Source: a virus (lineage: Duplodnaviria; Caudoviricetes). From it: 64,000 nucleotides of DNA. The position numbers and the translations under genes were made by a program. The notes under the pieces were generated by a model. The model was not told the DNA's origin and ran no database searches. It worked only from the letters and a program-made list of their open reading frames with translations. The stretch lies in the IMG/VR virus record IMGVR_UViG_3300017913_002143, positions 10,909 through 74,908 of that record; one strand, 5' to 3'. Positions 1 through 64,000 of the stretch are shown one piece after another (the first letter of the stretch is position 1; each line of letters starts with the position of its first letter).

Positions 1-18
1 TAGAGTCTATGTTTCTGG

Positions 19-47
19 TTGACCTTTTCCTGTAAAGCATATATAAT
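19..47 (+). promoter_or_regulatory. sigma70-type early promoter candidate (TTGACC-17-TATAAT), overlapping a late-like CATATATA box at 38-45
   Basis: TTGACC 19-24, 17-nt spacer, TATAAT 42-47. The ATG at 51 is too close to this -10 to be transcribed from it, so the assignment is ambiguous. Confidence 0.45.
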
Positions 48-50
48 AGT

Positions 51-464
51 ATGTGGACATATAATGGAAAAGAATATGATGATCAACCCAACGACTATCA
101 GGGCTTCGTCTACCTCATCACAGAGCTGGATACAGGCAAGAAGTATATCGGTAAAAAGAACTTCTGGCGCCCAAAAGTATTACCTAAAAATTCAAAGAGA
201 AGTAGAAACGTGCGAACCCGTGCCCCATCTGATTGGCGCACCTATTTCGGCTCAAGTACAGATCTACAAACTCTTAAAGAAGAAAAAGGACCAGACAACT
301 ACAAACGAGAGATTATTAGACTCTGCCGAACAAAAGGAGAAATGTCCTACTATGAGGCAAAAGCTCAGTTCGATAATGACGTACTACTTTCCGATGAGTG
401 GTACAATGAGTTCATAGGTTGTAAGATTCATTCTAAACATTTACCACAGTGGCTTAAGGAATAG
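51..464 (+). CDS. denA: GIY-YIG endonuclease, T4 endonuclease II (DenA)-like
   Basis: GFVY-x10-YIGKK GIY-YIG motif; W..YFGSS and EAKAQF..VL...WYN motifs; about 137 aa with no C-terminal DNA-binding repeats. Confidence 0.8.
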   Translation: MWTYNGKEYDDQPNDYQGFVYLITELDTGKKYIGKKNFWRPKVLPKNSKRSRNVRTRAPSDWRTYFGSSTDLQTLKEEKGPDNYKREIIRLCRTKGEMSYYEAKAQFDNDVLLSDEWYNEFIGCKIHSKHLPQWLKE

Positions 465-467
465 ATT

Positions 468-1322
468 ATGATATTGATTGACTTTAATGGTTTGGCAGTT
501 GCAACAGTAGCTGTCAATAAGACTGATGATCCTAACTTACTGAGACATATGATACTGAACAGTCTTCGGTTGCATAGAACTCAGTTCAAGAAAGATTATG
601 GTGAGTTAGTTATTTGTTGCGAAGGTATTGGTAACTGGAGGAAGGATTACTTTCCACAGTACAAAGCCAATCGTAAGAAGTACAGAGAACAGTCCGACAT
701 TGATTGGAACGAAGCATTCCGTGTACTGAGTGAAGTACGTGATGAGATCAAAGCAAACTTCCCGTACAAAGTTATTCAGGTTGATAAGTGTGAAGCTGAT
801 GACATCATTGGAGTACTTGCATCTAACACTCAAGAGTTTGGCCAGTATGAAGATGTACTAATTATCTCTGCCGATAAAGACTTTATGCAGCTGCAGAAGT
901 ATCCAAACGTACATCAGTACAATCCTATCCAGAAAAAGTTTTACAAAGAGGATGCTCCAAAAGCAAACTTGATTGCAAAGATATTGAAAGGTGACACAGG
1001 TGATGGTGTACCTAATGTAATGTCTGATGATGATACCTTTGTTACAGAAGGCAAGCGTCAGAATAAATTGTCTAAGAAGAAGATGGAAGAGATTGTTGAA
1101 GATCTTGCAGATGGTGAATTACTTTATGCAGCTTCATGGTATCGTAACTACCAACGCAATGAGACTCTAATCGATCTTGATAAGACTCCAGAGGATCTAA
1201 AATTTAAAATTGTTTCAGAATTTAATGAACAAGATCCTAGTAAAAACAAAGGTATGGTGTTCCCATATCTTATAAATAAAAACATGAAAATGTTGATTGA
1301 ATCCGTAGAGGAATTTATCTAA
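468..1322 (+). CDS. rnh: T4-type RNase H / 5'-3' exonuclease
   Basis: MILIDFN start; WRKDYFPQYKANRK, EADDIIG, IISADKDFMQL and LKGDTGDGVPN motifs. Confidence 0.93.
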   Translation: MILIDFNGLAVATVAVNKTDDPNLLRHMILNSLRLHRTQFKKDYGELVICCEGIGNWRKDYFPQYKANRKKYREQSDIDWNEAFRVLSEVRDEIKANFPYKVIQVDKCEADDIIGVLASNTQEFGQYEDVLIISADKDFMQLQKYPNVHQYNPIQKKFYKEDAPKANLIAKILKGDTGDGVPNVMSDDDTFVTEGKRQNKLSKKKMEEIVEDLADGELLYAASWYRNYQRNETLIDLDKTPEDLKFKIVSEFNEQDPSKNKGMVFPYLINKNMKMLIESVEEFI

Positions 1323-1738
1323 TGGCTAAAATGGTATTTGAAGTGCTGACCGAAGCAGGCAGCAAAAGATCTAAAGCACAACGCATTAAGGTCTTACAAG
1401 ATAATGAGTCTTGGGCTTTGAAAGACGTACTAAGAGGTACTTTTGACTCAACCGTTCAATGGATCTTACCTGAAGGTGAACCACCATACACTCCATCCGA
1501 AGTACATAACTATCCAACTAATCTGTTGCGAGAGCATAAGAAGTTTGGTTACTTTGCTCGTGGTGGCTATGGCAAGGATATGCCAAAGTTCAAAATTGAA
1601 AAGATGTATATTGGGATTCTAGAAGGTGTTCATCCAGAGGATGCAAGAGCCATCATCAGTATGATTAACAAAGAACCACCCAAGAATATTACACGAGAGA
1701 TTGTCAAGGAGGCATTTCCTGGTCTACTACTGGACTAA
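1322..1738 (+). CDS. conserved T4-like phage hypothetical protein
   Basis: Coupled to the rnh stop; LPEGEPPY and LEGVHPEDA motifs recall a protein commonly found after rnh in marine T4-like phages; TATAAATA at 1271-1278 upstream. Confidence 0.7.
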   Translation: MAKMVFEVLTEAGSKRSKAQRIKVLQDNESWALKDVLRGTFDSTVQWILPEGEPPYTPSEVHNYPTNLLREHKKFGYFARGGYGKDMPKFKIEKMYIGILEGVHPEDARAIISMINKEPPKNITREIVKEAFPGLLLD

Positions 1739-1770
1739 CATTCTCCATCATTTAACACTTAACCACAACC

Positions 1771-1803
1771 AAGAGTGTGCACGTTCGTGTACGCTCTTTT
1801 TTT
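1771..1803 (+). terminator. intrinsic terminator-like hairpin
   Basis: AAGAGTGTGCAC-GTTC-GTGTACGCTCTT stem (with G-U pairs) followed by a T run. Confidence 0.6.
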
Positions 1804-1817
1804 ATAGGACACTACTA

Positions 1818-1985
1818 ATGGTATTAGCACAAATCGACCGGCTCAAAAAAGACGCAACCGAACTCGAGATCTATGCACGGAAGCTCGTGAAACGTGGACA
1901 GGAATCTAGAGCGGCGAAGATACTAAAGAAGCGTGAGTTTATTCAACGACAACTTGATAATGTGGTGCCTGCCAATTCTCCTTAA
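1818..1985 (+). CDS. small basic hypothetical protein (55 aa)
   Basis: AGGA upstream of ATG 1818; this is the C-terminal part of track ORF 1701..1985. Confidence 0.6.
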   Translation: MVLAQIDRLKKDATELEIYARKLVKRGQESRAAKILKKREFIQRQLDNVVPANSP

Positions 1986-2000
1986 ATAAAAACTTAGCTG

Positions 2001-2029
2001 TTGACGAAACGCCTTTCTCGCTGTATAAT
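2001..2029 (+). promoter_or_regulatory. sigma70-type early promoter
   Basis: TTGACG-17-TATAAT with an A-rich upstream tract. Confidence 0.8.
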
Positions 2030-2065
2030 AAGTAAATCACTTGGCGAGAATAGGGATACTATGTT

Positions 2066-2638
2066 ATGAACATATTTGTGCTAGATAAAGATCCAATTGT
2101 AGCAGCTCAGCTTCAATGTGATAGACATGTAGTTAAGATGACTACAGAGTCTGCTCAAATGTTATCTACAGCTCATAGACTTTTGGATGGAGCTCCAATC
2201 AAGAGACCATCTAAGTCTGGTAAGACTATGCGTACTTACTATTGTCTATATGAAGGTGCAGATGACTTAGAAGCAGAACTTTTGTATATGGCTAATGTAC
2301 ATGAGAAACATCCTTGTACCTTATGGACTATGGAATCAGAAGCTAACTATCGTTGGCACTGGGAGCATCTACGCGCACTTAGTGAAGAGTATACATATAG
2401 ATATGGTAGGACTCATAAGGTAGGTATTGAACTGCTATGGGGCTTGCAATCACCACCTAGGAATATTCCTAAAGGACCTATGACTGAATTCAAGCTGGCT
2501 ATGAAAGATCAGCCGCAATGCATGCATATTGGTGATCCTGTAAAGTCGTATCAAGAGTTCTATCAGACTAAGAAGTTTAAAATGGTTTGGACAAAGAGGA
2601 CGATGCCATCATGGTACAAATTAACTCAAGCAGCGTAG
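2066..2638 (+). CDS. denV: pyrimidine-dimer DNA glycosylase / endonuclease V family
   Basis: MNIFVLD..P..AA...CDRHVVKM..ESAQMLSTAHR and HPCTLW motifs. Confidence 0.75.
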   Translation: MNIFVLDKDPIVAAQLQCDRHVVKMTTESAQMLSTAHRLLDGAPIKRPSKSGKTMRTYYCLYEGADDLEAELLYMANVHEKHPCTLWTMESEANYRWHWEHLRALSEEYTYRYGRTHKVGIELLWGLQSPPRNIPKGPMTEFKLAMKDQPQCMHIGDPVKSYQEFYQTKKFKMVWTKRTMPSWYKLTQAA

Positions 2639-2799
2639 ATGAATTAGATTATCTTTCAGTATTAGAATGTGAAGTAAGACTGTTACATGATCGTCTACAG
2701 CCACATGATACTGGACATCTACATACTACAATAGGAGTTCTTAAAGAACGTATTGAAGAAGTAAAGGAACAGATACGTGCCAATATACACGCTGCGTAA
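2611..2799 (+). CDS. hypothetical protein
   Basis: Fills the gap between denV and the next gene; AGAGGA upstream of ATG 2611. Confidence 0.55.
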   Translation: MVQINSSSVDELDYLSVLECEVRLLHDRLQPHDTGHLHTTIGVLKERIEEVKEQIRANIHAA

Positions 2800-3010
2800 A
2801 AAATCTACTGACGAAGTTTTTGATGTTAATGTAAAGTTTGACGATCTTGCACAATTATTAGAAGATGATGATATAGAGAGAGTTCTTGTGCCTCCTAAGT
2901 TTGTGTCTGATGATGGAAGATCAAATGTGACACGAGCTGGTAGTGAGTGGCGAGATCTTATGGGTAGAATTAAAAAGGGATCAGGCTCAGGAAATACAAT
3001 TAAGACATGA
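2777..3010 (+). CDS. FmdB-like small protein (Zn-ribbon cysteines absent)
   Basis: GTG start; MPIY... N-terminus; position directly before phoH is typical for T4-like marine phages. Confidence 0.55.
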   Translation: MPIYTLRKKSTDEVFDVNVKFDDLAQLLEDDDIERVLVPPKFVSDDGRSNVTRAGSEWRDLMGRIKKGSGSGNTIKT

Positions 3011-3684
3011 GTAAAGCAACAGCACGAATAGAAGACCTATATAACTATGAGCCACAAACAGATAACCAGAAAAGAGCGTATGATGCATGGGATGACGGAG
3101 ATAATCTGGTCCTTGCTGGTTCAGCTGGTACTGGTAAAACTTTTGTTGCGTTATACTTGGCATTGGAGGCAGTTCTCGAGCGAGAGACGGCTTATGATAA
3201 AGTTATTATTGTCAGGTCGGTAGTCCCAACCAGAGACATGGGTTATCTACCAGGAACGGTAGAAGAAAAGAAAGAGGTGTTTGAGACACCATACAAGGCT
3301 ATATGTTTTGAGCTGTTTAATGATTCAGCTACATATAATAAGATGGTTAGTAGCCATCAGTTGGAATTTATCACTACGTCGTTCATACGGGGACTAACAA
3401 TCGACAACGCGGTGATCATTGTGGATGAGATGCAGAATCTCAACTTCCACGAACTTGATTCTGTTATCACACGAGTAGGTAACAATTGCAGAATCATATT
3501 TAGCGGAGACTATCACCAGTCTGACTTCAAGGATGAAGCGGAACGGAATGGTGTCCAGAGATTCTTACGGATAGTAGAACAACTGAAGAACTTTAGTGTG
3601 ATTACTTTTGGTTGGCAAGATATTGTAAGATCAGACTTTCTTCGTGATTATATTATGACGAAGGAGATGCTAGGAATGAAGTAA
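3007..3684 (+). CDS. phoH: PhoH-family ATPase
   Basis: GSAGTGKT P-loop; MGYLPG, FIRGLT and DEMQN motifs. Confidence 0.93.
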   Translation: MSKATARIEDLYNYEPQTDNQKRAYDAWDDGDNLVLAGSAGTGKTFVALYLALEAVLERETAYDKVIIVRSVVPTRDMGYLPGTVEEKKEVFETPYKAICFELFNDSATYNKMVSSHQLEFITTSFIRGLTIDNAVIIVDEMQNLNFHELDSVITRVGNNCRIIFSGDYHQSDFKDEAERNGVQRFLRIVEQLKNFSVITFGWQDIVRSDFLRDYIMTKEMLGMK

Positions 3685-4088
3685 TGTTGAATTTTAGATC
3701 TATAATGCTTGCCTTTTTATTAGTTATTGTCGCACTTGTTACAATGAATGCTGCAATGGCACAAGAGCTAGAGGGACCATCAGCCCCTCTGTATAACAAA
3801 CCTGTTATCTGTGCTCCAACTCTTGAAGCCGCAATGGAGATGTTATCACAGGTAAAGAAAGATGGCATGAAGCCTCTAATGTATTTTTATGGCAACTCTT
3901 TCAATGGTGATGGGTCTGGCTTTAAGTCAGATTTCTTTGTTATGTTTGATCCAGATGATGATCAAGTAACAATTGTTGAAAGGCAGCCAATGAATGGCTT
4001 CACGTGTCTTCTTGCAGGTGGAACAGGTACTGTTGTATTTGACCCAGAAGAACTCGAAGGATTGATTGGTTGGAATGACATTCCATGA
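3684..4088 (+). CDS. exported hypothetical protein
   Basis: Signal-peptide-like N-terminus ending AMA|QE; two Cys. Confidence 0.7.
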   Translation: MLNFRSIMLAFLLVIVALVTMNAAMAQELEGPSAPLYNKPVICAPTLEAAMEMLSQVKKDGMKPLMYFYGNSFNGDGSGFKSDFFVMFDPDDDQVTIVERQPMNGFTCLLAGGTGTVVFDPEELEGLIGWNDIP

Positions 4089-4333
4089 AGTACTATATAC
4101 TTATAGTTATGTTTGCTTCACCAGGTGAATATGTTGAACATTTCTTGTATGACAAGATGCCTTTCAAAGATGTTGAAGAGTGTCAAGCATTTGGTCAACA
4201 ATACTGGCAACCGTTGACAAACTTAGCTGAGATGAAGTATAATGGTAAACCATGGGGCAATATGTTTTGTATTCCGGAATATAGTGCCAATGAAGAATTG
4301 ATAGGTAATACTCTAAATGGCAAAGGTGTTTGA
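4085..4333 (+). CDS. hypothetical protein
   Basis: ATGA overlap with the upstream gene; hydrophobic N-terminus; two Cys. Confidence 0.65.
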   Translation: MKYYILIVMFASPGEYVEHFLYDKMPFKDVEECQAFGQQYWQPLTNLAEMKYNGKPWGNMFCIPEYSANEELIGNTLNGKGV

Positions 4334-4991
4334 GCATGTTGAACTGGATCTTGGATATTCTGATCTGGATACGGACACAACCCCAGAACGCAGGTTATAT
4401 GTTGCTCCTGATGGTAGTAAGTATCCTAGCGTTACAACTGTACTAAGTATAATCAATGAAGAATCAATCCGACGATGGAGACAACGAGTCGGAGAAGAGG
4501 AAGCAAATAAGATTGGCACTCGAGCTTCTAATCGCGGTAGTGCTGTACATAGTATTATCGAAGAGTATTTGAAAAATGAAGATACTTCAAACTATCTACC
4601 ACACATTCAACAAAGTCTCCTCAACCTTAAACCAATCCTTGACAAATCCATTGGAAAGATCTACGGACTTGAAGTTGCTCTCTTCAGTCGGTATCTTGGT
4701 ATGGCTGGTCGTTGCGATTGCATAGCGGAGTTTGATGGTGTACCGTCGATTATTGATTTCAAGACCTCGCGTCGTCCAAAACAAAAGGAAAAGATTTCTA
4801 ACTACTTTGCACAGGCGTCGGCTTATGCAATTATGTTCGAAGAGAGGACTGGGATGGCAATCCCAAACACCGTCATACTTATGGACGTGGACGAATACGG
4901 GCCGGTTGTTTTCAAGGAGAACAGAGACAACTACACAAAGCTATTATTAGACACAAAGGCAGAATATGACAGACGTAAACTCTTTCATTGA
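4317..4991 (+). CDS. PD-(D/E)XK Cas4-like exonuclease
   Basis: YPSVTTVLS, RGSAVH, AGRCD and IIDFKT motifs, Q.SAYA; no Fe-S Cys cluster. Confidence 0.85.
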   Translation: MAKVFEHVELDLGYSDLDTDTTPERRLYVAPDGSKYPSVTTVLSIINEESIRRWRQRVGEEEANKIGTRASNRGSAVHSIIEEYLKNEDTSNYLPHIQQSLLNLKPILDKSIGKIYGLEVALFSRYLGMAGRCDCIAEFDGVPSIIDFKTSRRPKQKEKISNYFAQASAYAIMFEERTGMAIPNTVILMDVDEYGPVVFKENRDNYTKLLLDTKAEYDRRKLFH

Positions 4992-5607
4992 TGAAGAAAA
5001 GGTTTGGCAAACAATTGATCCAAATCTTATGTGGATCATGGATAAACTTATCCTATCGTCAAAGTTAGAATATACTTGTGGTCCTGTTGGTACTCCTGTA
5101 CCAAAACCAGATTGGTATATGGTCCGTCCTTGTGTCAATGCATTGGGTTTAGGGTTAGGTGCTGAGAAAGTATGGATTGATGATAACACCAATCATCTTA
5201 CTCCAGGTCACTTCTGGTGTGAATGGTTTGAAGGTAGACACTTCACAGTAGATTATCATTATGGATTACCAAACCTAATTGTAGAAGGATTTAAAGAACC
5301 AGACACATTTACCAATTGGAGTAAGTGGCAAAAAGCAGATGACTGGGATGCTGTTGAGCGAGTATTTGATTTCCCAAAGATCTTAGATCCTATTATTGAT
5401 CAGCCATGGGTCAATTGTGAATTTATTGGTAACAAACTCATAGAAGTACATCTTAGACGTAATCCAGACTTCCAGTGGGATAATAAAGAATTTATTCCAC
5501 ACTTCTTTGAGCCAGGTATGGCTGAGATGTTAGATATGCACGAAGAAGGATACAACTGGGTTGACTATCCAGACATCCATGGCCGATTTGGTGCATTCGT
5601 AAAATAA
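4966..5607 (+). CDS. ATP-grasp-like protein
   Basis: RP..N..GLGLG loop, CEWFEG.HFTVD and NCEF...LIEVHLR resemble ATP-grasp motifs. Confidence 0.5.
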   Translation: MTDVNSFIDEEKVWQTIDPNLMWIMDKLILSSKLEYTCGPVGTPVPKPDWYMVRPCVNALGLGLGAEKVWIDDNTNHLTPGHFWCEWFEGRHFTVDYHYGLPNLIVEGFKEPDTFTNWSKWQKADDWDAVERVFDFPKILDPIIDQPWVNCEFIGNKLIEVHLRRNPDFQWDNKEFIPHFFEPGMAEMLDMHEEGYNWVDYPDIHGRFGAFVK

Positions 5608-5630
5608 TTCAAATAATTTTAAAATAACTG

Positions 5631-5659
5631 TTTACCTTTTCTGAAAAGTGGTGTATAAT
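5631..5659 (+). promoter_or_regulatory. sigma70-type early promoter
   Basis: TTTACC-17-TATAAT with an A/T tract upstream and AAGGAG SD downstream. Confidence 0.75.
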
Positions 5660-5688
5660 ATTAGTATAACCAGAGAAGGAGCTAAATT

Positions 5689-6096
5689 ATGTGGTTAGAA
5701 AATTCTTGTAAAGATCTTGAGCCTTGGATTGATGCATTGAATGAACGTGTACCATTCAAGGGTGCATGTGAACTGAAGTATACAAAGAACAAGTCTTTGG
5801 ATCGCTTCCGTCGTGCACAGAATGTTGTTCATGATATCTTTAATAACGGTCTGATGAATCGTTATCGTGAGCTTCGTGTTCTTGATAAGAATCTTCGTGT
5901 ACGTGATTTACCTATTCATGCATCTAATGAAGATAAGTGGGATATTGTTGAAGAGCGGGTTGCTCCTCACTTCCGCATCATTGTTGAGAATGCAGTATTT
6001 GAACAGTTTGGTCGTGATGAGTATCTTCGTATGATGCACAACAGATCAAGCAATATTATTAACCAAGCAATTGAAGATGGAAGGATCTCTGCATGA
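5689..6096 (+). CDS. early hypothetical protein
   Basis: Strong SD, first gene behind the promoter. Confidence 0.75.
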   Translation: MWLENSCKDLEPWIDALNERVPFKGACELKYTKNKSLDRFRRAQNVVHDIFNNGLMNRYRELRVLDKNLRVRDLPIHASNEDKWDIVEERVAPHFRIIVENAVFEQFGRDEYLRMMHNRSSNIINQAIEDGRISA

Positions 6097-6629
6097 TTTA
6101 TTTGGATATGGATGGAGTCATTGCTGACTTCTTTGGTGGAATTGAAGATCGGTTTAATGTTAGACATTGGAAAGATCTAAAGTGGAAAGAAGAAGTGTTT
6201 GCACAACTTGCATATACAGACTTCTTTGATACACTTCCATGCTTCTTTGATGGTAAGAAAAACTTATCAGCTAAGATTGTAGATCACGTCAAGCTACAAG
6301 CGTTTGAGAATGATATCCAGTGGGGTATCTGTTCATCTCCTATGCGTGGTGATGAGACAAACTCTATCTATCACAAACGTGTATGGTTAGAGCGTATGAA
6401 CTTCATGCCAGAAGTTTGTAACTGTATCTTTACATCAAACAAACACAAGTATGCTATGAGTCCTATTGATGGCAGACCTAACATTTTGATTGATGATAAG
6501 CCCGAGAATATCTACCGCTGGGAGCAAGCTGGTGGGCTTGGTATTCGCTTTCAATGTAACCAGGATGATATTGAAGAGTATCTTTTTGAGCAACTTCAAG
6601 ATTGTCTAACTGTGAGGATGGATGGATGA
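6093..6629 (+). CDS. 5'(3')-deoxyribonucleotidase (HAD family)
   Basis: YLDMDGVIADF and LIDDKPEN HAD motifs; K..WL motif. Confidence 0.85.
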   Translation: MIYLDMDGVIADFFGGIEDRFNVRHWKDLKWKEEVFAQLAYTDFFDTLPCFFDGKKNLSAKIVDHVKLQAFENDIQWGICSSPMRGDETNSIYHKRVWLERMNFMPEVCNCIFTSNKHKYAMSPIDGRPNILIDDKPENIYRWEQAGGLGIRFQCNQDDIEEYLFEQLQDCLTVRMDG

Positions 6630-6874
6630 CATTTATGCAAGTATTAAATCTCAGAACTGAGTTTGAAGAGATTATTAAGGACTTCAACATGGGTTGTCAG
6701 GTCATGCAAGGGCATTCTAAGTCTGGTATAAATACCATCGAGTGGTTCGTGGAAAATGGATTTAGGTCCAATCGTCTACGCAATGATTATGATCGTGCAA
6801 TGGAAATTGCTAACATAATTAAGGAGTACGCAGATGGCTGCACAAAAGAAGTTAGAAGCTGGGAGTCAATATGA
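6626..6874 (+). CDS. hypothetical protein
   Basis: ATGA overlap start at 6626 within track ORF 6602..6874. Confidence 0.65.
   Translation: MTFMQVLNLRTEFEEIIKDFNMGCQVMQGHSKSGINTIEWFVENGFRSNRLRNDYDRAMEIANIIKEYADGCTKEVRSWESI
6727..6734 (+). promoter_or_regulatory. T4-type late promoter candidate upstream of the glycan operon
   Basis: Exact TATAAATA about 100 nt before the 6834 start. It lies inside a CDS, and chance occurrence is possible in AT-rich DNA. Confidence 0.45.
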
Positions 6875-7205
6875 ACATTTTGACAAAGACGGCGATGGTA
6901 TAATTACTGATGAGGAATTTGAATTAGAACGAGAGATGATGAGAGCAGAAAACGAAGATAAAAAAGAAGATCAAATTAGACGAATGGCGTGGTTTGCTCT
7001 ATGGGGGTTATTGATATATCCAGTAGGTATTGTAGTTACTGATCTGTTACCGTTTAGCTTTGAATCTACAAGTCAGCTTCTAGCTGATATTGCTCCTACT
7101 TATTTTGTGTCGGTATCTGCTTTGGTTGGTGCATTCTTTGGTGCACAAGCATATCAAAAATCAAAAACACCTCAACCACCTCAAGGAAGGCCACCAAGGA
7201 AGTAA
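6834..7205 (+). CDS. EF-hand-containing two-TM membrane protein (holin-like topology)
   Basis: Canonical 12-residue loop DKDGDGIITDEE, two hydrophobic helices, basic C-terminal tail. Confidence 0.65.
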   Translation: MAAQKKLEAGSQYEHFDKDGDGIITDEEFELEREMMRAENEDKKEDQIRRMAWFALWGLLIYPVGIVVTDLLPFSFESTSQLLADIAPTYFVSVSALVGAFFGAQAYQKSKTPQPPQGRPPRK

Positions 7206-7210
7206 ACATT

Positions 7211-7996
7211 ATGAAACGAATGATATATCAGGTTTACACAGGTAAGCCTTCTAAATTATATGACCATTGTACAAATTCAGTTAGAGATTATTGTAAAGAA
7301 CATAATATAGATCATGTGGTACAGAAAGTACCAAAGATGAGGATTAAGCCTGATATATTCGTTACCAATAGAAGCAAGGAGTCATACGAGAAGTATGGTG
7401 GCTTCTTGCCTATCTATGAAAAAGAAAATGCATTTGATTACTGGGACAAGTATGATCAGATCTGTATTGTAGATGCAGACATCTGGATCCGTCCTGGGTC
7501 TCCAAATATCTTTGATGAGCTCAAACCAGAAACAGACTTTGCTGGTGTTATTGAACGGCAGCTGCCAATCTTAGATTGGTACAAACAAAAGCTGGTTGGT
7601 TATACTCGTATGCAGTATGGACCCTTGAATAAGATCAATTGGTATAATGATGAACGTGGATCTGAATTCTATAATATGGGTCTTATGCTGATGAATAAAT
7701 CTATCACAAAATACTTACGTGGTGAAACTGGAAAGCAGTTTATTCAGAGACCAGAGTTCAAAGACTTTGTTGATGGCCAAGGTGCGTGGAAGTGGTCTAC
7801 TGATCAGACACTTCTCAACTATTGGGTCAGAAAAGAAAATATGAACTGCCAACATCTCAAGTGGAGATGGAATGGTTTGTATAGTGCTATCAGTGATGAG
7901 AATATCAAGAAAGCTAACTTTGTACATTTCTTCTTGAAAGATAAGTTGCCTAATAGAGGAGAGAATGTAAAAGAGCTAATGGAGGCTGTACAGTGA
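7211..7996 (+). CDS. GT-A fold glycosyltransferase (GT8-like)
   Basis: ICIVDADIW DxD motif; FYNMGLML and DQTLLNYW; C-terminal HF. Confidence 0.75.
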   Translation: MKRMIYQVYTGKPSKLYDHCTNSVRDYCKEHNIDHVVQKVPKMRIKPDIFVTNRSKESYEKYGGFLPIYEKENAFDYWDKYDQICIVDADIWIRPGSPNIFDELKPETDFAGVIERQLPILDWYKQKLVGYTRMQYGPLNKINWYNDERGSEFYNMGLMLMNKSITKYLRGETGKQFIQRPEFKDFVDGQGAWKWSTDQTLLNYWVRKENMNCQHLKWRWNGLYSAISDENIKKANFVHFFLKDKLPNRGENVKELMEAVQ

Positions 7997-8439
7997 TTCT
8001 GATATCTCATAGAGGTAACATGGATGGTAAACAACCAGTTCTTGAAAACCATCCAACACATATACAAAGAGCATTAGCTCATAACTTTGATGTAGAGATT
8101 GATGTTTGGTATGACAAAGGTTGGTGGCTTGGCCATGATGGACCTGAATACAAAACAGACATGAACTTTCTCGAGAACCGTAGGTTCTGGATTCACTGTA
8201 AGAATGTTGCTGCATTAACTTATCTACAGCCAACAAAGTTAAATTATTTCTGGCATGAAGAAGATAGCTATACTCTTACCAGTCATGGCTACATATGGGC
8301 ATATCCAAATGAGATGGCTATAGCTGGTGGTAATTCTATCGCTGTTATGCCAGAGATACATAATACAGATGTTAATTTATTCACTGGAATATGTTCCGAC
8401 AATATAATGAAATACTATTATGAAACTCGTCCTGTTTGA
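7993..8439 (+). CDS. glycerophosphodiester phosphodiesterase-like protein
   Basis: ISHRGN, DVEIDVW, LGHD, WIHCKN and GICSD motifs; GTG start. Confidence 0.7.
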   Translation: MILISHRGNMDGKQPVLENHPTHIQRALAHNFDVEIDVWYDKGWWLGHDGPEYKTDMNFLENRRFWIHCKNVAALTYLQPTKLNYFWHEEDSYTLTSHGYIWAYPNEMAIAGGNSIAVMPEIHNTDVNLFTGICSDNIMKYYYETRPV

Positions 8440-9763
8440 TTTAGATGGTGTTCTTATTGATGCAAAAAAGATACACTATGAATCGTTAAATGCTGCTCTT
8501 GATGATCAATATAAGATTACAGAAGAAGAGCACCTAAACATATATGATGGTCGTAAGACCAGACAAAAACTTCAAATGCTTACTGAGCTAAAAGGTTTGC
8601 CAGTAGAGATGCATGATCGTGTGTATGAAGCAAAACAACTACTCACAATCAAACTTATCAATCAACTATCTCCAATGAAAGAAATCAAACTCTTGTTCCA
8701 AGAACTAGAGGACTTAGGTTATTCCATTGGTGTATGTTCTAATTCTATTCGCAGAACAGTATTGACAGCTCTTGCAAGAGTAGAGCTTATGTCACATTGT
8801 TCTGTTATTGTATCAAACGAAGATGTAAAGAACTCAAAACCACATCCAGAGATGTATTGGAAAGCTATGTCTATGATGGGGTGTTTACCAGAAGATACAT
8901 ATATCATTGAGGACTCTCCAGTTGGATTACTTGCCGCTCAGAGATCAAGAGCCAATTATATTAGAGTAGACAATCCTTATGATGTCACTAGAGAGAAGAT
9001 TCTGAAGAATTTGAAAGGTAATGATATGAAACCAAAATGGAAGGATGATAATCTAAACGTACTGATTCCTATGGCAGGTGCAGGATCACGTTTTGTAGAA
9101 GCTGGATACACTTTTCCAAAACCATTGATTGATATTGATGGCAAGCCAATGATTCAAGTTGTCGCGGAGAATCTTGGAGTAGATGCTCATTTCATTTATG
9201 TGGTACAAAAAGAACATAACGAAAAGTACAATCTCGAAAGTATGCTTAATCTGATTACTCCAGACTGTGATATTGTTGAAGTAGATGGAATTACAGAAGG
9301 AGCTGCGTGTACAGCTCTTATGGCTAAAGAGTTTATCAATAATGGATCACCTCTGTTATTTGCAAATTCTGATCAGTACGTTGAGTGGGAACCATTAGAG
9401 TTTATGTATGAGATGCAAGAACGAGATTGTGATGGTGGCATAGTTGTGTTTGAAGCTACACATCCAAAATGGTCATTTGCAAAAACAGACACACTTGGTA
9501 TTGTAACAGAAGTTGCAGAAAAGAATCCTATCTCAAATCAAGCCACTGTTGGATATTATTATTGGAAGCACGGTGCTGACTTTGTTAAGTATGCAGAAGA
9601 TATGATAAGAAAAGACATACGAGTTAACAATGAATTCTATGTGTGTCCAGTATATAACCAAGCTATTGAAGATGGTAAAGTTGTACGAACATTCAAAGCA
9701 GATAAGATGTGGGGTTTAGGTACTCCAGAAGATCTTGAGTATTACCTGAAGGAAAAGAGATGA
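8420..9763 (+). CDS. HAD phosphatase + sugar-phosphate nucleotidyltransferase-like fusion
   Basis: N-terminal FDLDGVL..KPHPE..IEDS (HAD-IA); C-terminal IPMAGAGSRF..PKPLI, NSDQ and GLGTPEDL. Confidence 0.85.
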   Translation: MKLVLFDLDGVLIDAKKIHYESLNAALDDQYKITEEEHLNIYDGRKTRQKLQMLTELKGLPVEMHDRVYEAKQLLTIKLINQLSPMKEIKLLFQELEDLGYSIGVCSNSIRRTVLTALARVELMSHCSVIVSNEDVKNSKPHPEMYWKAMSMMGCLPEDTYIIEDSPVGLLAAQRSRANYIRVDNPYDVTREKILKNLKGNDMKPKWKDDNLNVLIPMAGAGSRFVEAGYTFPKPLIDIDGKPMIQVVAENLGVDAHFIYVVQKEHNEKYNLESMLNLITPDCDIVEVDGITEGAACTALMAKEFINNGSPLLFANSDQYVEWEPLEFMYEMQERDCDGGIVVFEATHPKWSFAKTDTLGIVTEVAEKNPISNQATVGYYYWKHGADFVKYAEDMIRKDIRVNNEFYVCPVYNQAIEDGKVVRTFKADKMWGLGTPEDLEYYLKEKR

Positions 9764-10494
9764 CAGTAGACAAATATTTGAACATGCAGCGTTCTCATTA
9801 TCATAGTGAGGCAAATAAATGGTCGCTGAAGAATAAGAATCCTGTTGTTGGTGGATATCATAAACATAATGCATGGGAAGATTATGACAAGTATCTATTC
9901 AAAGATTTTGATACAACAAACTTGATTGCAATTGATTATGGTACTGGTCCTGGAAGAAATATCATTAAGTTTAATAATAGATTTAAACAAATAGATGGTG
10001 TTGACATTGGCCAGAAAAACATTGATAATGCTAAGATCAACTTAGAAGATGCTGGCATCACTGATAGTCAGCTTTTTGTGTGTGATGGTAAGAGTACTCC
10101 TTGTGAGGATGAATCTTATGATGTTTGGTTCAGTGTGATATGTTTGCAACATATTGCTTGTTATGATGTGAGGTTTTCTATTCTTCAAGATGCATATAGA
10201 ATTCTAAAGCCTGGTGGCCATATCTGTTTCCAGATGGGCTATGGCGGTAGAGATACAGAAAGCAACACCTACAGAAACTATTCAAGAGGTAACATATTAC
10301 AGACTGCTGGGTATTATGATAATGATACAAATGCTAAAACAACAAACGGATTACATGATGTGAGTGTTAGTAATGAAGATCAAGTAAAGAACGATCTGAA
10401 GAAGATTGGGTTTACTGACATCAAAACAGATCTAAGACCTACTGGACCAGGATGCAGTCACAAACAATGGATATATGTTCAAGGGACTAAGTAA
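9760..10494 (+). CDS. class I SAM-dependent methyltransferase
   Basis: IDYGTGPGR motif I; GVDI; LQHI; LKPGG. Confidence 0.85.
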   Translation: MTVDKYLNMQRSHYHSEANKWSLKNKNPVVGGYHKHNAWEDYDKYLFKDFDTTNLIAIDYGTGPGRNIIKFNNRFKQIDGVDIGQKNIDNAKINLEDAGITDSQLFVCDGKSTPCEDESYDVWFSVICLQHIACYDVRFSILQDAYRILKPGGHICFQMGYGGRDTESNTYRNYSRGNILQTAGYYDNDTNAKTTNGLHDVSVSNEDQVKNDLKKIGFTDIKTDLRPTGPGCSHKQWIYVQGTK

Positions 10495-11243
10495 TGAAAG
10501 TAGCTGTATGTATCAGTGGGACGTGTACATCATCTAATCCACTAACAAGTTTGAAAAAAAATAATCAACGTCAAAAAGAAAAGTTTGCGGGTCACAACTT
10601 TTACTATGCAACCTACGATAGTTTTAGAAATGTATTTGAAGAAAACTTTCCAGACGACAATTGTTTTTATTTCAAAGAACCAGAACCAGATTATCATCCA
10701 TACACAGATGTACCAACAGATGCTCACATATCCCACTACTTCACAGAACGTGTAAACTGGGCTAAAGGATTATCAGCAGAAAAGACAAAATGGACAAGAC
10801 ATCACGTTAAACAAATACTGATACATTCGTGGCTTGTTGATCAAATTGATCAAGATTATGATGTTATTGTTAGAGCAAGGTTTGATGGTTTCTTTCACAA
10901 GACTGCTGATTGGAAACCATATATCAAAGATGCATATGAGAATGGAACTGTGCATGGCTTTGCTGTAACAAGAAAGAATATGTTTGATCAGTTCTATGAC
11001 TCTCCTATGGAGAAAGGATCTAAGCATGAAGTGTATATGTTGGATCAGCTAATCATCCACCGTAGAGATCGCTTGCAAACTTCTATGGTATATAATCTAT
11101 ACGAAGAACATAAGCTACATGCAGCTGAGTTTGGTTGGTACCAAGTACTAAGTCATCCTTGGGGTGGTGTGCACAAGAACCATCATGGGTTTGTTAACCA
11201 TGATAAAAATATATTAGATCAGTACTTAATGGGGTTAAAATGA
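10494..11243 (+). CDS. glycosyltransferase-like hypothetical protein
   Basis: MKVAVCISG start and YDVIVRARFD motif, seen in glycan-locus proteins; operon context. Confidence 0.5.
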   Translation: MKVAVCISGTCTSSNPLTSLKKNNQRQKEKFAGHNFYYATYDSFRNVFEENFPDDNCFYFKEPEPDYHPYTDVPTDAHISHYFTERVNWAKGLSAEKTKWTRHHVKQILIHSWLVDQIDQDYDVIVRARFDGFFHKTADWKPYIKDAYENGTVHGFAVTRKNMFDQFYDSPMEKGSKHEVYMLDQLIIHRRDRLQTSMVYNLYEEHKLHAAEFGWYQVLSHPWGGVHKNHHGFVNHDKNILDQYLMGLK

Positions 11244-12136
11244 ATGTTTTGATTACTGGAAGCTCAGGCTTTCTTGGAAAGCATGTAGCGGACACGTTTA
11301 TGCAAAATGGATATAAGGTTTATGGAATATCCCGTGCTCCTGTGTTGGCATCATACAATCAATATGCTGTTGATATAAATGATTTTGATACAATTAACAG
11401 AATTGTCAGTGAGCGTGATATCAACATTATTGTACATACAGCAGGTAAGCCAGTCGTTCAAGACTGTGAACGTAATCCATATGATGCATATAAAGTTAAT
11501 GGATTAGGTACATCATCTATACTTGAATCAGCCCGATTGAATAGAGTAAGTAAAGTAATCTCTATCGAGACTGATAAGGTATATGGATACCAAGAAGTTG
11601 TTCCTACAAACGAAAATGCTATTCCTAATCCTGGATCTCCATATGAGTTTTCAAAATACCTTGCTACAGAGTTTGCAAAATTCTATAGGGACTATTATGA
11701 TCTTGATGTTATTAGTGTAAGACCAGCAAACTTGTATGGACCTTTTGATTTCTCTACAAGTAGAATTATTCCGAGAGCTTTGGATAACTTGAAGAGAGGT
11801 AAAGGTATTCGTCTATATGATACAGCTCTTAATATGAAACGAGACTTTGTATATGTAAAGGATGCAACCAAAGCAATCTATCAATTAGCAACCACACAAT
11901 GTTCTTCAAACATATACAACATTAGTGCTAATGAACCAATCACTATCAAGGATCTAGCTGACAAGATTGTAAACACATTAGGTATTAATATCCCACACGA
12001 TATTGTAGAGAAAGGAGATTCATATACAGAAATTCCTCTACAAGAGATTGATGGCGATCTACTAACAAAAGAATTTAATTTTAAGTACACACCATTTGAA
12101 GATGCTATCAAAGAGACTTGGGAAGCTATACAATGA
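11240..12136 (+). CDS. NAD-dependent nucleotide-sugar epimerase/dehydratase (extended SDR)
   Basis: ITGSSGFLG, YEFSK (YxxxK), RPANLYGP and RDFVYVKD motifs. Confidence 0.9.
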   Translation: MNVLITGSSGFLGKHVADTFMQNGYKVYGISRAPVLASYNQYAVDINDFDTINRIVSERDINIIVHTAGKPVVQDCERNPYDAYKVNGLGTSSILESARLNRVSKVISIETDKVYGYQEVVPTNENAIPNPGSPYEFSKYLATEFAKFYRDYYDLDVISVRPANLYGPFDFSTSRIIPRALDNLKRGKGIRLYDTALNMKRDFVYVKDATKAIYQLATTQCSSNIYNISANEPITIKDLADKIVNTLGINIPHDIVEKGDSYTEIPLQEIDGDLLTKEFNFKYTPFEDAIKETWEAIQ

Positions 12137-12798
12137 AGGGTATAATCCTACAACATTACAATGGTAAACTTGGTGAACTCGAGAAGCAATCCTCAGAGAA
12201 CATTAAAGCATATGCAGATAAATGTAATGTTGATTATAAACTTGTCAGAGGTATTGTTAAGCCTGGACTATCAAATCAATCTCAGAAGATGTGTATGTTA
12301 GATGAAGAGTGGGATTCATATGATGTTGTTGTAATGATGGATATTGATATGTTCACTCGTAAGGGTCAGACAAAGAATATATTCACAGATGAGACTGGTG
12401 TTGGTAGACACCATGGAATTCAAACACATCTTATAAAAAAGATTCATGATCAGTTTCCATTTCTTGCAAATCCAGATTATGCATATTGGGGTGGATCAAT
12501 CTATAGGTTAACAAAAGAAATGAGGCAACGTCTCAGACCACACTTCAACATGAGTGAGGCTACTCAGTTTAGTCATAACTATAATGATGAAGGGATTATG
12601 CATAGACTTGCAGTATTGGCTGGTATAAAGAATCATAAGAGTCATTACTTAGATCGTCAGCAATGGAATTATTCTAGTTTTGAAGATGGAGTTGAAGATG
12701 CTGAAATCATTCACATCAGAACAAAAGTTACACCAAACGGTCCAAAGAGAAGCAAGCTAGAGAACTACAAAGCATTAGTCAAAAAAGAATTAATATAA
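12133..12798 (+). CDS. GT-A fold glycosyltransferase-like protein
   Basis: VMMDIDMF DxD motif; start placed at the ATGA overlap at 12133. Confidence 0.6.
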   Translation: MKGIILQHYNGKLGELEKQSSENIKAYADKCNVDYKLVRGIVKPGLSNQSQKMCMLDEEWDSYDVVVMMDIDMFTRKGQTKNIFTDETGVGRHHGIQTHLIKKIHDQFPFLANPDYAYWGGSIYRLTKEMRQRLRPHFNMSEATQFSHNYNDEGIMHRLAVLAGIKNHKSHYLDRQQWNYSSFEDGVEDAEIIHIRTKVTPNGPKRSKLENYKALVKKELI

Positions 12799-13631
12799 TG
12801 AAGAATGTAATCTATCAATTTTGGGATGGTAATAAAAGACAGTCTGTAGATGCTGGTGTTAAAGCTATGAAGAAGTATGCTGACTATATTGGCGCAGATC
12901 ATGTGTTTGAGGATAATCCACAATGGATAAAAGGCCTCGGTATGGACTTTGGTAGCTACACACCACACTATGGAGCATTCAAACCATTATGGAGCAAGAA
13001 GTACCGTGAATACGACAACATCCTTTTTTGTGATACTGATATTTTCCCCGTTGATGGGATTACTGATAATATATTTGAAGAGTTTGATGGAGAACTCAGC
13101 ATATGTGAAGAAACGTGGCAACCAAAGCAAAGGACGATCACAAAAGGTAGAATCACATCTCAACAAGATAACCTTTGGGCAAAAACGGTCGAAGAAGCAT
13201 ATGGCTTTGATGTTCCAAGGACAGAAGAAGGGCTTGTCAAAGTTTACAATACAGGAGTAGTTTTATACTCTCAATCTGGAGCAAAACATGCTCGCGAGAA
13301 ATGGACAAAGTTCAAAGAGTATATTAACCTTATTCGTACCAAACCACTTGACAGTTTCTATACTTCAGATCAAGGATATCTTCATACTATGATGTTTGCA
13401 ACTGGTATGAAGATTGATTTTATGGATTCAAAGTGGAATAGCTTTATTCATGGTACAAGAGATATTAATCATGCAGACCGTTACATTGTTGATCATCGCA
13501 AACCAGATACATGTTTTGTGCATGCAATGTTTCCTGGTGCAGATGATATGAATGAAGAACAGTTACTAAGGATTGTTAATAATGATCCAAGTGAATGGCA
13601 GTATGATAGATTTGTTGTGAGGACTCCATAA
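12798..13631 (+). CDS. GT-A fold glycosyltransferase-like protein
   Basis: LFCDTDIF, YNTGVVL, DQGYLH and FVH motifs. Confidence 0.7.
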   Translation: MKNVIYQFWDGNKRQSVDAGVKAMKKYADYIGADHVFEDNPQWIKGLGMDFGSYTPHYGAFKPLWSKKYREYDNILFCDTDIFPVDGITDNIFEEFDGELSICEETWQPKQRTITKGRITSQQDNLWAKTVEEAYGFDVPRTEEGLVKVYNTGVVLYSQSGAKHAREKWTKFKEYINLIRTKPLDSFYTSDQGYLHTMMFATGMKIDFMDSKWNSFIHGTRDINHADRYIVDHRKPDTCFVHAMFPGADDMNEEQLLRIVNNDPSEWQYDRFVVRTP

Positions 13632-14170
13632 TGAAAGCTAAAATTTGGTGTTTAGGATTATCTCGTACAGGCACGACCACTCTTACAGAAGTATTGAAGA
13701 AGGCTGGGTATAACCATATTCATTATCCTACTGATGAGCAGATGTATGATATGAATAATGATGGTTGTGGTGATATTCCAGTGATACCAGTTTATCAGGA
13801 TCTTGATAAGAAGTTTCCTAACTCAAAGTTCATATACACAGTACGAGATAAAGAATCTTGGTTAAGATCTATGCATCCATATCTTGAACGTAAGAAGAAA
13901 TGGAATCAAGGTCAAAGACAGATTGATATAAGAAAAACTGTTTACGGTGACCCCTTTTTCGTGTATACTTTGTATAGTAATGCATACGATCGTTGGGATC
14001 GTGAGTTTCGTGAATACTTTAAGTATCGTCCAGATGATTTCTTAGTGCTGGATATACTTAACGGAGACAAGCCACAGAAGTTGTTTGACTTCTTAGGTAG
14101 TAGTTATAAGTTGGATAGTTTTCCACACTATAACAAACTTGTTGATGGTAGAGGTGTACAAGTAAAATGA
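13631..14170 (+). CDS. sulfotransferase (P-loop, PAPS-binding)
   Basis: CLGLSRTGTTTL 5'-PSB loop; KFIYTVRD..SWLRS 3'-PB motif. Confidence 0.8.
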   Translation: MKAKIWCLGLSRTGTTTLTEVLKKAGYNHIHYPTDEQMYDMNNDGCGDIPVIPVYQDLDKKFPNSKFIYTVRDKESWLRSMHPYLERKKKWNQGQRQIDIRKTVYGDPFFVYTLYSNAYDRWDREFREYFKYRPDDFLVLDILNGDKPQKLFDFLGSSYKLDSFPHYNKLVDGRGVQVK

Positions 14171-14871
14171 AAGCATACTGTATCGTAATACCTAATAATC
14201 AAGTATCGCTTGGTGGATTTAAAAAACTTAAGAAGTCACTAAAAGATACACACAATACAGAAAACTTTGACCTTGAGATGTTTACAGCAACAACACCTGA
14301 ATTTGCAAACGTAACTCTTGTTGGTGAAGGATTGAAGTGGACATATCCTTGGGATGGACAAACAATTGACTTTGCGTCTGGTTTGACACTGAAGGCCTAT
14401 CCAACACAATACAAAGAAAGACGTATTGCATGTTTTATGAGTCACTATAGACTTTGGCATCAGTGCGTTAAACAAGATGAACCAATCTTAGTATTGGAAC
14501 ATGATGCTCTATTTGTGCATAGAGTTGCACAGTTAGATTCAATCTTAGAATCTAAGTATGACATCATAGGCATAAACAATCCGCTGATGGCTACAAGACG
14601 AGCTCAGAAATATAAAGAAATTATTGAGAGCAACGATAAAGAAGTTCAACCTGTTCCAGCTATTGATGAGTTTAATGTACCACAAGGCCTTGCTGGAAAT
14701 AGTGCATATATAATTAAACCAGCTGGAGCAAAGAATGTTATTGCAGCTGCGAAAGAATATGGCGCTTGGCCAAACGATGCTTTGATGTGTAAGCAGATAA
14801 TACCAAGGATGGGTGTAACTAAAACATTCTACACCAAGGTGCAAGGACTTCCATCAACGACTACAGGATAG
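14167..14871 (+). CDS. glycosyltransferase family 25
   Basis: IACFMSHYRLW, LVLEHDA, AYIIKP..A and ND motifs. Confidence 0.85.
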   Translation: MKAYCIVIPNNQVSLGGFKKLKKSLKDTHNTENFDLEMFTATTPEFANVTLVGEGLKWTYPWDGQTIDFASGLTLKAYPTQYKERRIACFMSHYRLWHQCVKQDEPILVLEHDALFVHRVAQLDSILESKYDIIGINNPLMATRRAQKYKEIIESNDKEVQPVPAIDEFNVPQGLAGNSAYIIKPAGAKNVIAAAKEYGAWPNDALMCKQIIPRMGVTKTFYTKVQGLPSTTTG

Positions 14872-14874
14872 ATT

Positions 14875-15534
14875 ATGAAAGCATATGTGATCACAATAAT
14901 GGACAACGAGAAGTCTGTAATAGCTGCTCGAAGATGTATTAAGTCTGCAAAGCTCTATGATGTTAATGTAGAGATGTGGCCTGCTACTACTCCAAAGGAT
15001 GATCCATATAAACTGTTTGAAGCAAAAGGTTTGCCTCACGATAAGTTTGAAGAAAAGTATTCGCGTAAACTAAATTGTATGTCCGCTTTCCTGTCACATC
15101 ATTCACTGTGGGAAGAGTCTGCATTACGTAATGAAACAATCATGATCTTTGAGCATGATGCACACATTACTGGTATGCCTCCTGTAAAAGCAAACTTCCA
15201 AAGTGTTATTACATTTGCAAAGCCATCATATGGTCAGTTTATTACTCCATCAACTATTGGTGTTAATCCTCTCACACAGAAGACATACTTTGGTGGAGCT
15301 CATGGATATATGGTAAAGCCTCATGGAGCAAAGATGTTAATGGATGCAGCTAAGAAAGTTGCTGGTCCAACAGATGTGTTTTTAAATATTCAGTTCTTTC
15401 CATCACTAGAAGAGTTCTTTCCGTGGACTTGTGAAGCGAGAGATAATTTTAGTACAATTCAGAATGAAATGGGTGTGCAGTCAAAGCACAACTTCCAGTC
15501 ATTGAAATCATATGGTATAGAAGATGTCCAGTAA
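14875..15534 (+). CDS. glycosyltransferase family 25
   Basis: SAFLSHHSLW, IFEHDA, GAHGYMVKP and TD motifs. Confidence 0.85.
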   Translation: MKAYVITIMDNEKSVIAARRCIKSAKLYDVNVEMWPATTPKDDPYKLFEAKGLPHDKFEEKYSRKLNCMSAFLSHHSLWEESALRNETIMIFEHDAHITGMPPVKANFQSVITFAKPSYGQFITPSTIGVNPLTQKTYFGGAHGYMVKPHGAKMLMDAAKKVAGPTDVFLNIQFFPSLEEFFPWTCEARDNFSTIQNEMGVQSKHNFQSLKSYGIEDVQ

Positions 15535-16204
15535 ATACAAATACGATAATTGCGTAGTTACAGGTTGTGATGAAAAGACAGCTTGGCAGCTAGAGTGGTT
15601 CTTAGCAAACTATTCTCAGAATACAAGTGAACCACTTATTATTGCAGACTTTGGTATGAGTGAAGCCACTGTCAATAGGATTAGATTTGCTCCTGGTGTA
15701 TCGGGTATTATGGACCTTACAGATACACCAGATCAAGGTTGGTTTAACAAGCCTGTTACTATGATGCATGCACCTGCAAAGAAAGTTGTCTGGCTTGATA
15801 CAGATTGTGAAGTTAAATCAAACTTAGCACCACTGTTCCGTCTTTTAGAACCAAATAAACTAAACATGGTAGAAGACAAACCATGGACAAAGAGACGTGG
15901 AGAGATCTGGCATAACTCAGGTGTAGTTGGCTTTATAGATAGACCAATGATATTACATCAGTGGTGTAATGCTATTAGAGAGAAACCAGAAGTTGGAGAT
16001 CAAGAGGTACTGCATTCATTATTGAATCCTATCACTCGTATGACATACATTAATGATTTACCGTTTGAGTGGAACGTAATGAGACTTGCAACTGATCATG
16101 ATGGATACAAAGGTAAGATACGTATCCAACACCATACTGGAGAGAAGGGTAACGATAAGATTCGTGGCTTGATGCAGATTAGGAGAGCTATAGTCAATGG
16201 CTAA
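15524..16204 (+). CDS. GT-A fold glycosyltransferase (GT8-like)
   Basis: VWLDTDC, HNSGVV, GDQEVL, WNV and IQHHTG motifs. Confidence 0.75.
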   Translation: MSSKYKYDNCVVTGCDEKTAWQLEWFLANYSQNTSEPLIIADFGMSEATVNRIRFAPGVSGIMDLTDTPDQGWFNKPVTMMHAPAKKVVWLDTDCEVKSNLAPLFRLLEPNKLNMVEDKPWTKRRGEIWHNSGVVGFIDRPMILHQWCNAIREKPEVGDQEVLHSLLNPITRMTYINDLPFEWNVMRLATDHDGYKGKIRIQHHTGEKGNDKIRGLMQIRRAIVNG

Positions 16205-16817
16205 GACAGTTCATGTTATTGGTAACGGTGATGCTGTAAATTTTTATAATGAGGAGCAGAACCGCAAAGGATTAAAGTTGGTATGTAACATTCCTCCATT
16301 CAATGTTCCAGACCAATATGCAACTTGCATTGTAGACTTTAAGATGATGCAAACAATCGCAAAGGGTGAGATCAATCCTCCTGGTGAGTGGATCTTGGGT
16401 ATGAGACCTCAAGTTTACTGTCAACAGAATCCTGGTTTCCATATGAAAATTGCAAATAGAGTAAAAGAGTTTTATATAAAGAAGCCTTCATATGCCAATA
16501 ACTATACAGACTTTAACTGTGGCCACTTTGCTGTATATTATGCTGCACAGAAACTAAAAGCTGATCGTGTTCATATGTGGGGCTTTGATTCTATCTTTGA
16601 CTTCAACCTACGTTCATATACAGATCTTGTTCTTAATTCTGATAGAGGTAATATGAACAACCACAGGTTGACAGAGAACTGGAGACCTTTGTGGAAGAAT
16701 ATCTTCAACGACTTTTCTGATGGTCGTTGTGAATTCATTCTACATCACTTTCATGACCAGCTAAAGTTTAAAGTTGGTGATAATGTAAAAATTGAAGTAC
16801 ATTCAAAAAAAGGTTGA
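16197..16817 (+). CDS. glycan-locus hypothetical protein (Maf/DUF115- or sialyltransferase-like Rossmann start)
   Basis: VHVIGNG N-terminus and HMWGFD motif; last gene of the operon. Confidence 0.45.
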   Translation: MAKTVHVIGNGDAVNFYNEEQNRKGLKLVCNIPPFNVPDQYATCIVDFKMMQTIAKGEINPPGEWILGMRPQVYCQQNPGFHMKIANRVKEFYIKKPSYANNYTDFNCGHFAVYYAAQKLKADRVHMWGFDSIFDFNLRSYTDLVLNSDRGNMNNHRLTENWRPLWKNIFNDFSDGRCEFILHHFHDQLKFKVGDNVKIEVHSKKG

Positions 16818-16842
16818 CCCTATTTCAAATATGATGTATAAT
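16814..16842 (+). promoter_or_regulatory. sigma70-type early promoter
   Basis: TTGACC-17-TATAAT, A-tract upstream, GAGGAG SD downstream. Confidence 0.85.
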
Positions 16843-16862
16843 ATTACTAGAGGAGTATTATT

Positions 16863-17291
16863 ATGATTGTATTATCTATTGAAGGTGGCACTAACAAAGA
16901 GCGTGAGATGGCTTATGAAGCTGTTAACTTTGCTCTGAAGACTTTGATGCCTCGTAAGAGAAATATTGAGATAGAAGTTACGATCACTGATATTCCTGGT
17001 GATGCTGATGCATACCATTGTTGTATTGACAAAGGTGAGCATGAGCTTGAGATACAGACTGGTCTTATCGAAGAAGACTTTATGACAGCTGTGTTTCATG
17101 AAATGGTTCACGTTCGTCAACATGAGCGTGGATTGTTAAAAGATAATGGTATTCGTAAAGCCTGGAAGGGTGAAGAATATATCGGTATCTACGATACAGT
17201 TGATACATATATGAACCTTCCATGGGAAGAAGAAGCATATAGGCTTCAAGAGGAGATATACACAAAATGGATCCAGACATCAAAATTGTAG
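16863..17291 (+). CDS. HEXXH zinc metallopeptidase-like (SprT-like) protein
   Basis: FHEMVHVRQ and PWEEEAY motifs. Confidence 0.75.
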   Translation: MIVLSIEGGTNKEREMAYEAVNFALKTLMPRKRNIEIEVTITDIPGDADAYHCCIDKGEHELEIQTGLIEEDFMTAVFHEMVHVRQHERGLLKDNGIRKAWKGEEYIGIYDTVDTYMNLPWEEEAYRLQEEIYTKWIQTSKL

Positions 17292-17437
17292 AGAGACAGC
17301 TTGCAGAAGAAACTGCAGAGAAGTATTATCTAATCAAACGTGTCAAGGAATTGACAGAGGAAGTTGATAAGCTAAAGTATCGTCTACAGATGTTAGAAGA
17401 TCCACCAACAATAAGCGGTGATGAAAAAAGTTGGTAA
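17267..17437 (+). CDS. small coiled-coil hypothetical protein (56 aa)
   Basis: Translated by hand (MDPDIKIVERQLAEE...); below the ORF-track size cutoff. Confidence 0.55.
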   Translation: MDPDIKIVERQLAEETAEKYYLIKRVKELTEEVDKLKYRLQMLEDPPTISGDEKSW

Positions 17438-17464
17438 AAAAATGAAAAAACTTCAAAAAAATGC

Positions 17465-17493
17465 TTGACCCTATTTGAAAAATGATGTATAAT
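17465..17493 (+). promoter_or_regulatory. sigma70-type early promoter
   Basis: TTGACC-17-TATAAT, nearly identical to 16814-16842. Confidence 0.85.
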
Positions 17494-17524
17494 ATAAGGG
17501 TAGAGAGTTATTGAGGAGTTAGAA

Positions 17525-17680
17525 ATGAAAAATTATGATACGATTTTAGATGTTATTGGTCCTACTAAGAATGCTGTAGAAGGTGTAGAAGCCATCATGA
17601 AGGCTTTCGATGTAGATAAGAAGACAGCTGAAGAGCTGCTTGACAAGGCAATTGATTATATCAACAACTTTCAGTATTAA
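17525..17680 (+). CDS. small early hypothetical protein (51 aa)
   Basis: GAGGAG SD; translated by hand (MKNYDTILDVIG...). Confidence 0.7.
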   Translation: MKNYDTILDVIGPTKNAVEGVEAIMKAFDVDKKTAEELLDKAIDYINNFQY

Positions 17681-17694
17681 TAGAGGAGTTAATT

Positions 17695-18012
17695 ATGGAA
17701 AAAGCATTAGTAGATTATATCGTAGCACAGCGCGCTGAAGCAGAAGCATTCACAGCAGCTGCACCTGGTAACTTCATGGGTAAACTTCCATGTCATACTG
17801 ATACTGCTTATTGGTCAGAGCGTGTACCTTCTGGTACTCTTGCTGAGTTCCAGCGTACTGAGCTGGAAGAGGCAGCTTACTACTTAGCTGCTGATGCAAT
17901 GAGCAAGTCTTATGCTCGCTTCATTAGCGATAAGTTGTCAGATATGTCTGACGAGGAGTTGGAGCACTTCTGTGATCAGATGGGTCAACTTATGAAAGCG
18001 GATGCTGCATAA
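17695..18012 (+). CDS. early hypothetical protein
   Basis: GAGGAG SD. Confidence 0.75.
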   Translation: MEKALVDYIVAQRAEAEAFTAAAPGNFMGKLPCHTDTAYWSERVPSGTLAEFQRTELEEAAYYLAADAMSKSYARFISDKLSDMSDEELEHFCDQMGQLMKADAA

Positions 18013-18230
18013 TGTTACCGTTTGGTTTTTTACAGTTCTCTATCGATGGTTGGCAGTATCGTACTGATATTGAAGAAGATCCATATGATCGCACTCGTAA
18101 GATATGGCATTGTCTTGTAGATCCTGAAGGTGTACATCATTATGAGATAGATAATGTTATGGGTCCTTATAAGACAGCAACGAGAGAAACAGTTCGGGAT
18201 ATTATATCGTATACAAAGTTTCGGTTATAG
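18012..18230 (+). CDS. hypothetical protein
   Basis: TAATG coupling with the upstream gene. Confidence 0.65.
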   Translation: MLPFGFLQFSIDGWQYRTDIEEDPYDRTRKIWHCLVDPEGVHHYEIDNVMGPYKTATRETVRDIISYTKFRL

Positions 18231-18458
18231 GTTTACAGACGGTTGGACGATAGAAACCTATAACCGATAGAAATTCCAGTGAGGTAGAGCAACTTAGCTC
18301 CTCTCTCAGCTCCCTCGCTGGAAACTTTATAAATAAAGACGTCAAGTTGAAATCCTTGACATAACACAAAGGAGAATGCACCCAGCACGTATACACTGGC
18401 TCTGCTACATTTGAGGGTGATGCCTAAATACATCCGCGGTGGCCTATGGTTAGCCACC
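18221..18458 (+). ncRNA. candidate structured RNA or DNA element (several hairpins around a late promoter)
   Basis: 14-bp perfect stem 18221-34/18254-67; 11-bp stem 18274-84/18313-23; 6-bp stems 18341-46/18355-60 and 18438-43/18453-58; TATAAATA at 18328-35. Confidence 0.4.
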
Positions 18459-18478
18459 ATCTAACTTTGGAGAAACAG

Positions 18479-18697
18479 ATGATTGAAGGCATTTTATTTT
18501 TAGGTCTGATTGCATGGGGCAACACAGACTTTTTCAACGCAAAGGTTGAGAACGAGGCAAACGGATACACATATTGGGAAAAGCTAGAGCCATGCAGAGC
18601 TCCAAGTGATGAACCAGGTGTATATTCAATGCCAATTGAAACACCGATCGGAAACAAATACGTATGCTACAAGCAGACCAAAAGACCCCAGCAGTAA
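18479..18697 (+). CDS. small exported or membrane hypothetical protein
   Basis: GGAG SD before ATG 18479; hydrophobic N-terminus; two Cys. Confidence 0.65.
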   Translation: MIEGILFLGLIAWGNTDFFNAKVENEANGYTYWEKLEPCRAPSDEPGVYSMPIETPIGNKYVCYKQTKRPQQ

Positions 18698-18711
18698 AAC
18701 TATATGATTTG

Positions 18712-18837
18712 ATGATCATATCTCCATTTGCTTGGGTGATTAGTCAATCATTGATAACGGGTAATATACTGTTCATGCTGTTGGCATATTCTTTGTTTAT
18801 GACATACGCATACAAGAGGAGAGAATATTATGGCTGA
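18712..18837 (+). CDS. possible small membrane protein (41 aa)
   Basis: Fills the gap; hydrophobic; translated by hand; start uncertain. Confidence 0.4.
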   Translation: MIISPFAWVISQSLITGNILFMLLAYSLFMTYAYKRREYYG

Positions 18838-19093
18838 TGATTTCTTTGACTTTGGATTCACAGCAGTTGACGAGTCGGAGCTTGATGCTGTAAAGCAAGC
18901 CAAAGATACAGCTGAGAAGATGGCTGTTGGTGTTGATGCAACTCAAGATAAGATTGATCGTTTGTATAACGCAATCACACCTCTACTGAATAACCTCAAG
19001 AAGAATCCAGAGAAAGAATATATTCTCTGGCCTAACCGTGTTGAGAAGGTTGATCAGTTTGAGGATATGCTCAGAAAAATCTATAACTCATAA
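18830..19093 (+). CDS. conserved T4-like hypothetical protein
   Basis: FDFGFTAVDE and NLKKNPEKEYILWPNR motifs recalled from marine T4-like phages; SD present. Confidence 0.75.
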   Translation: MADDFFDFGFTAVDESELDAVKQAKDTAEKMAVGVDATQDKIDRLYNAITPLLNNLKKNPEKEYILWPNRVEKVDQFEDMLRKIYNS

Positions 19094-19102
19094 AAATAAT
19101 TG

Positions 19103-19131
19103 TTGACCTTATTTCAAAAATATGGGATAAT
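19103..19131 (+). promoter_or_regulatory. sigma70-type early promoter
   Basis: TTGACC-17-GATAAT with the same spacer motif as 16814 and 17465. Confidence 0.75.
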
Positions 19132-19163
19132 GTATTATCTGTTATTTTTATGAGGAGTTTATT

Positions 19164-19385
19164 ATGCAGACCCGTGAAGAAAGATTAGAGCTTATTCGTA
19201 AGGCATCTAAAAAATTCTCAAAGAAACTGAAACGTAACCAACGTGTCCGTAAGACCGAGACGCGTTCCTTTGACAAATATGATAATGGAAATATCAATGC
19301 TTGGACTGATGCGTCTCAGTATGCGGAAAAGTATTATGGCAATGCTTACCGCGATACTGTTAATTATGATAACGACTGGAACTAA
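19164..19385 (+). CDS. basic hypothetical protein
   Basis: GAGGAG SD. Confidence 0.75.
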   Translation: MQTREERLELIRKASKKFSKKLKRNQRVRKTETRSFDKYDNGNINAWTDASQYAEKYYGNAYRDTVNYDNDWN

Positions 19386-19635
19386 GGCTGAGCTTGGTCA
19401 AGAGTGTAAGTATGTCAAGACTGTCGAGACTGATAAGTGGGGACGTACTAACAGTGAACAGAGATACGAATGTAAAACAGCTCCACGAGAAGTTGTCACA
19501 AAGACAGAAGTTATCAAAGTTCAGTCATGTTTGAAGTTGGTTCTATTTGGTGTTGAATGTGATCCGTGGGAACCTGAAGGTGCAGAAGTAGCTAAAGGCT
19601 TACAGATGATATTCAGCTTGGGAATTATACAATGA
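19321..19635 (+). CDS. exported Cys-containing hypothetical protein
   Basis: Signal peptide MRKSIMAMLTAILLIMITTGTKA encoded in overlap with the previous gene; start uncertain. Confidence 0.55.
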   Translation: MRKSIMAMLTAILLIMITTGTKAELGQECKYVKTVETDKWGRTNSEQRYECKTAPREVVTKTEVIKVQSCLKLVLFGVECDPWEPEGAEVAKGLQMIFSLGIIQ

Positions 19636-19757
19636 TTAAGATTATGTTAGGTTTTATTGTTGGCGTATGTACAATAATATTTTATCCAGACTTACTAACG
19701 TATGTTATTGATTCTGGTATTCGTGATGCAATGATTGAAAGGTTAGAACAGTTATGA
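19632..19757 (+). CDS. small membrane protein (41 aa)
   Basis: ATGA overlaps at both ends; hydrophobic N-terminus. Confidence 0.6.
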   Translation: MIKIMLGFIVGVCTIIFYPDLLTYVIDSGIRDAMIERLEQL

Positions 19758-20392
19758 AAAGGTTTATTGCACCATTAGCAGCTCTGTCTGCATTAGCGGC
19801 TTGTGCTGATAAAGATATTCCACCTGAAGGTACTATGACTCATGCTGAGTTTGAATATCGTACAGAACAAGTTGAAGAACAACTAAAGATCATGCCTAAG
19901 TGGTATGAGAAAATGCCGGAGTCTGATGATGCTGTATTTGCTGTTGGCACGTCCCAAACACCCGATCTACAACTTTCAGTTGATATGGCTATTCTAGCTG
20001 CCAAGACTACTCTTGCTGATCGTGTAGACTCAAAGCTGCGTTCTCAGCTGAAGTCATTCAAGAAGAGGATTGGCCAATCTGACTTTGACTCTAATGTTAT
20101 TCAGGAGTTTGAGCAAGCTACTGTTAACTTGATTGCTGATGCTGACGTTGCTGGTTATGTGGTCAAAGAACAACAGATTGTTCAGAATGGTACACAGTAT
20201 CGTGCATATGTCTTGCTCGAGTATAAGAATGAACTTGCAATGCAGATCATTAAGACTCGTGTAGCACAGAACCAAGAGCTGCTATCTAAGTTAGAAGCAC
20301 GCCGTGCATTTGATGAGCTTGATGAAAAGGTTGAAGCTCAGAAGAGTGAAGAGTTAGCACAGCTTGAGGTTATCGCTGGAGCATCCGAATGA
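19754..20392 (+). CDS. lipoprotein (LPP20-like)
   Basis: Lipobox LAAC after a signal peptide; AVGTS...A...A...LA pattern. Confidence 0.7.
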   Translation: MKRFIAPLAALSALAACADKDIPPEGTMTHAEFEYRTEQVEEQLKIMPKWYEKMPESDDAVFAVGTSQTPDLQLSVDMAILAAKTTLADRVDSKLRSQLKSFKKRIGQSDFDSNVIQEFEQATVNLIADADVAGYVVKEQQIVQNGTQYRAYVLLEYKNELAMQIIKTRVAQNQELLSKLEARRAFDELDEKVEAQKSEELAQLEVIAGASE

Positions 20393-20616
20393 TCCCAGTA
20401 ATGTCTGGGGATAGGATGAACACCTACAGAGTCTTCCAAGGCGAGATTGATCGTATGGAAGCTCTGAGAGGTGGTCGAGAGAACTTTAGTGGTATTGATA
20501 TCTTAGTAATTGGTTACATGCAATCCCGCATGAGAGAGATGGAGGAAAAAGGACATGGCTGGAAAGACGAAGAAGTCAATTCGGATGAAACAACTAGCGG
20601 AACAACCTCAACCTAA
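20389..20616 (+). CDS. hypothetical protein
   Basis: ATGA overlap with the upstream gene. Confidence 0.55.
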   Translation: MIPVMSGDRMNTYRVFQGEIDRMEALRGGRENFSGIDILVIGYMQSRMREMEEKGHGWKDEEVNSDETTSGTTST

Positions 20617-21136
20617 ACTGAGGAAGAAGCGCAAGCCTATGACTGCTGAGCAGAAAGCTGCTGCAGCTGAACGTCTTGCAAAGGCTAGGGCTAATCGTAA
20701 GAAGACTGCTGGTCCTCCAAAGAATGTCCATCCATCTGTTGTTGCATTACCAGATGAGAATCTGTTGAGTCTGCAAAGTGTTCGTGGTTGGATCAAGCAT
20801 AACAAAGAACTCTTGTCAGAAGAACGAAGAGCTCTTCGCGCTGGTGTGAAAGGTGCTGAGTCTAAAGTAGCTGGTATTGAAGGTTACATTAGAAACATGG
20901 AACACTACATCCGTACGGGTGATTGGGTTGATTGGTTCTATGGTAAAGAGCAACAGAATAGAATCCGATACAAGTGTATTGCAATGGCGTATCACTGGGA
21001 AGGTCCTCATAAGGGTGAACCAAAGCGAGATGCTAATGTAGTCTATCCAGATGTGGGTCTATGGACTCAAGAAATGCACGAAGATTATTATGGGCTACCA
21101 GAAGTGCCTGTAAAGAAGAAGAGGAAGAAGGCATGA
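20555..21136 (+). CDS. basic hypothetical protein upstream of gp33
   Basis: K/R-rich termini; coupled to gp33. Confidence 0.7.
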   Translation: MAGKTKKSIRMKQLAEQPQPKLRKKRKPMTAEQKAAAAERLAKARANRKKTAGPPKNVHPSVVALPDENLLSLQSVRGWIKHNKELLSEERRALRAGVKGAESKVAGIEGYIRNMEHYIRTGDWVDWFYGKEQQNRIRYKCIAMAYHWEGPHKGEPKRDANVVYPDVGLWTQEMHEDYYGLPEVPVKKKRKKA

Positions 21137-21375
21137 GTGTAGAAGAGAAGTTCTTAAACAAGGCTCGCTTTTCAAAGTTAGTTGAAACTGAAGTCATTCA
21201 GAAATCTATTGGCTACATGGAAGCCATACTCATTTTATGTGAGGCAAATAATATTGATCCAGAAGATGTCAAGAAGTTTATCTCACCAGGAATCAAGAGC
21301 AAGTTGGAAGCAGAGGCTATGTCTCTTAACTTCTTGCCTAAAACAAATTCAATAGATTCAGCTCTATTCGAATAA
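21133..21375 (+). CDS. gp33: late transcription coactivator gp33
   Basis: FSKLVE, YMEAIL..CE.NNID and KSKLEAEA..LNFL motifs; start placed at 21133. Confidence 0.88.
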   Translation: MSVEEKFLNKARFSKLVETEVIQKSIGYMEAILILCEANNIDPEDVKKFISPGIKSKLEAEAMSLNFLPKTNSIDSALFE

Positions 21376-21409
21376 ATATGTTTACTATATACAGTATACA
21401 TGGTATAAT
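21371..21409 (+). promoter_or_regulatory. tandem late-type (AATAAATA) and early-type (TTTACT-17-TATAAT) promoters for gp32
   Basis: AATAAATA 21371-78; TTTACT 21381-86; TATAAT 21404-09. Confidence 0.65.
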
Positions 21410-21447
21410 ACTACAGCTAATATTTCAGTAAAAATAAGGATAATACA

Positions 21448-22353
21448 ATGTCATTTGAAAACCTAAAACGCAATCGCGACCAAATCTCTAAACTCGTTCA
21501 AGCTGCAGAGCAAGCTGGTGGTGGTACACAACCACAACAGAATAACAACTACCAGGATGAACGTATTTGGAAACCAACCGTAGACAAGGCAGGCAATGGA
21601 TACGCAGTCCTCAGATTCTTACCAGCAGCAGAAGGACAAGACCTTCCGTGGGTACGATACTGGGATCACGGATTCAAAGGACCCACAGGTCTATGGTATA
21701 TCGAAAACAGCCTTACTTCTATTGGACAGGCTGATCCAGTTGGTGAACTCAACTCACGACTCTGGAACTCAGGCATCGATGCCGACAAAGAGAAAGCACG
21801 TTCACAAAAGCGCAGACTCCATTACGTAGCCAACGTACTTGTTATGCAGGATCCATCCAATCCTGTTAACGAAGGCAAAGTAATGCTTTTCAAATTTGGT
21901 AAGAAGATCTTTGACAAACTGATGGATGTTATGCAGCCTCAGTTTGCAGATGAGACTCCTGTCAATCCATTTGATATGTGGGAAGGTGCAGACTTTAAAC
22001 TCAAGATTCGTAATGTTGAAGGATATCGTAATTATGATAAGTCAGAATTTTCAGGAGTTTCTGCTCTCCATGGTGGAGACGAATCCCAGCTGGAAGCTGT
22101 CTATAACCAACTACATGACCTCGGTGAGTTCACCGATCCCAAGAACTATAAAACGTATGACGAGCTGAAAGCTAAGTTGATGCGTGTGTTGGGTGAGGAG
22201 ACTGAGATGGGTGCACCTACAGTTGCACAGATGAATCAGGTTAATGAACCTGCACCATCACCTATGTCCGAGCCTGTAACAGCTGCAGAGATGAATACGT
22301 CAGATGATGACGATACAATGTCATACTTTGCTAAGTTGGCTAACGACGATTAA
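21448..22353 (+). CDS. gp32: single-stranded DNA-binding protein gp32
   Basis: DERIWKP..DKAGNGYAVLRFLP, WYIENSL and FGKKIFDK motifs; acidic tail YFAKLANDD. Confidence 0.95.
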   Translation: MSFENLKRNRDQISKLVQAAEQAGGGTQPQQNNNYQDERIWKPTVDKAGNGYAVLRFLPAAEGQDLPWVRYWDHGFKGPTGLWYIENSLTSIGQADPVGELNSRLWNSGIDADKEKARSQKRRLHYVANVLVMQDPSNPVNEGKVMLFKFGKKIFDKLMDVMQPQFADETPVNPFDMWEGADFKLKIRNVEGYRNYDKSEFSGVSALHGGDESQLEAVYNQLHDLGEFTDPKNYKTYDELKAKLMRVLGEETEMGAPTVAQMNQVNEPAPSPMSEPVTAAEMNTSDDDDTMSYFAKLANDD

Positions 22354-23879
22354 TCACTAGTGAATCTACGATGTGCAGAACTTGGCCTGTTGCCACTAAA
22401 GATGACGGGATTTGAGTTCTGCACAGTCGTTTGTGTAGGAGCATTTACAATATTTTGTCTAATGCCCTTTTGTTGAGCTATCTGTTCTTCTAACTGACTT
22501 ATACGATTAGCTCGAGCCACTGATACAGTACCACTATATCCAGAATAACGATTGCCTTGTACGTTAGCTAATTGTTGCTCTAGGATTGCAATTCTGTTTT
22601 CAGTTTGATCAAGCAGTTGATTTTGTTGAGTAGATAAAGATGATCTAACTGCTTCAACTGCAGCTGCTGAGGCAGCTGCCGCTGCTTCTTCTTCACTTGG
22701 TAAGTTACTGAGAGTAGCATTTATCATATCATTTGTAGCATCAACAACAGCTTCGTTACTTTTAGTAGTTGCATTCAAAACACTATTAATCTGTCTAACC
22801 AATTGTCCTGAGCTCAAACCTTCTGTATCAATACCAAGTCCACTAGCAATAGCTTGTTTATCTTCAAGAGTTCTAGCTCCAAGTAATTGAGCTCTTGTTG
22901 CTGCAACTTGTTCTAGTTGTTTTCGTGCTGCTGCATCTTTTTGTAGTTGAGCTTGACCACTATCAGTTTGTAGCATTGCAGCTTCAGCTCTTGCTCTTTC
23001 TGCTTCAGTAATTATCAAATCACCAAGACCAATTTTTTCTAGTCCTGCATTAAGCGTTTCTTTACCAAACTCTATCACGCTTTGTATGGATGCTATAATA
23101 CTATCCATCACATTTGATATGGCTGCTCCCATTTTACCAAATGCTTCATCTACAATTTTTTTATACTCTTCATCTGTATTGTATCTGATAATGTAAGTTG
23201 ATATCTCAAACAAACTTGCTGCAACAGCACCAATAATTGCTCCAATGGGACCACCAACAATTGCCCCAGCAGCTGCACCTGTTGCAATATTACCAAGTGA
23301 TTGTGCTACATCACCTAACAGAATTGCAGTTGAATTTTCAAAGTTATAATCTCTAGCAGCTTTTTCTACAGCATCACCAAACGTCTTAGATAAGACTAAG
23401 CCCGCTCCTGCTATTACTCCTACAAGGCCACCTTTCAACCCACCAACTATTAATCCAGCACCACCACCAATAATCATGCCTTGTACAAGGTCAGATATAG
23501 TACTATCTTCAACCATTCCAATAGCTTCAGTTATTTCATCAGCTAAGAATATCAGAGCAGCTCCCAAGACTCCTTTAGTGAATAAACCTTTAATGATTGA
23601 TTTTGCTAAACCAATTGGATTATCAAACAATCCACCAAACAATCGTGCACCACCATCATCCGTTGCTTTAGTTACTTGAGCAGCTGATTGAGTTTGTTGA
23701 GCTCTATTTGCTTCACGCTCAGCTTCAAGTTGTTTTAATTCTTCTTCTTGGTATCGTTTACGATAGTCTGATGTATAGTCAGCCCACATTTGTGCTAACG
23801 CATCTATCTTAGCATCAGACTGTCGTGCAATCTGATTACTAGCCATTAGTGTATTGTTAATATCAGCTAATGTCGCCAT
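22350..23879 (-). CDS. tape-measure / baseplate-hub (gp29-like) protein
   Basis: Ala/Gly-rich helical protein with hydrophobic GA repeats, directly downstream of gp26/gp51. Confidence 0.6.
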   Translation of the reverse strand: MATLADINNTLMASNQIARQSDAKIDALAQMWADYTSDYRKRYQEEELKQLEAEREANRAQQTQSAAQVTKATDDGGARLFGGLFDNPIGLAKSIIKGLFTKGVLGAALIFLADEITEAIGMVEDSTISDLVQGMIIGGGAGLIVGGLKGGLVGVIAGAGLVLSKTFGDAVEKAARDYNFENSTAILLGDVAQSLGNIATGAAAGAIVGGPIGAIIGAVAASLFEISTYIIRYNTDEEYKKIVDEAFGKMGAAISNVMDSIIASIQSVIEFGKETLNAGLEKIGLGDLIITEAERARAEAAMLQTDSGQAQLQKDAAARKQLEQVAATRAQLLGARTLEDKQAIASGLGIDTEGLSSGQLVRQINSVLNATTKSNEAVVDATNDMINATLSNLPSEEEAAAAASAAAVEAVRSSLSTQQNQLLDQTENRIAILEQQLANVQGNRYSGYSGTVSVARANRISQLEEQIAQQKGIRQNIVNAPTQTTVQNSNPVIFSGNRPSSAHRRFTSD

Positions 23880-23883
23880 TTTA

Positions 23884-24066
23884 TTATCCTTGTTGCTTTG
23901 CAGCTTTCTCTTCTAAGTGTTGCAATAACATAGTAATATAAATTTCTCTTTCCCACGGTATCATTTCATCTAATTCACTCAATGAATAATGAAAATTATT
24001 TAACAGCTGAAAATTAGTTCTGTAATAATTTTCAAGATTGTCATGAGAAAGATTTAGAAAAAAAAA
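23884..24066 (-). CDS. gp51: gp51-like baseplate assembly chaperone segment, probably reached by -1 frameshift from gp26
   Basis: YYRTNF.L...HYSLSELDEMIPWEREIY motif; no SD-backed start codon; open -1 frame begins across a T9 run. Confidence 0.75.
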   Translation of the reverse strand, partial: FFFLNLSHDNLENYYRTNFQLLNNFHYSLSELDEMIPWEREIYITMLLQHLEEKAAKQQG

Positions 24067-24767
24067 TCTTCTAATCCAGTTATAGTTCTCTCGTTGACTG
24101 TTCCACATGATTCACATTTATAATCTATATCAATTAAAAGTTTTGGCATATCTTTCATAAAACTAGATAGCTTTTCAAACTGACTTGTTGTTAATGATTC
24201 AATGAATCTTTGTACTTCTTCTTGTGGTTCATCAGATAGTATTATCTGTTCTTCTTCAGTAAGAATAGCATGCATACACACACGAATTGTTTCAAATGCA
24301 ATTTCAGTTGGTGACGCTTCAGTGTTAAGTATAGTTGCATTATTCTTTATATCATTATATGTTGGATATTTCATTTTAACTGAAATGTTGTCGTCTAACT
24401 TAATGACACTATCTTTTGGCTCACTTGATAATTTTGTTTGCTCTAAGAATACCTCAACAGCATTTTTATGTTCACACTTATTACAGATCATTTGAAGTTT
24501 GGTAGTCTCACCAACAGCCTTAGATCGTATTTGTGTAAACATATAGTCTACATCAAAATTAGCTAATTTATTTGCATCAACACCTTCGCAGCATGCATTG
24601 ATTGTATTAGTGATAGCACTTAGAATTTGTTTTGTATCTTTTGATTCTATTGCTATCATAAGAATTTTTTGTTCTTTTACTAAGAACGGTCTATATTTTA
24701 CTACCTCTTTTGTTGATGGTATAACCATTTCATAATGAGGTACTTCATTCAAACGTGGCAGTGCCAT
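24054..24767 (-). CDS. gp26: baseplate hub assembly protein gp26
   Basis: MALPRL, YRPFLVKEQKIL, DVDYMF..IRSKAVGE, two CxxC pairs, C-terminal LEDFF. Confidence 0.9.
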   Translation of the reverse strand: MALPRLNEVPHYEMVIPSTKEVVKYRPFLVKEQKILMIAIESKDTKQILSAITNTINACCEGVDANKLANFDVDYMFTQIRSKAVGETTKLQMICNKCEHKNAVEVFLEQTKLSSEPKDSVIKLDDNISVKMKYPTYNDIKNNATILNTEASPTEIAFETIRVCMHAILTEEEQIILSDEPQEEVQRFIESLTTSQFEKLSSFMKDMPKLLIDIDYKCESCGTVNERTITGLEDFFF

Positions 24768-24776
24768 AATTTACTC

Positions 24777-25466
24777 CTAACCAAATATTGAGCCGAGGCC
24801 TCCAGATACAGATATAAGACCTGCACCTCCACTCGACACATAATGATTTGTATATGCTAGATCAACTGTCAATTGCAGTATTTGATCTTGGTCGTTACTC
24901 AGTTCAATTGCATTTATTGTTTTTGGAAATGCGTCTACAAGCTCAACTGTATATACAGAACCACCACCAATACCAACATCAAAGTTGAATGGTCCTGCAC
25001 CAAAGTTAACATTCTTGAGAGGTTTTCTTAACTGATGAATCTTTACAGACTTTGCATAGTCTGCTTTGTAGTTAGCTTTACCAGTACGATCTGGTACAGT
25101 CATCTCATACCACGAATCGAAATACTTCTTCATACCATAGTCATTAAGAAGATAGAATGTAAGTGATAATTCGGTAACAGCATATCCGTATGCCATTTGC
25201 TGACGTTCCATACCAATAACTCTATCAGTTGTTAGTATTTGTCTACCAGGTATTGATACTCTACTACACAGTGTGTTGAGTTCTTCACTACCACCTCCAC
25301 CTGTCAAAGCTGATATTGGATTTTGAACAAAGTTCTGAACAAAGTTCAACACACCACCAGACCCTCTACCAGAGAAGTTTGTTGGCAACGTAACCATAAA
25401 CTGATTACCAGATGCATAACCAAGTTTGGTACTCACAAGTGTTTTTAGTTGGTCAACACTAGCCAT
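24777..25466 (-). CDS. tail tube initiator / tube-fold protein (gp54/gp19 family)
   Basis: NQFMV, C..VSIPGR, LTFY...D...YFDSW and AFP..I..IEL motifs. Confidence 0.75.
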   Translation of the reverse strand: MASVDQLKTLVSTKLGYASGNQFMVTLPTNFSGRGSGGVLNFVQNFVQNPISALTGGGGSEELNTLCSRVSIPGRQILTTDRVIGMERQQMAYGYAVTELSLTFYLLNDYGMKKYFDSWYEMTVPDRTGKANYKADYAKSVKIHQLRKPLKNVNFGAGPFNFDVGIGGGSVYTVELVDAFPKTINAIELSNDQDQILQLTVDLAYTNHYVSSGGAGLISVSGGLGSIFG

Positions 25467-25999
25467 TACATCTTCCTTCTAGAATCTGAATACACTTTGC
25501 TTTTTGATGCACCCCTGAAGTCAGCTGTTGGTAAGAACGTAGCTATCTCCCATTCAGGTTTATCTACTAAAGCAAAACGACTTTTAACATGTTTGAAAAG
25601 ATATCTGTGTATCATTGGCCTGATAAACTTTTCTGGCACACCACCTTCACCAAGTAAAGCATCAAGAGCTTTTGCTCTCATTGGTAATGGAAGATAGTGT
25701 AAATTGAGTCCATAAAATCCACCTGCTGCTGGTCCTGTTGGGATAACCAAAGGGAACGCATCATAGTATGGTAAAACATCTTTATACTTTGCATCATAGA
25801 AATACATATACATGTTGCCATAAGGTGATGTATCAGGTTTATTCTCCAACTTGATTGCATCATCCTGCATTACATTCAAACGGCTAACTTTACCCAGTTG
25901 TGTAGCTTTCTTTCGAAACCACGCAATAGATTCTTTTGTCCGTGGAGTGATACCTTTACGGAATGCTTCAATCTCTAATTGTTGAAATAGACTTGCCAT
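25466..25999 (-). CDS. gp2: DNA end protector protein gp2
   Basis: SIAWFR, MYFYDAKYK..LPYYD.FPL and GLNLHYLP motifs. Confidence 0.9.
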   Translation of the reverse strand: MASLFQQLEIEAFRKGITPRTKESIAWFRKKATQLGKVSRLNVMQDDAIKLENKPDTSPYGNMYMYFYDAKYKDVLPYYDAFPLVIPTGPAAGGFYGLNLHYLPLPMRAKALDALLGEGGVPEKFIRPMIHRYLFKHVKSRFALVDKPEWEIATFLPTADFRGASKSKVYSDSRRKM

Positions 26000-26004
26000 G
26001 AGTG

Positions 26005-26012
26005 TATTTATA
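26005..26012 (-). promoter_or_regulatory. late promoter, 5 nt upstream of the gp2 ATG
   Basis: TATAAATA on the minus strand, then CACTC, then ATG. Confidence 0.75.
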
Positions 26013-26013
26013 A

Positions 26014-26499
26014 CTATTTTTTACGTTTTTTACGATATGGTTTTAGTGGTTTCAATGCTTTGAGTTTCTTCAGTATACCCATACTGTATAATGTTTCTTC
26101 TGTCCATACTTGAAACTCCCAACCACGATCACTTGCAAACTCATTAGCTGCTTCCCACTTATTCATATTCTTAACATATGTCATAGCTTCACCAATATAT
26201 CTTTTGGACTTATCTGGTCTCTTTGGTGGAGTTGTTTCTTTCTCTGGTTTGATTTCAACTAATATTGTTTTGTTATCTGTAAATGTAATCTTGAGATCCA
26301 CAAAGTATCTGTGCATCTTCTTATCTATTTCCCACAAGTATGGAACAACAATCTCTTCTGATGACCACTTCTTTACTTTGGGATTTTGATCACACCATAC
26401 AAAGCATGCCTTTTCCCACGACGAACGGTAAGTGATCTTATCAAGATCTCCTTCGTACTTTGAAATATTCTTAACTTTATATCTTCCAGAATAAGCCAT
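26014..26499 (-). CDS. gp4: head completion nuclease gp4
   Basis: AYSGRY...N..KY.GD, YRSSWE, WSSEE..VPY, RYFVD and EIKP motifs. Confidence 0.92.
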   Translation of the reverse strand: MAYSGRYKVKNISKYEGDLDKITYRSSWEKACFVWCDQNPKVKKWSSEEIVVPYLWEIDKKMHRYFVDLKITFTDNKTILVEIKPEKETTPPKRPDKSKRYIGEAMTYVKNMNKWEAANEFASDRGWEFQVWTEETLYSMGILKKLKALKPLKPYRKKRKK

Positions 26500-26507
26500 A
26501 AAAACTG

Positions 26508-26538
26508 TATAAATAGGTTTACATTACTTTTATTTATT
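26508..26538. promoter_or_regulatory. divergent late promoter pair for gp48 (+) and gp4 (-)
   Basis: TATAAATA + at 26508-15; AATAAATA - at 26531-38; both within the 50-nt intergenic gap. Confidence 0.7.
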
Positions 26539-26549
26539 AAGGATACAAC

Positions 26550-27851
26550 ATGGCCATAAACTTAGGTAGTAATAAAGGTGGATATAAAACTGGCCCTGGC
26601 GGAAGAATAATTCCAAATAGACCAGAAGGCAGTTCAGCTGATACAGCAATACCAAGTAGAGGTGGCGGTGTTAGTGGATATGATCCAGTTGGATTGGGAA
26701 TATCATCAAAGTATCGAGGTAAGGGTTCTCAACCACAATCAAGTCAACAAGGTGGTGAGTTACTAAGATTCCCTGTTGATAATATTCAAGCATATCCTGC
26801 ATACATTAAGTTTGAACCATATAAAGTAGATGCATACGAAATAGATGAAGAGAGTGCAATGGACATATTTGATGTTCCTCTACTAAAAGAATTTTATGAT
26901 ACTTACGCTGGTGATGGAGCTAAAAGTCAAGCTGATAAGCAAGTAGCTGCAGGATCATATGCCGATGCTATCACACAAGATGATGCTGAAGAAGAAGGAG
27001 CCCTGGCGGTTGAGGCCTTTCAGCAATCACGGCAAAATAAGCAGGAGAAGGCTTTACGTCAAAAGTTTGAAGCTGATCAAAGACAAAAAAAGGCTGCTGA
27101 GATAAATGCCCGTAGAGGTAGATTTAGAACTAACCTAGCTGCACAAAGTGCAGTTTCTACTGGATCAAATCTGATTACACTATACTTACCACAATCATTG
27201 ATTTATGCGGATAACGTTGCGTATAAAGATGTTAATCTTGGTACAAGTGGTTTAGCTGCATTAGGAGCACTTAATGCTGGTCAATCAATAGCTGGATCTA
27301 TTGGCCAAGGGTTGAAAGAAGGTCTTACAGATCTATTTGGTATATTTGGAGCTGGGTTGAATCAAGAAGGTGGTGAATTACTTGCTGCTAGATTAATTAA
27401 CAAACTACCTGGTTCTGGTGGAATACAAGGTGCAGCTAGTACTGCTTTACAGACAGGAATCAATCCTGGAACCAGAATTCTTTTTGATAGACCTAACCTT
27501 AGAGAATTTACATTTAACTTTAAATTGATCCCACGATCTCCTGGTGAGGCTGATCAGATACAAAAAATAGTTAGATCGTTTAGAGAAGAGATGTACCCAG
27601 AAGCTATTGATGTAGCTGGCGTTCCAATTGGATTTAAGTTTCCAAATGTATATTACATTTCTATGGGTATTGCTGGTGGAGACATTAAGCTACCTCAGAT
27701 TCAGTATGCTTATCTAAGAAATGTAACTTCAACATACAATCCTACAGCTGGAGTGTTTATGCAAGATGGTCATCCAAACGAAGTTGATCTATCTTTGACG
27801 TTCCAAGAATACAGACCACTTGTAAAACAAGATATTCAGGATGGATACTAA
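26550..27851 (+). CDS. gp48: baseplate tail-tube cap gp48
   Basis: LYLPQ, NP...LFDRPNLREFTFNFKLIPRS..EA..I..I..FR and L..V...YNP motifs. Confidence 0.85.
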   Translation: MAINLGSNKGGYKTGPGGRIIPNRPEGSSADTAIPSRGGGVSGYDPVGLGISSKYRGKGSQPQSSQQGGELLRFPVDNIQAYPAYIKFEPYKVDAYEIDEESAMDIFDVPLLKEFYDTYAGDGAKSQADKQVAAGSYADAITQDDAEEEGALAVEAFQQSRQNKQEKALRQKFEADQRQKKAAEINARRGRFRTNLAAQSAVSTGSNLITLYLPQSLIYADNVAYKDVNLGTSGLAALGALNAGQSIAGSIGQGLKEGLTDLFGIFGAGLNQEGGELLAARLINKLPGSGGIQGAASTALQTGINPGTRILFDRPNLREFTFNFKLIPRSPGEADQIQKIVRSFREEMYPEAIDVAGVPIGFKFPNVYYISMGIAGGDIKLPQIQYAYLRNVTSTYNPTAGVFMQDGHPNEVDLSLTFQEYRPLVKQDIQDGY

Positions 27852-27853
27852 GA

Positions 27854-28636
27854 ATGAAATACTTCGATAAGTTTAGAAAAGTAACATACTTCTATGGCGA
27901 TGAGTTTGCAACACCTGGTACATTAGGTGGAGCTGAGTTAAACTATACTCAAGATCTAACTCATTATGTTGATATGGTTGATCAACTAAGATATAATGCT
28001 GCGTTCTACAATAAGTATAATATTATTGAAAACGAACGACCAGATCAAGTATCATATAAACTATATGGTAGCCCAGCTTATCATTGGACATTCTATATGA
28101 TGAATGATAACTTACGTTCACATGGTTGGCCACTAACATTGAAACAAATGGATGAAAGAGTCAAGGCTGACTTCCCTCATCAGTTCTTACAATTCAGAGC
28201 AGACATTACAAACATATATCTTGCAGGTGATGTTATCATTGGTGACCAAACTGGAGCAAAGGCTACTATTCTTCGTAGGTTCCCCGATCTTGGAATTATC
28301 ATAGTTGATATGGCCACTACTACTAAGTTTAGAGCTCAAGAGAAGATTGAGATCTTACTACAAGCTCCTGGCCATACTGCATCAAATGTACCTGCAGGTG
28401 GTAAGATTGCTTGTGTTGCAGTAGGTGATGAATACAATGCAACTCATCATTGGGAAAACTCTGCTGGTGAGTATGTTGATATTGATCCTAGAGTTGGAGC
28501 AGCTGCAATCTATAATGAAGTTACAAATAGAGATAGGTATGAGAGAATTAATAATGATCTGAAACAAATAAAGGTTATACGACCAGAAAATATGTCAGTG
28601 GTAGCAAGCGCATTTAAGAAAGCTCTATTATCGTAA
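27854..28636 (+). CDS. gp53: baseplate wedge protein gp53
   Basis: MKYF..F, ERPDQVSYKLYG...YHW and WPL motifs (LysM-like). Confidence 0.85.
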   Translation: MKYFDKFRKVTYFYGDEFATPGTLGGAELNYTQDLTHYVDMVDQLRYNAAFYNKYNIIENERPDQVSYKLYGSPAYHWTFYMMNDNLRSHGWPLTLKQMDERVKADFPHQFLQFRADITNIYLAGDVIIGDQTGAKATILRRFPDLGIIIVDMATTTKFRAQEKIEILLQAPGHTASNVPAGGKIACVAVGDEYNATHHWENSAGEYVDIDPRVGAAAIYNEVTNRDRYERINNDLKQIKVIRPENMSVVASAFKKALLS

Positions 28637-29973
28637 TGTCAGAACCAACCAGTTTCTTTACAATTGAATCTGTAACTATTAATTCATCTCGTCAGGTTGA
28701 AGAGGTGAATATTACAGGACTTGTGTCTGATATTACAATATATGAAAATATGGATATGCCATTCCTGACTGGTGAGTTAGCATTCATTGATGATAAACGA
28801 TTACTCGAAAGACTTGATATTGTAGGTGGTGAGTTTATAACAATTACACTCACAACAAAACAAGGTGGTGAGCCATTAACTAAAAGGTTTTGTGTTGAGC
28901 GTTTAGATAATGCAACTAAAGTTAATGAAAGATCAGAAGCTATCATATTGACTTTGATAGAAGATATTGGTTTTATTTCAAACTTTAAGAATGTCAATCG
29001 AGGATATGATGGTAATCCAATCGACATCTTAAACAAAATATCAACTGATTACTTAGGAGTAGATACTTTATATCTACACGAAACAGTTCAGTTTCAAAGA
29101 GATATGAAGATGATTGTTCCTAACATGCATCCAATTGAAGCTATGATGTGGATCAAGAACAGATTGACTGATGATGCTGGATATCCAGCATATCTATTCT
29201 CGACATTACACCTTGAAGGTTTAAAGGTTGGCGTGTTATCAGATCTTATAGATCAAACACCACTGAATAAAAGACAGCCGTTTATATACGGGGCAAATGC
29301 AAGTGTGGGTAACGATATTCTAATTGATAAACAAAACTTCAATCCATTACCAATTGAAGACTATTCATATGACGACAAAGCAAAGATGTTTAACCTAATA
29401 CATGATGGTGTAGTAGGAGCTAAATATCAATTCTATGATGCTCTTACTGGACGTATTGATTATCACGACTTTAGTTTCTTAGATGATGTTGCAGCTAACT
29501 ATCTGGATCAAGCGAGACAGCCTACAATTCCTCAAGGTTTAGAGTTTGATGAAGTTAACATTGCAAATAGCACAAGTAGAGTGATTAGTAGGGTTACATC
29601 ATCTGGTGCATATAATAATGGAATGGAAAGTCGCAAGACAATAGATGAAGAAAATAATATAGCAAACTATAAAAAGAGACTTACAGCATATGCAATGAAG
29701 AAGCATTTGCAGGAAAGTGGGAATATTACAATCAGGGTTAAGGGATCTGGATTCTTATCACCAGGTGCACACAAGACTATTGGAAACGTATATCGTATTC
29801 TGTTCTTTGCAAACAGAGCTGTACAAGAAAATGAAATACCAATAGATAAAAAGAAGTCTGGTGACTATATGGTCCATTCAATCAAGCATGTGTTTGGTAA
29901 TGAGAGATATGATGTACATCTCACAGGTTGTAAGTTGCAGCACATGAAACAAGATGTGGTATCGGTAGAATGA
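28636..29973 (+). CDS. baseplate hub protein (gp27-like)
   Basis: IYE.MD.PFLTGEL.F.D start; C-terminal SGDY.V..IKHVF; position between gp53 and gp5. Confidence 0.7.
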   Translation: MSEPTSFFTIESVTINSSRQVEEVNITGLVSDITIYENMDMPFLTGELAFIDDKRLLERLDIVGGEFITITLTTKQGGEPLTKRFCVERLDNATKVNERSEAIILTLIEDIGFISNFKNVNRGYDGNPIDILNKISTDYLGVDTLYLHETVQFQRDMKMIVPNMHPIEAMMWIKNRLTDDAGYPAYLFSTLHLEGLKVGVLSDLIDQTPLNKRQPFIYGANASVGNDILIDKQNFNPLPIEDYSYDDKAKMFNLIHDGVVGAKYQFYDALTGRIDYHDFSFLDDVAANYLDQARQPTIPQGLEFDEVNIANSTSRVISRVTSSGAYNNGMESRKTIDEENNIANYKKRLTAYAMKKHLQESGNITIRVKGSGFLSPGAHKTIGNVYRILFFANRAVQENEIPIDKKKSGDYMVHSIKHVFGNERYDVHLTGCKLQHMKQDVVSVE

Positions 29974-30893
29974 TTCCAAGTAGCAATATAGAATTTTATG
30001 GTGACGAACAAAGATGGTTTATGGCCAGAGTCGTCAGTATTGATGATCCATTACAGATGGGTCGTGTACGTATTCGTATATTTGGTTTACATGATAATCC
30101 AGAGATCAGAGATGCTGATCTGCCTTGGGCTCAGGTTGTTGTTCCTATCACAGAAGGATCATCTTCTGGTATTGGTACCAACATTGGTATCAAAGAACAA
30201 GCTCAAGTGTATGGAATATTCTTTGATGGTAAGAACTCACAACTTCCATTAGTAATTGGTTCTATTACTAAGTTAGAAGACACTATTGAAAAAACTTCTG
30301 ATGATCCACGTGGTACACATCAGATACCAACACCAGGTGTTGATGTTAACATAAGACCACCAGAAGAAGTTGATGAAGAGTTTCTTACTGGTGATACAAA
30401 TATTGAAAGAGCATACAACTTTTTAATTACAAGAGAAGGTGGTAATCTGACTAGTGCACAAGCTGCTGGTGTTATTGGTAACTTCTGTGTTGAGTCTGGT
30501 GCAAATCAAAATGGCGGAGACATCAATCCAATAGCGCAAGCACCTAATGAAGGTTCGTTTGGTATTGCTCAATGGAATCCAGCAACAGCTAGGTTCCAAG
30601 GTCTAAAAGATATGTCAGCCAGACTGAACATATCATACACTAGTTTGTATGCACAATTGTTGTGGACCCGTACTGAGTTGATAACACATTCATATCTTGG
30701 GTATGGTGAATTGAAACAAGCTAGAGATCCAGAAGAAGCAGCTTTGGTCTTTATGAGAAAGTATGAAAGACCTGGATATGAAGTACAAAGTGATAGTAGT
30801 AGAATAAAAGGTAGTGACGGTAAAGATCGCCGTCTTGGACAAGATGAAAGAATAGCTTTTGCTGAAGAAATATACTCAGCAATGAACACGTAG
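29970..30893 (+). CDS. gp5: gp5 N-terminal OB-fold fused to a phage tail lysozyme domain
   Basis: V....DP..MGRVRIRIFGLH, LPWAQV, VYGIFFDG...QLP; then AAGVIGN..VESG, GIAQW and F...YERP. Confidence 0.85.
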   Translation: MIPSSNIEFYGDEQRWFMARVVSIDDPLQMGRVRIRIFGLHDNPEIRDADLPWAQVVVPITEGSSSGIGTNIGIKEQAQVYGIFFDGKNSQLPLVIGSITKLEDTIEKTSDDPRGTHQIPTPGVDVNIRPPEEVDEEFLTGDTNIERAYNFLITREGGNLTSAQAAGVIGNFCVESGANQNGGDINPIAQAPNEGSFGIAQWNPATARFQGLKDMSARLNISYTSLYAQLLWTRTELITHSYLGYGELKQARDPEEAALVFMRKYERPGYEVQSDSSRIKGSDGKDRRLGQDERIAFAEEIYSAMNT

Positions 30894-30899
30894 GTTAGT

Positions 30900-32594
30900 A
30901 TGGTAGATTTTCCTAATGATACAAAAGCTGGTAAGTTAGAAGTTAGACGTGAGAGCAGCCGAGTACGTAATGCACTCAATGCTTCACCCGTAGAGTTTCA
31001 AGCACTAGTCTCACAAGCAAAACAATTATCAAATAAGTTATCTGATGGTGGTTTTGATAAAATTGCTGGTCCTCTAAAGACAGTTGGTGAACGTGTTGGA
31101 TCTGGTGTACAGGAACAAATTAAGAATACAAAAGAATCTTCTAAGAATTTTGGTAAGAGAATGAGGCAAACCCCAGCATTTGCACAAATGAAAGATCTGG
31201 CAGAAAACTATGCTAGCGTTTATGGTCCAGCAATTATTTCAAGTCCAAGTTCAAAAAGCAATGTTGATACTCTTGCTGGTTCAACTACACAATCGTCAGT
31301 AAACTTGAGAAAGGTCACAAGTGACAATAGTCCAGAAGCTATAACTTCAACACTAGAGGGTATTAGTGTTCCAGCTAATACTGTGCGTCAAGAAGTCAAT
31401 AAAGTGCAGGTTGCTAATCAAGATCAGCCAGTATTGAAAGAAGGACTGAAGCAGTTTCCAGATAATGTTAAGACACAGGCTTCCACAGAATTAACAAAGG
31501 ATGCTCCCAAAGAAGCAAAAACTGATCTGTCAGTTGGTATTGTTGATAAGTTATCAGAGTATTCAGGTAACATAAACAAACAACTTGGCAATCCTTTTGG
31601 GTCAGGTAATTCAAAGTTTGGTCAAATAGGAATGGACTTTGGAAATATATTAGGTAGTGTTGTTGGGTCTGTTATGGGACAAGGACCATTTCAAGCTGTT
31701 GGCCAAGTACTCAATCTTACAGCAGATGGTATTGATCCTAAAACATTTTTGCCAGCTCCTCCTATTGTGAACAGTTTTGGTGATACGCAGTTAAACAAAA
31801 CAGTTAGAAGTCAACAACTAACTGCTGTTGAGCAACCAACACTTCCAGCAATGGATTTGACAAAAATGCCAGAGCCACAAAACATCGATGACTTTGAATA
31901 TAAAATAATCTTTGATAAGAAATCACTTGAGCTATTACTACAATCAATAACATCACGAACTATTGATAGTATAATTTTTGGCTGGACTAAAAACTTTTCT
32001 GACGAAAATGAAACACCAGCTGTTTATAATAAGTATAAAGTGTATAGAAAAAATACATATAAGGCAACAGCTTCTGGAAAGATTACAGACTTAGTTAGTC
32101 AAACTCATATCTATGTAATGAAGAATGGTCGGCCAATAATAATTCTACCGTTTCAAACTATTCCAAGAAGTGTTGTAAATGCTAAGGCATATCGTGATGC
32201 TAATCAGTCAGAACAATTATCAAAGCAAGATCTATATGATCGCTCAATAGTTGTAAGATTAGATGCTGGATTCAAAGAACCCAAAATAGATATTGGTGAA
32301 AAAATTCTTGCGTTTGAAGAAGACAAAAAGACTGAGTTTGATTTGAAGAGTGACCAAAATGCACGTGATATGCTTAATGGATTACTATCATCAGATTCAA
32401 TAACTGCACAACAATGGAAAACTGTAGACATGATTGTGGAAATAGTTACAAGATTGAATCCTGGTGGTACAATCATCAGCGCTGGTGATTTACATGAGGA
32501 CATTGCTGCTGCAAACTCAGGATTCAATAAGTTTGTATATGACACTCTTGGTCTTCGTTTTGATATGGAAGACTATGCGGAGAAATTCAGATAA
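30900..32594 (+). CDS. baseplate-associated protein with degenerate amidase_2/PGRP-like C-terminal domain
   Basis: IIFGWT, THIYVMKNG, SIVV, T.QQW.T and PGG.IISAGD align by eye with the amidase pattern but lack the Zn-binding His residues. Confidence 0.5.
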   Translation: MVDFPNDTKAGKLEVRRESSRVRNALNASPVEFQALVSQAKQLSNKLSDGGFDKIAGPLKTVGERVGSGVQEQIKNTKESSKNFGKRMRQTPAFAQMKDLAENYASVYGPAIISSPSSKSNVDTLAGSTTQSSVNLRKVTSDNSPEAITSTLEGISVPANTVRQEVNKVQVANQDQPVLKEGLKQFPDNVKTQASTELTKDAPKEAKTDLSVGIVDKLSEYSGNINKQLGNPFGSGNSKFGQIGMDFGNILGSVVGSVMGQGPFQAVGQVLNLTADGIDPKTFLPAPPIVNSFGDTQLNKTVRSQQLTAVEQPTLPAMDLTKMPEPQNIDDFEYKIIFDKKSLELLLQSITSRTIDSIIFGWTKNFSDENETPAVYNKYKVYRKNTYKATASGKITDLVSQTHIYVMKNGRPIIILPFQTIPRSVVNAKAYRDANQSEQLSKQDLYDRSIVVRLDAGFKEPKIDIGEKILAFEEDKKTEFDLKSDQNARDMLNGLLSSDSITAQQWKTVDMIVEIVTRLNPGGTIISAGDLHEDIAAANSGFNKFVYDTLGLRFDMEDYAEKFR

Positions 32595-34546
32595 TGCCCG
32601 ATAATGTGTATAAAGATAAAACTGGAGTCTATCCAAAGAGAGAGTATAATAATGCTCCTACCACAAACCTTGAAGCAAGAGGGATCGAAGAGAACCATCT
32701 TGCTATAGGTGGTGGAGATGTTGATCTTGATCTTGAATTAAAACCATTACCATCTTCACAATATCCACTAAACCAAGTTCGTCGTAGTGTAACAGGTCAT
32801 GTTACAGAGATTGATGATACACCTGGTCGCGAACGTATGTTGTTTAAACATAGGACAGGTGCTGGCGTTGAGATGAGACCAGATGGTACGGTAATCATTA
32901 ACTCAACTAACAATCAAATAACAATTGCTGGAGGTGATCAGAAAGTTATCATTGAAGGTAATGGTCAGATGGTTTATCATGGTAATCTCAATATGAGAGT
33001 TGATGGTGACTTTGATTTAGATGTTGGTGGTAACATGAATGTTACTGTTGGTCAAACATATGAAGAAGATATTAAAGGTGGATTCAGACAAGATGTAAAC
33101 GGACCACACGCATCATATATCAATGGCAATGTTACAAGTTTTATTACTAAAAATCAAAACAACATGATTATAGGTGATCAGAATAATCAAATTAAAGGTG
33201 ATGTTGATACAAATATTGAAGGTGTTCATGATCATGGTGTGAAAGGTCAAATGCATGTATCATCAGAAACAAGAATAAACAACACGTCGCCTGACATTAA
33301 TATTGCTGGAGATAATATAACCGTTATTGGTGATGATGGAACCTTTGGTGGCCAGAATATTGTTTACTATGGACACACAGCTCATGTCCCAAGAGTTAAC
33401 TCAACATCTATGCATGCCACAACATTCCATGGGACATTAGACGGTAAGGCAACATTTGCTGGTGCAGCAGATCAAGCAGGTCGTGCAGGAACAGCAGGCG
33501 CAATTGGTGCAGGCGGTTCTGGTGGTGGTACACAAACAATTGTATCTGCTACAAACAAAACAACTGTACAACCAACAAGTGCGTTGATGACTGGAAGCTG
33601 GTTTGTTGGATCGTATGGTATATTCAAAGTAGCTATTGATGCTGGTAGTGCAATCTATAATAAACTAAACAGACTATTTGATTATAATAATATATCAGAC
33701 AGACAGTTGACAACAAGAGAAGTTAGATCTAAACTGAGAGATCCAGAAACTCAGAAGAATGAAAAGTTTGTTGGATCATGTATTGCTGATGGTATCTTGA
33801 GCTCAACATACACCACATCTGTAGCAACAACAATAGGTGATATTGTTGGTAAAGATGCTACTCCGAGAACACCTAATCCTAATGAAGTGTTTGGAATACA
33901 ACCTGGTGCTGAGCAGCAGAGATATAAGGCTACTATACAAAATGTTCCACACACATTACGTCCAGCTGATAAGTTTAACCCTGTACTTGCAGAATACATT
34001 GACCGTGATACCAAATTGTCTCGCGGTATTACTATTGCAAAGTTCTTAGGTAGTTATGGTGATCAAAGTAACTTTGATGATGTTGAAACAGCAGATAGAA
34101 TCGATATTGCTAAACATCTCTATCTACAGACACCACTAATCAAATCTGTAATGAATGATGTTGGTGAGTTTGCAGAATACAGACTTGTTGTTGCAGAAGG
34201 CTTCTACACAAAAGGTGCTAATGAAACAATCACACCTGGTAGCCTAAACGATCTTGCAACAAAAGGTAGAGTTTGTGTTTATGAGCTTTATGATAGAGAA
34301 GGTAAGCAAGCAAAGAAAGCAACATTTAGATTAGCTGCATGGTGGAAAGATAGTCAACGGTTTGATAAAATGATACTGGATTATGACTCATATAATCCAA
34401 ATGGTGTGATGAATGTACAAATTATTGTTGTGATGCCAGAACTGGATGAAGGTACGTACACAGCTTCTTATAATAATACTATTGAAACCAGGTTGAACAA
34501 TTACGTTCAAAGTACAAATGAGCTTGTAGAGATACTTGAAATCTAG
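32594..34546 (+). CDS. gp5 C-terminal beta-helix spike protein with additional C-terminal domain
   Basis: GHVTEIDDTPG.ER...HRTG...E.RPDG followed by Val/Gly-rich 8-residue-type repeats. Confidence 0.8.
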   Translation: MPDNVYKDKTGVYPKREYNNAPTTNLEARGIEENHLAIGGGDVDLDLELKPLPSSQYPLNQVRRSVTGHVTEIDDTPGRERMLFKHRTGAGVEMRPDGTVIINSTNNQITIAGGDQKVIIEGNGQMVYHGNLNMRVDGDFDLDVGGNMNVTVGQTYEEDIKGGFRQDVNGPHASYINGNVTSFITKNQNNMIIGDQNNQIKGDVDTNIEGVHDHGVKGQMHVSSETRINNTSPDINIAGDNITVIGDDGTFGGQNIVYYGHTAHVPRVNSTSMHATTFHGTLDGKATFAGAADQAGRAGTAGAIGAGGSGGGTQTIVSATNKTTVQPTSALMTGSWFVGSYGIFKVAIDAGSAIYNKLNRLFDYNNISDRQLTTREVRSKLRDPETQKNEKFVGSCIADGILSSTYTTSVATTIGDIVGKDATPRTPNPNEVFGIQPGAEQQRYKATIQNVPHTLRPADKFNPVLAEYIDRDTKLSRGITIAKFLGSYGDQSNFDDVETADRIDIAKHLYLQTPLIKSVMNDVGEFAEYRLVVAEGFYTKGANETITPGSLNDLATKGRVCVYELYDREGKQAKKATFRLAAWWKDSQRFDKMILDYDSYNPNGVMNVQIIVVMPELDEGTYTASYNNTIETRLNNYVQSTNELVEILEI

Positions 34547-34554
34547 TATAAATA
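34547..34554 (+). promoter_or_regulatory. late promoter before gp25
   Basis: Intergenic TATAAATA. Confidence 0.75.
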
Positions 34555-34572
34555 GTACAAATTAAAGGGAAG

Positions 34573-35019
34573 ATGATGGCTAAAAGAGCATTTGCACTAG
34601 AAGATGGAAACATAGCAAGTAAGCCTATTACCTCAACACAAAAGGTAATATATTCAGACATAGACTTGACATTTACTCCAAAACCTTCTGGTGATGTATT
34701 TAAGAAGTTAGAAGCCTCTGCAGTTAAACAAGCTGTAAAGAATATTCTAATGACCAACTTCCTGGAGAAACCATTCAATACCACATTTGGTGGTAACCTA
34801 AACAGTTTCTTATTTCAACTCGATACAGAAGTTGAAATTGAAATATTAAGAGATAGAATATTTGAGACCGTAGAACGATACGAACCAAGAGCAACTGTTG
34901 AAGATGTTGTCATTGGAGTACAGTCAGATAGAAACTCTGTATCTGTATCAGTTACATTTAGAGTAAACAATTCTATTGAACCAGTAACATTAGAACTCGA
35001 TCTTATGAGGACAAGATAA
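34573..35019 (+). CDS. gp25: baseplate wedge protein gp25
   Basis: YSDIDLTF, AVKQAVKNILMTN..EKPF...FG and YEPRA motifs. Confidence 0.93.
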   Translation: MMAKRAFALEDGNIASKPITSTQKVIYSDIDLTFTPKPSGDVFKKLEASAVKQAVKNILMTNFLEKPFNTTFGGNLNSFLFQLDTEVEIEILRDRIFETVERYEPRATVEDVVIGVQSDRNSVSVSVTFRVNNSIEPVTLELDLMRTR

Positions 35020-36863
35020 TGGCAACAACCATAAAGTCAGCCGATCTAGATTTTGATACCATTAAGTCGAGATTGAAGGACTACTTTCAATCTCAAACAG
35101 AATTCAACTCATATGATTTTGAGGCTTCTGGTTTATCAAACGTACTTGATGTATTGGCATACAATACACACATCAATGCGTTAACAGCAAACATGGCATT
35201 GAATGAATCTTTCTTGCCAACATCACAGCTGCGTAGTTCCGTTCTATCACATGCTGCATTGCTTGGATATGAAACTCGTTCACGTACAGCATCAAAGGCT
35301 CTAGTTAATCTTTCTTTGAACTTGACTGGTGTAGCTAATCGTCCAGTAACAATTAGACTTGCAAAAGGCACAACATTTTCATCTAATGTAGATGGAACAT
35401 CATTTACCTTTAGAACGAGAGAAGCATATAGTGCAACAGATAATGGTACTGGAACATATGATTTCAAGACGTCAGATGGTTCTGCTGACATTCCAATTTA
35501 TGAAGGTATTGAGAAAACAAAGACATTCTTAGTTGGACCAAAAGATGAAAGACAGATCTATGTGATTCCAGATGAGACACTTGACAAGTATTCTATTGAT
35601 GTGAGAGTATTCAAAGATATATCATCATCTTTATTTGAAGACTATTTGCCTTTACGTCTTGCATCATCTATTACATCTAAATCAAAACTATATTCCGTAG
35701 CTGAAGTTCCAAATGGTTATTATGAGTTGAACTTTGGTGATGGTGCATCATTTGGTAAGTCACCAGAACCTGGAGAAAAGGTACAAGTAACTTATACCTC
35801 AACAAAAGGACCTATTGCAAATGGTGGTAGTGTGTTTCTTGCAAACAATACTGTAACTGTTGGTAGTATTGCATACGTGTTGAGTGTTACAACAGCTGCT
35901 GAATCAAGTGGTGGTGGTGAGAAACAATCGATCGATTCGATTAAACAACTTGCTCCTATTGCTTATGCTTCACAGAATAGGCTTGTGACATCATTAGATT
36001 ATAAAGGTACAATTGAAACAAACTTCTCGACGGTAGAACAAGCTGCTGTTTGGTCTGGTGATGAGAATGTTCCAATTGATTATGGTGCTGTCTATATTTC
36101 ACTTGACTTCAAAAACAATACTCCTACAGCTACACAGCAAGCTGTCAAGGACGCTATTAGTAACACATATGTAGATCAACTTGGCACAATGTCTATGACA
36201 CCCAAGTTTATTGATCCAGAAAATATATATCTTGAGCTCACAACATTGTTCAGGTTTGATCCATCAAGAACTGGTACAAGTGCTACTACTATGGAAAGTT
36301 CTGTTAAGTCATACATCTCAACATACTTTGCTGATAATCTTGATACGTTTGGAAAAGTGTTCAGACGTAGTAACCTACTTACAGAAATTGATGCTTTTGA
36401 TCAATCTATTCTATCTTCTCGTATGGATGATATTAAAGTTCAAATGAGAAGGCCTATAGATGTAACTGCTAACAATACTTTTGAAGTTCAGTTCCCATGT
36501 GAAATTGAAGAACCAGATGATGTATATTATCGTGTTACAACAAATGAATTTACATATCAAGGTACGGTATGTCGAATTAAGAATAGATTGAAGTCAAATC
36601 AATTAGCTATTGTTGATCTAAATGATAATATTCTACTTGATAATGTTGGTAACTATGATAGGCTAAAAGGTATAGTGAACATCATTGGATTTAGACCTGT
36701 TACTATGTTATACGGTACAAACGATCTGAAGATTTCAGTTGTACCAAGAAACCCAGCAACAATATATCCTCTAAGAAACTATATCCTTAATCTTGAAAAA
36801 GACAGATCAACCGTTACGGCTGTAACAGATAGACAGGCTGGCACACTTAGAGTTCAAAACTAA
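35019..36863 (+). CDS. gp6: baseplate wedge protein gp6
   Basis: LDFD.IK..LK.Y, YDFEASGLS..LDVLAYNTH, FGDG and AP..Y..QNR.VT..DY motifs. Confidence 0.95.
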   Translation: MATTIKSADLDFDTIKSRLKDYFQSQTEFNSYDFEASGLSNVLDVLAYNTHINALTANMALNESFLPTSQLRSSVLSHAALLGYETRSRTASKALVNLSLNLTGVANRPVTIRLAKGTTFSSNVDGTSFTFRTREAYSATDNGTGTYDFKTSDGSADIPIYEGIEKTKTFLVGPKDERQIYVIPDETLDKYSIDVRVFKDISSSLFEDYLPLRLASSITSKSKLYSVAEVPNGYYELNFGDGASFGKSPEPGEKVQVTYTSTKGPIANGGSVFLANNTVTVGSIAYVLSVTTAAESSGGGEKQSIDSIKQLAPIAYASQNRLVTSLDYKGTIETNFSTVEQAAVWSGDENVPIDYGAVYISLDFKNNTPTATQQAVKDAISNTYVDQLGTMSMTPKFIDPENIYLELTTLFRFDPSRTGTSATTMESSVKSYISTYFADNLDTFGKVFRRSNLLTEIDAFDQSILSSRMDDIKVQMRRPIDVTANNTFEVQFPCEIEEPDDVYYRVTTNEFTYQGTVCRIKNRLKSNQLAIVDLNDNILLDNVGNYDRLKGIVNIIGFRPVTMLYGTNDLKISVVPRNPATIYPLRNYILNLEKDRSTVTAVTDRQAGTLRVQN

Positions 36864-37930
36864 TGGCTAATTTTGAAACACTAAAAGATTACAATCGCGT
36901 ACCAGTAAACCTACGAAAGAGTCAGGTTGAAGAAGTACTTCCAGAATACTTTGTTGAGGACTATCCAAACTTAGTTACCTTCTTGGAAGGATACTATGAT
37001 TATCTTGATTCAGATAGACAATGGGGTGGTATAACTCAAGAACTTACTACAGTTCGTGACTATGAAGATACAACTCTCAAAAGACTTGATCTACTTCTTG
37101 AAGAAGTTGGATTGGGTATATCTCAAGGTCAATTTTCGCAACCGCGGGAAGTTGTAAAAAACTTTGGTAACTTCTTTAGAGTAAAAGGTTCAGAGTATTC
37201 TGGATATGGCTTTTGGAGAGCATTCTTTGATATTGAAGATGTAGAGATTACATATCCAAAAGAAAGATTATTTAGACCAGGTATATCAACAATTGGTGTT
37301 GAAGATTCCTGGATTATCCAAGATGGTGGTATATATCAAATCTTTTCATTATTGATTAGATCTCCATTACCACTTGCAGATTGGGAACAGCTATGGCGTA
37401 AATATGTACATCCATCTGGATATCATCTAGCTGCAGAAGTAGTTCTTATTGGTATAGATGAGATGACTTATACTACAGCACAAAGTATTGCTGAAGATCC
37501 AGACATAGTCGTTGAGACATTTGCTACTCCTCTGTTCCAGAGCCTACATCAAGAAGGCGAAGTCACTGGCTTGTATCCAGACAATACAAACCTTGCAGGA
37601 TACATGCAGGCTGGTGGAGTTACTCATCGCAGTGGTTACTCAGCTCCATATGTACATCCTGGTTATGCAACACCTGGTGAAGTTGATGCGGATGCAGCAA
37701 GAGAACGTCTCAGCGTCTACAAGACACCAGAGGACTTTGGTCTTACAAAGACTATCAGATTCATTGATAGCAACTACAAGTCAATTGACAACTTGGCTGG
37801 CTTCCATCTCAAGTTTGATGACACGTTTGTCAAGTTCTCTGACTCATCATACACAACATTTGATATGATGTATCATGTACAATATAGTGACAGTGACGGT
37901 CCAATAACGCTGTACAACTATTATAAATAG
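36863..37930 (+). CDS. baseplate wedge initiator gp7-like (short form)
   Basis: LPEYF...YP..V.FLE.YY.YL, KGS, YQ.FS..IRS and HPSG motifs. Confidence 0.75.
   Translation: MANFETLKDYNRVPVNLRKSQVEEVLPEYFVEDYPNLVTFLEGYYDYLDSDRQWGGITQELTTVRDYEDTTLKRLDLLLEEVGLGISQGQFSQPREVVKNFGNFFRVKGSEYSGYGFWRAFFDIEDVEITYPKERLFRPGISTIGVEDSWIIQDGGIYQIFSLLIRSPLPLADWEQLWRKYVHPSGYHLAAEVVLIGIDEMTYTTAQSIAEDPDIVVETFATPLFQSLHQEGEVTGLYPDNTNLAGYMQAGGVTHRSGYSAPYVHPGYATPGEVDADAARERLSVYKTPEDFGLTKTIRFIDSNYKSIDNLAGFHLKFDDTFVKFSDSSYTTFDMMYHVQYSDSDGPITLYNYYK
37922..37929 (+). promoter_or_regulatory. late promoter
   Basis: TATAAATA at the end of gp7-like, 26 nt before the next ATG. Confidence 0.7.
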
Positions 37931-37955
37931 AGTTAATATTCACAGGAATTAAACA

Positions 37956-39149
37956 ATGGCAAGAGCAATAATAGCAATAGGAAGTGCGGGGAATGATGGT
38001 ACCGGTGATACCTTACGTGCCGGTGCAATTAAAATCAACGATAACTTTGCTGAACTTTACCAAGATGTTTCAAACCTAGGTCTTTTAGTTTCAGACTCTG
38101 CAGGAGGATTGAATCTTGAAGGTATTAGTTTTGATCAGCGTAGTGTAGTGTTTATTGGTGTAGATAGTCCAAACTCAACTCCTGCTGATAACAACGAAAC
38201 ATATTTAAGAGCAACTGAACCAACAAAAGATAATATTATCATCTTACCAGATTCTGGTGGTAATGTTGCCTTGACTCAAGACATTCCTAGGAAGGTGAGT
38301 CAACTTATTAACGACGCTGGATACGTAACAGGTAGTGGCGTAGGCATTGACTCAGCAATTGCATTAACATTGATTGGTGATAACTCTATTGACTCTATTG
38401 GTGTTATTCAGCTTATTGATGCAGCTTATATTCAGGCCAGAGAAAACAATCCAGCAGCTGGGTTAGACTCAGCATTAGTCAGACAAGAAATAGATCTGTA
38501 CGTTGATTCTGGATTTTTGAGAACTGCTGGTGAAACCGCATTCCTAGACTCAGCTGATTACTACGATACTATTGCAGCTAGCCATAGAGATAACTTCATA
38601 CCAATTAACAACAACACTAGAAGTTTAGGTGTTAACGCAACCAGATGGTCAGAACTATTTCTTGGAACAGCATTGGAAATTGATAGCGCTCGATTCATAT
38701 ATGATACAAGTGCTGATCAATTAACTATGGGTAAAGTTGCATCTTTAAAATTACAAGCAAATAATTTACAAGATAGTGCAATATTTGCATTAGGTAATAT
38801 ATCTGGAACAAGATACGTATCGCTGAACACAAATATTGTACCTTCAGCGGATAGTGCACTTGATCTTGGTGCAAGTACTCTGCAATGGCGAGATCTCAAA
38901 ATATCTCGTGCTATTCGTTTTGGTGATAGTGCATCGATAAGAAGACATCATCTTGGTGGTGGTATTCGTTTGAATCTTGCACGTTATGCAGACGCTGATC
39001 TTCCATCTGATGGAATGGCTGGAGATCTAATTATTATCACTGATGGTGATTCAGCTACACTTGGTCCAACACTAGCGTTTAAAGATAGTGACAACGGAAA
39101 TTATATTAAATTTAACACCGCGCAAGGAGTTGGCGGTGGTGGATTCTAA
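37956..39149 (+). CDS. gp9/gp10-type baseplate-fibre connector protein, Asp-Ser rich
   Basis: N-terminal IG..GNDGTGDTLR.GA.KINDNF.ELY motif of T4 gp9/gp10; 14 DS dipeptides. Confidence 0.75.
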   Translation: MARAIIAIGSAGNDGTGDTLRAGAIKINDNFAELYQDVSNLGLLVSDSAGGLNLEGISFDQRSVVFIGVDSPNSTPADNNETYLRATEPTKDNIIILPDSGGNVALTQDIPRKVSQLINDAGYVTGSGVGIDSAIALTLIGDNSIDSIGVIQLIDAAYIQARENNPAAGLDSALVRQEIDLYVDSGFLRTAGETAFLDSADYYDTIAASHRDNFIPINNNTRSLGVNATRWSELFLGTALEIDSARFIYDTSADQLTMGKVASLKLQANNLQDSAIFALGNISGTRYVSLNTNIVPSADSALDLGASTLQWRDLKISRAIRFGDSASIRRHHLGGGIRLNLARYADADLPSDGMAGDLIIITDGDSATLGPTLAFKDSDNGNYIKFNTAQGVGGGGF

Positions 39150-39168
39150 TCCATAAGGAAATAAAAAC

Positions 39169-40524
39169 ATGCCAGCAATTATTACATCATCTCTCAGAAA
39201 GCAGATTGCTCGTGACTTCTTCGATGGATTCACAGCAGGAAGCAGCCTATACTATATTAGTATAGGTCGTTCACAATTATGGGATAGTAGTGATACAACA
39301 CCCACTCCTGTTGATACTCCAGGTACTATCCAAGATGTTCGTGACAACATGCAATCTGTTAAAAAGGTTCAAGGATCTTCTTTAGTTGTTCCACGTTACA
39401 ATTGGACAAGTGGTACTGTATACAATCAGTATGATGATACCGTACAAGGTATTCCAAGTCCAACATACTACGTGAAGACAGACAACAATCAAGTTTACCT
39501 TTGTTATGAAACAGGTAGAGATTCTGATGGTGCTGTCCAGCCATCAATTGTTGAGCCAACATATTCAAACCTACATCCATTTAGATTATCTGATGGATAT
39601 GTTTGGAAGTTCTTGTATACCATCTCAGCTGAGAGATCAAACAATTTTATGGCCGCAAACTTCATGCCTGTTCAAAAGATTGGATCTGTTGATTCTAACT
39701 CAACTGGTATTGCGGTACGTCAGAAAGAAGTACAGGATGCATCTCAAGCTGGTGAGATTGTAAACATTACTCTGACTGATGGTGGTGCTGGATATACAAC
39801 TACCGTACCAACAGTTACAATTACATCAACATCTGGTAGTGGTGCTGCTGCTACAGCTCACATTGACTCAGCTCTTGGTGTTGTAACACATATCACAATG
39901 GATCCAGATAGCTCACGTTTGAAGTTGGGTAGCAAATACTTTGCTCATCCAACAATTACAATAACTGGTGGTAGTCCTACAGCAGCTGCTACAGCTCGTG
40001 CAGTACTTGGACCAGATTCTGGATTTGGTAATGATGCAAGAGAAGACTTGAATGCCCAAGCATTAATGTTCAACTCTAAGATGGAAGGTGACGATAGTGA
40101 CCTGATCACTGGTCAGGACTTCAGACAAGTATCATTGGTCAAAGATCCAAGACAACGTAATGGTGTAGTGTTTACTGACTTGACTGGTAATGCTATGGAT
40201 AAGATGAAACTCAGCACAATCACTACAGCATTCACACGCGATAAAGTATTACTTGGTGCAACATCTCTTGCAAAAGCAAATGTTGTACACATTGATTCAA
40301 ATGAAATCTACTACACACGAACAAATCAAACTGGGTTTGCAGATTTTACAAATGGTGAAGCATTATCAGAAACAACAGGTGCTGGCGCAGGTATTATCGA
40401 CTCCGCTCTCATACGTCCTAAATACGATAGAGAAACTGGTGAGATATTATTCATTGACAACAGAGCAGCTGTGTTAAGAGATCCAACCCAGGCAGAAGAT
40501 ATAAAGATTATTATTCAATTCTAA
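39169..40524 (+). CDS. gp8: baseplate wedge protein gp8
   Basis: VVPRYNWTSGTVY..YD, VYLC, DGYVWKFLY and GEILFIDNR motifs. Confidence 0.88.
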   Translation: MPAIITSSLRKQIARDFFDGFTAGSSLYYISIGRSQLWDSSDTTPTPVDTPGTIQDVRDNMQSVKKVQGSSLVVPRYNWTSGTVYNQYDDTVQGIPSPTYYVKTDNNQVYLCYETGRDSDGAVQPSIVEPTYSNLHPFRLSDGYVWKFLYTISAERSNNFMAANFMPVQKIGSVDSNSTGIAVRQKEVQDASQAGEIVNITLTDGGAGYTTTVPTVTITSTSGSGAAATAHIDSALGVVTHITMDPDSSRLKLGSKYFAHPTITITGGSPTAAATARAVLGPDSGFGNDAREDLNAQALMFNSKMEGDDSDLITGQDFRQVSLVKDPRQRNGVVFTDLTGNAMDKMKLSTITTAFTRDKVLLGATSLAKANVVHIDSNEIYYTRTNQTGFADFTNGEALSETTGAGAGIIDSALIRPKYDRETGEILFIDNRAAVLRDPTQAEDIKIIIQF

Positions 40525-40535
40525 GGAACTGAAGT

Positions 40536-43500
40536 ATGGCTACTAATTTAACGACTACCGCTTTTCTCGATACATATCGTGATGACTTTAAGGATAGTAA
40601 TCACTATCACCGCATTCTATTCAAAAGCGGCAAGGTCCTCCAAGCTCGTGAGCTTACCCAAATGCAGACAATTATCCAGAAGGAAATTGAACGCATGGGT
40701 ACAAACATCTTCAAAGAAGGTGCAGCTGTGCTTGGTGGTGGCATCACAGTTAACAACAGATACGAGTTTATCAAACTAGACACATCAGTAAATGCATTAC
40801 CTGGTACTCCTTCTCAAATGAATGGAGTGACAATCACTGGGGCAACATCAGGTGTGATTGCAAAGGTTAGAGAAGTAGTCACAGCAACTGGTGGTGATCC
40901 AGATACTTTGTATGTTGAGTATACATCAACTTCTTCTGGTACAGCTGGTGCAACTACTCCAGTTCGTTTTAGTCCTGGTGAGAATCTAACTAACTCTGTT
41001 ACACTACTTACAGTACAAACAACTAACACTGGTGTGAATCCAGCAGTTGGTGCAGGTACAAGAGCATCGACAAATACAGGTGTATTCTTTACTCAAGGTC
41101 ACTTTGTACAAGCTGATGCACAATCTAAAATTATTTCAAAATATACTAGTGATCCATCCTTGAATGTTGGATTTAGTGTTGAGCAAAGAATATTCACTGT
41201 TGATGATGATGGTGCGTTATATGACAATCAAGGTGCCGTACCAAATGTAACAGCACCTGGTGCTGATCGTTATCGTATCGATATGAACCTTGCACTAGAG
41301 TCTGAAGTAGACTCAGATGAAATCTTTGTATTCTATGCAAAGATTCAAAAAGGTAAAGTTATTGAAGTTGTTTCATCAGATGACTCATACAATAAGATTG
41401 AAGACTTCTCCGCAAAACGTATTCATGAGATTAATGGTGACTTTATTAAAAATCAGTTTAGAATTGTATATGAAGACCATCCAACAGATAATACAAAGAT
41501 CAATCTCAAAGTGTCTCCAGGTCTTGTATACCTGAATGGATATCGTAATGAGTATACAGGTACAACTACTATTGCTGTTAACAAAGCTGATGATACTGAA
41601 CAGATTACAAATGATGTAGTATCGGTTGGTATTGGTAATTATATTTTATGTGATAGTTCTCTAGGTGTTCCAAACATTGCTGAGTTTGAACAGTATAACA
41701 TTAAGGATGGATATCAGAACACAGGATCAACAATTGGTACATGTCGTGTTAAGTCGGTAGAAGAAGATGGAGCAAACATCCGTTACTACTTGATGGACAT
41801 TAGTATGAATGCTGGATCTAACTTCAAAGATGCTCGTTCAATTGCTGTCAACTCAACTAACTATGCAAACCCAATCCTTGAGAATGGTGATGCGGTACTA
41901 AAAGATAAGATTAACAACACCCTTATCTTCCCATTCCACTATCCACGCGTGCAGGGCTTGACAAACATATCTTATAATGTGTTACAAAGAATCACTAGAA
42001 CAACTGATGGTTCTGGTAATGCTTCTATGCCAACTCTGTCTGGATCAGAATTGTATGTTGATACAGGTGACTGGATCATTGCACGTACAGATACTGGCGC
42101 TTTGATTACGCCAACAATCACTTTATCAGGTGGTGGTACTGGTGCATCAATTAGTAGCGGTCCAACATCAACGACAATTGAGATCATTTATCTCAAGTCA
42201 GTTAATGCAAGTGCAAGAACAAAGACACTCACAAACACTACCACCACAACTACTGTAACAACACCTGCAACTGGTGCACCATACATTAGTTTGGGTAAAG
42301 CTGATATTATTGATATAGAAAGAGTTCGCATCACAGACTCGGCTGGTCAAGACATTAAAGGTCGTTGGATCCTTGACAATGGCCAAAGAGATAACTTCTA
42401 TGATGTTGGTAGATTGGTTCTCAAAGGTAATCAAACTGCACCACAAGGTAATGTGTTTGTGAGGTTCAACTATTATGCACATGGTGCATCTGGTGACTTC
42501 TTTGGACCTACTTCATATCCTTCTCCATATGGTGATATTCCAACATACACAAATAAGAGTGGGACGACGTTTGATCTAAAGAGCCACATTGATTTCCGCT
42601 CACGTAAGGATGATACGGGAGCTAACTTTACTGCAGGTACAGCAAGATATAATGCTCTGCCACAGAACACATCTCTTGTAACCGCAGATGTAACATACTA
42701 CTTGCCACGCTATGACAAGTTAATTGCAACAAATCCTCTAAAGTATGTTGAAGGTACATCAGCATTTGATCCACAGTTCCCACAAACACCTGCAGGTGCA
42801 ATTGAGCTGTATCAGGTTAAAATGAATGCTGGTACTGTTAATGACAGTGATATGCAAATGAAACGTATTGAAGCAAAAGGCTTCACTATGAAGGATATTG
42901 CTCGACTTGAAGATCGCTTAGACAATCTTGAAGAAGTTACAGCACTGAGCTTACTGGAAGTTGATCTGAAAAACTTCTCTGTACTTGATTCAGCTGGATT
43001 AGATCGTACAAAGTCTGGCTTCTTGGTTGATAACTTTATTGACCATCAATCATCTGCTGTTGATAATATTGAATATAGAGCATCTGTTGATCCTCAGAAT
43101 AAGATTCTAAGACCTTCATTCTCAGAGAATGAAATTAAGATGATGTATGATTCATCTCTGTCAACCAATACTATTCAGAAGGGTGATAATGTATACATTA
43201 AGTATACACATGAGTCATTCATCAATCAAGATATTGCATCTGGTACAGAAAACATTAACCCATTTGCTGTTATCACAAATGATGGCTATATGAATCTATC
43301 TCCAAGCTCAGACACTTGGAAAGAAACAAAGGTTCGTCACACTAAAGTTATCTCAGGTGGTACTAGACTTGACAATCAGTCAAAGAGACTGTTTGGTAAC
43401 TGGAACTGGAACTGGGGTGGGGTTGCAGTAGGTACAAATGTAACTGGTGCAAGAACTCAAGTTGAAGGTCAGTTTAACGTAACTCGAGTTAATCGTGTTG

Positions 43501-45608
43501 TATCAGAACAAACAATTCGTGAAGTTGTTGACGAGCGTATTGTTGATGTAGCAATGATCCCATTCATGCGTTCATTAAGAGTATACTTCAAAGTTGATGG
43601 ACTGAGACCAAACACTCGTCACTATCCATTCTTTGATGGTGTATCGGTTGCTGATTGGGTAGATGGTACAGCATCATTTACAAGATCTGGTTCAGATGGA
43701 AACATTGTTGGTAATAGATTTAATCGTGCAACAACACATCCAGATACTTCATCAGCATCTGATAGAGTTCTGACTACAAACTCAGCTGGTTCAGTAAGTG
43801 GATCATTCTTTATTCCAAACACATCTGCAATCAGATTCAGAACAGGTACATTACCATTTGAGTTGATGGATGTTACTGGTGGTGATAAGAACTTTGCTAC
43901 TTCATCAGCAACAGGATACTTCAGTTCAACTGGTGTACTGAATACAGTTGATCGTACAGTAAAGGCAACTCGTCAGATTGCAATCAGATCTGTTGTAACT
44001 GGACGTTCACGTATCACACCTCCACAGGATGATGGTGATCCAAATCCAAATGATCCGTTGGCACAATCATTCTTTGTGAATAAGCCAAATGGTGTATTCA
44101 TTACTAAGGTGAAGGTGTTCTTCAAGACTAAGGATGCTGCAATTCCTGTACAGCTTCAGATTCGTCCAATGGTTAATGGATATCCTGATAACATTCCAGT
44201 ACCAGGAGCAGTTAAGTTCTTGAATCCTGTTGATGTAAATACATCAGCTGATTCTAATACAGCTACAGAATTTGAGTTTGATGAGCCAGTATTCTTGAGT
44301 GGCTTGACAGAGTATGCTATTGTATTGCTAGCGCAGTCAGTAGACTATCTTGTGTATGTAGCTGAAACAGAAAAGTTTGAGATTGGATCTACAGCACGTA
44401 AGGTTGCAAAACAGCCTACACTTGGATCACTATTCTTATCACAGAATGGTTCCACATGGAATGCAGCTCAGAATAAGGATATGAAGTTTGAGTTGATGCA
44501 AGCTAAGTTCCCTCATACTTCAGCTAATGTTGTTCTTGAAAACGCAAACCTACCAAAGCAGCTGCTGCCAATTGATCCTCTAACAATGGATTCACAGTCA
44601 TCAACATTGACTGTACTTGCACCAAACCATGGGTTGGTTGTAGGTGACTTGGTTAACTTGACTGGTCTTGATAGTACAACAAACTATGGTGGTACTAACA
44701 TTACAGGTGCTGTAGTAAATGGTAACCATACAATTACAGCAATTGATGAAAACACATATCAAGTTACTTTGAGTCAATCGTCAGATTCTGGATTAACATT
44801 TGGTGGCGATGCTGTTCTAACATCTCAGAACTATCAATATGAGATTATGGTACCAAGATTCCAAACGCTTGTACCACAGAATACAGATGTTACAATTGAT
44901 GTTAAATTAACTCAAGGTAAGTCACTTGCTGGTACAGAGACACAATACAATAAAGATAATTCTTATACACGTATTGTATTGAATGAAGATAACTACTTTG
45001 ATACACCAAAAGTTGTTGCAAACGAGAATCGTGAAGGAGTATCAATGTCTGGTGATAAGTCAGCAACAATCAAGCTGAACTTGACTACATCAGATAGTGA
45101 TCTAGCTCCTGTGATTGACTTGCAGAGAGCTGGATTATGGTTATTCCACAATGAGATTGACTTCCAAGACTCTGCTGGTTCACCTGGTGTACTAACAAAT
45201 AACAACAGAAACAATCCAGTTGACTTTGCTGATGAGACTGATCCAACAGGTGGTTCACATCTTGCAAAGCATATTGTAAAACCTGTTGTACTTGAGTCTC
45301 CATCAGTTGGTATCAAAGTACTGCTTTCTGCTAATAAGCCTTCGACAGCAAACTTTGATGTATACTACAAGGCAATCCAAGAAGATGAGAACTTTGAGGA
45401 CTTCAACTGGGTTGAGATATCTGCAGAAGAAAATGTGCAGTCTGATGAAGATCCATCAGTGTACAGAGATTATACATATTTGATTGGTGGCCAGCAAGGT
45501 TTCTCAACACCGTTTGATAAGTTTATCATTAAGATTGTTATGAAAACTACAAATGCTGCTCTTGTACCATCATTCAAAGACTTGAGGGTGATAGCACTGG
45601 CAGTATAA
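40536..45608 (+). CDS. large virion structural protein (VrlC-like)
   Basis: Y.DDF...NHY.RILFK.G..LQARELTQ.Q, APGADRY, KSGFLVDNF and DPLAQSF motifs. Confidence 0.8.
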   Translation: MATNLTTTAFLDTYRDDFKDSNHYHRILFKSGKVLQARELTQMQTIIQKEIERMGTNIFKEGAAVLGGGITVNNRYEFIKLDTSVNALPGTPSQMNGVTITGATSGVIAKVREVVTATGGDPDTLYVEYTSTSSGTAGATTPVRFSPGENLTNSVTLLTVQTTNTGVNPAVGAGTRASTNTGVFFTQGHFVQADAQSKIISKYTSDPSLNVGFSVEQRIFTVDDDGALYDNQGAVPNVTAPGADRYRIDMNLALESEVDSDEIFVFYAKIQKGKVIEVVSSDDSYNKIEDFSAKRIHEINGDFIKNQFRIVYEDHPTDNTKINLKVSPGLVYLNGYRNEYTGTTTIAVNKADDTEQITNDVVSVGIGNYILCDSSLGVPNIAEFEQYNIKDGYQNTGSTIGTCRVKSVEEDGANIRYYLMDISMNAGSNFKDARSIAVNSTNYANPILENGDAVLKDKINNTLIFPFHYPRVQGLTNISYNVLQRITRTTDGSGNASMPTLSGSELYVDTGDWIIARTDTGALITPTITLSGGGTGASISSGPTSTTIEIIYLKSVNASARTKTLTNTTTTTTVTTPATGAPYISLGKADIIDIERVRITDSAGQDIKGRWILDNGQRDNFYDVGRLVLKGNQTAPQGNVFVRFNYYAHGASGDFFGPTSYPSPYGDIPTYTNKSGTTFDLKSHIDFRSRKDDTGANFTAGTARYNALPQNTSLVTADVTYYLPRYDKLIATNPLKYVEGTSAFDPQFPQTPAGAIELYQVKMNAGTVNDSDMQMKRIEAKGFTMKDIARLEDRLDNLEEVTALSLLEVDLKNFSVLDSAGLDRTKSGFLVDNFIDHQSSAVDNIEYRASVDPQNKILRPSFSENEIKMMYDSSLSTNTIQKGDNVYIKYTHESFINQDIASGTENINPFAVITNDGYMNLSPSSDTWKETKVRHTKVISGGTRLDNQSKRLFGNWNWNWGGVAVGTNVTGARTQVEGQFNVTRVNRVVSEQTIREVVDERIVDVAMIPFMRSLRVYFKVDGLRPNTRHYPFFDGVSVADWVDGTASFTRSGSDGNIVGNRFNRATTHPDTSSASDRVLTTNSAGSVSGSFFIPNTSAIRFRTGTLPFELMDVTGGDKNFATSSATGYFSSTGVLNTVDRTVKATRQIAIRSVVTGRSRITPPQDDGDPNPNDPLAQSFFVNKPNGVFITKVKVFFKTKDAAIPVQLQIRPMVNGYPDNIPVPGAVKFLNPVDVNTSADSNTATEFEFDEPVFLSGLTEYAIVLLAQSVDYLVYVAETEKFEIGSTARKVAKQPTLGSLFLSQNGSTWNAAQNKDMKFELMQAKFPHTSANVVLENANLPKQLLPIDPLTMDSQSSTLTVLAPNHGLVVGDLVNLTGLDSTTNYGGTNITGAVVNGNHTITAIDENTYQVTLSQSSDSGLTFGGDAVLTSQNYQYEIMVPRFQTLVPQNTDVTIDVKLTQGKSLAGTETQYNKDNSYTRIVLNEDNYFDTPKVVANENREGVSMSGDKSATIKLNLTTSDSDLAPVIDLQRAGLWLFHNEIDFQDSAGSPGVLTNNNRNNPVDFADETDPTGGSHLAKHIVKPVVLESPSVGIKVLLSANKPSTANFDVYYKAIQEDENFEDFNWVEISAEENVQSDEDPSVYRDYTYLIGGQQGFSTPFDKFIIKIVMKTTNAALVPSFKDLRVIALAV

Positions 45609-45808
45609 TGAAAGCAAGAGTTGAAGGTCATAATACTCTTATTCGTGACTTGAATAATAATGCTATTTTGAATGTTGATGCAGTATCTGTTCAACGAGCT
45701 CGAGAAGCGAAGAGGGTTAGGAAGAATAACAAACAGGAACTTGAAGAATTAAAGCATGAGGTTGGTGAACTCAAGTTAATGATGAGAGAGATACTGGATA
45801 GACTATAA
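45608..45808 (+). CDS. small coiled-coil protein
   Basis: V.GH..L.RD...AI.N motif; coupled to the VrlC-like gene. Confidence 0.7.
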   Translation: MKARVEGHNTLIRDLNNNAILNVDAVSVQRAREAKRVRKNNKQELEELKHEVGELKLMMREILDRL

Positions 45809-46758
45809 TGGCAAGAAAAATACATATTGACAGCGATTATACTATCCAGCAATGGATTGATAGTCAGAATGGTATGTCTGACTTCATGGGTGATCTTAGT
45901 AATTTTGAAGCTCGATTCAAGAATACTAAACTAGATGACTATCCTGGATATAATGATTCGTCATTTGTGACTGCACTAAACTTTATCAATGATCCTTGGG
46001 TCGAATATCTGCGAGGTTTGTTTGGTGGTGGGAAGGTAAAGATTAGTGCTGAACTATTAGTTGACTCTGCAGCATTCCAAACATTAAGACTTGCTGATAG
46101 TACCGATAGTAGTGCTAATCCAATGCTACATGGTCCAACAACCAGACCAAGGTTTAGCAAATTCTATACACATATGTTTGCTGACACTACTGGTGTAAAT
46201 GCTAGACATACTGGTTATGATAATGGAGATGATCCAACAGCAACCAGTATATACATTGGTGCAAATAATCGTTGGCCTAATCCAGATGCTCCAGGTATTA
46301 TGTCGTTTGATTATGACTTGACTGTACAAGACTCAGCATTCTTCAACAACATAAGAGTTGGTGCATCCAAAGGCTTCCTATTTCAGGGTGCAGACAGTTG
46401 TCATTTTGATTACATTAATATTAAAGATAGTGGCTTCATTCGTGGTATTGGTCCAAACGATTCAAATGACTTTATCAAGATAGTATTTGCGGATATTGAT
46501 TCAAGTTCAACGATTGACTCTGCTTACATAGGGACATTACGTTCTAATAATATTATCAACGATAGCTCAACGTTTGGTATATTGAGAATAAATAATATAT
46601 TAGTACTAGATAGTAATAATGCAACTTTAAAGTTAGAACAAGATAGTCCAACGTTTGATGGAGTAAGTAAGTTTTTGATCACTGATTCACTTGGGCCTGA
46701 TTCACCAAACGATGCTGGTGTTATACGTTTTGGCTCATACAAGTTAGATTCGATTTAA
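45808..46758 (+). CDS. virion or fibre-associated protein, Asp-Ser rich
   Basis: N-terminus is paralogous to 46769 (I.QW...N.MSD..GDL); 18 DS dipeptides. Confidence 0.7.
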   Translation: MARKIHIDSDYTIQQWIDSQNGMSDFMGDLSNFEARFKNTKLDDYPGYNDSSFVTALNFINDPWVEYLRGLFGGGKVKISAELLVDSAAFQTLRLADSTDSSANPMLHGPTTRPRFSKFYTHMFADTTGVNARHTGYDNGDDPTATSIYIGANNRWPNPDAPGIMSFDYDLTVQDSAFFNNIRVGASKGFLFQGADSCHFDYINIKDSGFIRGIGPNDSNDFIKIVFADIDSSSTIDSAYIGTLRSNNIINDSSTFGILRINNILVLDSNNATLKLEQDSPTFDGVSKFLITDSLGPDSPNDAGVIRFGSYKLDSI

Positions 46759-46768
46759 GGAACACGTT

Positions 46769-47464
46769 ATGACACGTAAAGAGAATATTCAAACTTTTGC
46801 TCCTATTGGCCAGTGGGTAGCCAAAACAAATCTGATGTCCGATTACATTGGAGATCTTGATCTTCTTGACTCAGCGTTCTTACGGTTTGATTCTACTAAT
46901 GGTAAAACAAATGATTCAAATGTTGTTGCAGCAATTAACTTTTTGTGGACAGCAGTTGATAGTGTATACAACCAGCTTACACAAGGTGTGCTACGTCTTG
47001 GTAACTTAACAGCAGACTCTGGTACGTTTAGAATTATTCGTGTTGGCATGATGCAAGCTGACAGTGCTACTATTGATAGTGCTTATATTCAAAACCTCAC
47101 AGTTGCTGGTCGACTGGATGTTGAGTCTGCAGACTTTGATAAGATTACTGTAGAATATATCAACGTTGCACAAAATGGTACTCTGACTATTGACTCAGCT
47201 ACCGTCCATACTTTGAATGCTCAACATCTGTTAGCAGATAGTGCACGTATCAATACTGCTACAATTAACAATATCATGGCTGATAGTGCAACAATAGATA
47301 GTGCATATATTAATGACACTTTGGTAATTGGTACTGGAGGGATTATTCAAATAGATGGTGTAGACTTAACAGATGCAAAGAAACTTGAGATTAAGAATGA
47401 AGCTGGAACAGTAGTCTTAGGTGGCTATTTGTTATCAACTTCTAATACAATTGGAACTCCATAA
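46769..47464 (+). CDS. short fibre-like protein, Asp-Ser rich
   Basis: ADSATIDSAYI repeats; 11 DS dipeptides. Confidence 0.7.
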   Translation: MTRKENIQTFAPIGQWVAKTNLMSDYIGDLDLLDSAFLRFDSTNGKTNDSNVVAAINFLWTAVDSVYNQLTQGVLRLGNLTADSGTFRIIRVGMMQADSATIDSAYIQNLTVAGRLDVESADFDKITVEYINVAQNGTLTIDSATVHTLNAQHLLADSARINTATINNIMADSATIDSAYINDTLVIGTGGIIQIDGVDLTDAKKLEIKNEAGTVVLGGYLLSTSNTIGTP

Positions 47465-48477
47465 TGGCTTTGAGAGCACTTATTGAAGATGGGTCTACTC
47501 GAATAAGAGAGACCACGGTTGCTGAGCATAATGCAATGCTTGGAAGAATAGCATATTTGTATCAGACAGGAACGGTTCCTGTTACACTAAGTGTCGTATC
47601 TAGTGGTGGTAACATTTCTCCAAATATGACCGATACCAGATATAAATCTGGTACAGCGGCTCGAAACACATCAGGTCCTTGGCCAGCAGTAACCTCATTT
47701 CCCTCAGAATCACAAACTGGTGAACCGCAACTTGTTACGGGTGTTACTTACGATAAAATCAACCAAACTACAACTTCTGTTACAGCTTTTGCCAATAGTG
47801 ATTACCAGAGTCTAGCTGTAAAACCGGTTCTTTTTGATGGTAGTAATACTATTCAAGAAATGACTTATGCACAGGTGTTACAGTATTTTATAAATCCCGT
47901 AGTACTTGCTATGCAACAATCTACCAATACTGAAGCTGCAGCTGGTGGATCATATTACATATCAACCGCAGGATCTGTATCTGGGTCAACTAACTTAGGT
48001 ACAGTATTTGTCGACACGTCTGCAAATGCTTCTGGATACTTGGCAACTAATATTGGTACTGCTGGAACAACGCAAGATGTTTTCAATAGTACTACCTATT
48101 ATCTGTATAGAGTAGATTCTAGTTTTTCATCACAAGGTAGTGGTTATAGAACTCCATTGATGATTGATTATGGCCAAAGTAGCAGATCGTCTCAAACTCC
48201 AGCTGGTCTAAGACATATGACATATACTGAGTTTGATAATTTGTTTAGTCCGTTGGTCAAACATGCAATCAGTACTGAAGCTGGATATCGTGTGTCATAC
48301 AACATTAATGGCTCGGGTACAAGGCAGGGTACATTAATTGCAAATAGACAAATGGTTGGTGTCAGTGGGGCGTATACAACATATAAAGCTACTGGTGATG
48401 ATTATCGTGCTCAAGAATTTCCAAACGGCACAATAGTAAATGTCAATGAATATGAATTAAAGTTAGAGAGAACTTAA
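47464..48477 (+). CDS. virion structural protein
   Basis: Thr/Ser/Gly-rich; YRAQEFPNG C-terminal motif recalled from marine T4-like virion proteins. Confidence 0.65.
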   Translation: MALRALIEDGSTRIRETTVAEHNAMLGRIAYLYQTGTVPVTLSVVSSGGNISPNMTDTRYKSGTAARNTSGPWPAVTSFPSESQTGEPQLVTGVTYDKINQTTTSVTAFANSDYQSLAVKPVLFDGSNTIQEMTYAQVLQYFINPVVLAMQQSTNTEAAAGGSYYISTAGSVSGSTNLGTVFVDTSANASGYLATNIGTAGTTQDVFNSTTYYLYRVDSSFSSQGSGYRTPLMIDYGQSSRSSQTPAGLRHMTYTEFDNLFSPLVKHAISTEAGYRVSYNINGSGTRQGTLIANRQMVGVSGAYTTYKATGDDYRAQEFPNGTIVNVNEYELKLERT

Positions 48478-48478
48478 A

Positions 48479-48970
48479 ATGATAGAAGGTCACAAATTAA
48501 TTGAAGCACATTTCTGCAACAACGAACGCACTAGTATAGAAATATTCTGGCGGCACGATGATATTGAGAACCAAGAGTCGACTGTAAGAGTTGAATATTG
48601 TAAAGCTGATGAATCGGATGAAATGTATAACTGGCTATTGACTCAGATGTCAGTAGATGATCTACATGAGGCTACTTTTAAAAATATTAAAATTCAGGAT
48701 GAAATCTATAGAGAACAGGTTGTTGCTATAGCAAAAGAAGATGGTTTGATATTTGATGAAAAATCAGATGCTACAAGTACAGCTGCTCTATTAGCTAATG
48801 TGTTATTTAATTATGATCAACTCCATCAAAAAGAACTTTTGTTCCAGTTTAAGTTACAAGTGTTTGAGATGGATGAAGTTAGGAATGCAAGCTCAGCTGT
48901 AAAGTCTAAGATTCGAAAATCAGAAACTATAGTTGATGTTGTTAAGCACGTCATCAAACTCCTTGTTTGA
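48479..48970 (+). CDS. hypothetical protein
   Basis: Intact ORF ending the plus-strand run. Confidence 0.7.
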   Translation: MIEGHKLIEAHFCNNERTSIEIFWRHDDIENQESTVRVEYCKADESDEMYNWLLTQMSVDDLHEATFKNIKIQDEIYREQVVAIAKEDGLIFDEKSDATSTAALLANVLFNYDQLHQKELLFQFKLQVFEMDEVRNASSAVKSKIRKSETIVDVVKHVIKLLV

Positions 48971-49579
48971 TTGGTGTAAGAAGTAACACGCTGGAGTGTA
49001 TTGAGTTACAATTTGATCTAAGATATAATTCCACTGTATTCCAATATCAGTAAAAGGTACGTTATACTTTTCAATAATGTATGATAAGAACACCTCATTG
49101 TTTGGTTTATATAACCTATCTACATCACATTCATAGTACACTTTTTCAGCCTCACCATACCGTTCAGAAAACATAAGTTGATCAGCAGCTTGCTTATTCA
49201 TACCAAACACACCTGTGTTTATTATATTATGTTCACCTGCCCCATCTAACATGTACCGTTTGAGATTAATCTTCCAATCTGGCTTGTTTGTTCTGTGGCA
49301 ACAAATGTTGTTCAGATCATGTACATCAAAGAATGATTTAAGTCTTTTGGGTATAACATCTAGATCAAGATATAGAACTTCATCATAATCGTTGACTAAT
49401 TGTTCAGCAAGATGTATCTTGTAGAATTGTAGATCAACAAAGTTTAATTTTGTATCATACAGTCCATAGTCAGCGTTACAGAAGTAAGCATAGTCTTCGT
49501 GCTTTTCTGTAAGTATTTGTTTATAGTCTTCCCAATCTGGTCCTAGATCAGACCAGACACTAAATATTATTCTTTTCAC
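48920..49579 (-). CDS. GT-A fold glycosyltransferase-like protein
   Basis: YDEVLYLDLDVIP, INTGVF and WNY motifs; paralog of 49560..50369. Confidence 0.7.
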   Translation of the reverse strand: MKRIIFSVWSDLGPDWEDYKQILTEKHEDYAYFCNADYGLYDTKLNFVDLQFYKIHLAEQLVNDYDEVLYLDLDVIPKRLKSFFDVHDLNNICCHRTNKPDWKINLKRYMLDGAGEHNIINTGVFGMNKQAADQLMFSERYGEAEKVYYECDVDRLYKPNNEVFLSYIIEKYNVPFTDIGIQWNYILDQIVTQYTPACYFLHQSNKEFDDVLNNINYSF

Positions 49580-50369
49580 AATAATCTCTTACATAATCAA
49601 AATCTTTATTGATTGCATGTACCATCTTTGTTTTTGATGGTATGTATGATATGTCTCCTCTCATAGCATGGTGCCAATATTCATCAAGTGGTGTTAGCTT
49701 AACATTATTCTGTAACATCTTATAACTGAAAAGAGTTTCATTATCATATCCAAAATGATCAAAGCCACTCTCCTCCTTTACCTGATGCATGAACTCCAAT
49801 GTCTCAGAGAAGTTTTCAAAGTAGTTTAATTTTCGTAATCCCTGTTGACTTGCTAGAGTTATTCCAGTATTGTATACATCATTGCTTCCATCCTCTCCAC
49901 TGAATATTCTCATCACTCTACAGTTATGCCACTTTGCATATGGCGATCGATCACTCTGACCTTCTCGTCTGGTTAAGTAATGTTTTGGATCTTCTTCATG
50001 ATTGATCCTTACTGCTATGTCTGCATTCAGATCAAATATGTTTTCATCTGTGATTGGAATAACATCTAAGTCTAAGTAAAGTACATTATCATACTTTTTA
50101 GATAATTTATACATTAAATGTATTTTATAGAAGTTAACTATACAATACTCATTTACATAAGGATGATTGTTTAGGAACCAGTCTCTGTAGTTGTAATAAT
50201 TATCCTCTTGGATACAATAATAATCACAACCTATCTTATCTGCATACTCACGCTGCTTTGATACTAACCATTTGAAGTTATCAGCAAACTTATCAGCAAT
50301 GTATGTATTGTCACTTGCCTCTAGATATTTCTTTGGTACTTTAATGTATAGAGTGAATATAGTATTCAT
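49560..50369 (-). CDS. GT-A fold glycosyltransferase-like protein
   Basis: YDNVLYLDLDVIP, YNTGI, NETLFSY and MVH motifs. Confidence 0.7.
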   Translation of the reverse strand: MNTIFTLYIKVPKKYLEASDNTYIADKFADNFKWLVSKQREYADKIGCDYYCIQEDNYYNYRDWFLNNHPYVNEYCIVNFYKIHLMYKLSKKYDNVLYLDLDVIPITDENIFDLNADIAVRINHEEDPKHYLTRREGQSDRSPYAKWHNCRVMRIFSGEDGSNDVYNTGITLASQQGLRKLNYFENFSETLEFMHQVKEESGFDHFGYDNETLFSYKMLQNNVKLTPLDEYWHHAMRGDISYIPSKTKMVHAINKDFDYVRDYCEKNNI

Positions 50370-51055
50370 GAGCCAATTACCAAGAACCTATCATACTCAT
50401 TCCTCCACGATCTGGTGCCACTATACAATATTTCCTTGAGTGGTAGTGTACTAATAAAACGCTCGACAGAGTCATGACAGTTGATGTGGCTATCTATTTC
50501 ATAATAATTATTTGATTGTAATGCAACTATCTGGTTGGGATGTTTCTTTTTCAGAGCGTTATATAATTCATCTTCGTGAATGTGTTCACAGGCTGTACAT
50601 ATAGTAATCTTGCTGCTAGTATTTGTATTAGTACCACCCATTGGTTCACGATTCACATCCAACCCTCTATCATCTTTGTTGTAGATGTCAAGTCCATTTC
50701 CTGTAACAAAATGTATGTTATTATATTGAGCTAATCTATATCCATATTCCTCACATATTGGATCTAGATCATAATTTTTTATCTCGTTTGTAAATCCATT
50801 GTCAGCTAGTATGTGAGCCATCAAACCGTACCAGCCACCAATGATTTGAATACTACCATGTTCTTTTGTAATATATGGACGTAGCTCATTAGCTAACCAC
50901 AACTTGGATGAGAACTGGCCAGCGCTAACTGAATCCATAACATCTTTCATACGAAATAGATCACAGTCTGGATTGTATTGTGAGTCGGTGTATATGTGAC
51001 TGAGTAGATCTATAACAGAATCAAAAAACGATCGTGGAACGTATTGCATTATCAA
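50366..51055 (-). CDS. SAM-dependent methyltransferase-like protein
   Basis: IQIIGGWYG Rossmann loop; YDLDP; ICTACEH; LQSNNY. Confidence 0.6.
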   Translation of the reverse strand: MIMQYVPRSFFDSVIDLLSHIYTDSQYNPDCDLFRMKDVMDSVSAGQFSSKLWLANELRPYITKEHGSIQIIGGWYGLMAHILADNGFTNEIKNYDLDPICEEYGYRLAQYNNIHFVTGNGLDIYNKDDRGLDVNREPMGGTNTNTSSKITICTACEHIHEDELYNALKKKHPNQIVALQSNNYYEIDSHINCHDSVERFISTLPLKEILYSGTRSWRNEYDRFLVIGS

Positions 51056-51560
51056 ATGTCCTATAGAGTAGCTTCTGATCCCATACGTACCTGTCTACTC
51101 CTTTATACTTTCTTGTATAGTAGTCAATGTTTCTACTGAAGATATCCCAATACTCTGTGTTGCGATGAGATGTCCATGCCATGACTGAACTATTCAACAT
51201 TGTTTCGTATGCATGCTTTTCGTAATATAATTCACTCTTATGATCATCTGCAATAAAAGTTGGATATCTCCAATCTATGGATTCAATATATTGGAAAGGA
51301 TTAGCAGCGATGTCAATATCAAGATCAAACATGACGCAACGATCATTCAATACAAAGTCGTGTCTAAATACATGAAGTTTGTTCCACCATCTTATAAGTT
51401 TGGGTGAGTCAGGAATAGGTAAACATTCTATTATAACATTTTTTGGATCTTCTGTCAAGCAAAAAATTGGGTAATCAGCAAAATTTAATAATACTTCTGC
51501 TTGTCTATTTACATCTTCAGCTGTATACTTAGTGCCATGTTTTAATAATATAATATTCAT
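51021..51560 (-). CDS. GT-A fold glycosyltransferase-like protein
   Basis: LKHGTKY, CLTED, WWNKL..F, FDLDIDI and LNSSVM motifs; start re-placed at ATG 51560. Confidence 0.7.
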   Translation of the reverse strand: MNIILLKHGTKYTAEDVNRQAEVLLNFADYPIFCLTEDPKNVIIECLPIPDSPKLIRWWNKLHVFRHDFVLNDRCVMFDLDIDIAANPFQYIESIDWRYPTFIADDHKSELYYEKHAYETMLNSSVMAWTSHRNTEYWDIFSRNIDYYTRKYKGVDRYVWDQKLLYRTFDNAIRSTIVF

Positions 51561-51575
51561 ACAATATATAGTAGC

Positions 51576-52058
51576 ATGTTTAAAAGATACAATACAGATA
51601 ATGGTTATCACGATTTTTCTCTTACAAAGGTAGTGACCTTTCATAATCCAGATAGCTTAGCATATTATGAAGATCTTTATACAAAATTACAGCAGGATGA
51701 CTTTGGTGATATAAAAGTCCCCAGATTCACATTTAATGTAACAGATACGCAACTGATAATCAATTCAGAGTATATCAAAGGTCGACAATGGCAAAGTGAC
51801 GATTTGTGGCATAACTTTGACTTTGTTGCAAACAATATAGTATTCAAAGAGGGAAACTATTCGTTTACAGATTTTGCACCACATAATTTTATCATAGAGT
51901 TTAACACTAATGACATATACTATGTTGACTTTGAAGCATATGATGTTTGTACAATTGATGATCGGAGTAATTTATTACAACGCCAACGAAAAAATATTGA
52001 GGATCGTGATCCAGAATTGAAATCTTTTAGGAGACAGTCTAGGTTCAAAATGTTATAA
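51576..52058 (+). CDS. minimal protein-kinase-like (APH/Kdo-kinase-type) phosphotransferase
   Basis: KVP, SEYIKG, D-x4-N catalytic loop (TDFAPHNFII) and YYVDFE metal-binding motif. Confidence 0.55.
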   Translation: MFKRYNTDNGYHDFSLTKVVTFHNPDSLAYYEDLYTKLQQDDFGDIKVPRFTFNVTDTQLIINSEYIKGRQWQSDDLWHNFDFVANNIVFKEGNYSFTDFAPHNFIIEFNTNDIYYVDFEAYDVCTIDDRSNLLQRQRKNIEDRDPELKSFRRQSRFKML

Positions 52059-52061
52059 ATA
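52054..52061 (+). promoter_or_regulatory. late promoter for the fibre operon
   Basis: TATAAATA at the end of the kinase-like gene. Confidence 0.7.
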
Positions 52062-52105
52062 AAGGTAATTATCATGTCGAGTTACTTAGAATCGAGATTG
52101 GACAA

Positions 52106-52459
52106 ATGGCAGAGTACGAAAAGTTTACGATCGACAAAGGGTCGGATTTTGCATTACAACTAGAGCTTGTTGATCGCTCTGGCAATAAAAAAGACCTCAC
52201 CAATTTTAGCGCAGCCGCTAAACTCAAGCGCAATTACAATAGCGATTCAGCCGATACAACAGATTTTGCTGCAGCAATCAGTGCACCTAAAACTGATGGT
52301 ATCTTAACTCTTTCCTTGACAAACGGACAAACAGACGCTCTTAAAGTAGGCAACTACGTATATGATGTAGAGATCTCTTTCACTGACAGTAACAACGCTA
52401 CTGTGGTTGAACGTATCCTTGAAGGAAAGATGAGAGTTAACCCATCGGTGACAAGGTAA
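52106..52459 (+). CDS. small Ig-like virion protein
   Basis: IDKGSDF, DLT.FS, L.LT..QT..L..G.YVYDVEI and RILEG motifs. Confidence 0.7.
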   Translation: MAEYEKFTIDKGSDFALQLELVDRSGNKKDLTNFSAAAKLKRNYNSDSADTTDFAAAISAPKTDGILTLSLTNGQTDALKVGNYVYDVEISFTDSNNATVVERILEGKMRVNPSVTR

Positions 52460-52707
52460 TGGCAACTAGTACTACAACTTATATTAAAAAGATTACCGTC
52501 GGTGTACCAATTAGAAAGGTCACTGGTGCGGAAGCGCAAACACTTTCAGACATAACAGATGTTACATCATATGATTCTGTTGGACCTGGGCATCTATTAA
52601 TATTTAATGCTGCTACACAGAAGTGGCAATCAAATAGAGTTCTTGCAGAAGTAACTATTGTTGGAGGGGGAATAGGTTCAGTTGATTCTCCTGGAGGTGA
52701 CTTCTAA
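52459..52707 (+). CDS. small fibre-associated protein
   Basis: L.DI.DV....G.LLIFN....KW motif; coupled on both sides. Confidence 0.65.
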
Positions 52708-54254
52708 TGGGTAGAATATTAATAAAAACCTCCAACAAGACCCCAAATATTACCCAAGCTCTCAATAACTCGAGAAAAATATTAGCAACAGGTGAATTTG
52801 GATACACATACACAGATGGTGATTCTGCTGGTGGTGATAGACTTTTCATTGGTGCTGGTGGCAACACAAGTGGTAGAGCAAATGAAGTTCATGTTGTAGG
52901 TGGTAAGTATTTTGTTGATATGCTTGATCACCCACAAGGTCAGCTTCACGAAAACGCGGCTATTATAACAGATGGTGATAAAAAAGTCAACCAATTAAAA
53001 GTTGACAATATTACTATTGATGGTAACTTAATCAATACATCAACAGGAAACTTAACACTTGATCCTGCAAGTGGAGTATTGGCTGTTGGTACGTCTCGTG
53101 TATCTGATGTTGTTGATCCTACAGCAGCTCAAGATGCTGCAACAAAGAATTATGTTGACACATTAGATCATACATTCTATACTGCAGATGTCAACGCTCA
53201 AGGTACAGGTAATGTAAGAACAGGAGCTAATGTACAGCTTCGTGGTACCTGGAACACAAATACTAGAATCAGAGATATCAGTGGTGAAGGTGTAAGAGTT
53301 GAAGTTGCATTAGACTCTGATGTGCTTGGACTATCCAGATTAACTGTTGACAATGTTGATGTCAATGGAAATACTATTACAACTACTTCTGGTAACTTGA
53401 CTCTGAATGGTGCAGGTGGTACAGTTGTTGTTAGTGGTAACTTACAAGTAAATGGTAACACAACAACAATCAACTCAACAGAACTTGTAATTGATGATAA
53501 GAATATTGTACTTGCATCAGGTGCTGCAAATGCAGATGCAGCAGACTCTGCTGGTATTCATGTTGATGGCGCAGATGCAAATATCTTCTATGAAGCGCTA
53601 ACAAACACATGGAACTTCAACAAAGATGTTAGAGCACCAAATATTGATGTTACAGGTAACCTAACAGTAAGTGGTAACGTATCTGGTAAGTATACTGGTT
53701 TTGATTCTGACTTTACTGCTAAGTCAACTACAGACTTGTCAGAAGGTACAAATTTATATTATACAACAACAAGAGCAGATTCAGACTTTGATGCTAGATT
53801 AGCTACAAAGAATACAGATAATCTAACAGAAGGATCATCAAACCTATACTATACAACCAGTCGAGTTAGATCAGACGTTGGAGGTGTAGATGCTGGTGGT
53901 GATGGATCATTCTCATATAACTCATCATCTGGTGTGTTTACATACACTGGACCAAGTGCAGCTGAAGTAAGAGCTCACTTCTCTGCTGGTGGTGATCTAA
54001 CTTACGATTCAGCTACTGGTAGATTCGAGTTTGATGTAGAGCAAGTATATACAAAAGCAAACTTTGATTCAGATTTACAGGATGTGTTAACTGCAGGTGA
54101 GGGTATGGACTTGACATTCTCATCTGGAACATTGACTGTAGCTGGTGAGAACGCAACAGCAACAAACAAAGGTATAGCAGCATTTGATTCAGCAGACTTC
54201 TTAGTCACAGCTGGCCAAGTAGAATTACGCACTATTGATTGCGGAACATATTAA
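52707..54254 (+). CDS. tail fibre protein
   Basis: GEFGY...LFIG N-terminus; [10 protein letters not shown]; repeated T..L.EG.NLYYT motifs; C-terminal IDCGTY. Confidence 0.8.
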
Positions 54255-54273
54255 GCCTTATTAGGATACGACA

Positions 54274-57200
54274 ATGGCAACACCAAAAGTACTCATAAAA
54301 CGATCTTCCGTTGCGGGGAGAATACCAACTACTGGTGATCTTGATTATGGCGAACTCGCCATTAACTTTCAAGATGGTAAGATCTATTACAAAGACGCAT
54401 CCAATAATATTAAGGCTTTTGTAGACTCTGCACGAGTCCAGGCTATTGCAGATGCTGTTGAAGTTACAGCTCAAGCCCAGCTAGACTCAGCTGAAGTAAC
54501 TTCACTTATTGATGCAGCATATATCCAAGCACGTCAAAACAATTTCTTAGATTCAGCACTTGCAATACAACTGATTGACTCAGCCTATGTTCAGTTAAGA
54601 CAAACACTTGTAGGTGAAGCTGGTGTTGACTCTGCTGGTGTTGTTACAATAATCAACACTACTGTTAATCAGTCATTTGTTAGAAATTTAGAAACACCAA
54701 ACCCAACATTTGGTAATGACTTTGTTGATAGTAATGCTGTTGAAGCAATTATTACTCAACCTTATGTTAGAAATTTTGAAACTCCAAACCCAACTCTTGG
54801 CAATGACTTTGTAGATAGTGGCCAGGTTGAATTAATTGTTGATTCATCATATGTTCAGAATCGTCAGATCAAATACACAACCGCTGACTTTGTAGACTCA
54901 GCTGGTGTATCAGATATTATACTTGGTGATGTAACAACATCATATGTTCGTGATCGTCAAATTAAATATACAACTGCAGACTTCCCAGATTCTGCAGGAG
55001 TACAATTAATTGTTGATACTAACTATATTCGTGGCAAGGCTGATTCAAATTATATCAAGACTGCTATTGATTCAGCATATGTTGTTGGGATAGCAGATTC
55101 AGCTTATATCAAGACAGTACAATATGGTGATGATGAGAAGTTAACATTTGGCGCAAATCCAGATCTTGAAATATATCACAACTCGACTCAAAATAAAAAC
55201 TATGTGTTAGCATATGGTGGTGGTAACATAACAATTGGTGGCCAGAATGTTATTCTTGGTGGTCTTGCTGGTACAACTACTAACCTGAAATCTACAAGCG
55301 GTGCTGGTATTGAGTTATATCACGGTGGCACTAAGAGACTAGAAACAAGTACTTCTGGTGTTGGTGTAACGGGTAAGATTACTGGATTGACAGATCCAAC
55401 AGCAAGCCAAGATGCTGCAACAAAATCTTATGTTGACGCAAAAGTTGCAAGTGGTACAGACTCGGCAACTGTAAGTGCTATTATTCTTGCTGATGTAGAT
55501 TCAGCATATGTAAGAGCAAGAGCTGCTGACCAAGAATTGTCTACTACAGATTCAGTATCATTTGCTGGGTTGACAGTTTCTGGTAACCTAACTGTCACTG
55601 GTACAACAACAGAAGTAAACACCGTTGTTTATACAATTAATGACCCATTGCTACACCTTGCAGATAGTAATGAGCAATCTGATGTAGTTGATATCGGTCA
55701 TATTGGACACTATTACCGTAACGGACAAAGACGGCATACTGGTATATTCCGTGATGCATCAAATGAAGAATACTATATCTTCAATAATATGGTTGACTCT
55801 GCATTTGATTCAGTACTTCCACCAAACGTAATTAATCGTTCTGCTACTGACTTTGAACTCTCCATATTGAATGTTGGAACACTTCGTGGTATCTATGCAG
55901 GATTTGATTCAGACTTTACACAAAAGTCTACAACAAACCTGAGTGAAGGATCAAATCTATATTATACAAAGACTCGTGTTGATTCTGATATATCAGCAGC
56001 GTTTGATGATTCTAGCAATACTGTTAATGTTACAATTAATAATTTTGTTACTGATACAGTTGATTCAGCTTATGTTCTTGCACGTGTAAATGATGCACCA
56101 TTCCTAGATTCAACTTACACAACAGCTTTGATTGATACAAATTATGTTCAAGCAAGGCAGGTCAAATACAATACATCTAACTTTACAGATTCAGCATTTG
56201 TTACTGGTCTACCAGTTAGCACATTTACTAATGATGCAAACTACTTAGACTCAACTACTGTACAAGGTGTAATTGATCAGACATATGTAACAGGTCTAAT
56301 TGATACTACTTACTTAGACTCAGCTGAAACAATTGCTCTTATTGATTCCGCTCATGTACAACTCCACGCACTTGATGGTGATAAATCTTTAAATGGATTA
56401 AAGGCACTTCAGTTCATTCATGATTCAGATGCAGCAACATATACTGTTACAGTTGCCTCTAAGGATGCCTCTCATCGTTATCAAGGTACTGGTTCAGGTA
56501 GTGGTTACAAGATTGATGGAACATTTGCTCCCACAATTGTAATGAATCCAGGTAACACATATCGGTTTGATCTGTCAGATGCTACTAATGGTTCTCATCC
56601 GTTATACTTCTATTATGATGCTGCAAAGACAACTCAGTATACTACAAATGTAGTTAATAACTATTCAAGTAATTCTGCGGGTAGTGCTGGATCTTATATT
56701 GAGATTACTATAACGGATGCAACTCCTCCTGTACTTCATTATCAGTGTGGTAATCATGGTTACATGGGTAACATGATATTCACCCAGACCCGTAATCTCA
56801 CAGGGTTTGATACAGATGATCTGACAGAAGGTTCAACTAATCTATACCATACTACAACAAGAGTCAACACAGCAATTGATAATAGAGTTGATCAGACCTT
56901 TGTTGATAACCTAGCCGTTAACTATAGCTCACTTACTGGCACTCCAACAATTCCAACATTGGGTGGTGACTTTGTTGATAGTGCTCAGGTTGAAGCAATC
57001 ATTGATTCTGCTTACGTTCAGTTAAGACAGTCTGGTGGTGAGATTACAATCCAAGAAGAAGGTACTCCTCTATCAACTGCCGCAACTACTCTGAACTTTG
57101 TTGGGTCAGCTGTTACAGCATCTGGCACCGGTACAACAAAAACAATTACAATTAGCCAAGCTGAAGGTGGTACTGACTCAGCAACTGTTGTATCAATTAT

Positions 57201-58587
57201 TAACACAACAGTTGACTCAGCTTACGTACAACTAAGAGAAGCTGCAGGTGGTGGTGCTGGTGGACTAGATTCAGCACTTGTAACACAACTAGTTGATTCT
57301 GCTTATGTTACCGCTAGACAGTCTGGTACAGTCAACATTACAGATGCTATCACTCAAACAGTATTCTACTATACAGCTGATTCTGGCCAGACAACATTCA
57401 CTGGTGCAGACGATGATGGTGGAACATTAGCATATACTACTAACAAAATAGCTGTATACATTAATGGTCTTTATCAACAAGAAACTGCTGACTATACGGC
57501 AACAAATGGTACTAGTGTTGTACTTACAGAAGCTGCTGATAGTGGTGATATCATTGCTATCGAAACTCTAAAGGGTTCAAACTTAACATCACAACCAATC
57601 TTCAGAAAAGTATATCACTATACAGCAACAAATGGTCAGACTGCATTTACTGGTGCTGATGATTTCAGTGACACATTAACATATAAAGCCGGTAGAGTTC
57701 AAGCATATTTGAATGGTATCATGTTGATTGGTACAACCGACTTTACCGCTACTGATGGATCTACTGTTAACTTAACTGTGGGTGCTGATAGTGGTGATAT
57801 TGTTTCGATTGAGAAACTTGATGGTACTGGCATGGGTATTGACTCAGCTGTTGCCAATACTCTAATTGATGCAAGAGTCACACAGTCATTTGTAAACAAC
57901 TTGAATGTTGATGCGGAAACTCTTGGTGGTCGTGATAGTTCATATCTCCTGAATTATAACAACTTTACTAATACACCAACCATTCCAACACTTGGAAACG
58001 ACTTTGTTGATTCTGATGAAGTTGTAACATTGATTACAGCTAATGCTATAGACTCAGCTGCTGTGATTGCATTAATTGATTCTGCCTATGTGCAGGCTCG
58101 TGAAGGTGCTGGTGGTGGCGGTACAGTTGACTCTGCAACCACAATTGCAATTGTTGAAGATGAGTTAGCAGTCTTCTCTGTTGGCGATCTAGTAGGTGCT
58201 GATGGTAATCCTGGAGACGCTTTGATAAGTGATGGTGATGGAACAGCTAGCTGGAATGGTAATGTAGCTCTTTCATATGAATTCAAAGTTAACTATGATT
58301 CATTAGGTGTCATCTCTAGCGTGTCAGATCTTCCAACAGGATTCACAGCTGACAGTACTGGTAGTACTTCAATCATCATTAGCCATAATACTGGACGTTC
58401 AGTTAAAGATATCAGTTACAACTCATATGTAAGTGGTACATTGAAGCTACGGCATCCTAGTAGAGATAGTGCTGATGTAGTAACATATGCTGTTGCTGAT
58501 CGCCTAAATAAGTTCACCGCAACAGTAGGTATTGCAAACACAGGAGCAGATGCAGATCAATACGCTTGGGTAAATATCACATTCTAA
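54274..58587 (+). CDS. long tail fibre protein with dense DSAYV-type repeats and a cupredoxin-like insert
   Basis: IKRSSV.GRIP...L.YGELAIN N-terminus; QDAATKSYVD; about 47 DS dipeptides; H...CGNHGYM. Confidence 0.85.
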   Translation: MATPKVLIKRSSVAGRIPTTGDLDYGELAINFQDGKIYYKDASNNIKAFVDSARVQAIADAVEVTAQAQLDSAEVTSLIDAAYIQARQNNFLDSALAIQLIDSAYVQLRQTLVGEAGVDSAGVVTIINTTVNQSFVRNLETPNPTFGNDFVDSNAVEAIITQPYVRNFETPNPTLGNDFVDSGQVELIVDSSYVQNRQIKYTTADFVDSAGVSDIILGDVTTSYVRDRQIKYTTADFPDSAGVQLIVDTNYIRGKADSNYIKTAIDSAYVVGIADSAYIKTVQYGDDEKLTFGANPDLEIYHNSTQNKNYVLAYGGGNITIGGQNVILGGLAGTTTNLKSTSGAGIELYHGGTKRLETSTSGVGVTGKITGLTDPTASQDAATKSYVDAKVASGTDSATVSAIILADVDSAYVRARAADQELSTTDSVSFAGLTVSGNLTVTGTTTEVNTVVYTINDPLLHLADSNEQSDVVDIGHIGHYYRNGQRRHTGIFRDASNEEYYIFNNMVDSAFDSVLPPNVINRSATDFELSILNVGTLRGIYAGFDSDFTQKSTTNLSEGSNLYYTKTRVDSDISAAFDDSSNTVNVTINNFVTDTVDSAYVLARVNDAPFLDSTYTTALIDTNYVQARQVKYNTSNFTDSAFVTGLPVSTFTNDANYLDSTTVQGVIDQTYVTGLIDTTYLDSAETIALIDSAHVQLHALDGDKSLNGLKALQFIHDSDAATYTVTVASKDASHRYQGTGSGSGYKIDGTFAPTIVMNPGNTYRFDLSDATNGSHPLYFYYDAAKTTQYTTNVVNNYSSNSAGSAGSYIEITITDATPPVLHYQCGNHGYMGNMIFTQTRNLTGFDTDDLTEGSTNLYHTTTRVNTAIDNRVDQTFVDNLAVNYSSLTGTPTIPTLGGDFVDSAQVEAIIDSAYVQLRQSGGEITIQEEGTPLSTAATTLNFVGSAVTASGTGTTKTITISQAEGGTDSATVVSIINTTVDSAYVQLREAAGGGAGGLDSALVTQLVDSAYVTARQSGTVNITDAITQTVFYYTADSGQTTFTGADDDGGTLAYTTNKIAVYINGLYQQETADYTATNGTSVVLTEAADSGDIIAIETLKGSNLTSQPIFRKVYHYTATNGQTAFTGADDFSDTLTYKAGRVQAYLNGIMLIGTTDFTATDGSTVNLTVGADSGDIVSIEKLDGTGMGIDSAVANTLIDARVTQSFVNNLNVDAETLGGRDSSYLLNYNNFTNTPTIPTLGNDFVDSDEVVTLITANAIDSAAVIALIDSAYVQAREGAGGGGTVDSATTIAIVEDELAVFSVGDLVGADGNPGDALISDGDGTASWNGNVALSYEFKVNYDSLGVISSVSDLPTGFTADSTGSTSIIISHNTGRSVKDISYNSYVSGTLKLRHPSRDSADVVTYAVADRLNKFTATVGIANTGADADQYAWVNITF
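54274..58587 (+). repeat. degenerate protein-level repeats (IDSAYVQ.R, PT.GNDFVDS, IKYTTADF.DS)
   Basis: Repeated motifs visible in the translation, with variable codons. Confidence 0.85.
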
Positions 58588-58596
58588 GGATTTGAA

Positions 58597-59844
58597 ATGG
58601 CAATTAATATTACAAAAGTGCTAGATGAAATCCAAACTAGATTGGATGATTCTACCCAAACTGATAGAAGTCTAACTGCTCTTATTGCAGCCAGTAACCG
58701 TATTGATAATTCTGGTACTGGTGTTCTAACATACAGATCTACTGGACATCTTCCACAATATACAGATTCAGCATACTACGGCACAATAGCGTATGTTGAA
58801 GTTGATAACGTATTTGGTGATAGTAGTGGAAGATTCTATTATGGATCTTCTCGCGACTCTGGTTGGATACAATTCACTACATTACAAGATAGTGATGAAG
58901 CAACAATAACTGTTCCTCCTTCTGGACCATCTAATCCAGCTTATGTTGGTACTAATTATGGATATTCAATGGGTGGCGGCAGTAGCCCGTATACTCAGAA
59001 CATTGATCAATATTCATATGCATCTGATGGAAACGCAACAAACGTCGGTGCTATGGACAATCCAGACTCAACCGCAGTTTGGACAGGTACTGGTGGGGGA
59101 AGTGAAACTCATGGATACCATATGGGTGGAACTCCCGTAGCACCTTTAGCGTCTCCAATCTTCAAATTTCCGTATACGTCGGGAACTCCAATTTCTGATA
59201 CCACATATGATGTGGGTGCAAATCAGATACATAGATATGGTCACTACGAAATGTGCGGCGATAGAACAAACATATACATTGTCGGTGGATATAGAGGTCC
59301 GAGCTACCCTACACTTTCAAATAGAAATACTATTCTAAATTTTGCAGCGTCATCAGATGGAGCAACGATTACTGATTACGGCGATCTATCAGCTTCAAAG
59401 AGATATGCAAATACCGGATCATCGGATACTTATGGATATGCAGTAGGAGGATACACTTCTGTTGGTCTTAATGTAATCGAGAAATGGCCATTTTCTGCAG
59501 CAGGCAATGCAACTGATGTTGGAGATTTACTTCACACTAGTTATGCCGCAGCGGCTTCAAGTTCGGGTACACATGGATATCTCCACGGTGGATTAACTCC
59601 CGGTGCAACTAATGTAATTCAGAAATATCCTTTCTCTACTGATGGCGATGCAACAGATGTTGGTGATATACTTGCGGCAAAACATAGTGGCACCGGTACA
59701 TCATCTGGTACACATGGATATCAGTCAGGAGGTAGTCCCGCAGTGAACACAATACAAAAATTTTCATTCTCAACTGACGGTGATGCTACCGATGTAGGAG
59801 ACTTAGCTTTCAGTCGAATAGCTAGTGCAGGAACACACTACTAA
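58597..59844 (+). CDS. Kelch/beta-propeller-repeat virion protein, paralog 1
   Basis: About 45-aa repeats GY..GG...I.K..F..DG.ATDVGDL after a DS-rich N-terminal domain. Confidence 0.75.
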   Translation: MAINITKVLDEIQTRLDDSTQTDRSLTALIAASNRIDNSGTGVLTYRSTGHLPQYTDSAYYGTIAYVEVDNVFGDSSGRFYYGSSRDSGWIQFTTLQDSDEATITVPPSGPSNPAYVGTNYGYSMGGGSSPYTQNIDQYSYASDGNATNVGAMDNPDSTAVWTGTGGGSETHGYHMGGTPVAPLASPIFKFPYTSGTPISDTTYDVGANQIHRYGHYEMCGDRTNIYIVGGYRGPSYPTLSNRNTILNFAASSDGATITDYGDLSASKRYANTGSSDTYGYAVGGYTSVGLNVIEKWPFSAAGNATDVGDLLHTSYAAAASSSGTHGYLHGGLTPGATNVIQKYPFSTDGDATDVGDILAAKHSGTGTSSGTHGYQSGGSPAVNTIQKFSFSTDGDATDVGDLAFSRIASAGTHY

Positions 59845-61118
59845 TGGCAATCAATCTTACAAATGTATTGAATCAAATTGAAACCAGGCATGCTGCTATT
59901 GATAGTAATACAGATGCAGCTGAGCACACTAGACTTGATGCTATCAACGATAGAATAAACTCAATGGGTGGTATTCTTACATACCGCTCAACTGGTCACT
60001 TACCTGAAATGGTTGACTCAGGGTATGTTGGTACAATTGCATATGTTGCTGCAGATAATGTATTTGGTGATAGTAGTGGTGCATTCTATATGGGTACGTT
60101 CAGAGATTCTAATTGGGTTAGAATAGCAACAAAGCAAGATAGTGATGAAGCGGCAATACCAGAACCTGGATCTGGTCCTTCAGTAGACTTTAGTCCATGG
60201 CCAGAAGGTGTATTACAAGGAGGAACATACGGATACGCTGTATTTGGATATGGTCCTCCAGCTGTTCTGTCAAGACATTCATTTACATCCGATGGTAATG
60301 CTACTACAGTACAACCGTCATTTTCTCCTGGTGTTGGTGGTGGTACACAATCAGATACAAAGATATATGGTTTTCAAGGTACTAGTAAAGTTATGCATAC
60401 GGTTCCGTTTGCTAGTGATACTTCAACAAAGACTACTACACCTGCACCAGATCGAGGAGCATCATATAATCAACAGAGAGGTGGTGTTGGATTCTCAAGT
60501 AGCAAATACTATCAAATGGCTGTAGGTCCAACTACTACCTTATCTACATACGTTCAATCGGGTCCTTTTGCTGCAGATACAGCTTCTACTGCTCCAGCAT
60601 CATTAGCGTATACAACATATGGATATGCTACAGTTACTACTAGTGGTACTGATGTGTATATGTCAGGGATGGCAGAAGGGGCTACTCCTAATCTAAACTG
60701 GAATGCTATTCAAAAAATGCCAACTTCATCTGAAGATACAATATCTGATGTGGGTGATATGGTATCTGCTCGAGCTGGTCATGGTAATGGAGCAATGAGC
60801 TCAACCCATGGTTATCATATAGGAAGAGGATATCCTACTCCATATTCAAATCAGATTGATAAGTATCCATTTGCTGCTGATGGAGATGCAACGGATGTTG
60901 GCGATCTAACAATACCTGCAGGATATATGACTGCTAGTTCATCAACCACTCATGGATATCGGTATGGTGGTAACACAACCACACCAGGGCCTACTACTGG
61001 TAAAGTTATAGAGAAGTGGTCATTTTCATCAGATGGTAATGCTACAGATGTTGGCGACTTGAGTAACAGCTCACCATCTGCACCAAACTCACAAGTAGCG
61101 GGGAGTGCATTTACATAA
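59844..61118 (+). CDS. Kelch/beta-propeller-repeat virion protein, paralog 2
   Basis: N-terminal domain similar to paralog 1; divergent repeat domain. Confidence 0.75.
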   Translation: MAINLTNVLNQIETRHAAIDSNTDAAEHTRLDAINDRINSMGGILTYRSTGHLPEMVDSGYVGTIAYVAADNVFGDSSGAFYMGTFRDSNWVRIATKQDSDEAAIPEPGSGPSVDFSPWPEGVLQGGTYGYAVFGYGPPAVLSRHSFTSDGNATTVQPSFSPGVGGGTQSDTKIYGFQGTSKVMHTVPFASDTSTKTTTPAPDRGASYNQQRGGVGFSSSKYYQMAVGPTTTLSTYVQSGPFAADTASTAPASLAYTTYGYATVTTSGTDVYMSGMAEGATPNLNWNAIQKMPTSSEDTISDVGDMVSARAGHGNGAMSSTHGYHIGRGYPTPYSNQIDKYPFAADGDATDVGDLTIPAGYMTASSSTTHGYRYGGNTTTPGPTTGKVIEKWSFSSDGNATDVGDLSNSSPSAPNSQVAGSAFT

Positions 61119-62305
61119 TGGCTGACTTAACAACACTCATTACAAATATTCAAGCTGATGTAGATGCAGCAGACTCTGATACCTCAATGAGAGATATCTT
61201 AGCTTTACTTCATCGCGGAAGTAAGATAACTACGTTCCACAAATGGTATGATAGCGCTGGTGTGTTGCCAATTGATTCTGCTTATGGTGGATATATTGCA
61301 TTTACTAAAGGTGACAATGCACTGCGTGTGTTCAATGATTCTGATATGCGTTGGGCAGCATTAGATAGTGCAGTCGCAACAGCTGGTTCAACCGGTAATC
61401 CAAGTGGTGGAACCGCGTACGGATATACAATAGGTGGATCACCATGGCCTACTGGAGGAAATGTGATTGAAAGATTTTCCTTCACCGTTGATGGTAATTC
61501 TACCGATGTGGGTGACCTCACACATGCACATTATGCTGGTGGAATTGGACAAAGTTTAACTCATGCATATTATATGGGTGGAACAGATGAACTTGCACCA
61601 GTATATTATACCAACCGAATTCAAAAAATACAGTTTGCTTCTTCTGGTGATGCTACAGAACTTAGTTATTATTTAACTGGTCAACGCACGCGTATGCAAA
61701 ATGGTGTGCATACCACCCCTACACATGCATTTTTAGCAGGTGGTTATAGAAGTCCTGGAGGATTTTATAGTGAAATTCAAAAATATTCGTATGCTGATGA
61801 TGCCAATGCATCAGATACAGGTGGCGATTTAAGTTCAGCAAGTGCTGATTTTGCTGGCCAAATGTCTCCAACTCATGCGTATCTGACAGGAGGTACTCCG
61901 TCGGTGAATCCTGATACAGGGAAAATCTATAAATATCCATTTGCAATTACCAGCGGAACTGAAACAGCCGTTGGAGATCTAACTCCTCAATATACAACCC
62001 AACATGATCAATCCGGTGCAAGTTCAGCTACCCATGGATACGTATTTTCAGGAACGATTCTAGATGCAATAGAAAAGTTTCCTTTTGCTGCAGATGCTAA
62101 TTCAACTGATGTAGGTGATTTAGTTCAAATGGCGTGGAGATCAGGTTGCACACAATCAACATCTCATGGATATAATTTAGGAGGTTCATCCCCTGCAGTT
62201 TCAGTAAATAATATTCAAAAATTTGATTTTTCATCAGATGGAGATAGTACAGATGTTGGCGATTTAACAGTTGCTAGAACCTATGCGCGTGGGGCAGCAG
62301 AATGA
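61118..62305 (+). CDS. Kelch/beta-propeller-repeat virion protein, paralog 3
   Basis: Same repeat type; different N-terminal domain (YDSAGVLP). Confidence 0.75.
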   Translation: MADLTTLITNIQADVDAADSDTSMRDILALLHRGSKITTFHKWYDSAGVLPIDSAYGGYIAFTKGDNALRVFNDSDMRWAALDSAVATAGSTGNPSGGTAYGYTIGGSPWPTGGNVIERFSFTVDGNSTDVGDLTHAHYAGGIGQSLTHAYYMGGTDELAPVYYTNRIQKIQFASSGDATELSYYLTGQRTRMQNGVHTTPTHAFLAGGYRSPGGFYSEIQKYSYADDANASDTGGDLSSASADFAGQMSPTHAYLTGGTPSVNPDTGKIYKYPFAITSGTETAVGDLTPQYTTQHDQSGASSATHGYVFSGTILDAIEKFPFAADANSTDVGDLVQMAWRSGCTQSTSHGYNLGGSSPAVSVNNIQKFDFSSDGDSTDVGDLTVARTYARGAAE

Positions 62306-63480
62306 CAGAAACAGCACTACAAACTAAAATAAACAACGCTGACTCAAACACCTCAATGTCTGAGCTGTTGAATATGTTGCATTCAGCAAAAGAATATTCA
62401 TACCATTCTTTGTATGACTCTGCTGGTGTACTTCCAGCTGCAGACTCTGCTAACATTGGTCGTATAGCTTTTGCGGAAGCAACTGATGCTATGTATGTAT
62501 TTGTTGGGATGGATAGTGGATGGCGAGTAGTTGATAGTGATGCATCAGCTCCAAGTATTCCACCTGTTGCTCCAGTATTTGCTGGTGAAAATTATGGATA
62601 CTCAATGGGTGGTGGATCAAGTCCGTACACCCAGAACATTGATAATTATCCATTTGCCAGTGATACAAATGCTACTAATGTTGGTGCAATGGACAATCCA
62701 GACCCAACCGCAGTTTGGTCGGGTTCTGGTGGTGGTAGTACTACTCATGGATATCATTTAGGTGGATCACCTGTATCACCTTTCTCCTCGCCAATTTTTA
62801 AGTTCCCATACACATCAGGAACTCCAATTTCTGATACAGGAAATGATATTGTTGCGAGTCAGGTACATAGATATGGTCACTATGAAATGTGTGGTGACAG
62901 AACAAACATATACATTGTCGGTGGATATAGAGGCCCCGCATATCCAACACTAGCAAACAAAAATACTATTTTAAGTTTTGCAGCCACATCTGACGGTTCA
63001 GCAATTACAGATTATGGTGATCTTACAGTTGCTAGAAGGTTTAATCAAACTGGAACATCAGAGACACATGGATATTCAGCTGGAGGATATACATCTACTG
63101 CTATTAATACGATCGATAAATGGCCCTTTGCGGCCGCAGCAAATGCAACAGATGTTGGAGACTTAACTGTAGCTGGTTACGCGGCTACTGGGGCTAGTTC
63201 AAGTACACATGGATACATAGCTGGTGCACTGACACCAGCTGCAACTAATGTAATTGAAAAGTATTCATTTTCAGTAGATGGTAATTCTTCAGATGTTGCT
63301 GATCTATTTGAACAAAAAAGCCAGGGCGCTGGTGCGTCATCCACTACTCATGGATATATTGCAGGTGGTAATCCAGCAACAGTAACTATACAAAAATATT
63401 CTTTTCTATCAGACCAAGATGGAACTGATGTTGGCGACTTGGCTTTCTCAAGACGAGCTAACGCAGGAACTCATTACTAG
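62302..63480 (+). CDS. Kelch/beta-propeller-repeat virion protein, paralog 4
   Basis: N-terminal domain like paralog 3; repeat domain closely matches paralog 1. Confidence 0.75.
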   Translation: MTETALQTKINNADSNTSMSELLNMLHSAKEYSYHSLYDSAGVLPAADSANIGRIAFAEATDAMYVFVGMDSGWRVVDSDASAPSIPPVAPVFAGENYGYSMGGGSSPYTQNIDNYPFASDTNATNVGAMDNPDPTAVWSGSGGGSTTHGYHLGGSPVSPFSSPIFKFPYTSGTPISDTGNDIVASQVHRYGHYEMCGDRTNIYIVGGYRGPAYPTLANKNTILSFAATSDGSAITDYGDLTVARRFNQTGTSETHGYSAGGYTSTAINTIDKWPFAAAANATDVGDLTVAGYAATGASSSTHGYIAGALTPAATNVIEKYSFSVDGNSSDVADLFEQKSQGAGASSTTHGYIAGGNPATVTIQKYSFLSDQDGTDVGDLAFSRRANAGTHY

Positions 63481-63484
63481 ACAG

Positions 63485-63492
63485 TATAAATA
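63485..63492 (+). promoter_or_regulatory. late promoter
   Basis: Intergenic TATAAATA, 8 nt before ATG 63501. Confidence 0.7.
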
Positions 63493-63500
63493 GGTGTACT

Positions 63501-64000
63501 ATGGCAATCAATATTAAAAACTTAGAAGAGCTGATTCAGAAGAAAGCATATGCAGTTACTTCATCTACACCTACATCTGACCTAGGTGATATAGTTGAAG
63601 CATCGCTACTTGCAACAAACAGTTTGCGAGAGTATGATTCTGCTGGACTGTTACCAGCAGCTACATCTAATGAAAAGATTGCGTTTGTTAAGAGTGATAA
63701 GTCTATTAGATTCAATAATGGATCAAAATGGGATTCATTAACATCAGGTGCAGCACAAGCAGGTGCGGCTGGAGGTGCTGAGCCTTCAGTACGACAGGCT
63801 GAAAATTATGGTTTTACAGCCGGTGCTGTAGTACCATCTGTTGCTCCTTCTTGGAATTATATTCAGAAATTTTCTGTGACTGCAGATGAAAATGCTACAG
63901 ATATTGGAGATACATTAGACTATACAGGTCAGGCAGCTGGAGCTTCAAGTTCAACTCATGGATACATGATGGGTGGATTTACTAGTTATGGTCCTAATGC
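63501..64000 (+). CDS. Kelch/beta-propeller-repeat virion protein, paralog 5 (truncated by window end)
   Basis: Translated by hand: MAINIKNLEEL...YDSAGLLP...IQKFS...NATDIGD...SSSTHGY; no stop codon before 64000. Confidence 0.75.
   Translation, partial: MAINIKNLEELIQKKAYAVTSSTPTSDLGDIVEASLLATNSLREYDSAGLLPAATSNEKIAFVKSDKSIRFNNGSKWDSLTSGAAQAGAAGGAEPSVRQAENYGFTAGAVVPSVAPSWNYIQKFSVTADENATDIGDTLDYTGQAAGASSSTHGYMMGGFTSYGPN

Follow-up and report, generated by a model that had tools for sequence, protein, structure and literature searches.

Outer baseplate and fibre genes of the window

The window (the whole 64-kb stretch of DNA analysed here, from an uncultured marine T4-like phage) encodes on its plus strand a series of outer baseplate and fibre proteins that carry the dipeptide Asp-Ser (DS) in excess. 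The series begins with a baseplate wedge subunit of 355 aa (36863–37930; 5 DS, 1.8 expected) and a gp9-like baseplate-fibre connector of 397 aa (37956–39149; 14 DS, 3.4 expected), which matches the Pfam family T4_gp9_10_N over residues 5–39 only. These are followed by a gp8-like baseplate wedge protein of 451 aa without repeats (39169–40524; 9 DS, 3.3 expected), a VrlC-like giant baseplate protein (DUF4815; 40536–45608) that is at most marginally enriched (14 DS, 9.6 expected), and two paralogue-like neighbours, a 316-aa protein without a Pfam or PHROG family match (45808–46758; 18 DS, 3.8 expected) and a 231-aa protein (46769–47464; 11 DS, 1.4 expected) in which DS covers 11 of the 15 Ser. 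Further downstream lie a 515-aa fibre protein (52707–54254; 8 DS, 3.6 expected), a 1437-aa long fibre (54274–58587; 47 DS, 11.0 expected) and four complete propeller-type fibre paralogues (58597–63480), each with 5 DS in its first 90–105 residues and 0–1 in the distal ~300. A minus-strand cassette (48920–51644) interrupts the fibre module; of its ORFs, two are weakly GT8-like, one is Cys-rich and one is weakly GT-like. This order, DUF4815/VrlC and then fibre genes with a minus-strand cassette, is that of a host recognition cluster as described for pelagimyophages and cyanomyophages, where VrlC likewise precedes a hypervariable fibre block with glycosyltransferase or radical-SAM cassettes (Zaragoza-Solas et al. 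2020, PMC7029224). The gp6 protein is 32–34% identical to those of HTVC008M and Melnitz.

Asp-Ser is in excess in peripheral virion proteins

Counted over the window, the outer virion proteins contain 170 DS where 64.8 are expected (P = 1.6 × 10−27), against observed/expected ratios of 0.77 in non-virion and 0.76 in inner-baseplate proteins. DS is by a wide margin the most over-represented dipeptide (z = 16), SA ranks second, and DSA (46 copies) is the top over-represented tripeptide; DG and DA show no enrichment. Composition-keeping shuffles gave p ≤ 2 × 10−4 for each of the gp9-like, 316-aa, 231-aa and 1437-aa proteins; for gp8 the p value was 0.005 and for the 515-aa fibre it was 0.02. Single propeller fibres fell below significance when each was tested alone; pooled with the two upstream fibres, the N-terminal parts of the four propellers hold 39 DS (9.7 expected) and the distal domains 2 (14.2 expected). 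The distal depletion is real but confounded, as the paralogous propeller blades bear an SD motif. Among control proteins, gp32 and RNase H have no DS and gp6 has one (4.1 expected). Every DS count made by hand in an earlier note on this DNA was reproduced exactly, and so were its three controls and its estimate of about five DS in the first ~100 residues of each propeller.

Codon use places the excess at the level of the peptide. Across all outer proteins, TCN codons encode 65% of the Ser in DS and 72% of other Ser, two shares close enough to indicate selection on the peptide, and AGY codons account for 36% of DS Ser; in the 231-aa protein, the 6 AGT and 5 TCN codons previously counted are exact, and an explanation by a DNA word fails. 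The DS excess of the fibre repeat recurs across 407 protein clusters. A search for DS avoidance peculiar to the non-virion proteins of the clade found none, the ratio being 0.71 here and 0.69–0.80 in outgroups.

The motif is carried by dissimilar sequences. In the long fibre, a paired unit, hydrophobic-DSAxVxxLIDSAYVQxRQ, is present 22 times and accounts for 31 of the 47 DS, and two globular modules (residues 282–370 and 716–900) are DS-free. A module of the form F-D-S-D-F...NLYYT is common to this fibre and the 515-aa fibre. A single repeat family behind all DS was ruled out, since a hidden Markov model of the 22-aa paired unit finds few DS outside the long fibre; several unrelated modules carry the motif, in keeping with the earlier remark that it occurs in unrelated folds. 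The C-terminal half of the 231-aa protein is built of pentads, A-x-hydrophobic-D-S, at spacings of 5 and 15 residues. Across 41 homologues (38–88% identity) DSA never varies at its fixed places in the repeat, and the hydrophobic residues on either side are conserved to the same degree. A homologue of the protein is also encoded on long ENA contigs (138–155 kb). In the gp9-like protein, DS sites are better conserved than other D and S among 11 orthologues. DS also appears within conserved folds: 8 shared columns of gp8 read DS here but have other residues in C48C1 and HTVC008M, and gp8 of the sister lineage G001 has 3 of these 8 columns in common and 4 more of its own, whereas the gp6 alignment shows nothing like these clade-specific columns. 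A fibre module 46–49% identical to that of a Pelagibacter podophage reads ADSGD and TADSGQ here and ATTGD and TATNAQ in the podophage.

The fibre repeat had no match among 50,697 isolate phage records; modules in common with the Roseobacter phage CRP-3 (DS-free) and with the Pelagibacter podophage HTVC131P, which lacks DS at that place, fall outside it. PDB sequence searches with the fibre, 231-aa and gp9-like proteins returned nothing useful except the gp9/gp10 N-terminus, and literature searches retrieved no report of this motif. The DS excess is real and arises at the level of the peptide; it is limited to proteins at the periphery of the virion, where more than one unrelated module carries it.

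The motif is Ser-specific and predicted to lie at helix starts and turns

Analysis of the residues around DS revealed a fuller motif, hydrophobic-D-S-A-x-[VI], with enrichment of V/I at position −1 (2.6-fold), A at +2, V/I at +4 (V 4.2-fold), L/I at +7 and I at +8. DSA outnumbers DTA by 64:1 in the outer proteins of the window and by 3263:54 across 149 related fibres, in which S and T are equally frequent and NSA and ESA occur 66 and 38 times; in outgroup phage genomes DSA:DTA is near 1:1. The residue after DS is A, I, L, V, M or T in 86 of 167 cases (51%), 64 of them DSA, and the others include 26 DSD, 17 DSS, 15 DSN and 14 DSG. The longest Ser-Asp run is SDSD, seen four times. D-S followed by A or another small residue, usually within the fuller motif, is a selected, Ser-specific element that is confined to one clade and to the proximal parts of its outer baseplate and fibre proteins.

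In AF2 models the motif sits at helix starts and turns. All nine helices predicted in the fibre N-terminus begin 1–2 residues past the Asp of a DS (p ≤ 1 × 10−5), in a model of low confidence past residue 85 (pLDDT 31–50); a helix N-cap, which the earlier note had itself listed as an alternative, is supported as well. The fibre repeat fits an N-cap with a hydrophobic staple, in which hydrophobic residues at N' and N4 flank the first helix turn. In the 231-aa protein, two helices near the N-terminus likewise are predicted to start at DS; its monomer model (pLDDT 67), which cannot show the presumed trimer, has long beta strands that form a long beta-hairpin. The profile of the 231-aa family weakly matches designed pentapeptide-repeat solenoids (E = 0.026), with D-S at corner positions, and the strongest, if modest, hydrophobic period of the protein is 5 residues.

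A GT25 core tracks the motif at the level of the clade

Upstream in the window and on the plus strand lies a glycan cluster. Its variable part (7211–14170), patchy among relatives, contains u261, a HAD-nucleotidyltransferase, a methyltransferase, an SDR epimerase/dehydratase, genes of unknown function and a sulfotransferase. The candidate modifying enzyme set follows as a conserved four-gene core (14167–16817): GT25a (14167–14871) and GT25b (14875–15534), which match Pfam Glyco_transf_25 with 61.5 and 36.7 bits, above its gathering score of 24; a gene with a weak GT8-like Pfam match (15524–16204); and u206 (16197–16817). The roughly ten glycosyltransferase-like genes claimed previously were a generous count: the two GT25 genes stand, and the remainder comes down to three weak GT8-like Pfam matches (E 4 × 10−4 to 1 × 10−3) and one weak PHROGs match in the window. 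Beside them, the HAD-nucleotidyltransferase, SDR epimerase, methyltransferase and sulfotransferase are database-supported. A T4-type late-promoter word, TATAAATA (6727–6734, plus strand), stands upstream of the cluster here and in G002, G004 and G001, four genomes in all; in G001 the cluster lies immediately after the fibre genes, in the same orientation.

To our knowledge, bacterial GT25 enzymes are known from LOS synthesis only; IMG/VR contains 289 close relatives of GT25a. A Maf-like identity of u206, a lead that came from the Atlas only (13% of one cluster, score 0.92), proved unsupported: Pfam gave E values of 0.11–0.17 in two of five orthologues, the family profile found no Maf in the PDB, and PF01973 (MptE-like/Maf) was not found in five genomes. 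SdgA and SdgB belong to family GT4, and PF00534 (GT4, Glycos_transf_1) is absent from the five clade genomes G000, G001, G016, G006 and G002, with all 14 control genomes scoring. Neither a Hanks-type kinase nor a phosphopantetheinyl transferase was found in five clade genomes. DNA glycosylation is weakened as a role for the cluster, as no ThyA-like or dCMP-hydroxymethylase-like gene was found in near-complete relatives.

The core is present in G001–G004 and G016 at 45–76% identity, a conservation on par with that of gp6 and gp8, and absent from HTVC008M and G011; C48C1 has u206 alone (39%). Among the non-structural genes of the contig, GT25a, GT25b and a 142-aa ORF (16863–17291) occur in all five clade genomes and none of three outgroups, and u261 and u226 have nearly the same clade-only distribution. 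Four conserved clade-specific genes, u261, u226, u206 and the ORF at 16863–17291, have no assignable function. All 9 contigs with adequate coverage have DS fibres together with GT25, and C48C1, HTVC008M and G011–G013 have neither. The core tracks DS at clade level only, which is one evolutionary event. A link of DS to the GT8 cassette of the fibre module was rejected: in relatives radical-SAM genes take its place or it is absent, and DS density is unchanged. The co-occurrence that the earlier note had asked about is thus shown, at clade level, by the GT25 core and not by the cassette.

Comparison with known glycosylation systems

PMC7029224 takes pelagimyophage glycosyltransferases for modifiers of the host O-chain and, in its accessible part, makes no mention of a DS motif. 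Unlike the phage studied here, the pelagimyophage HTVC008M has a fibre DS observed/expected ratio of ~1, a DSA:DTA ratio of 13:12 and no GT25, and the DS-tracking transferase core here sits outside the host recognition cluster.

A likeness in mode of action is offered by TibC/AAH, dedicated transferases that heptosylate many Ser but not Thr of the repetitive adhesins TibA and AIDA-I (PMC4358343). Ser-not-Thr modification of a repeat adhesin is what we propose here as well; however, TibC is an iron-containing dodecameric heptosyltransferase, neither GT25 nor GT8, and what it modifies is the beta-helix passenger domain of a bacterial protein, not a phage fibre. The two analogies drawn previously fail. 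Staphylococcal SdgA/SdgB carry out a protective cytoplasmic O-GlcNAcylation of Asp-adjacent Ser in Ser-Asp adhesins (PMC3794999), but their substrates are long (SD)n arrays, and neither such arrays nor a GT4 enzyme of their type occurs here. The general O-glycosylation sequon of Bacteroidetes reportedly is D-(S/T)-(A/I/L/V/M/T) (attributed to Fletcher 2009 and Coyne 2013). D-S-A matches it formally, yet that sequon takes Ser or Thr where Thr is excluded here, and only half of the DS comply with its third-position rule. T4-like virions assemble in the cytoplasm, whereas the Bacteroidetes system modifies proteins after their export to the periplasm, from a lipid-linked glycan. The putative DS system is neither of the Bacteroidetes sequon type nor of the SdgB type.

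In mycobacteriophages, phages of Actinobacteria, the reported targets of virion glycosylation are capsid and tail-tube subunits, and no defined short sequon is known; the candidate targets here, fibres and outer baseplate, differ, and large G001 proteins presumed from size and position to belong to the head and tail-sheath region show no DS excess. The mycobacteriophage enzymes are said to be phage-encoded glycosyltransferases that decorate the phages' own virion proteins (Freeman et al., Cell Host Microbe, 2023).

Discussion

We tentatively favour the reading that the DS motif is the acceptor tag of a putative phage-encoded, cytoplasmic O-glycosylation system over a purely structural motif, the two lying close together. 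The conserved core would be GT25a-GT25b-GT8-like-u206, supplied with substrate by the adjoining genes for nucleotide sugars and expressed at the same late stage as the virion genes; the swappable GT8 cassette of the fibre module would be dispensable. Before or during fibre assembly, a short glycan would be placed on every Ser that is exposed at the start of a helix or in a turn, so that fibre shafts and baseplate periphery would be coated and distal receptor-binding domains left bare. In favour of a glycosylation tag speak the restriction of the DS excess to outer virion proteins, the specificity for both Ser and Asp (DSA against DTA, NSA and ESA), the spread over several unrelated modules, the gains of DS in the conserved folds of gp8 and of the podophage-shared module, the clade-only GT25 pair with its unbroken co-occurrence with DS fibres, the gp6-like and gp8-like conservation of the core together with the promoter word upstream of the cluster in four genomes, and the precedent of TibC acting on TibA. 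It is weakened by the single event behind that co-occurrence, by the lack of clade-specific DS avoidance in non-virion proteins, by the absence of DS from the most exposed distal domains, by the failure of the Maf-like lead for u206, by the published host O-chain reading of pelagimyophage glycosyltransferases, and by the fact that no enzyme here falls in a family shown to O-glycosylate protein Ser.

Somewhat less probable is that hydrophobic-D-S-A-x-hydrophobic is purely a cap or turn motif, its Ser unmodified and the sugar genes acting on the host envelope, as PMC7029224 has it for such transferases. In the fibres and the gp9-like protein, Asp would be the N-cap, with a hydrophobic staple, of a 9/18-residue helical repeat; in the 231- and 316-aa proteins the motif would form the corner of a pentad beta-repeat; and repeat duplication and module exchange among the fibre genes of the clade would have multiplied it. 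The helices that start at DS are explicable by such a cap alone, and the equal invariance of DSA and its hydrophobic neighbours in 41 homologues is as expected of a structural motif. The enriched hydrophobic positions at −1, +4, +7 and +8 with A at +2, the solenoid match with D-S at corners, the confinement of DS to proximal shafts and adaptors, the indifference of DS density to the GT8 cassette and a non-virion DS avoidance no greater than that of outgroups point the same way. Generic helix-capping preferences, however, predict neither a 60:1 preference for Ser over Thr nor the exclusion of Asn and Glu, and marine outgroup homologues of gp8, VrlC and the fibre module fold without DS at the same columns. 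The presence of the motif in several unrelated modules, the low confidence of the fibre AF2 model past residue 85 and the monomeric state of the 231-aa model also count against a purely structural role. As a helix N-cap is supported too, computation alone does not separate a structural element from a sequon.

An unlikely further explanation is that DS is a tag whose reader is not a glycosyltransferase, be it another Ser modification (phospho-linked or acylation), a docking site or a cation-binding site, with an unrecognised phage or host enzyme or a clade-specific decoration or assembly protein as reader. The signs of selection for DS are silent on what reads it, the four conserved genes without assignable function and the radical-SAM cassettes in the fibre-module slot of relatives provide candidates, and the D-S-L site of acyl carrier protein, whose modified Ser lies at a helix N-terminus, is a precedent; against it stand the missing kinase and phosphopantetheinyl transferase, the lack of an identified candidate binding partner and, for a simple Asp-based cation or isoaspartate-prone site, the unenriched DG and DA. 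Chance, composition or a DNA word such as GANTC, which GAT/GAC followed by TCN would create and which is mildly over-represented (282 versus 220 expected), is refuted by the shuffles and the Ser codon use, also runs against the recurrence in 407 clusters, and is exceedingly improbable.

Returning to the glycosylation tag, its fullest form, which we hold more loosely, is that of a widespread uncultured marine T4-like clade with a dedicated Ser-specific O-glycosylation, a sequon hydrophobic-D-S-(A/small) and a GT25-pair core, in which shafts and outer baseplate may be coated and receptor-binding tips spared. If the motif is instead purely structural, it would be a new, sharply conserved fibre building block, one hexapeptide serving as both helix cap and solenoid corner, and an aid to annotating and modelling many unannotated fibre genes of marine viromes. 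If the DS Ser are glycosylated, phages of Gram-negative bacteria would have their first case of virion glycosylation directed by a sequon, the view of pelagimyophage-type glycosyltransferases as host-surface modifiers would need revision, and a compact, portable sequon and enzyme pair would be at hand for glyco-engineering. The host-recognition apparatus of abundant ocean phages would then be covered by sugars in a predictable way, with a bearing on adsorption, stickiness to marine gels, protease resistance and rates of virus decay.

Asp-Ser dipeptides are over-represented in outer virion proteins

The contig from which the window covers 64 kb (74.9 kb in total; 36% complete by CheckV estimate) derives from an uncultured marine T4-like myovirus, to which Phage C48C1 came closest among 50,697 phage genomes (gp6 41% identical), followed by Methylophilales phage Melnitz, Pelagibacter phage HTVC008M and cyanomyoviruses (gp6 30–34%). 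The region rich in the Asp-Ser dipeptide (DS) comprises the outer baseplate genes, encoding the gp9-like protein (37956–39149), gp8 (39169–40524) and VrlC/DUF4815 (40536–45608), and the fibre block, and matches the 'host recognition cluster' of pelagimyophages as described in PMC7029224. Gene order around DS-rich fibres in IMG/VR was always the same: gp6-wedge-gp9-gp8-VrlC-316-231-337-163-(cassette)-LtfC-82-515-long fibre.

All DS counts made by hand in the earlier note were reproduced exactly. The outer proteins together contained 170 DS against 64.8 expected (P=1.6e-27), compared with 22 against 28.5 in non-virion proteins and 17 against 22.5 in inner baseplate and tail proteins. Composition-preserving shuffles gave p<=2e-4 for the gp9-like, 316-aa (45808–46758), 231-aa (46769–47464) and 1437-aa long-fibre (54274–58587) proteins; gp8 reached p=0.005 and the 515-aa fibre (52707–54254) p=0.02. 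DS was the top over-represented dipeptide (z=16), and DSA the commonest tripeptide. Ser codons within DS were 65% TCN and 36% AGY, the remaining Ser being 72% TCN, and the 6 AGT to 5 TCN split previously claimed for the 231-aa protein was exact; because codon use of DS serines resembles that of other serines, selection acts at the level of the peptide. That an artefact explains the DS excess is highly improbable. Separately, GANTC occurred 282 times in the whole window against 220 expected from base composition, an excess for which DS codons do not account.

The motif is specific for Ser

The longer word around DS reads [VIAL]-D-S-A-x-[VI]-x-x-[LI]-I, and the motif was found in at least four contexts. 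Twenty-two copies of an 18–22-residue paired unit, hydrophobic-DSAxVxxLIDSAYVQxRQ, account for 31 of the 47 DS of the long fibre, and segments of gp9-like proteins carry the same unit. The 231- and 316-aa proteins carry pentads, A-x-hydrophobic-D-S, with a spacing of 5 and 15 residues; the 231-aa family profile weakly matched designed pentapeptide-repeat solenoids (E=0.026), in which D-S would fall at corners. Four propeller paralogues (58597–63480) and two fibres encoded just upstream of the window have DS within their N-terminal 90–290 residues, and non-repeat proteins such as gp8 carry it as single sites.

The motif is extremely specific, DSA being far more frequent than DTA, NSA or ESA. 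The outer proteins of the contig contained 64 DSA and 1 DTA. In 149 related fibres from metagenomes, with 22,025 Ser and 21,554 Thr in all, the counts were 3263 DSA, 54 DTA, 66 NSA and 38 ESA. Whole-genome counts of DSA and DTA were 13 and 12 in both C48C1 and HTVC008M and 15 and 12 in the outgroup genome G011; the clade relatives G016 and G001 had 53 and 13, and 81 and 12, respectively. A motif read by something other than a glycosyltransferase is a less probable explanation. Neither a Hanks kinase nor a phosphopantetheinyl transferase was found in five clade genomes.

Distribution among phages

Among 1.84 billion representative proteins, the fibre repeat matched 407 clusters, the best 150 of which were all DS-rich (median observed/expected 3.5), and 134 metagenomic homologues of the 231-aa protein were found; isolate phages among the 50,697 phage genomes yielded no fibre repeat. 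Fibres of many other phages share the N-terminal adaptor GELAIN..DGKIYYKD with the DS-rich fibres but have no DS excess. An adaptor of the form TPKVLLKRSSVAGRVP..GDL.YGELAINFADGKIYYKD (54274–54420, fibre residues 1–48) heads fibre genes in >400 IMG/VR stretches that represent a wide range of phages, mostly without DS excess. In the sister-lineage contig G001 (177.5 kb; 86% complete), one fibre of 4062 aa (G001:C1:56459-68647) has 102 DS (37 expected) and 48 DSA. The outgroup phage C48C1, which may represent an intermediate state, encodes a 1568-aa gp9-like protein (OQ984149.1 126305–131011) with a mild DS excess (31 versus 17.7 expected; 7 DSA) and a 39% identical homologue of the ORF u206, with GT25 absent.

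DS sites in local structure and beyond

The motif lies at helix starts and turns and is therefore certainly part of local structure. In the AF2 prediction for residues 1–300 of the long fibre, all nine helices start 1–2 residues past a DS aspartate (p<=1e-5), which supports the helix N-cap alternative raised in the earlier note, with low model confidence beyond residue 85; together with V/I at positions -1 and +4, this is the pattern of an N-cap Asp plus hydrophobic staple. The 231-aa AF2 monomer (pLDDT 67) has long beta strands at the repeat positions, at seven of which D, S and A vary little or not at all across the family (41 sequences, 38–88% identity), Thr being almost absent. Orthologues of gp8 and of the 316-aa and gp9-like proteins also conserve DS sites more strongly than the rest of their Asp and Ser, and DS avoidance in non-virion proteins is not above that of outgroups (0.71 versus 0.69–0.80). 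Proximal parts of the propellers and upstream fibres contain 39 DS against 9.7 expected and distal domains 2 against 14.2, a depletion confounded by the propeller blades being paralogous and carrying an SD motif.

Other comparisons suggest that DS has been selected beyond the needs of the fold. In gp8, which is non-repetitive, the window and three clade relatives (G002–G004) share DS at 8 columns at which C48C1 and HTVC008M have NE, DG, LA, AN, PG, VN, VD and similar; G001 gp8 has three of these columns and four of its own (7 DS versus 2.9 expected), and no such pattern is seen in gp6. Likewise, a ~90-residue module present twice in the long fibre has a counterpart (46–49% identity) in a tail fibre of Pelagibacter podophage HTVC131P, and reads GADSGD, AADSGD or TADSGQ where the podophage has GATTGD or TATNAQ. 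Generic helix-capping and turn propensities are not known to predict a 60:1 excess of Ser over Thr or the exclusion of Asn/Glu at the first position. A purely structural capping motif is possible and only slightly less probable than the acceptor tag proposed below.

The module duplication is tandem (57350–57850, fibre residues ~1027–1190) and also matches tail-fibre regions of about 20 other Pelagibacter podophages, and long-fibre residues 716–942 show 42–52% identity to Melnitz and cyanophage fibres; these matches may be hints to the host or receptor.

A GT25 core accompanies DS-rich fibres

Pfam searches identified two GT25 genes, three weak GT8-like ORFs, a HAD-nucleotidyltransferase fusion, an SDR epimerase/dehydratase, a methyltransferase and a sulfotransferase. 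The core GT25a (14167–14871), GT25b (14875–15534), GT8-like (15524–16204) and u206 (16197–16817) is 45–76% identical in G001, G002, G003, G004 and G016, a conservation equal to that of gp6 and gp8. Assignment of u206 as Maf-like reached significance in no test and is not supported.

The earlier note had named co-occurrence of DS enrichment with glycosyltransferase cassettes as support for its model, and for the GT25 core such co-occurrence is seen: GT25 and DS-rich fibres occur together in 9/9 adequately covered contigs (G000–G004, G006, G016–G018) and are both absent from C48C1, HTVC008M, G011, G012 (the latter two complete genomes) and G013, a contrast of one clade with outgroups that amounts to a single evolutionary event. 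Among non-structural genes of the contig, GT25a, GT25b and a 142-aa ORF (16863–17291) were present in 5/5 clade genomes and none of three outgroups, and u261, u226 and the GT8-like gene had nearly as clean a profile. No such link holds for the local cassette (48920–51644, minus strand), which includes two weak GT8-like ORFs: it is present in many relatives, replaced by radical-SAM genes in L017, L018, L019 and L028 and nearly missing in L030, and DS density in flanking proteins is constant whatever fills the slot.

This slot, between the 163-aa gene and an LtfC-like chaperone gene (window 48479–52106; L017:5058-9020; L019:12098-18398; L030:6200-6874), holds minus-strand GT8-like genes, plus-strand genes for 2–3 radical-SAM enzymes with a QueC/PP-loop-like ORF, or almost nothing; a Cys-rich 229-aa ORF and a 207-aa ORF recur in either orientation.

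Upstream of the glycan cluster (7211–17291 in the window), four genomes carry the T4 late-promoter word TATAAATA, and in G001 the cluster directly follows the fibre genes on the same strand. Between TATAAATA at 6727 and the cluster lies a 123-aa ORF (6834–7205) with a weak EF-hand match, 46–75% identical within the clade and 40% in HTVC008M. No gene resembling ThyA or dCMP hydroxymethylase is present in near-complete relatives, making a role in DNA glycosylation less likely. Glycosyltransferases of the pelagimyophage type are read as host O-chain modifiers in PMC7029224.

The nearest isolate-phage relatives of GT25a (27–28%), in Synechococcus phages S-8S53 and S-8S55 (OQ504982.1 17112–17444; OQ504983.1 29502–29795), map to genes with a 2OG-Fe(II) oxygenase annotation, reminiscent of collagen glycosylation, in which a hydroxylase is paired with GT25. 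The fibre block of HTVC008M contains five 2OG oxygenase genes.

A candidate acceptor tag

Two known systems do not fit: the Bacteroidetes sequon invoked earlier fails on the exclusion of Thr, while half of the sites have a third residue outside that sequon and the compartment would differ, and an Sdg-type system fails on the absence of long SD arrays and, in five clade genomes, of GT4. The closest working analogies are virion glycosylation in mycobacteriophages and the modification of repeat adhesins, specifically on Ser, by dedicated transferases such as TibC acting on TibA (PMC4358343). The DS motif is real, strongly selected, Ser-specific, restricted to one clade and limited to the proximal outer virion, and we tentatively propose that it could be a tag at which phage-encoded enzymes of the GT25 core attach O-linked glycans.
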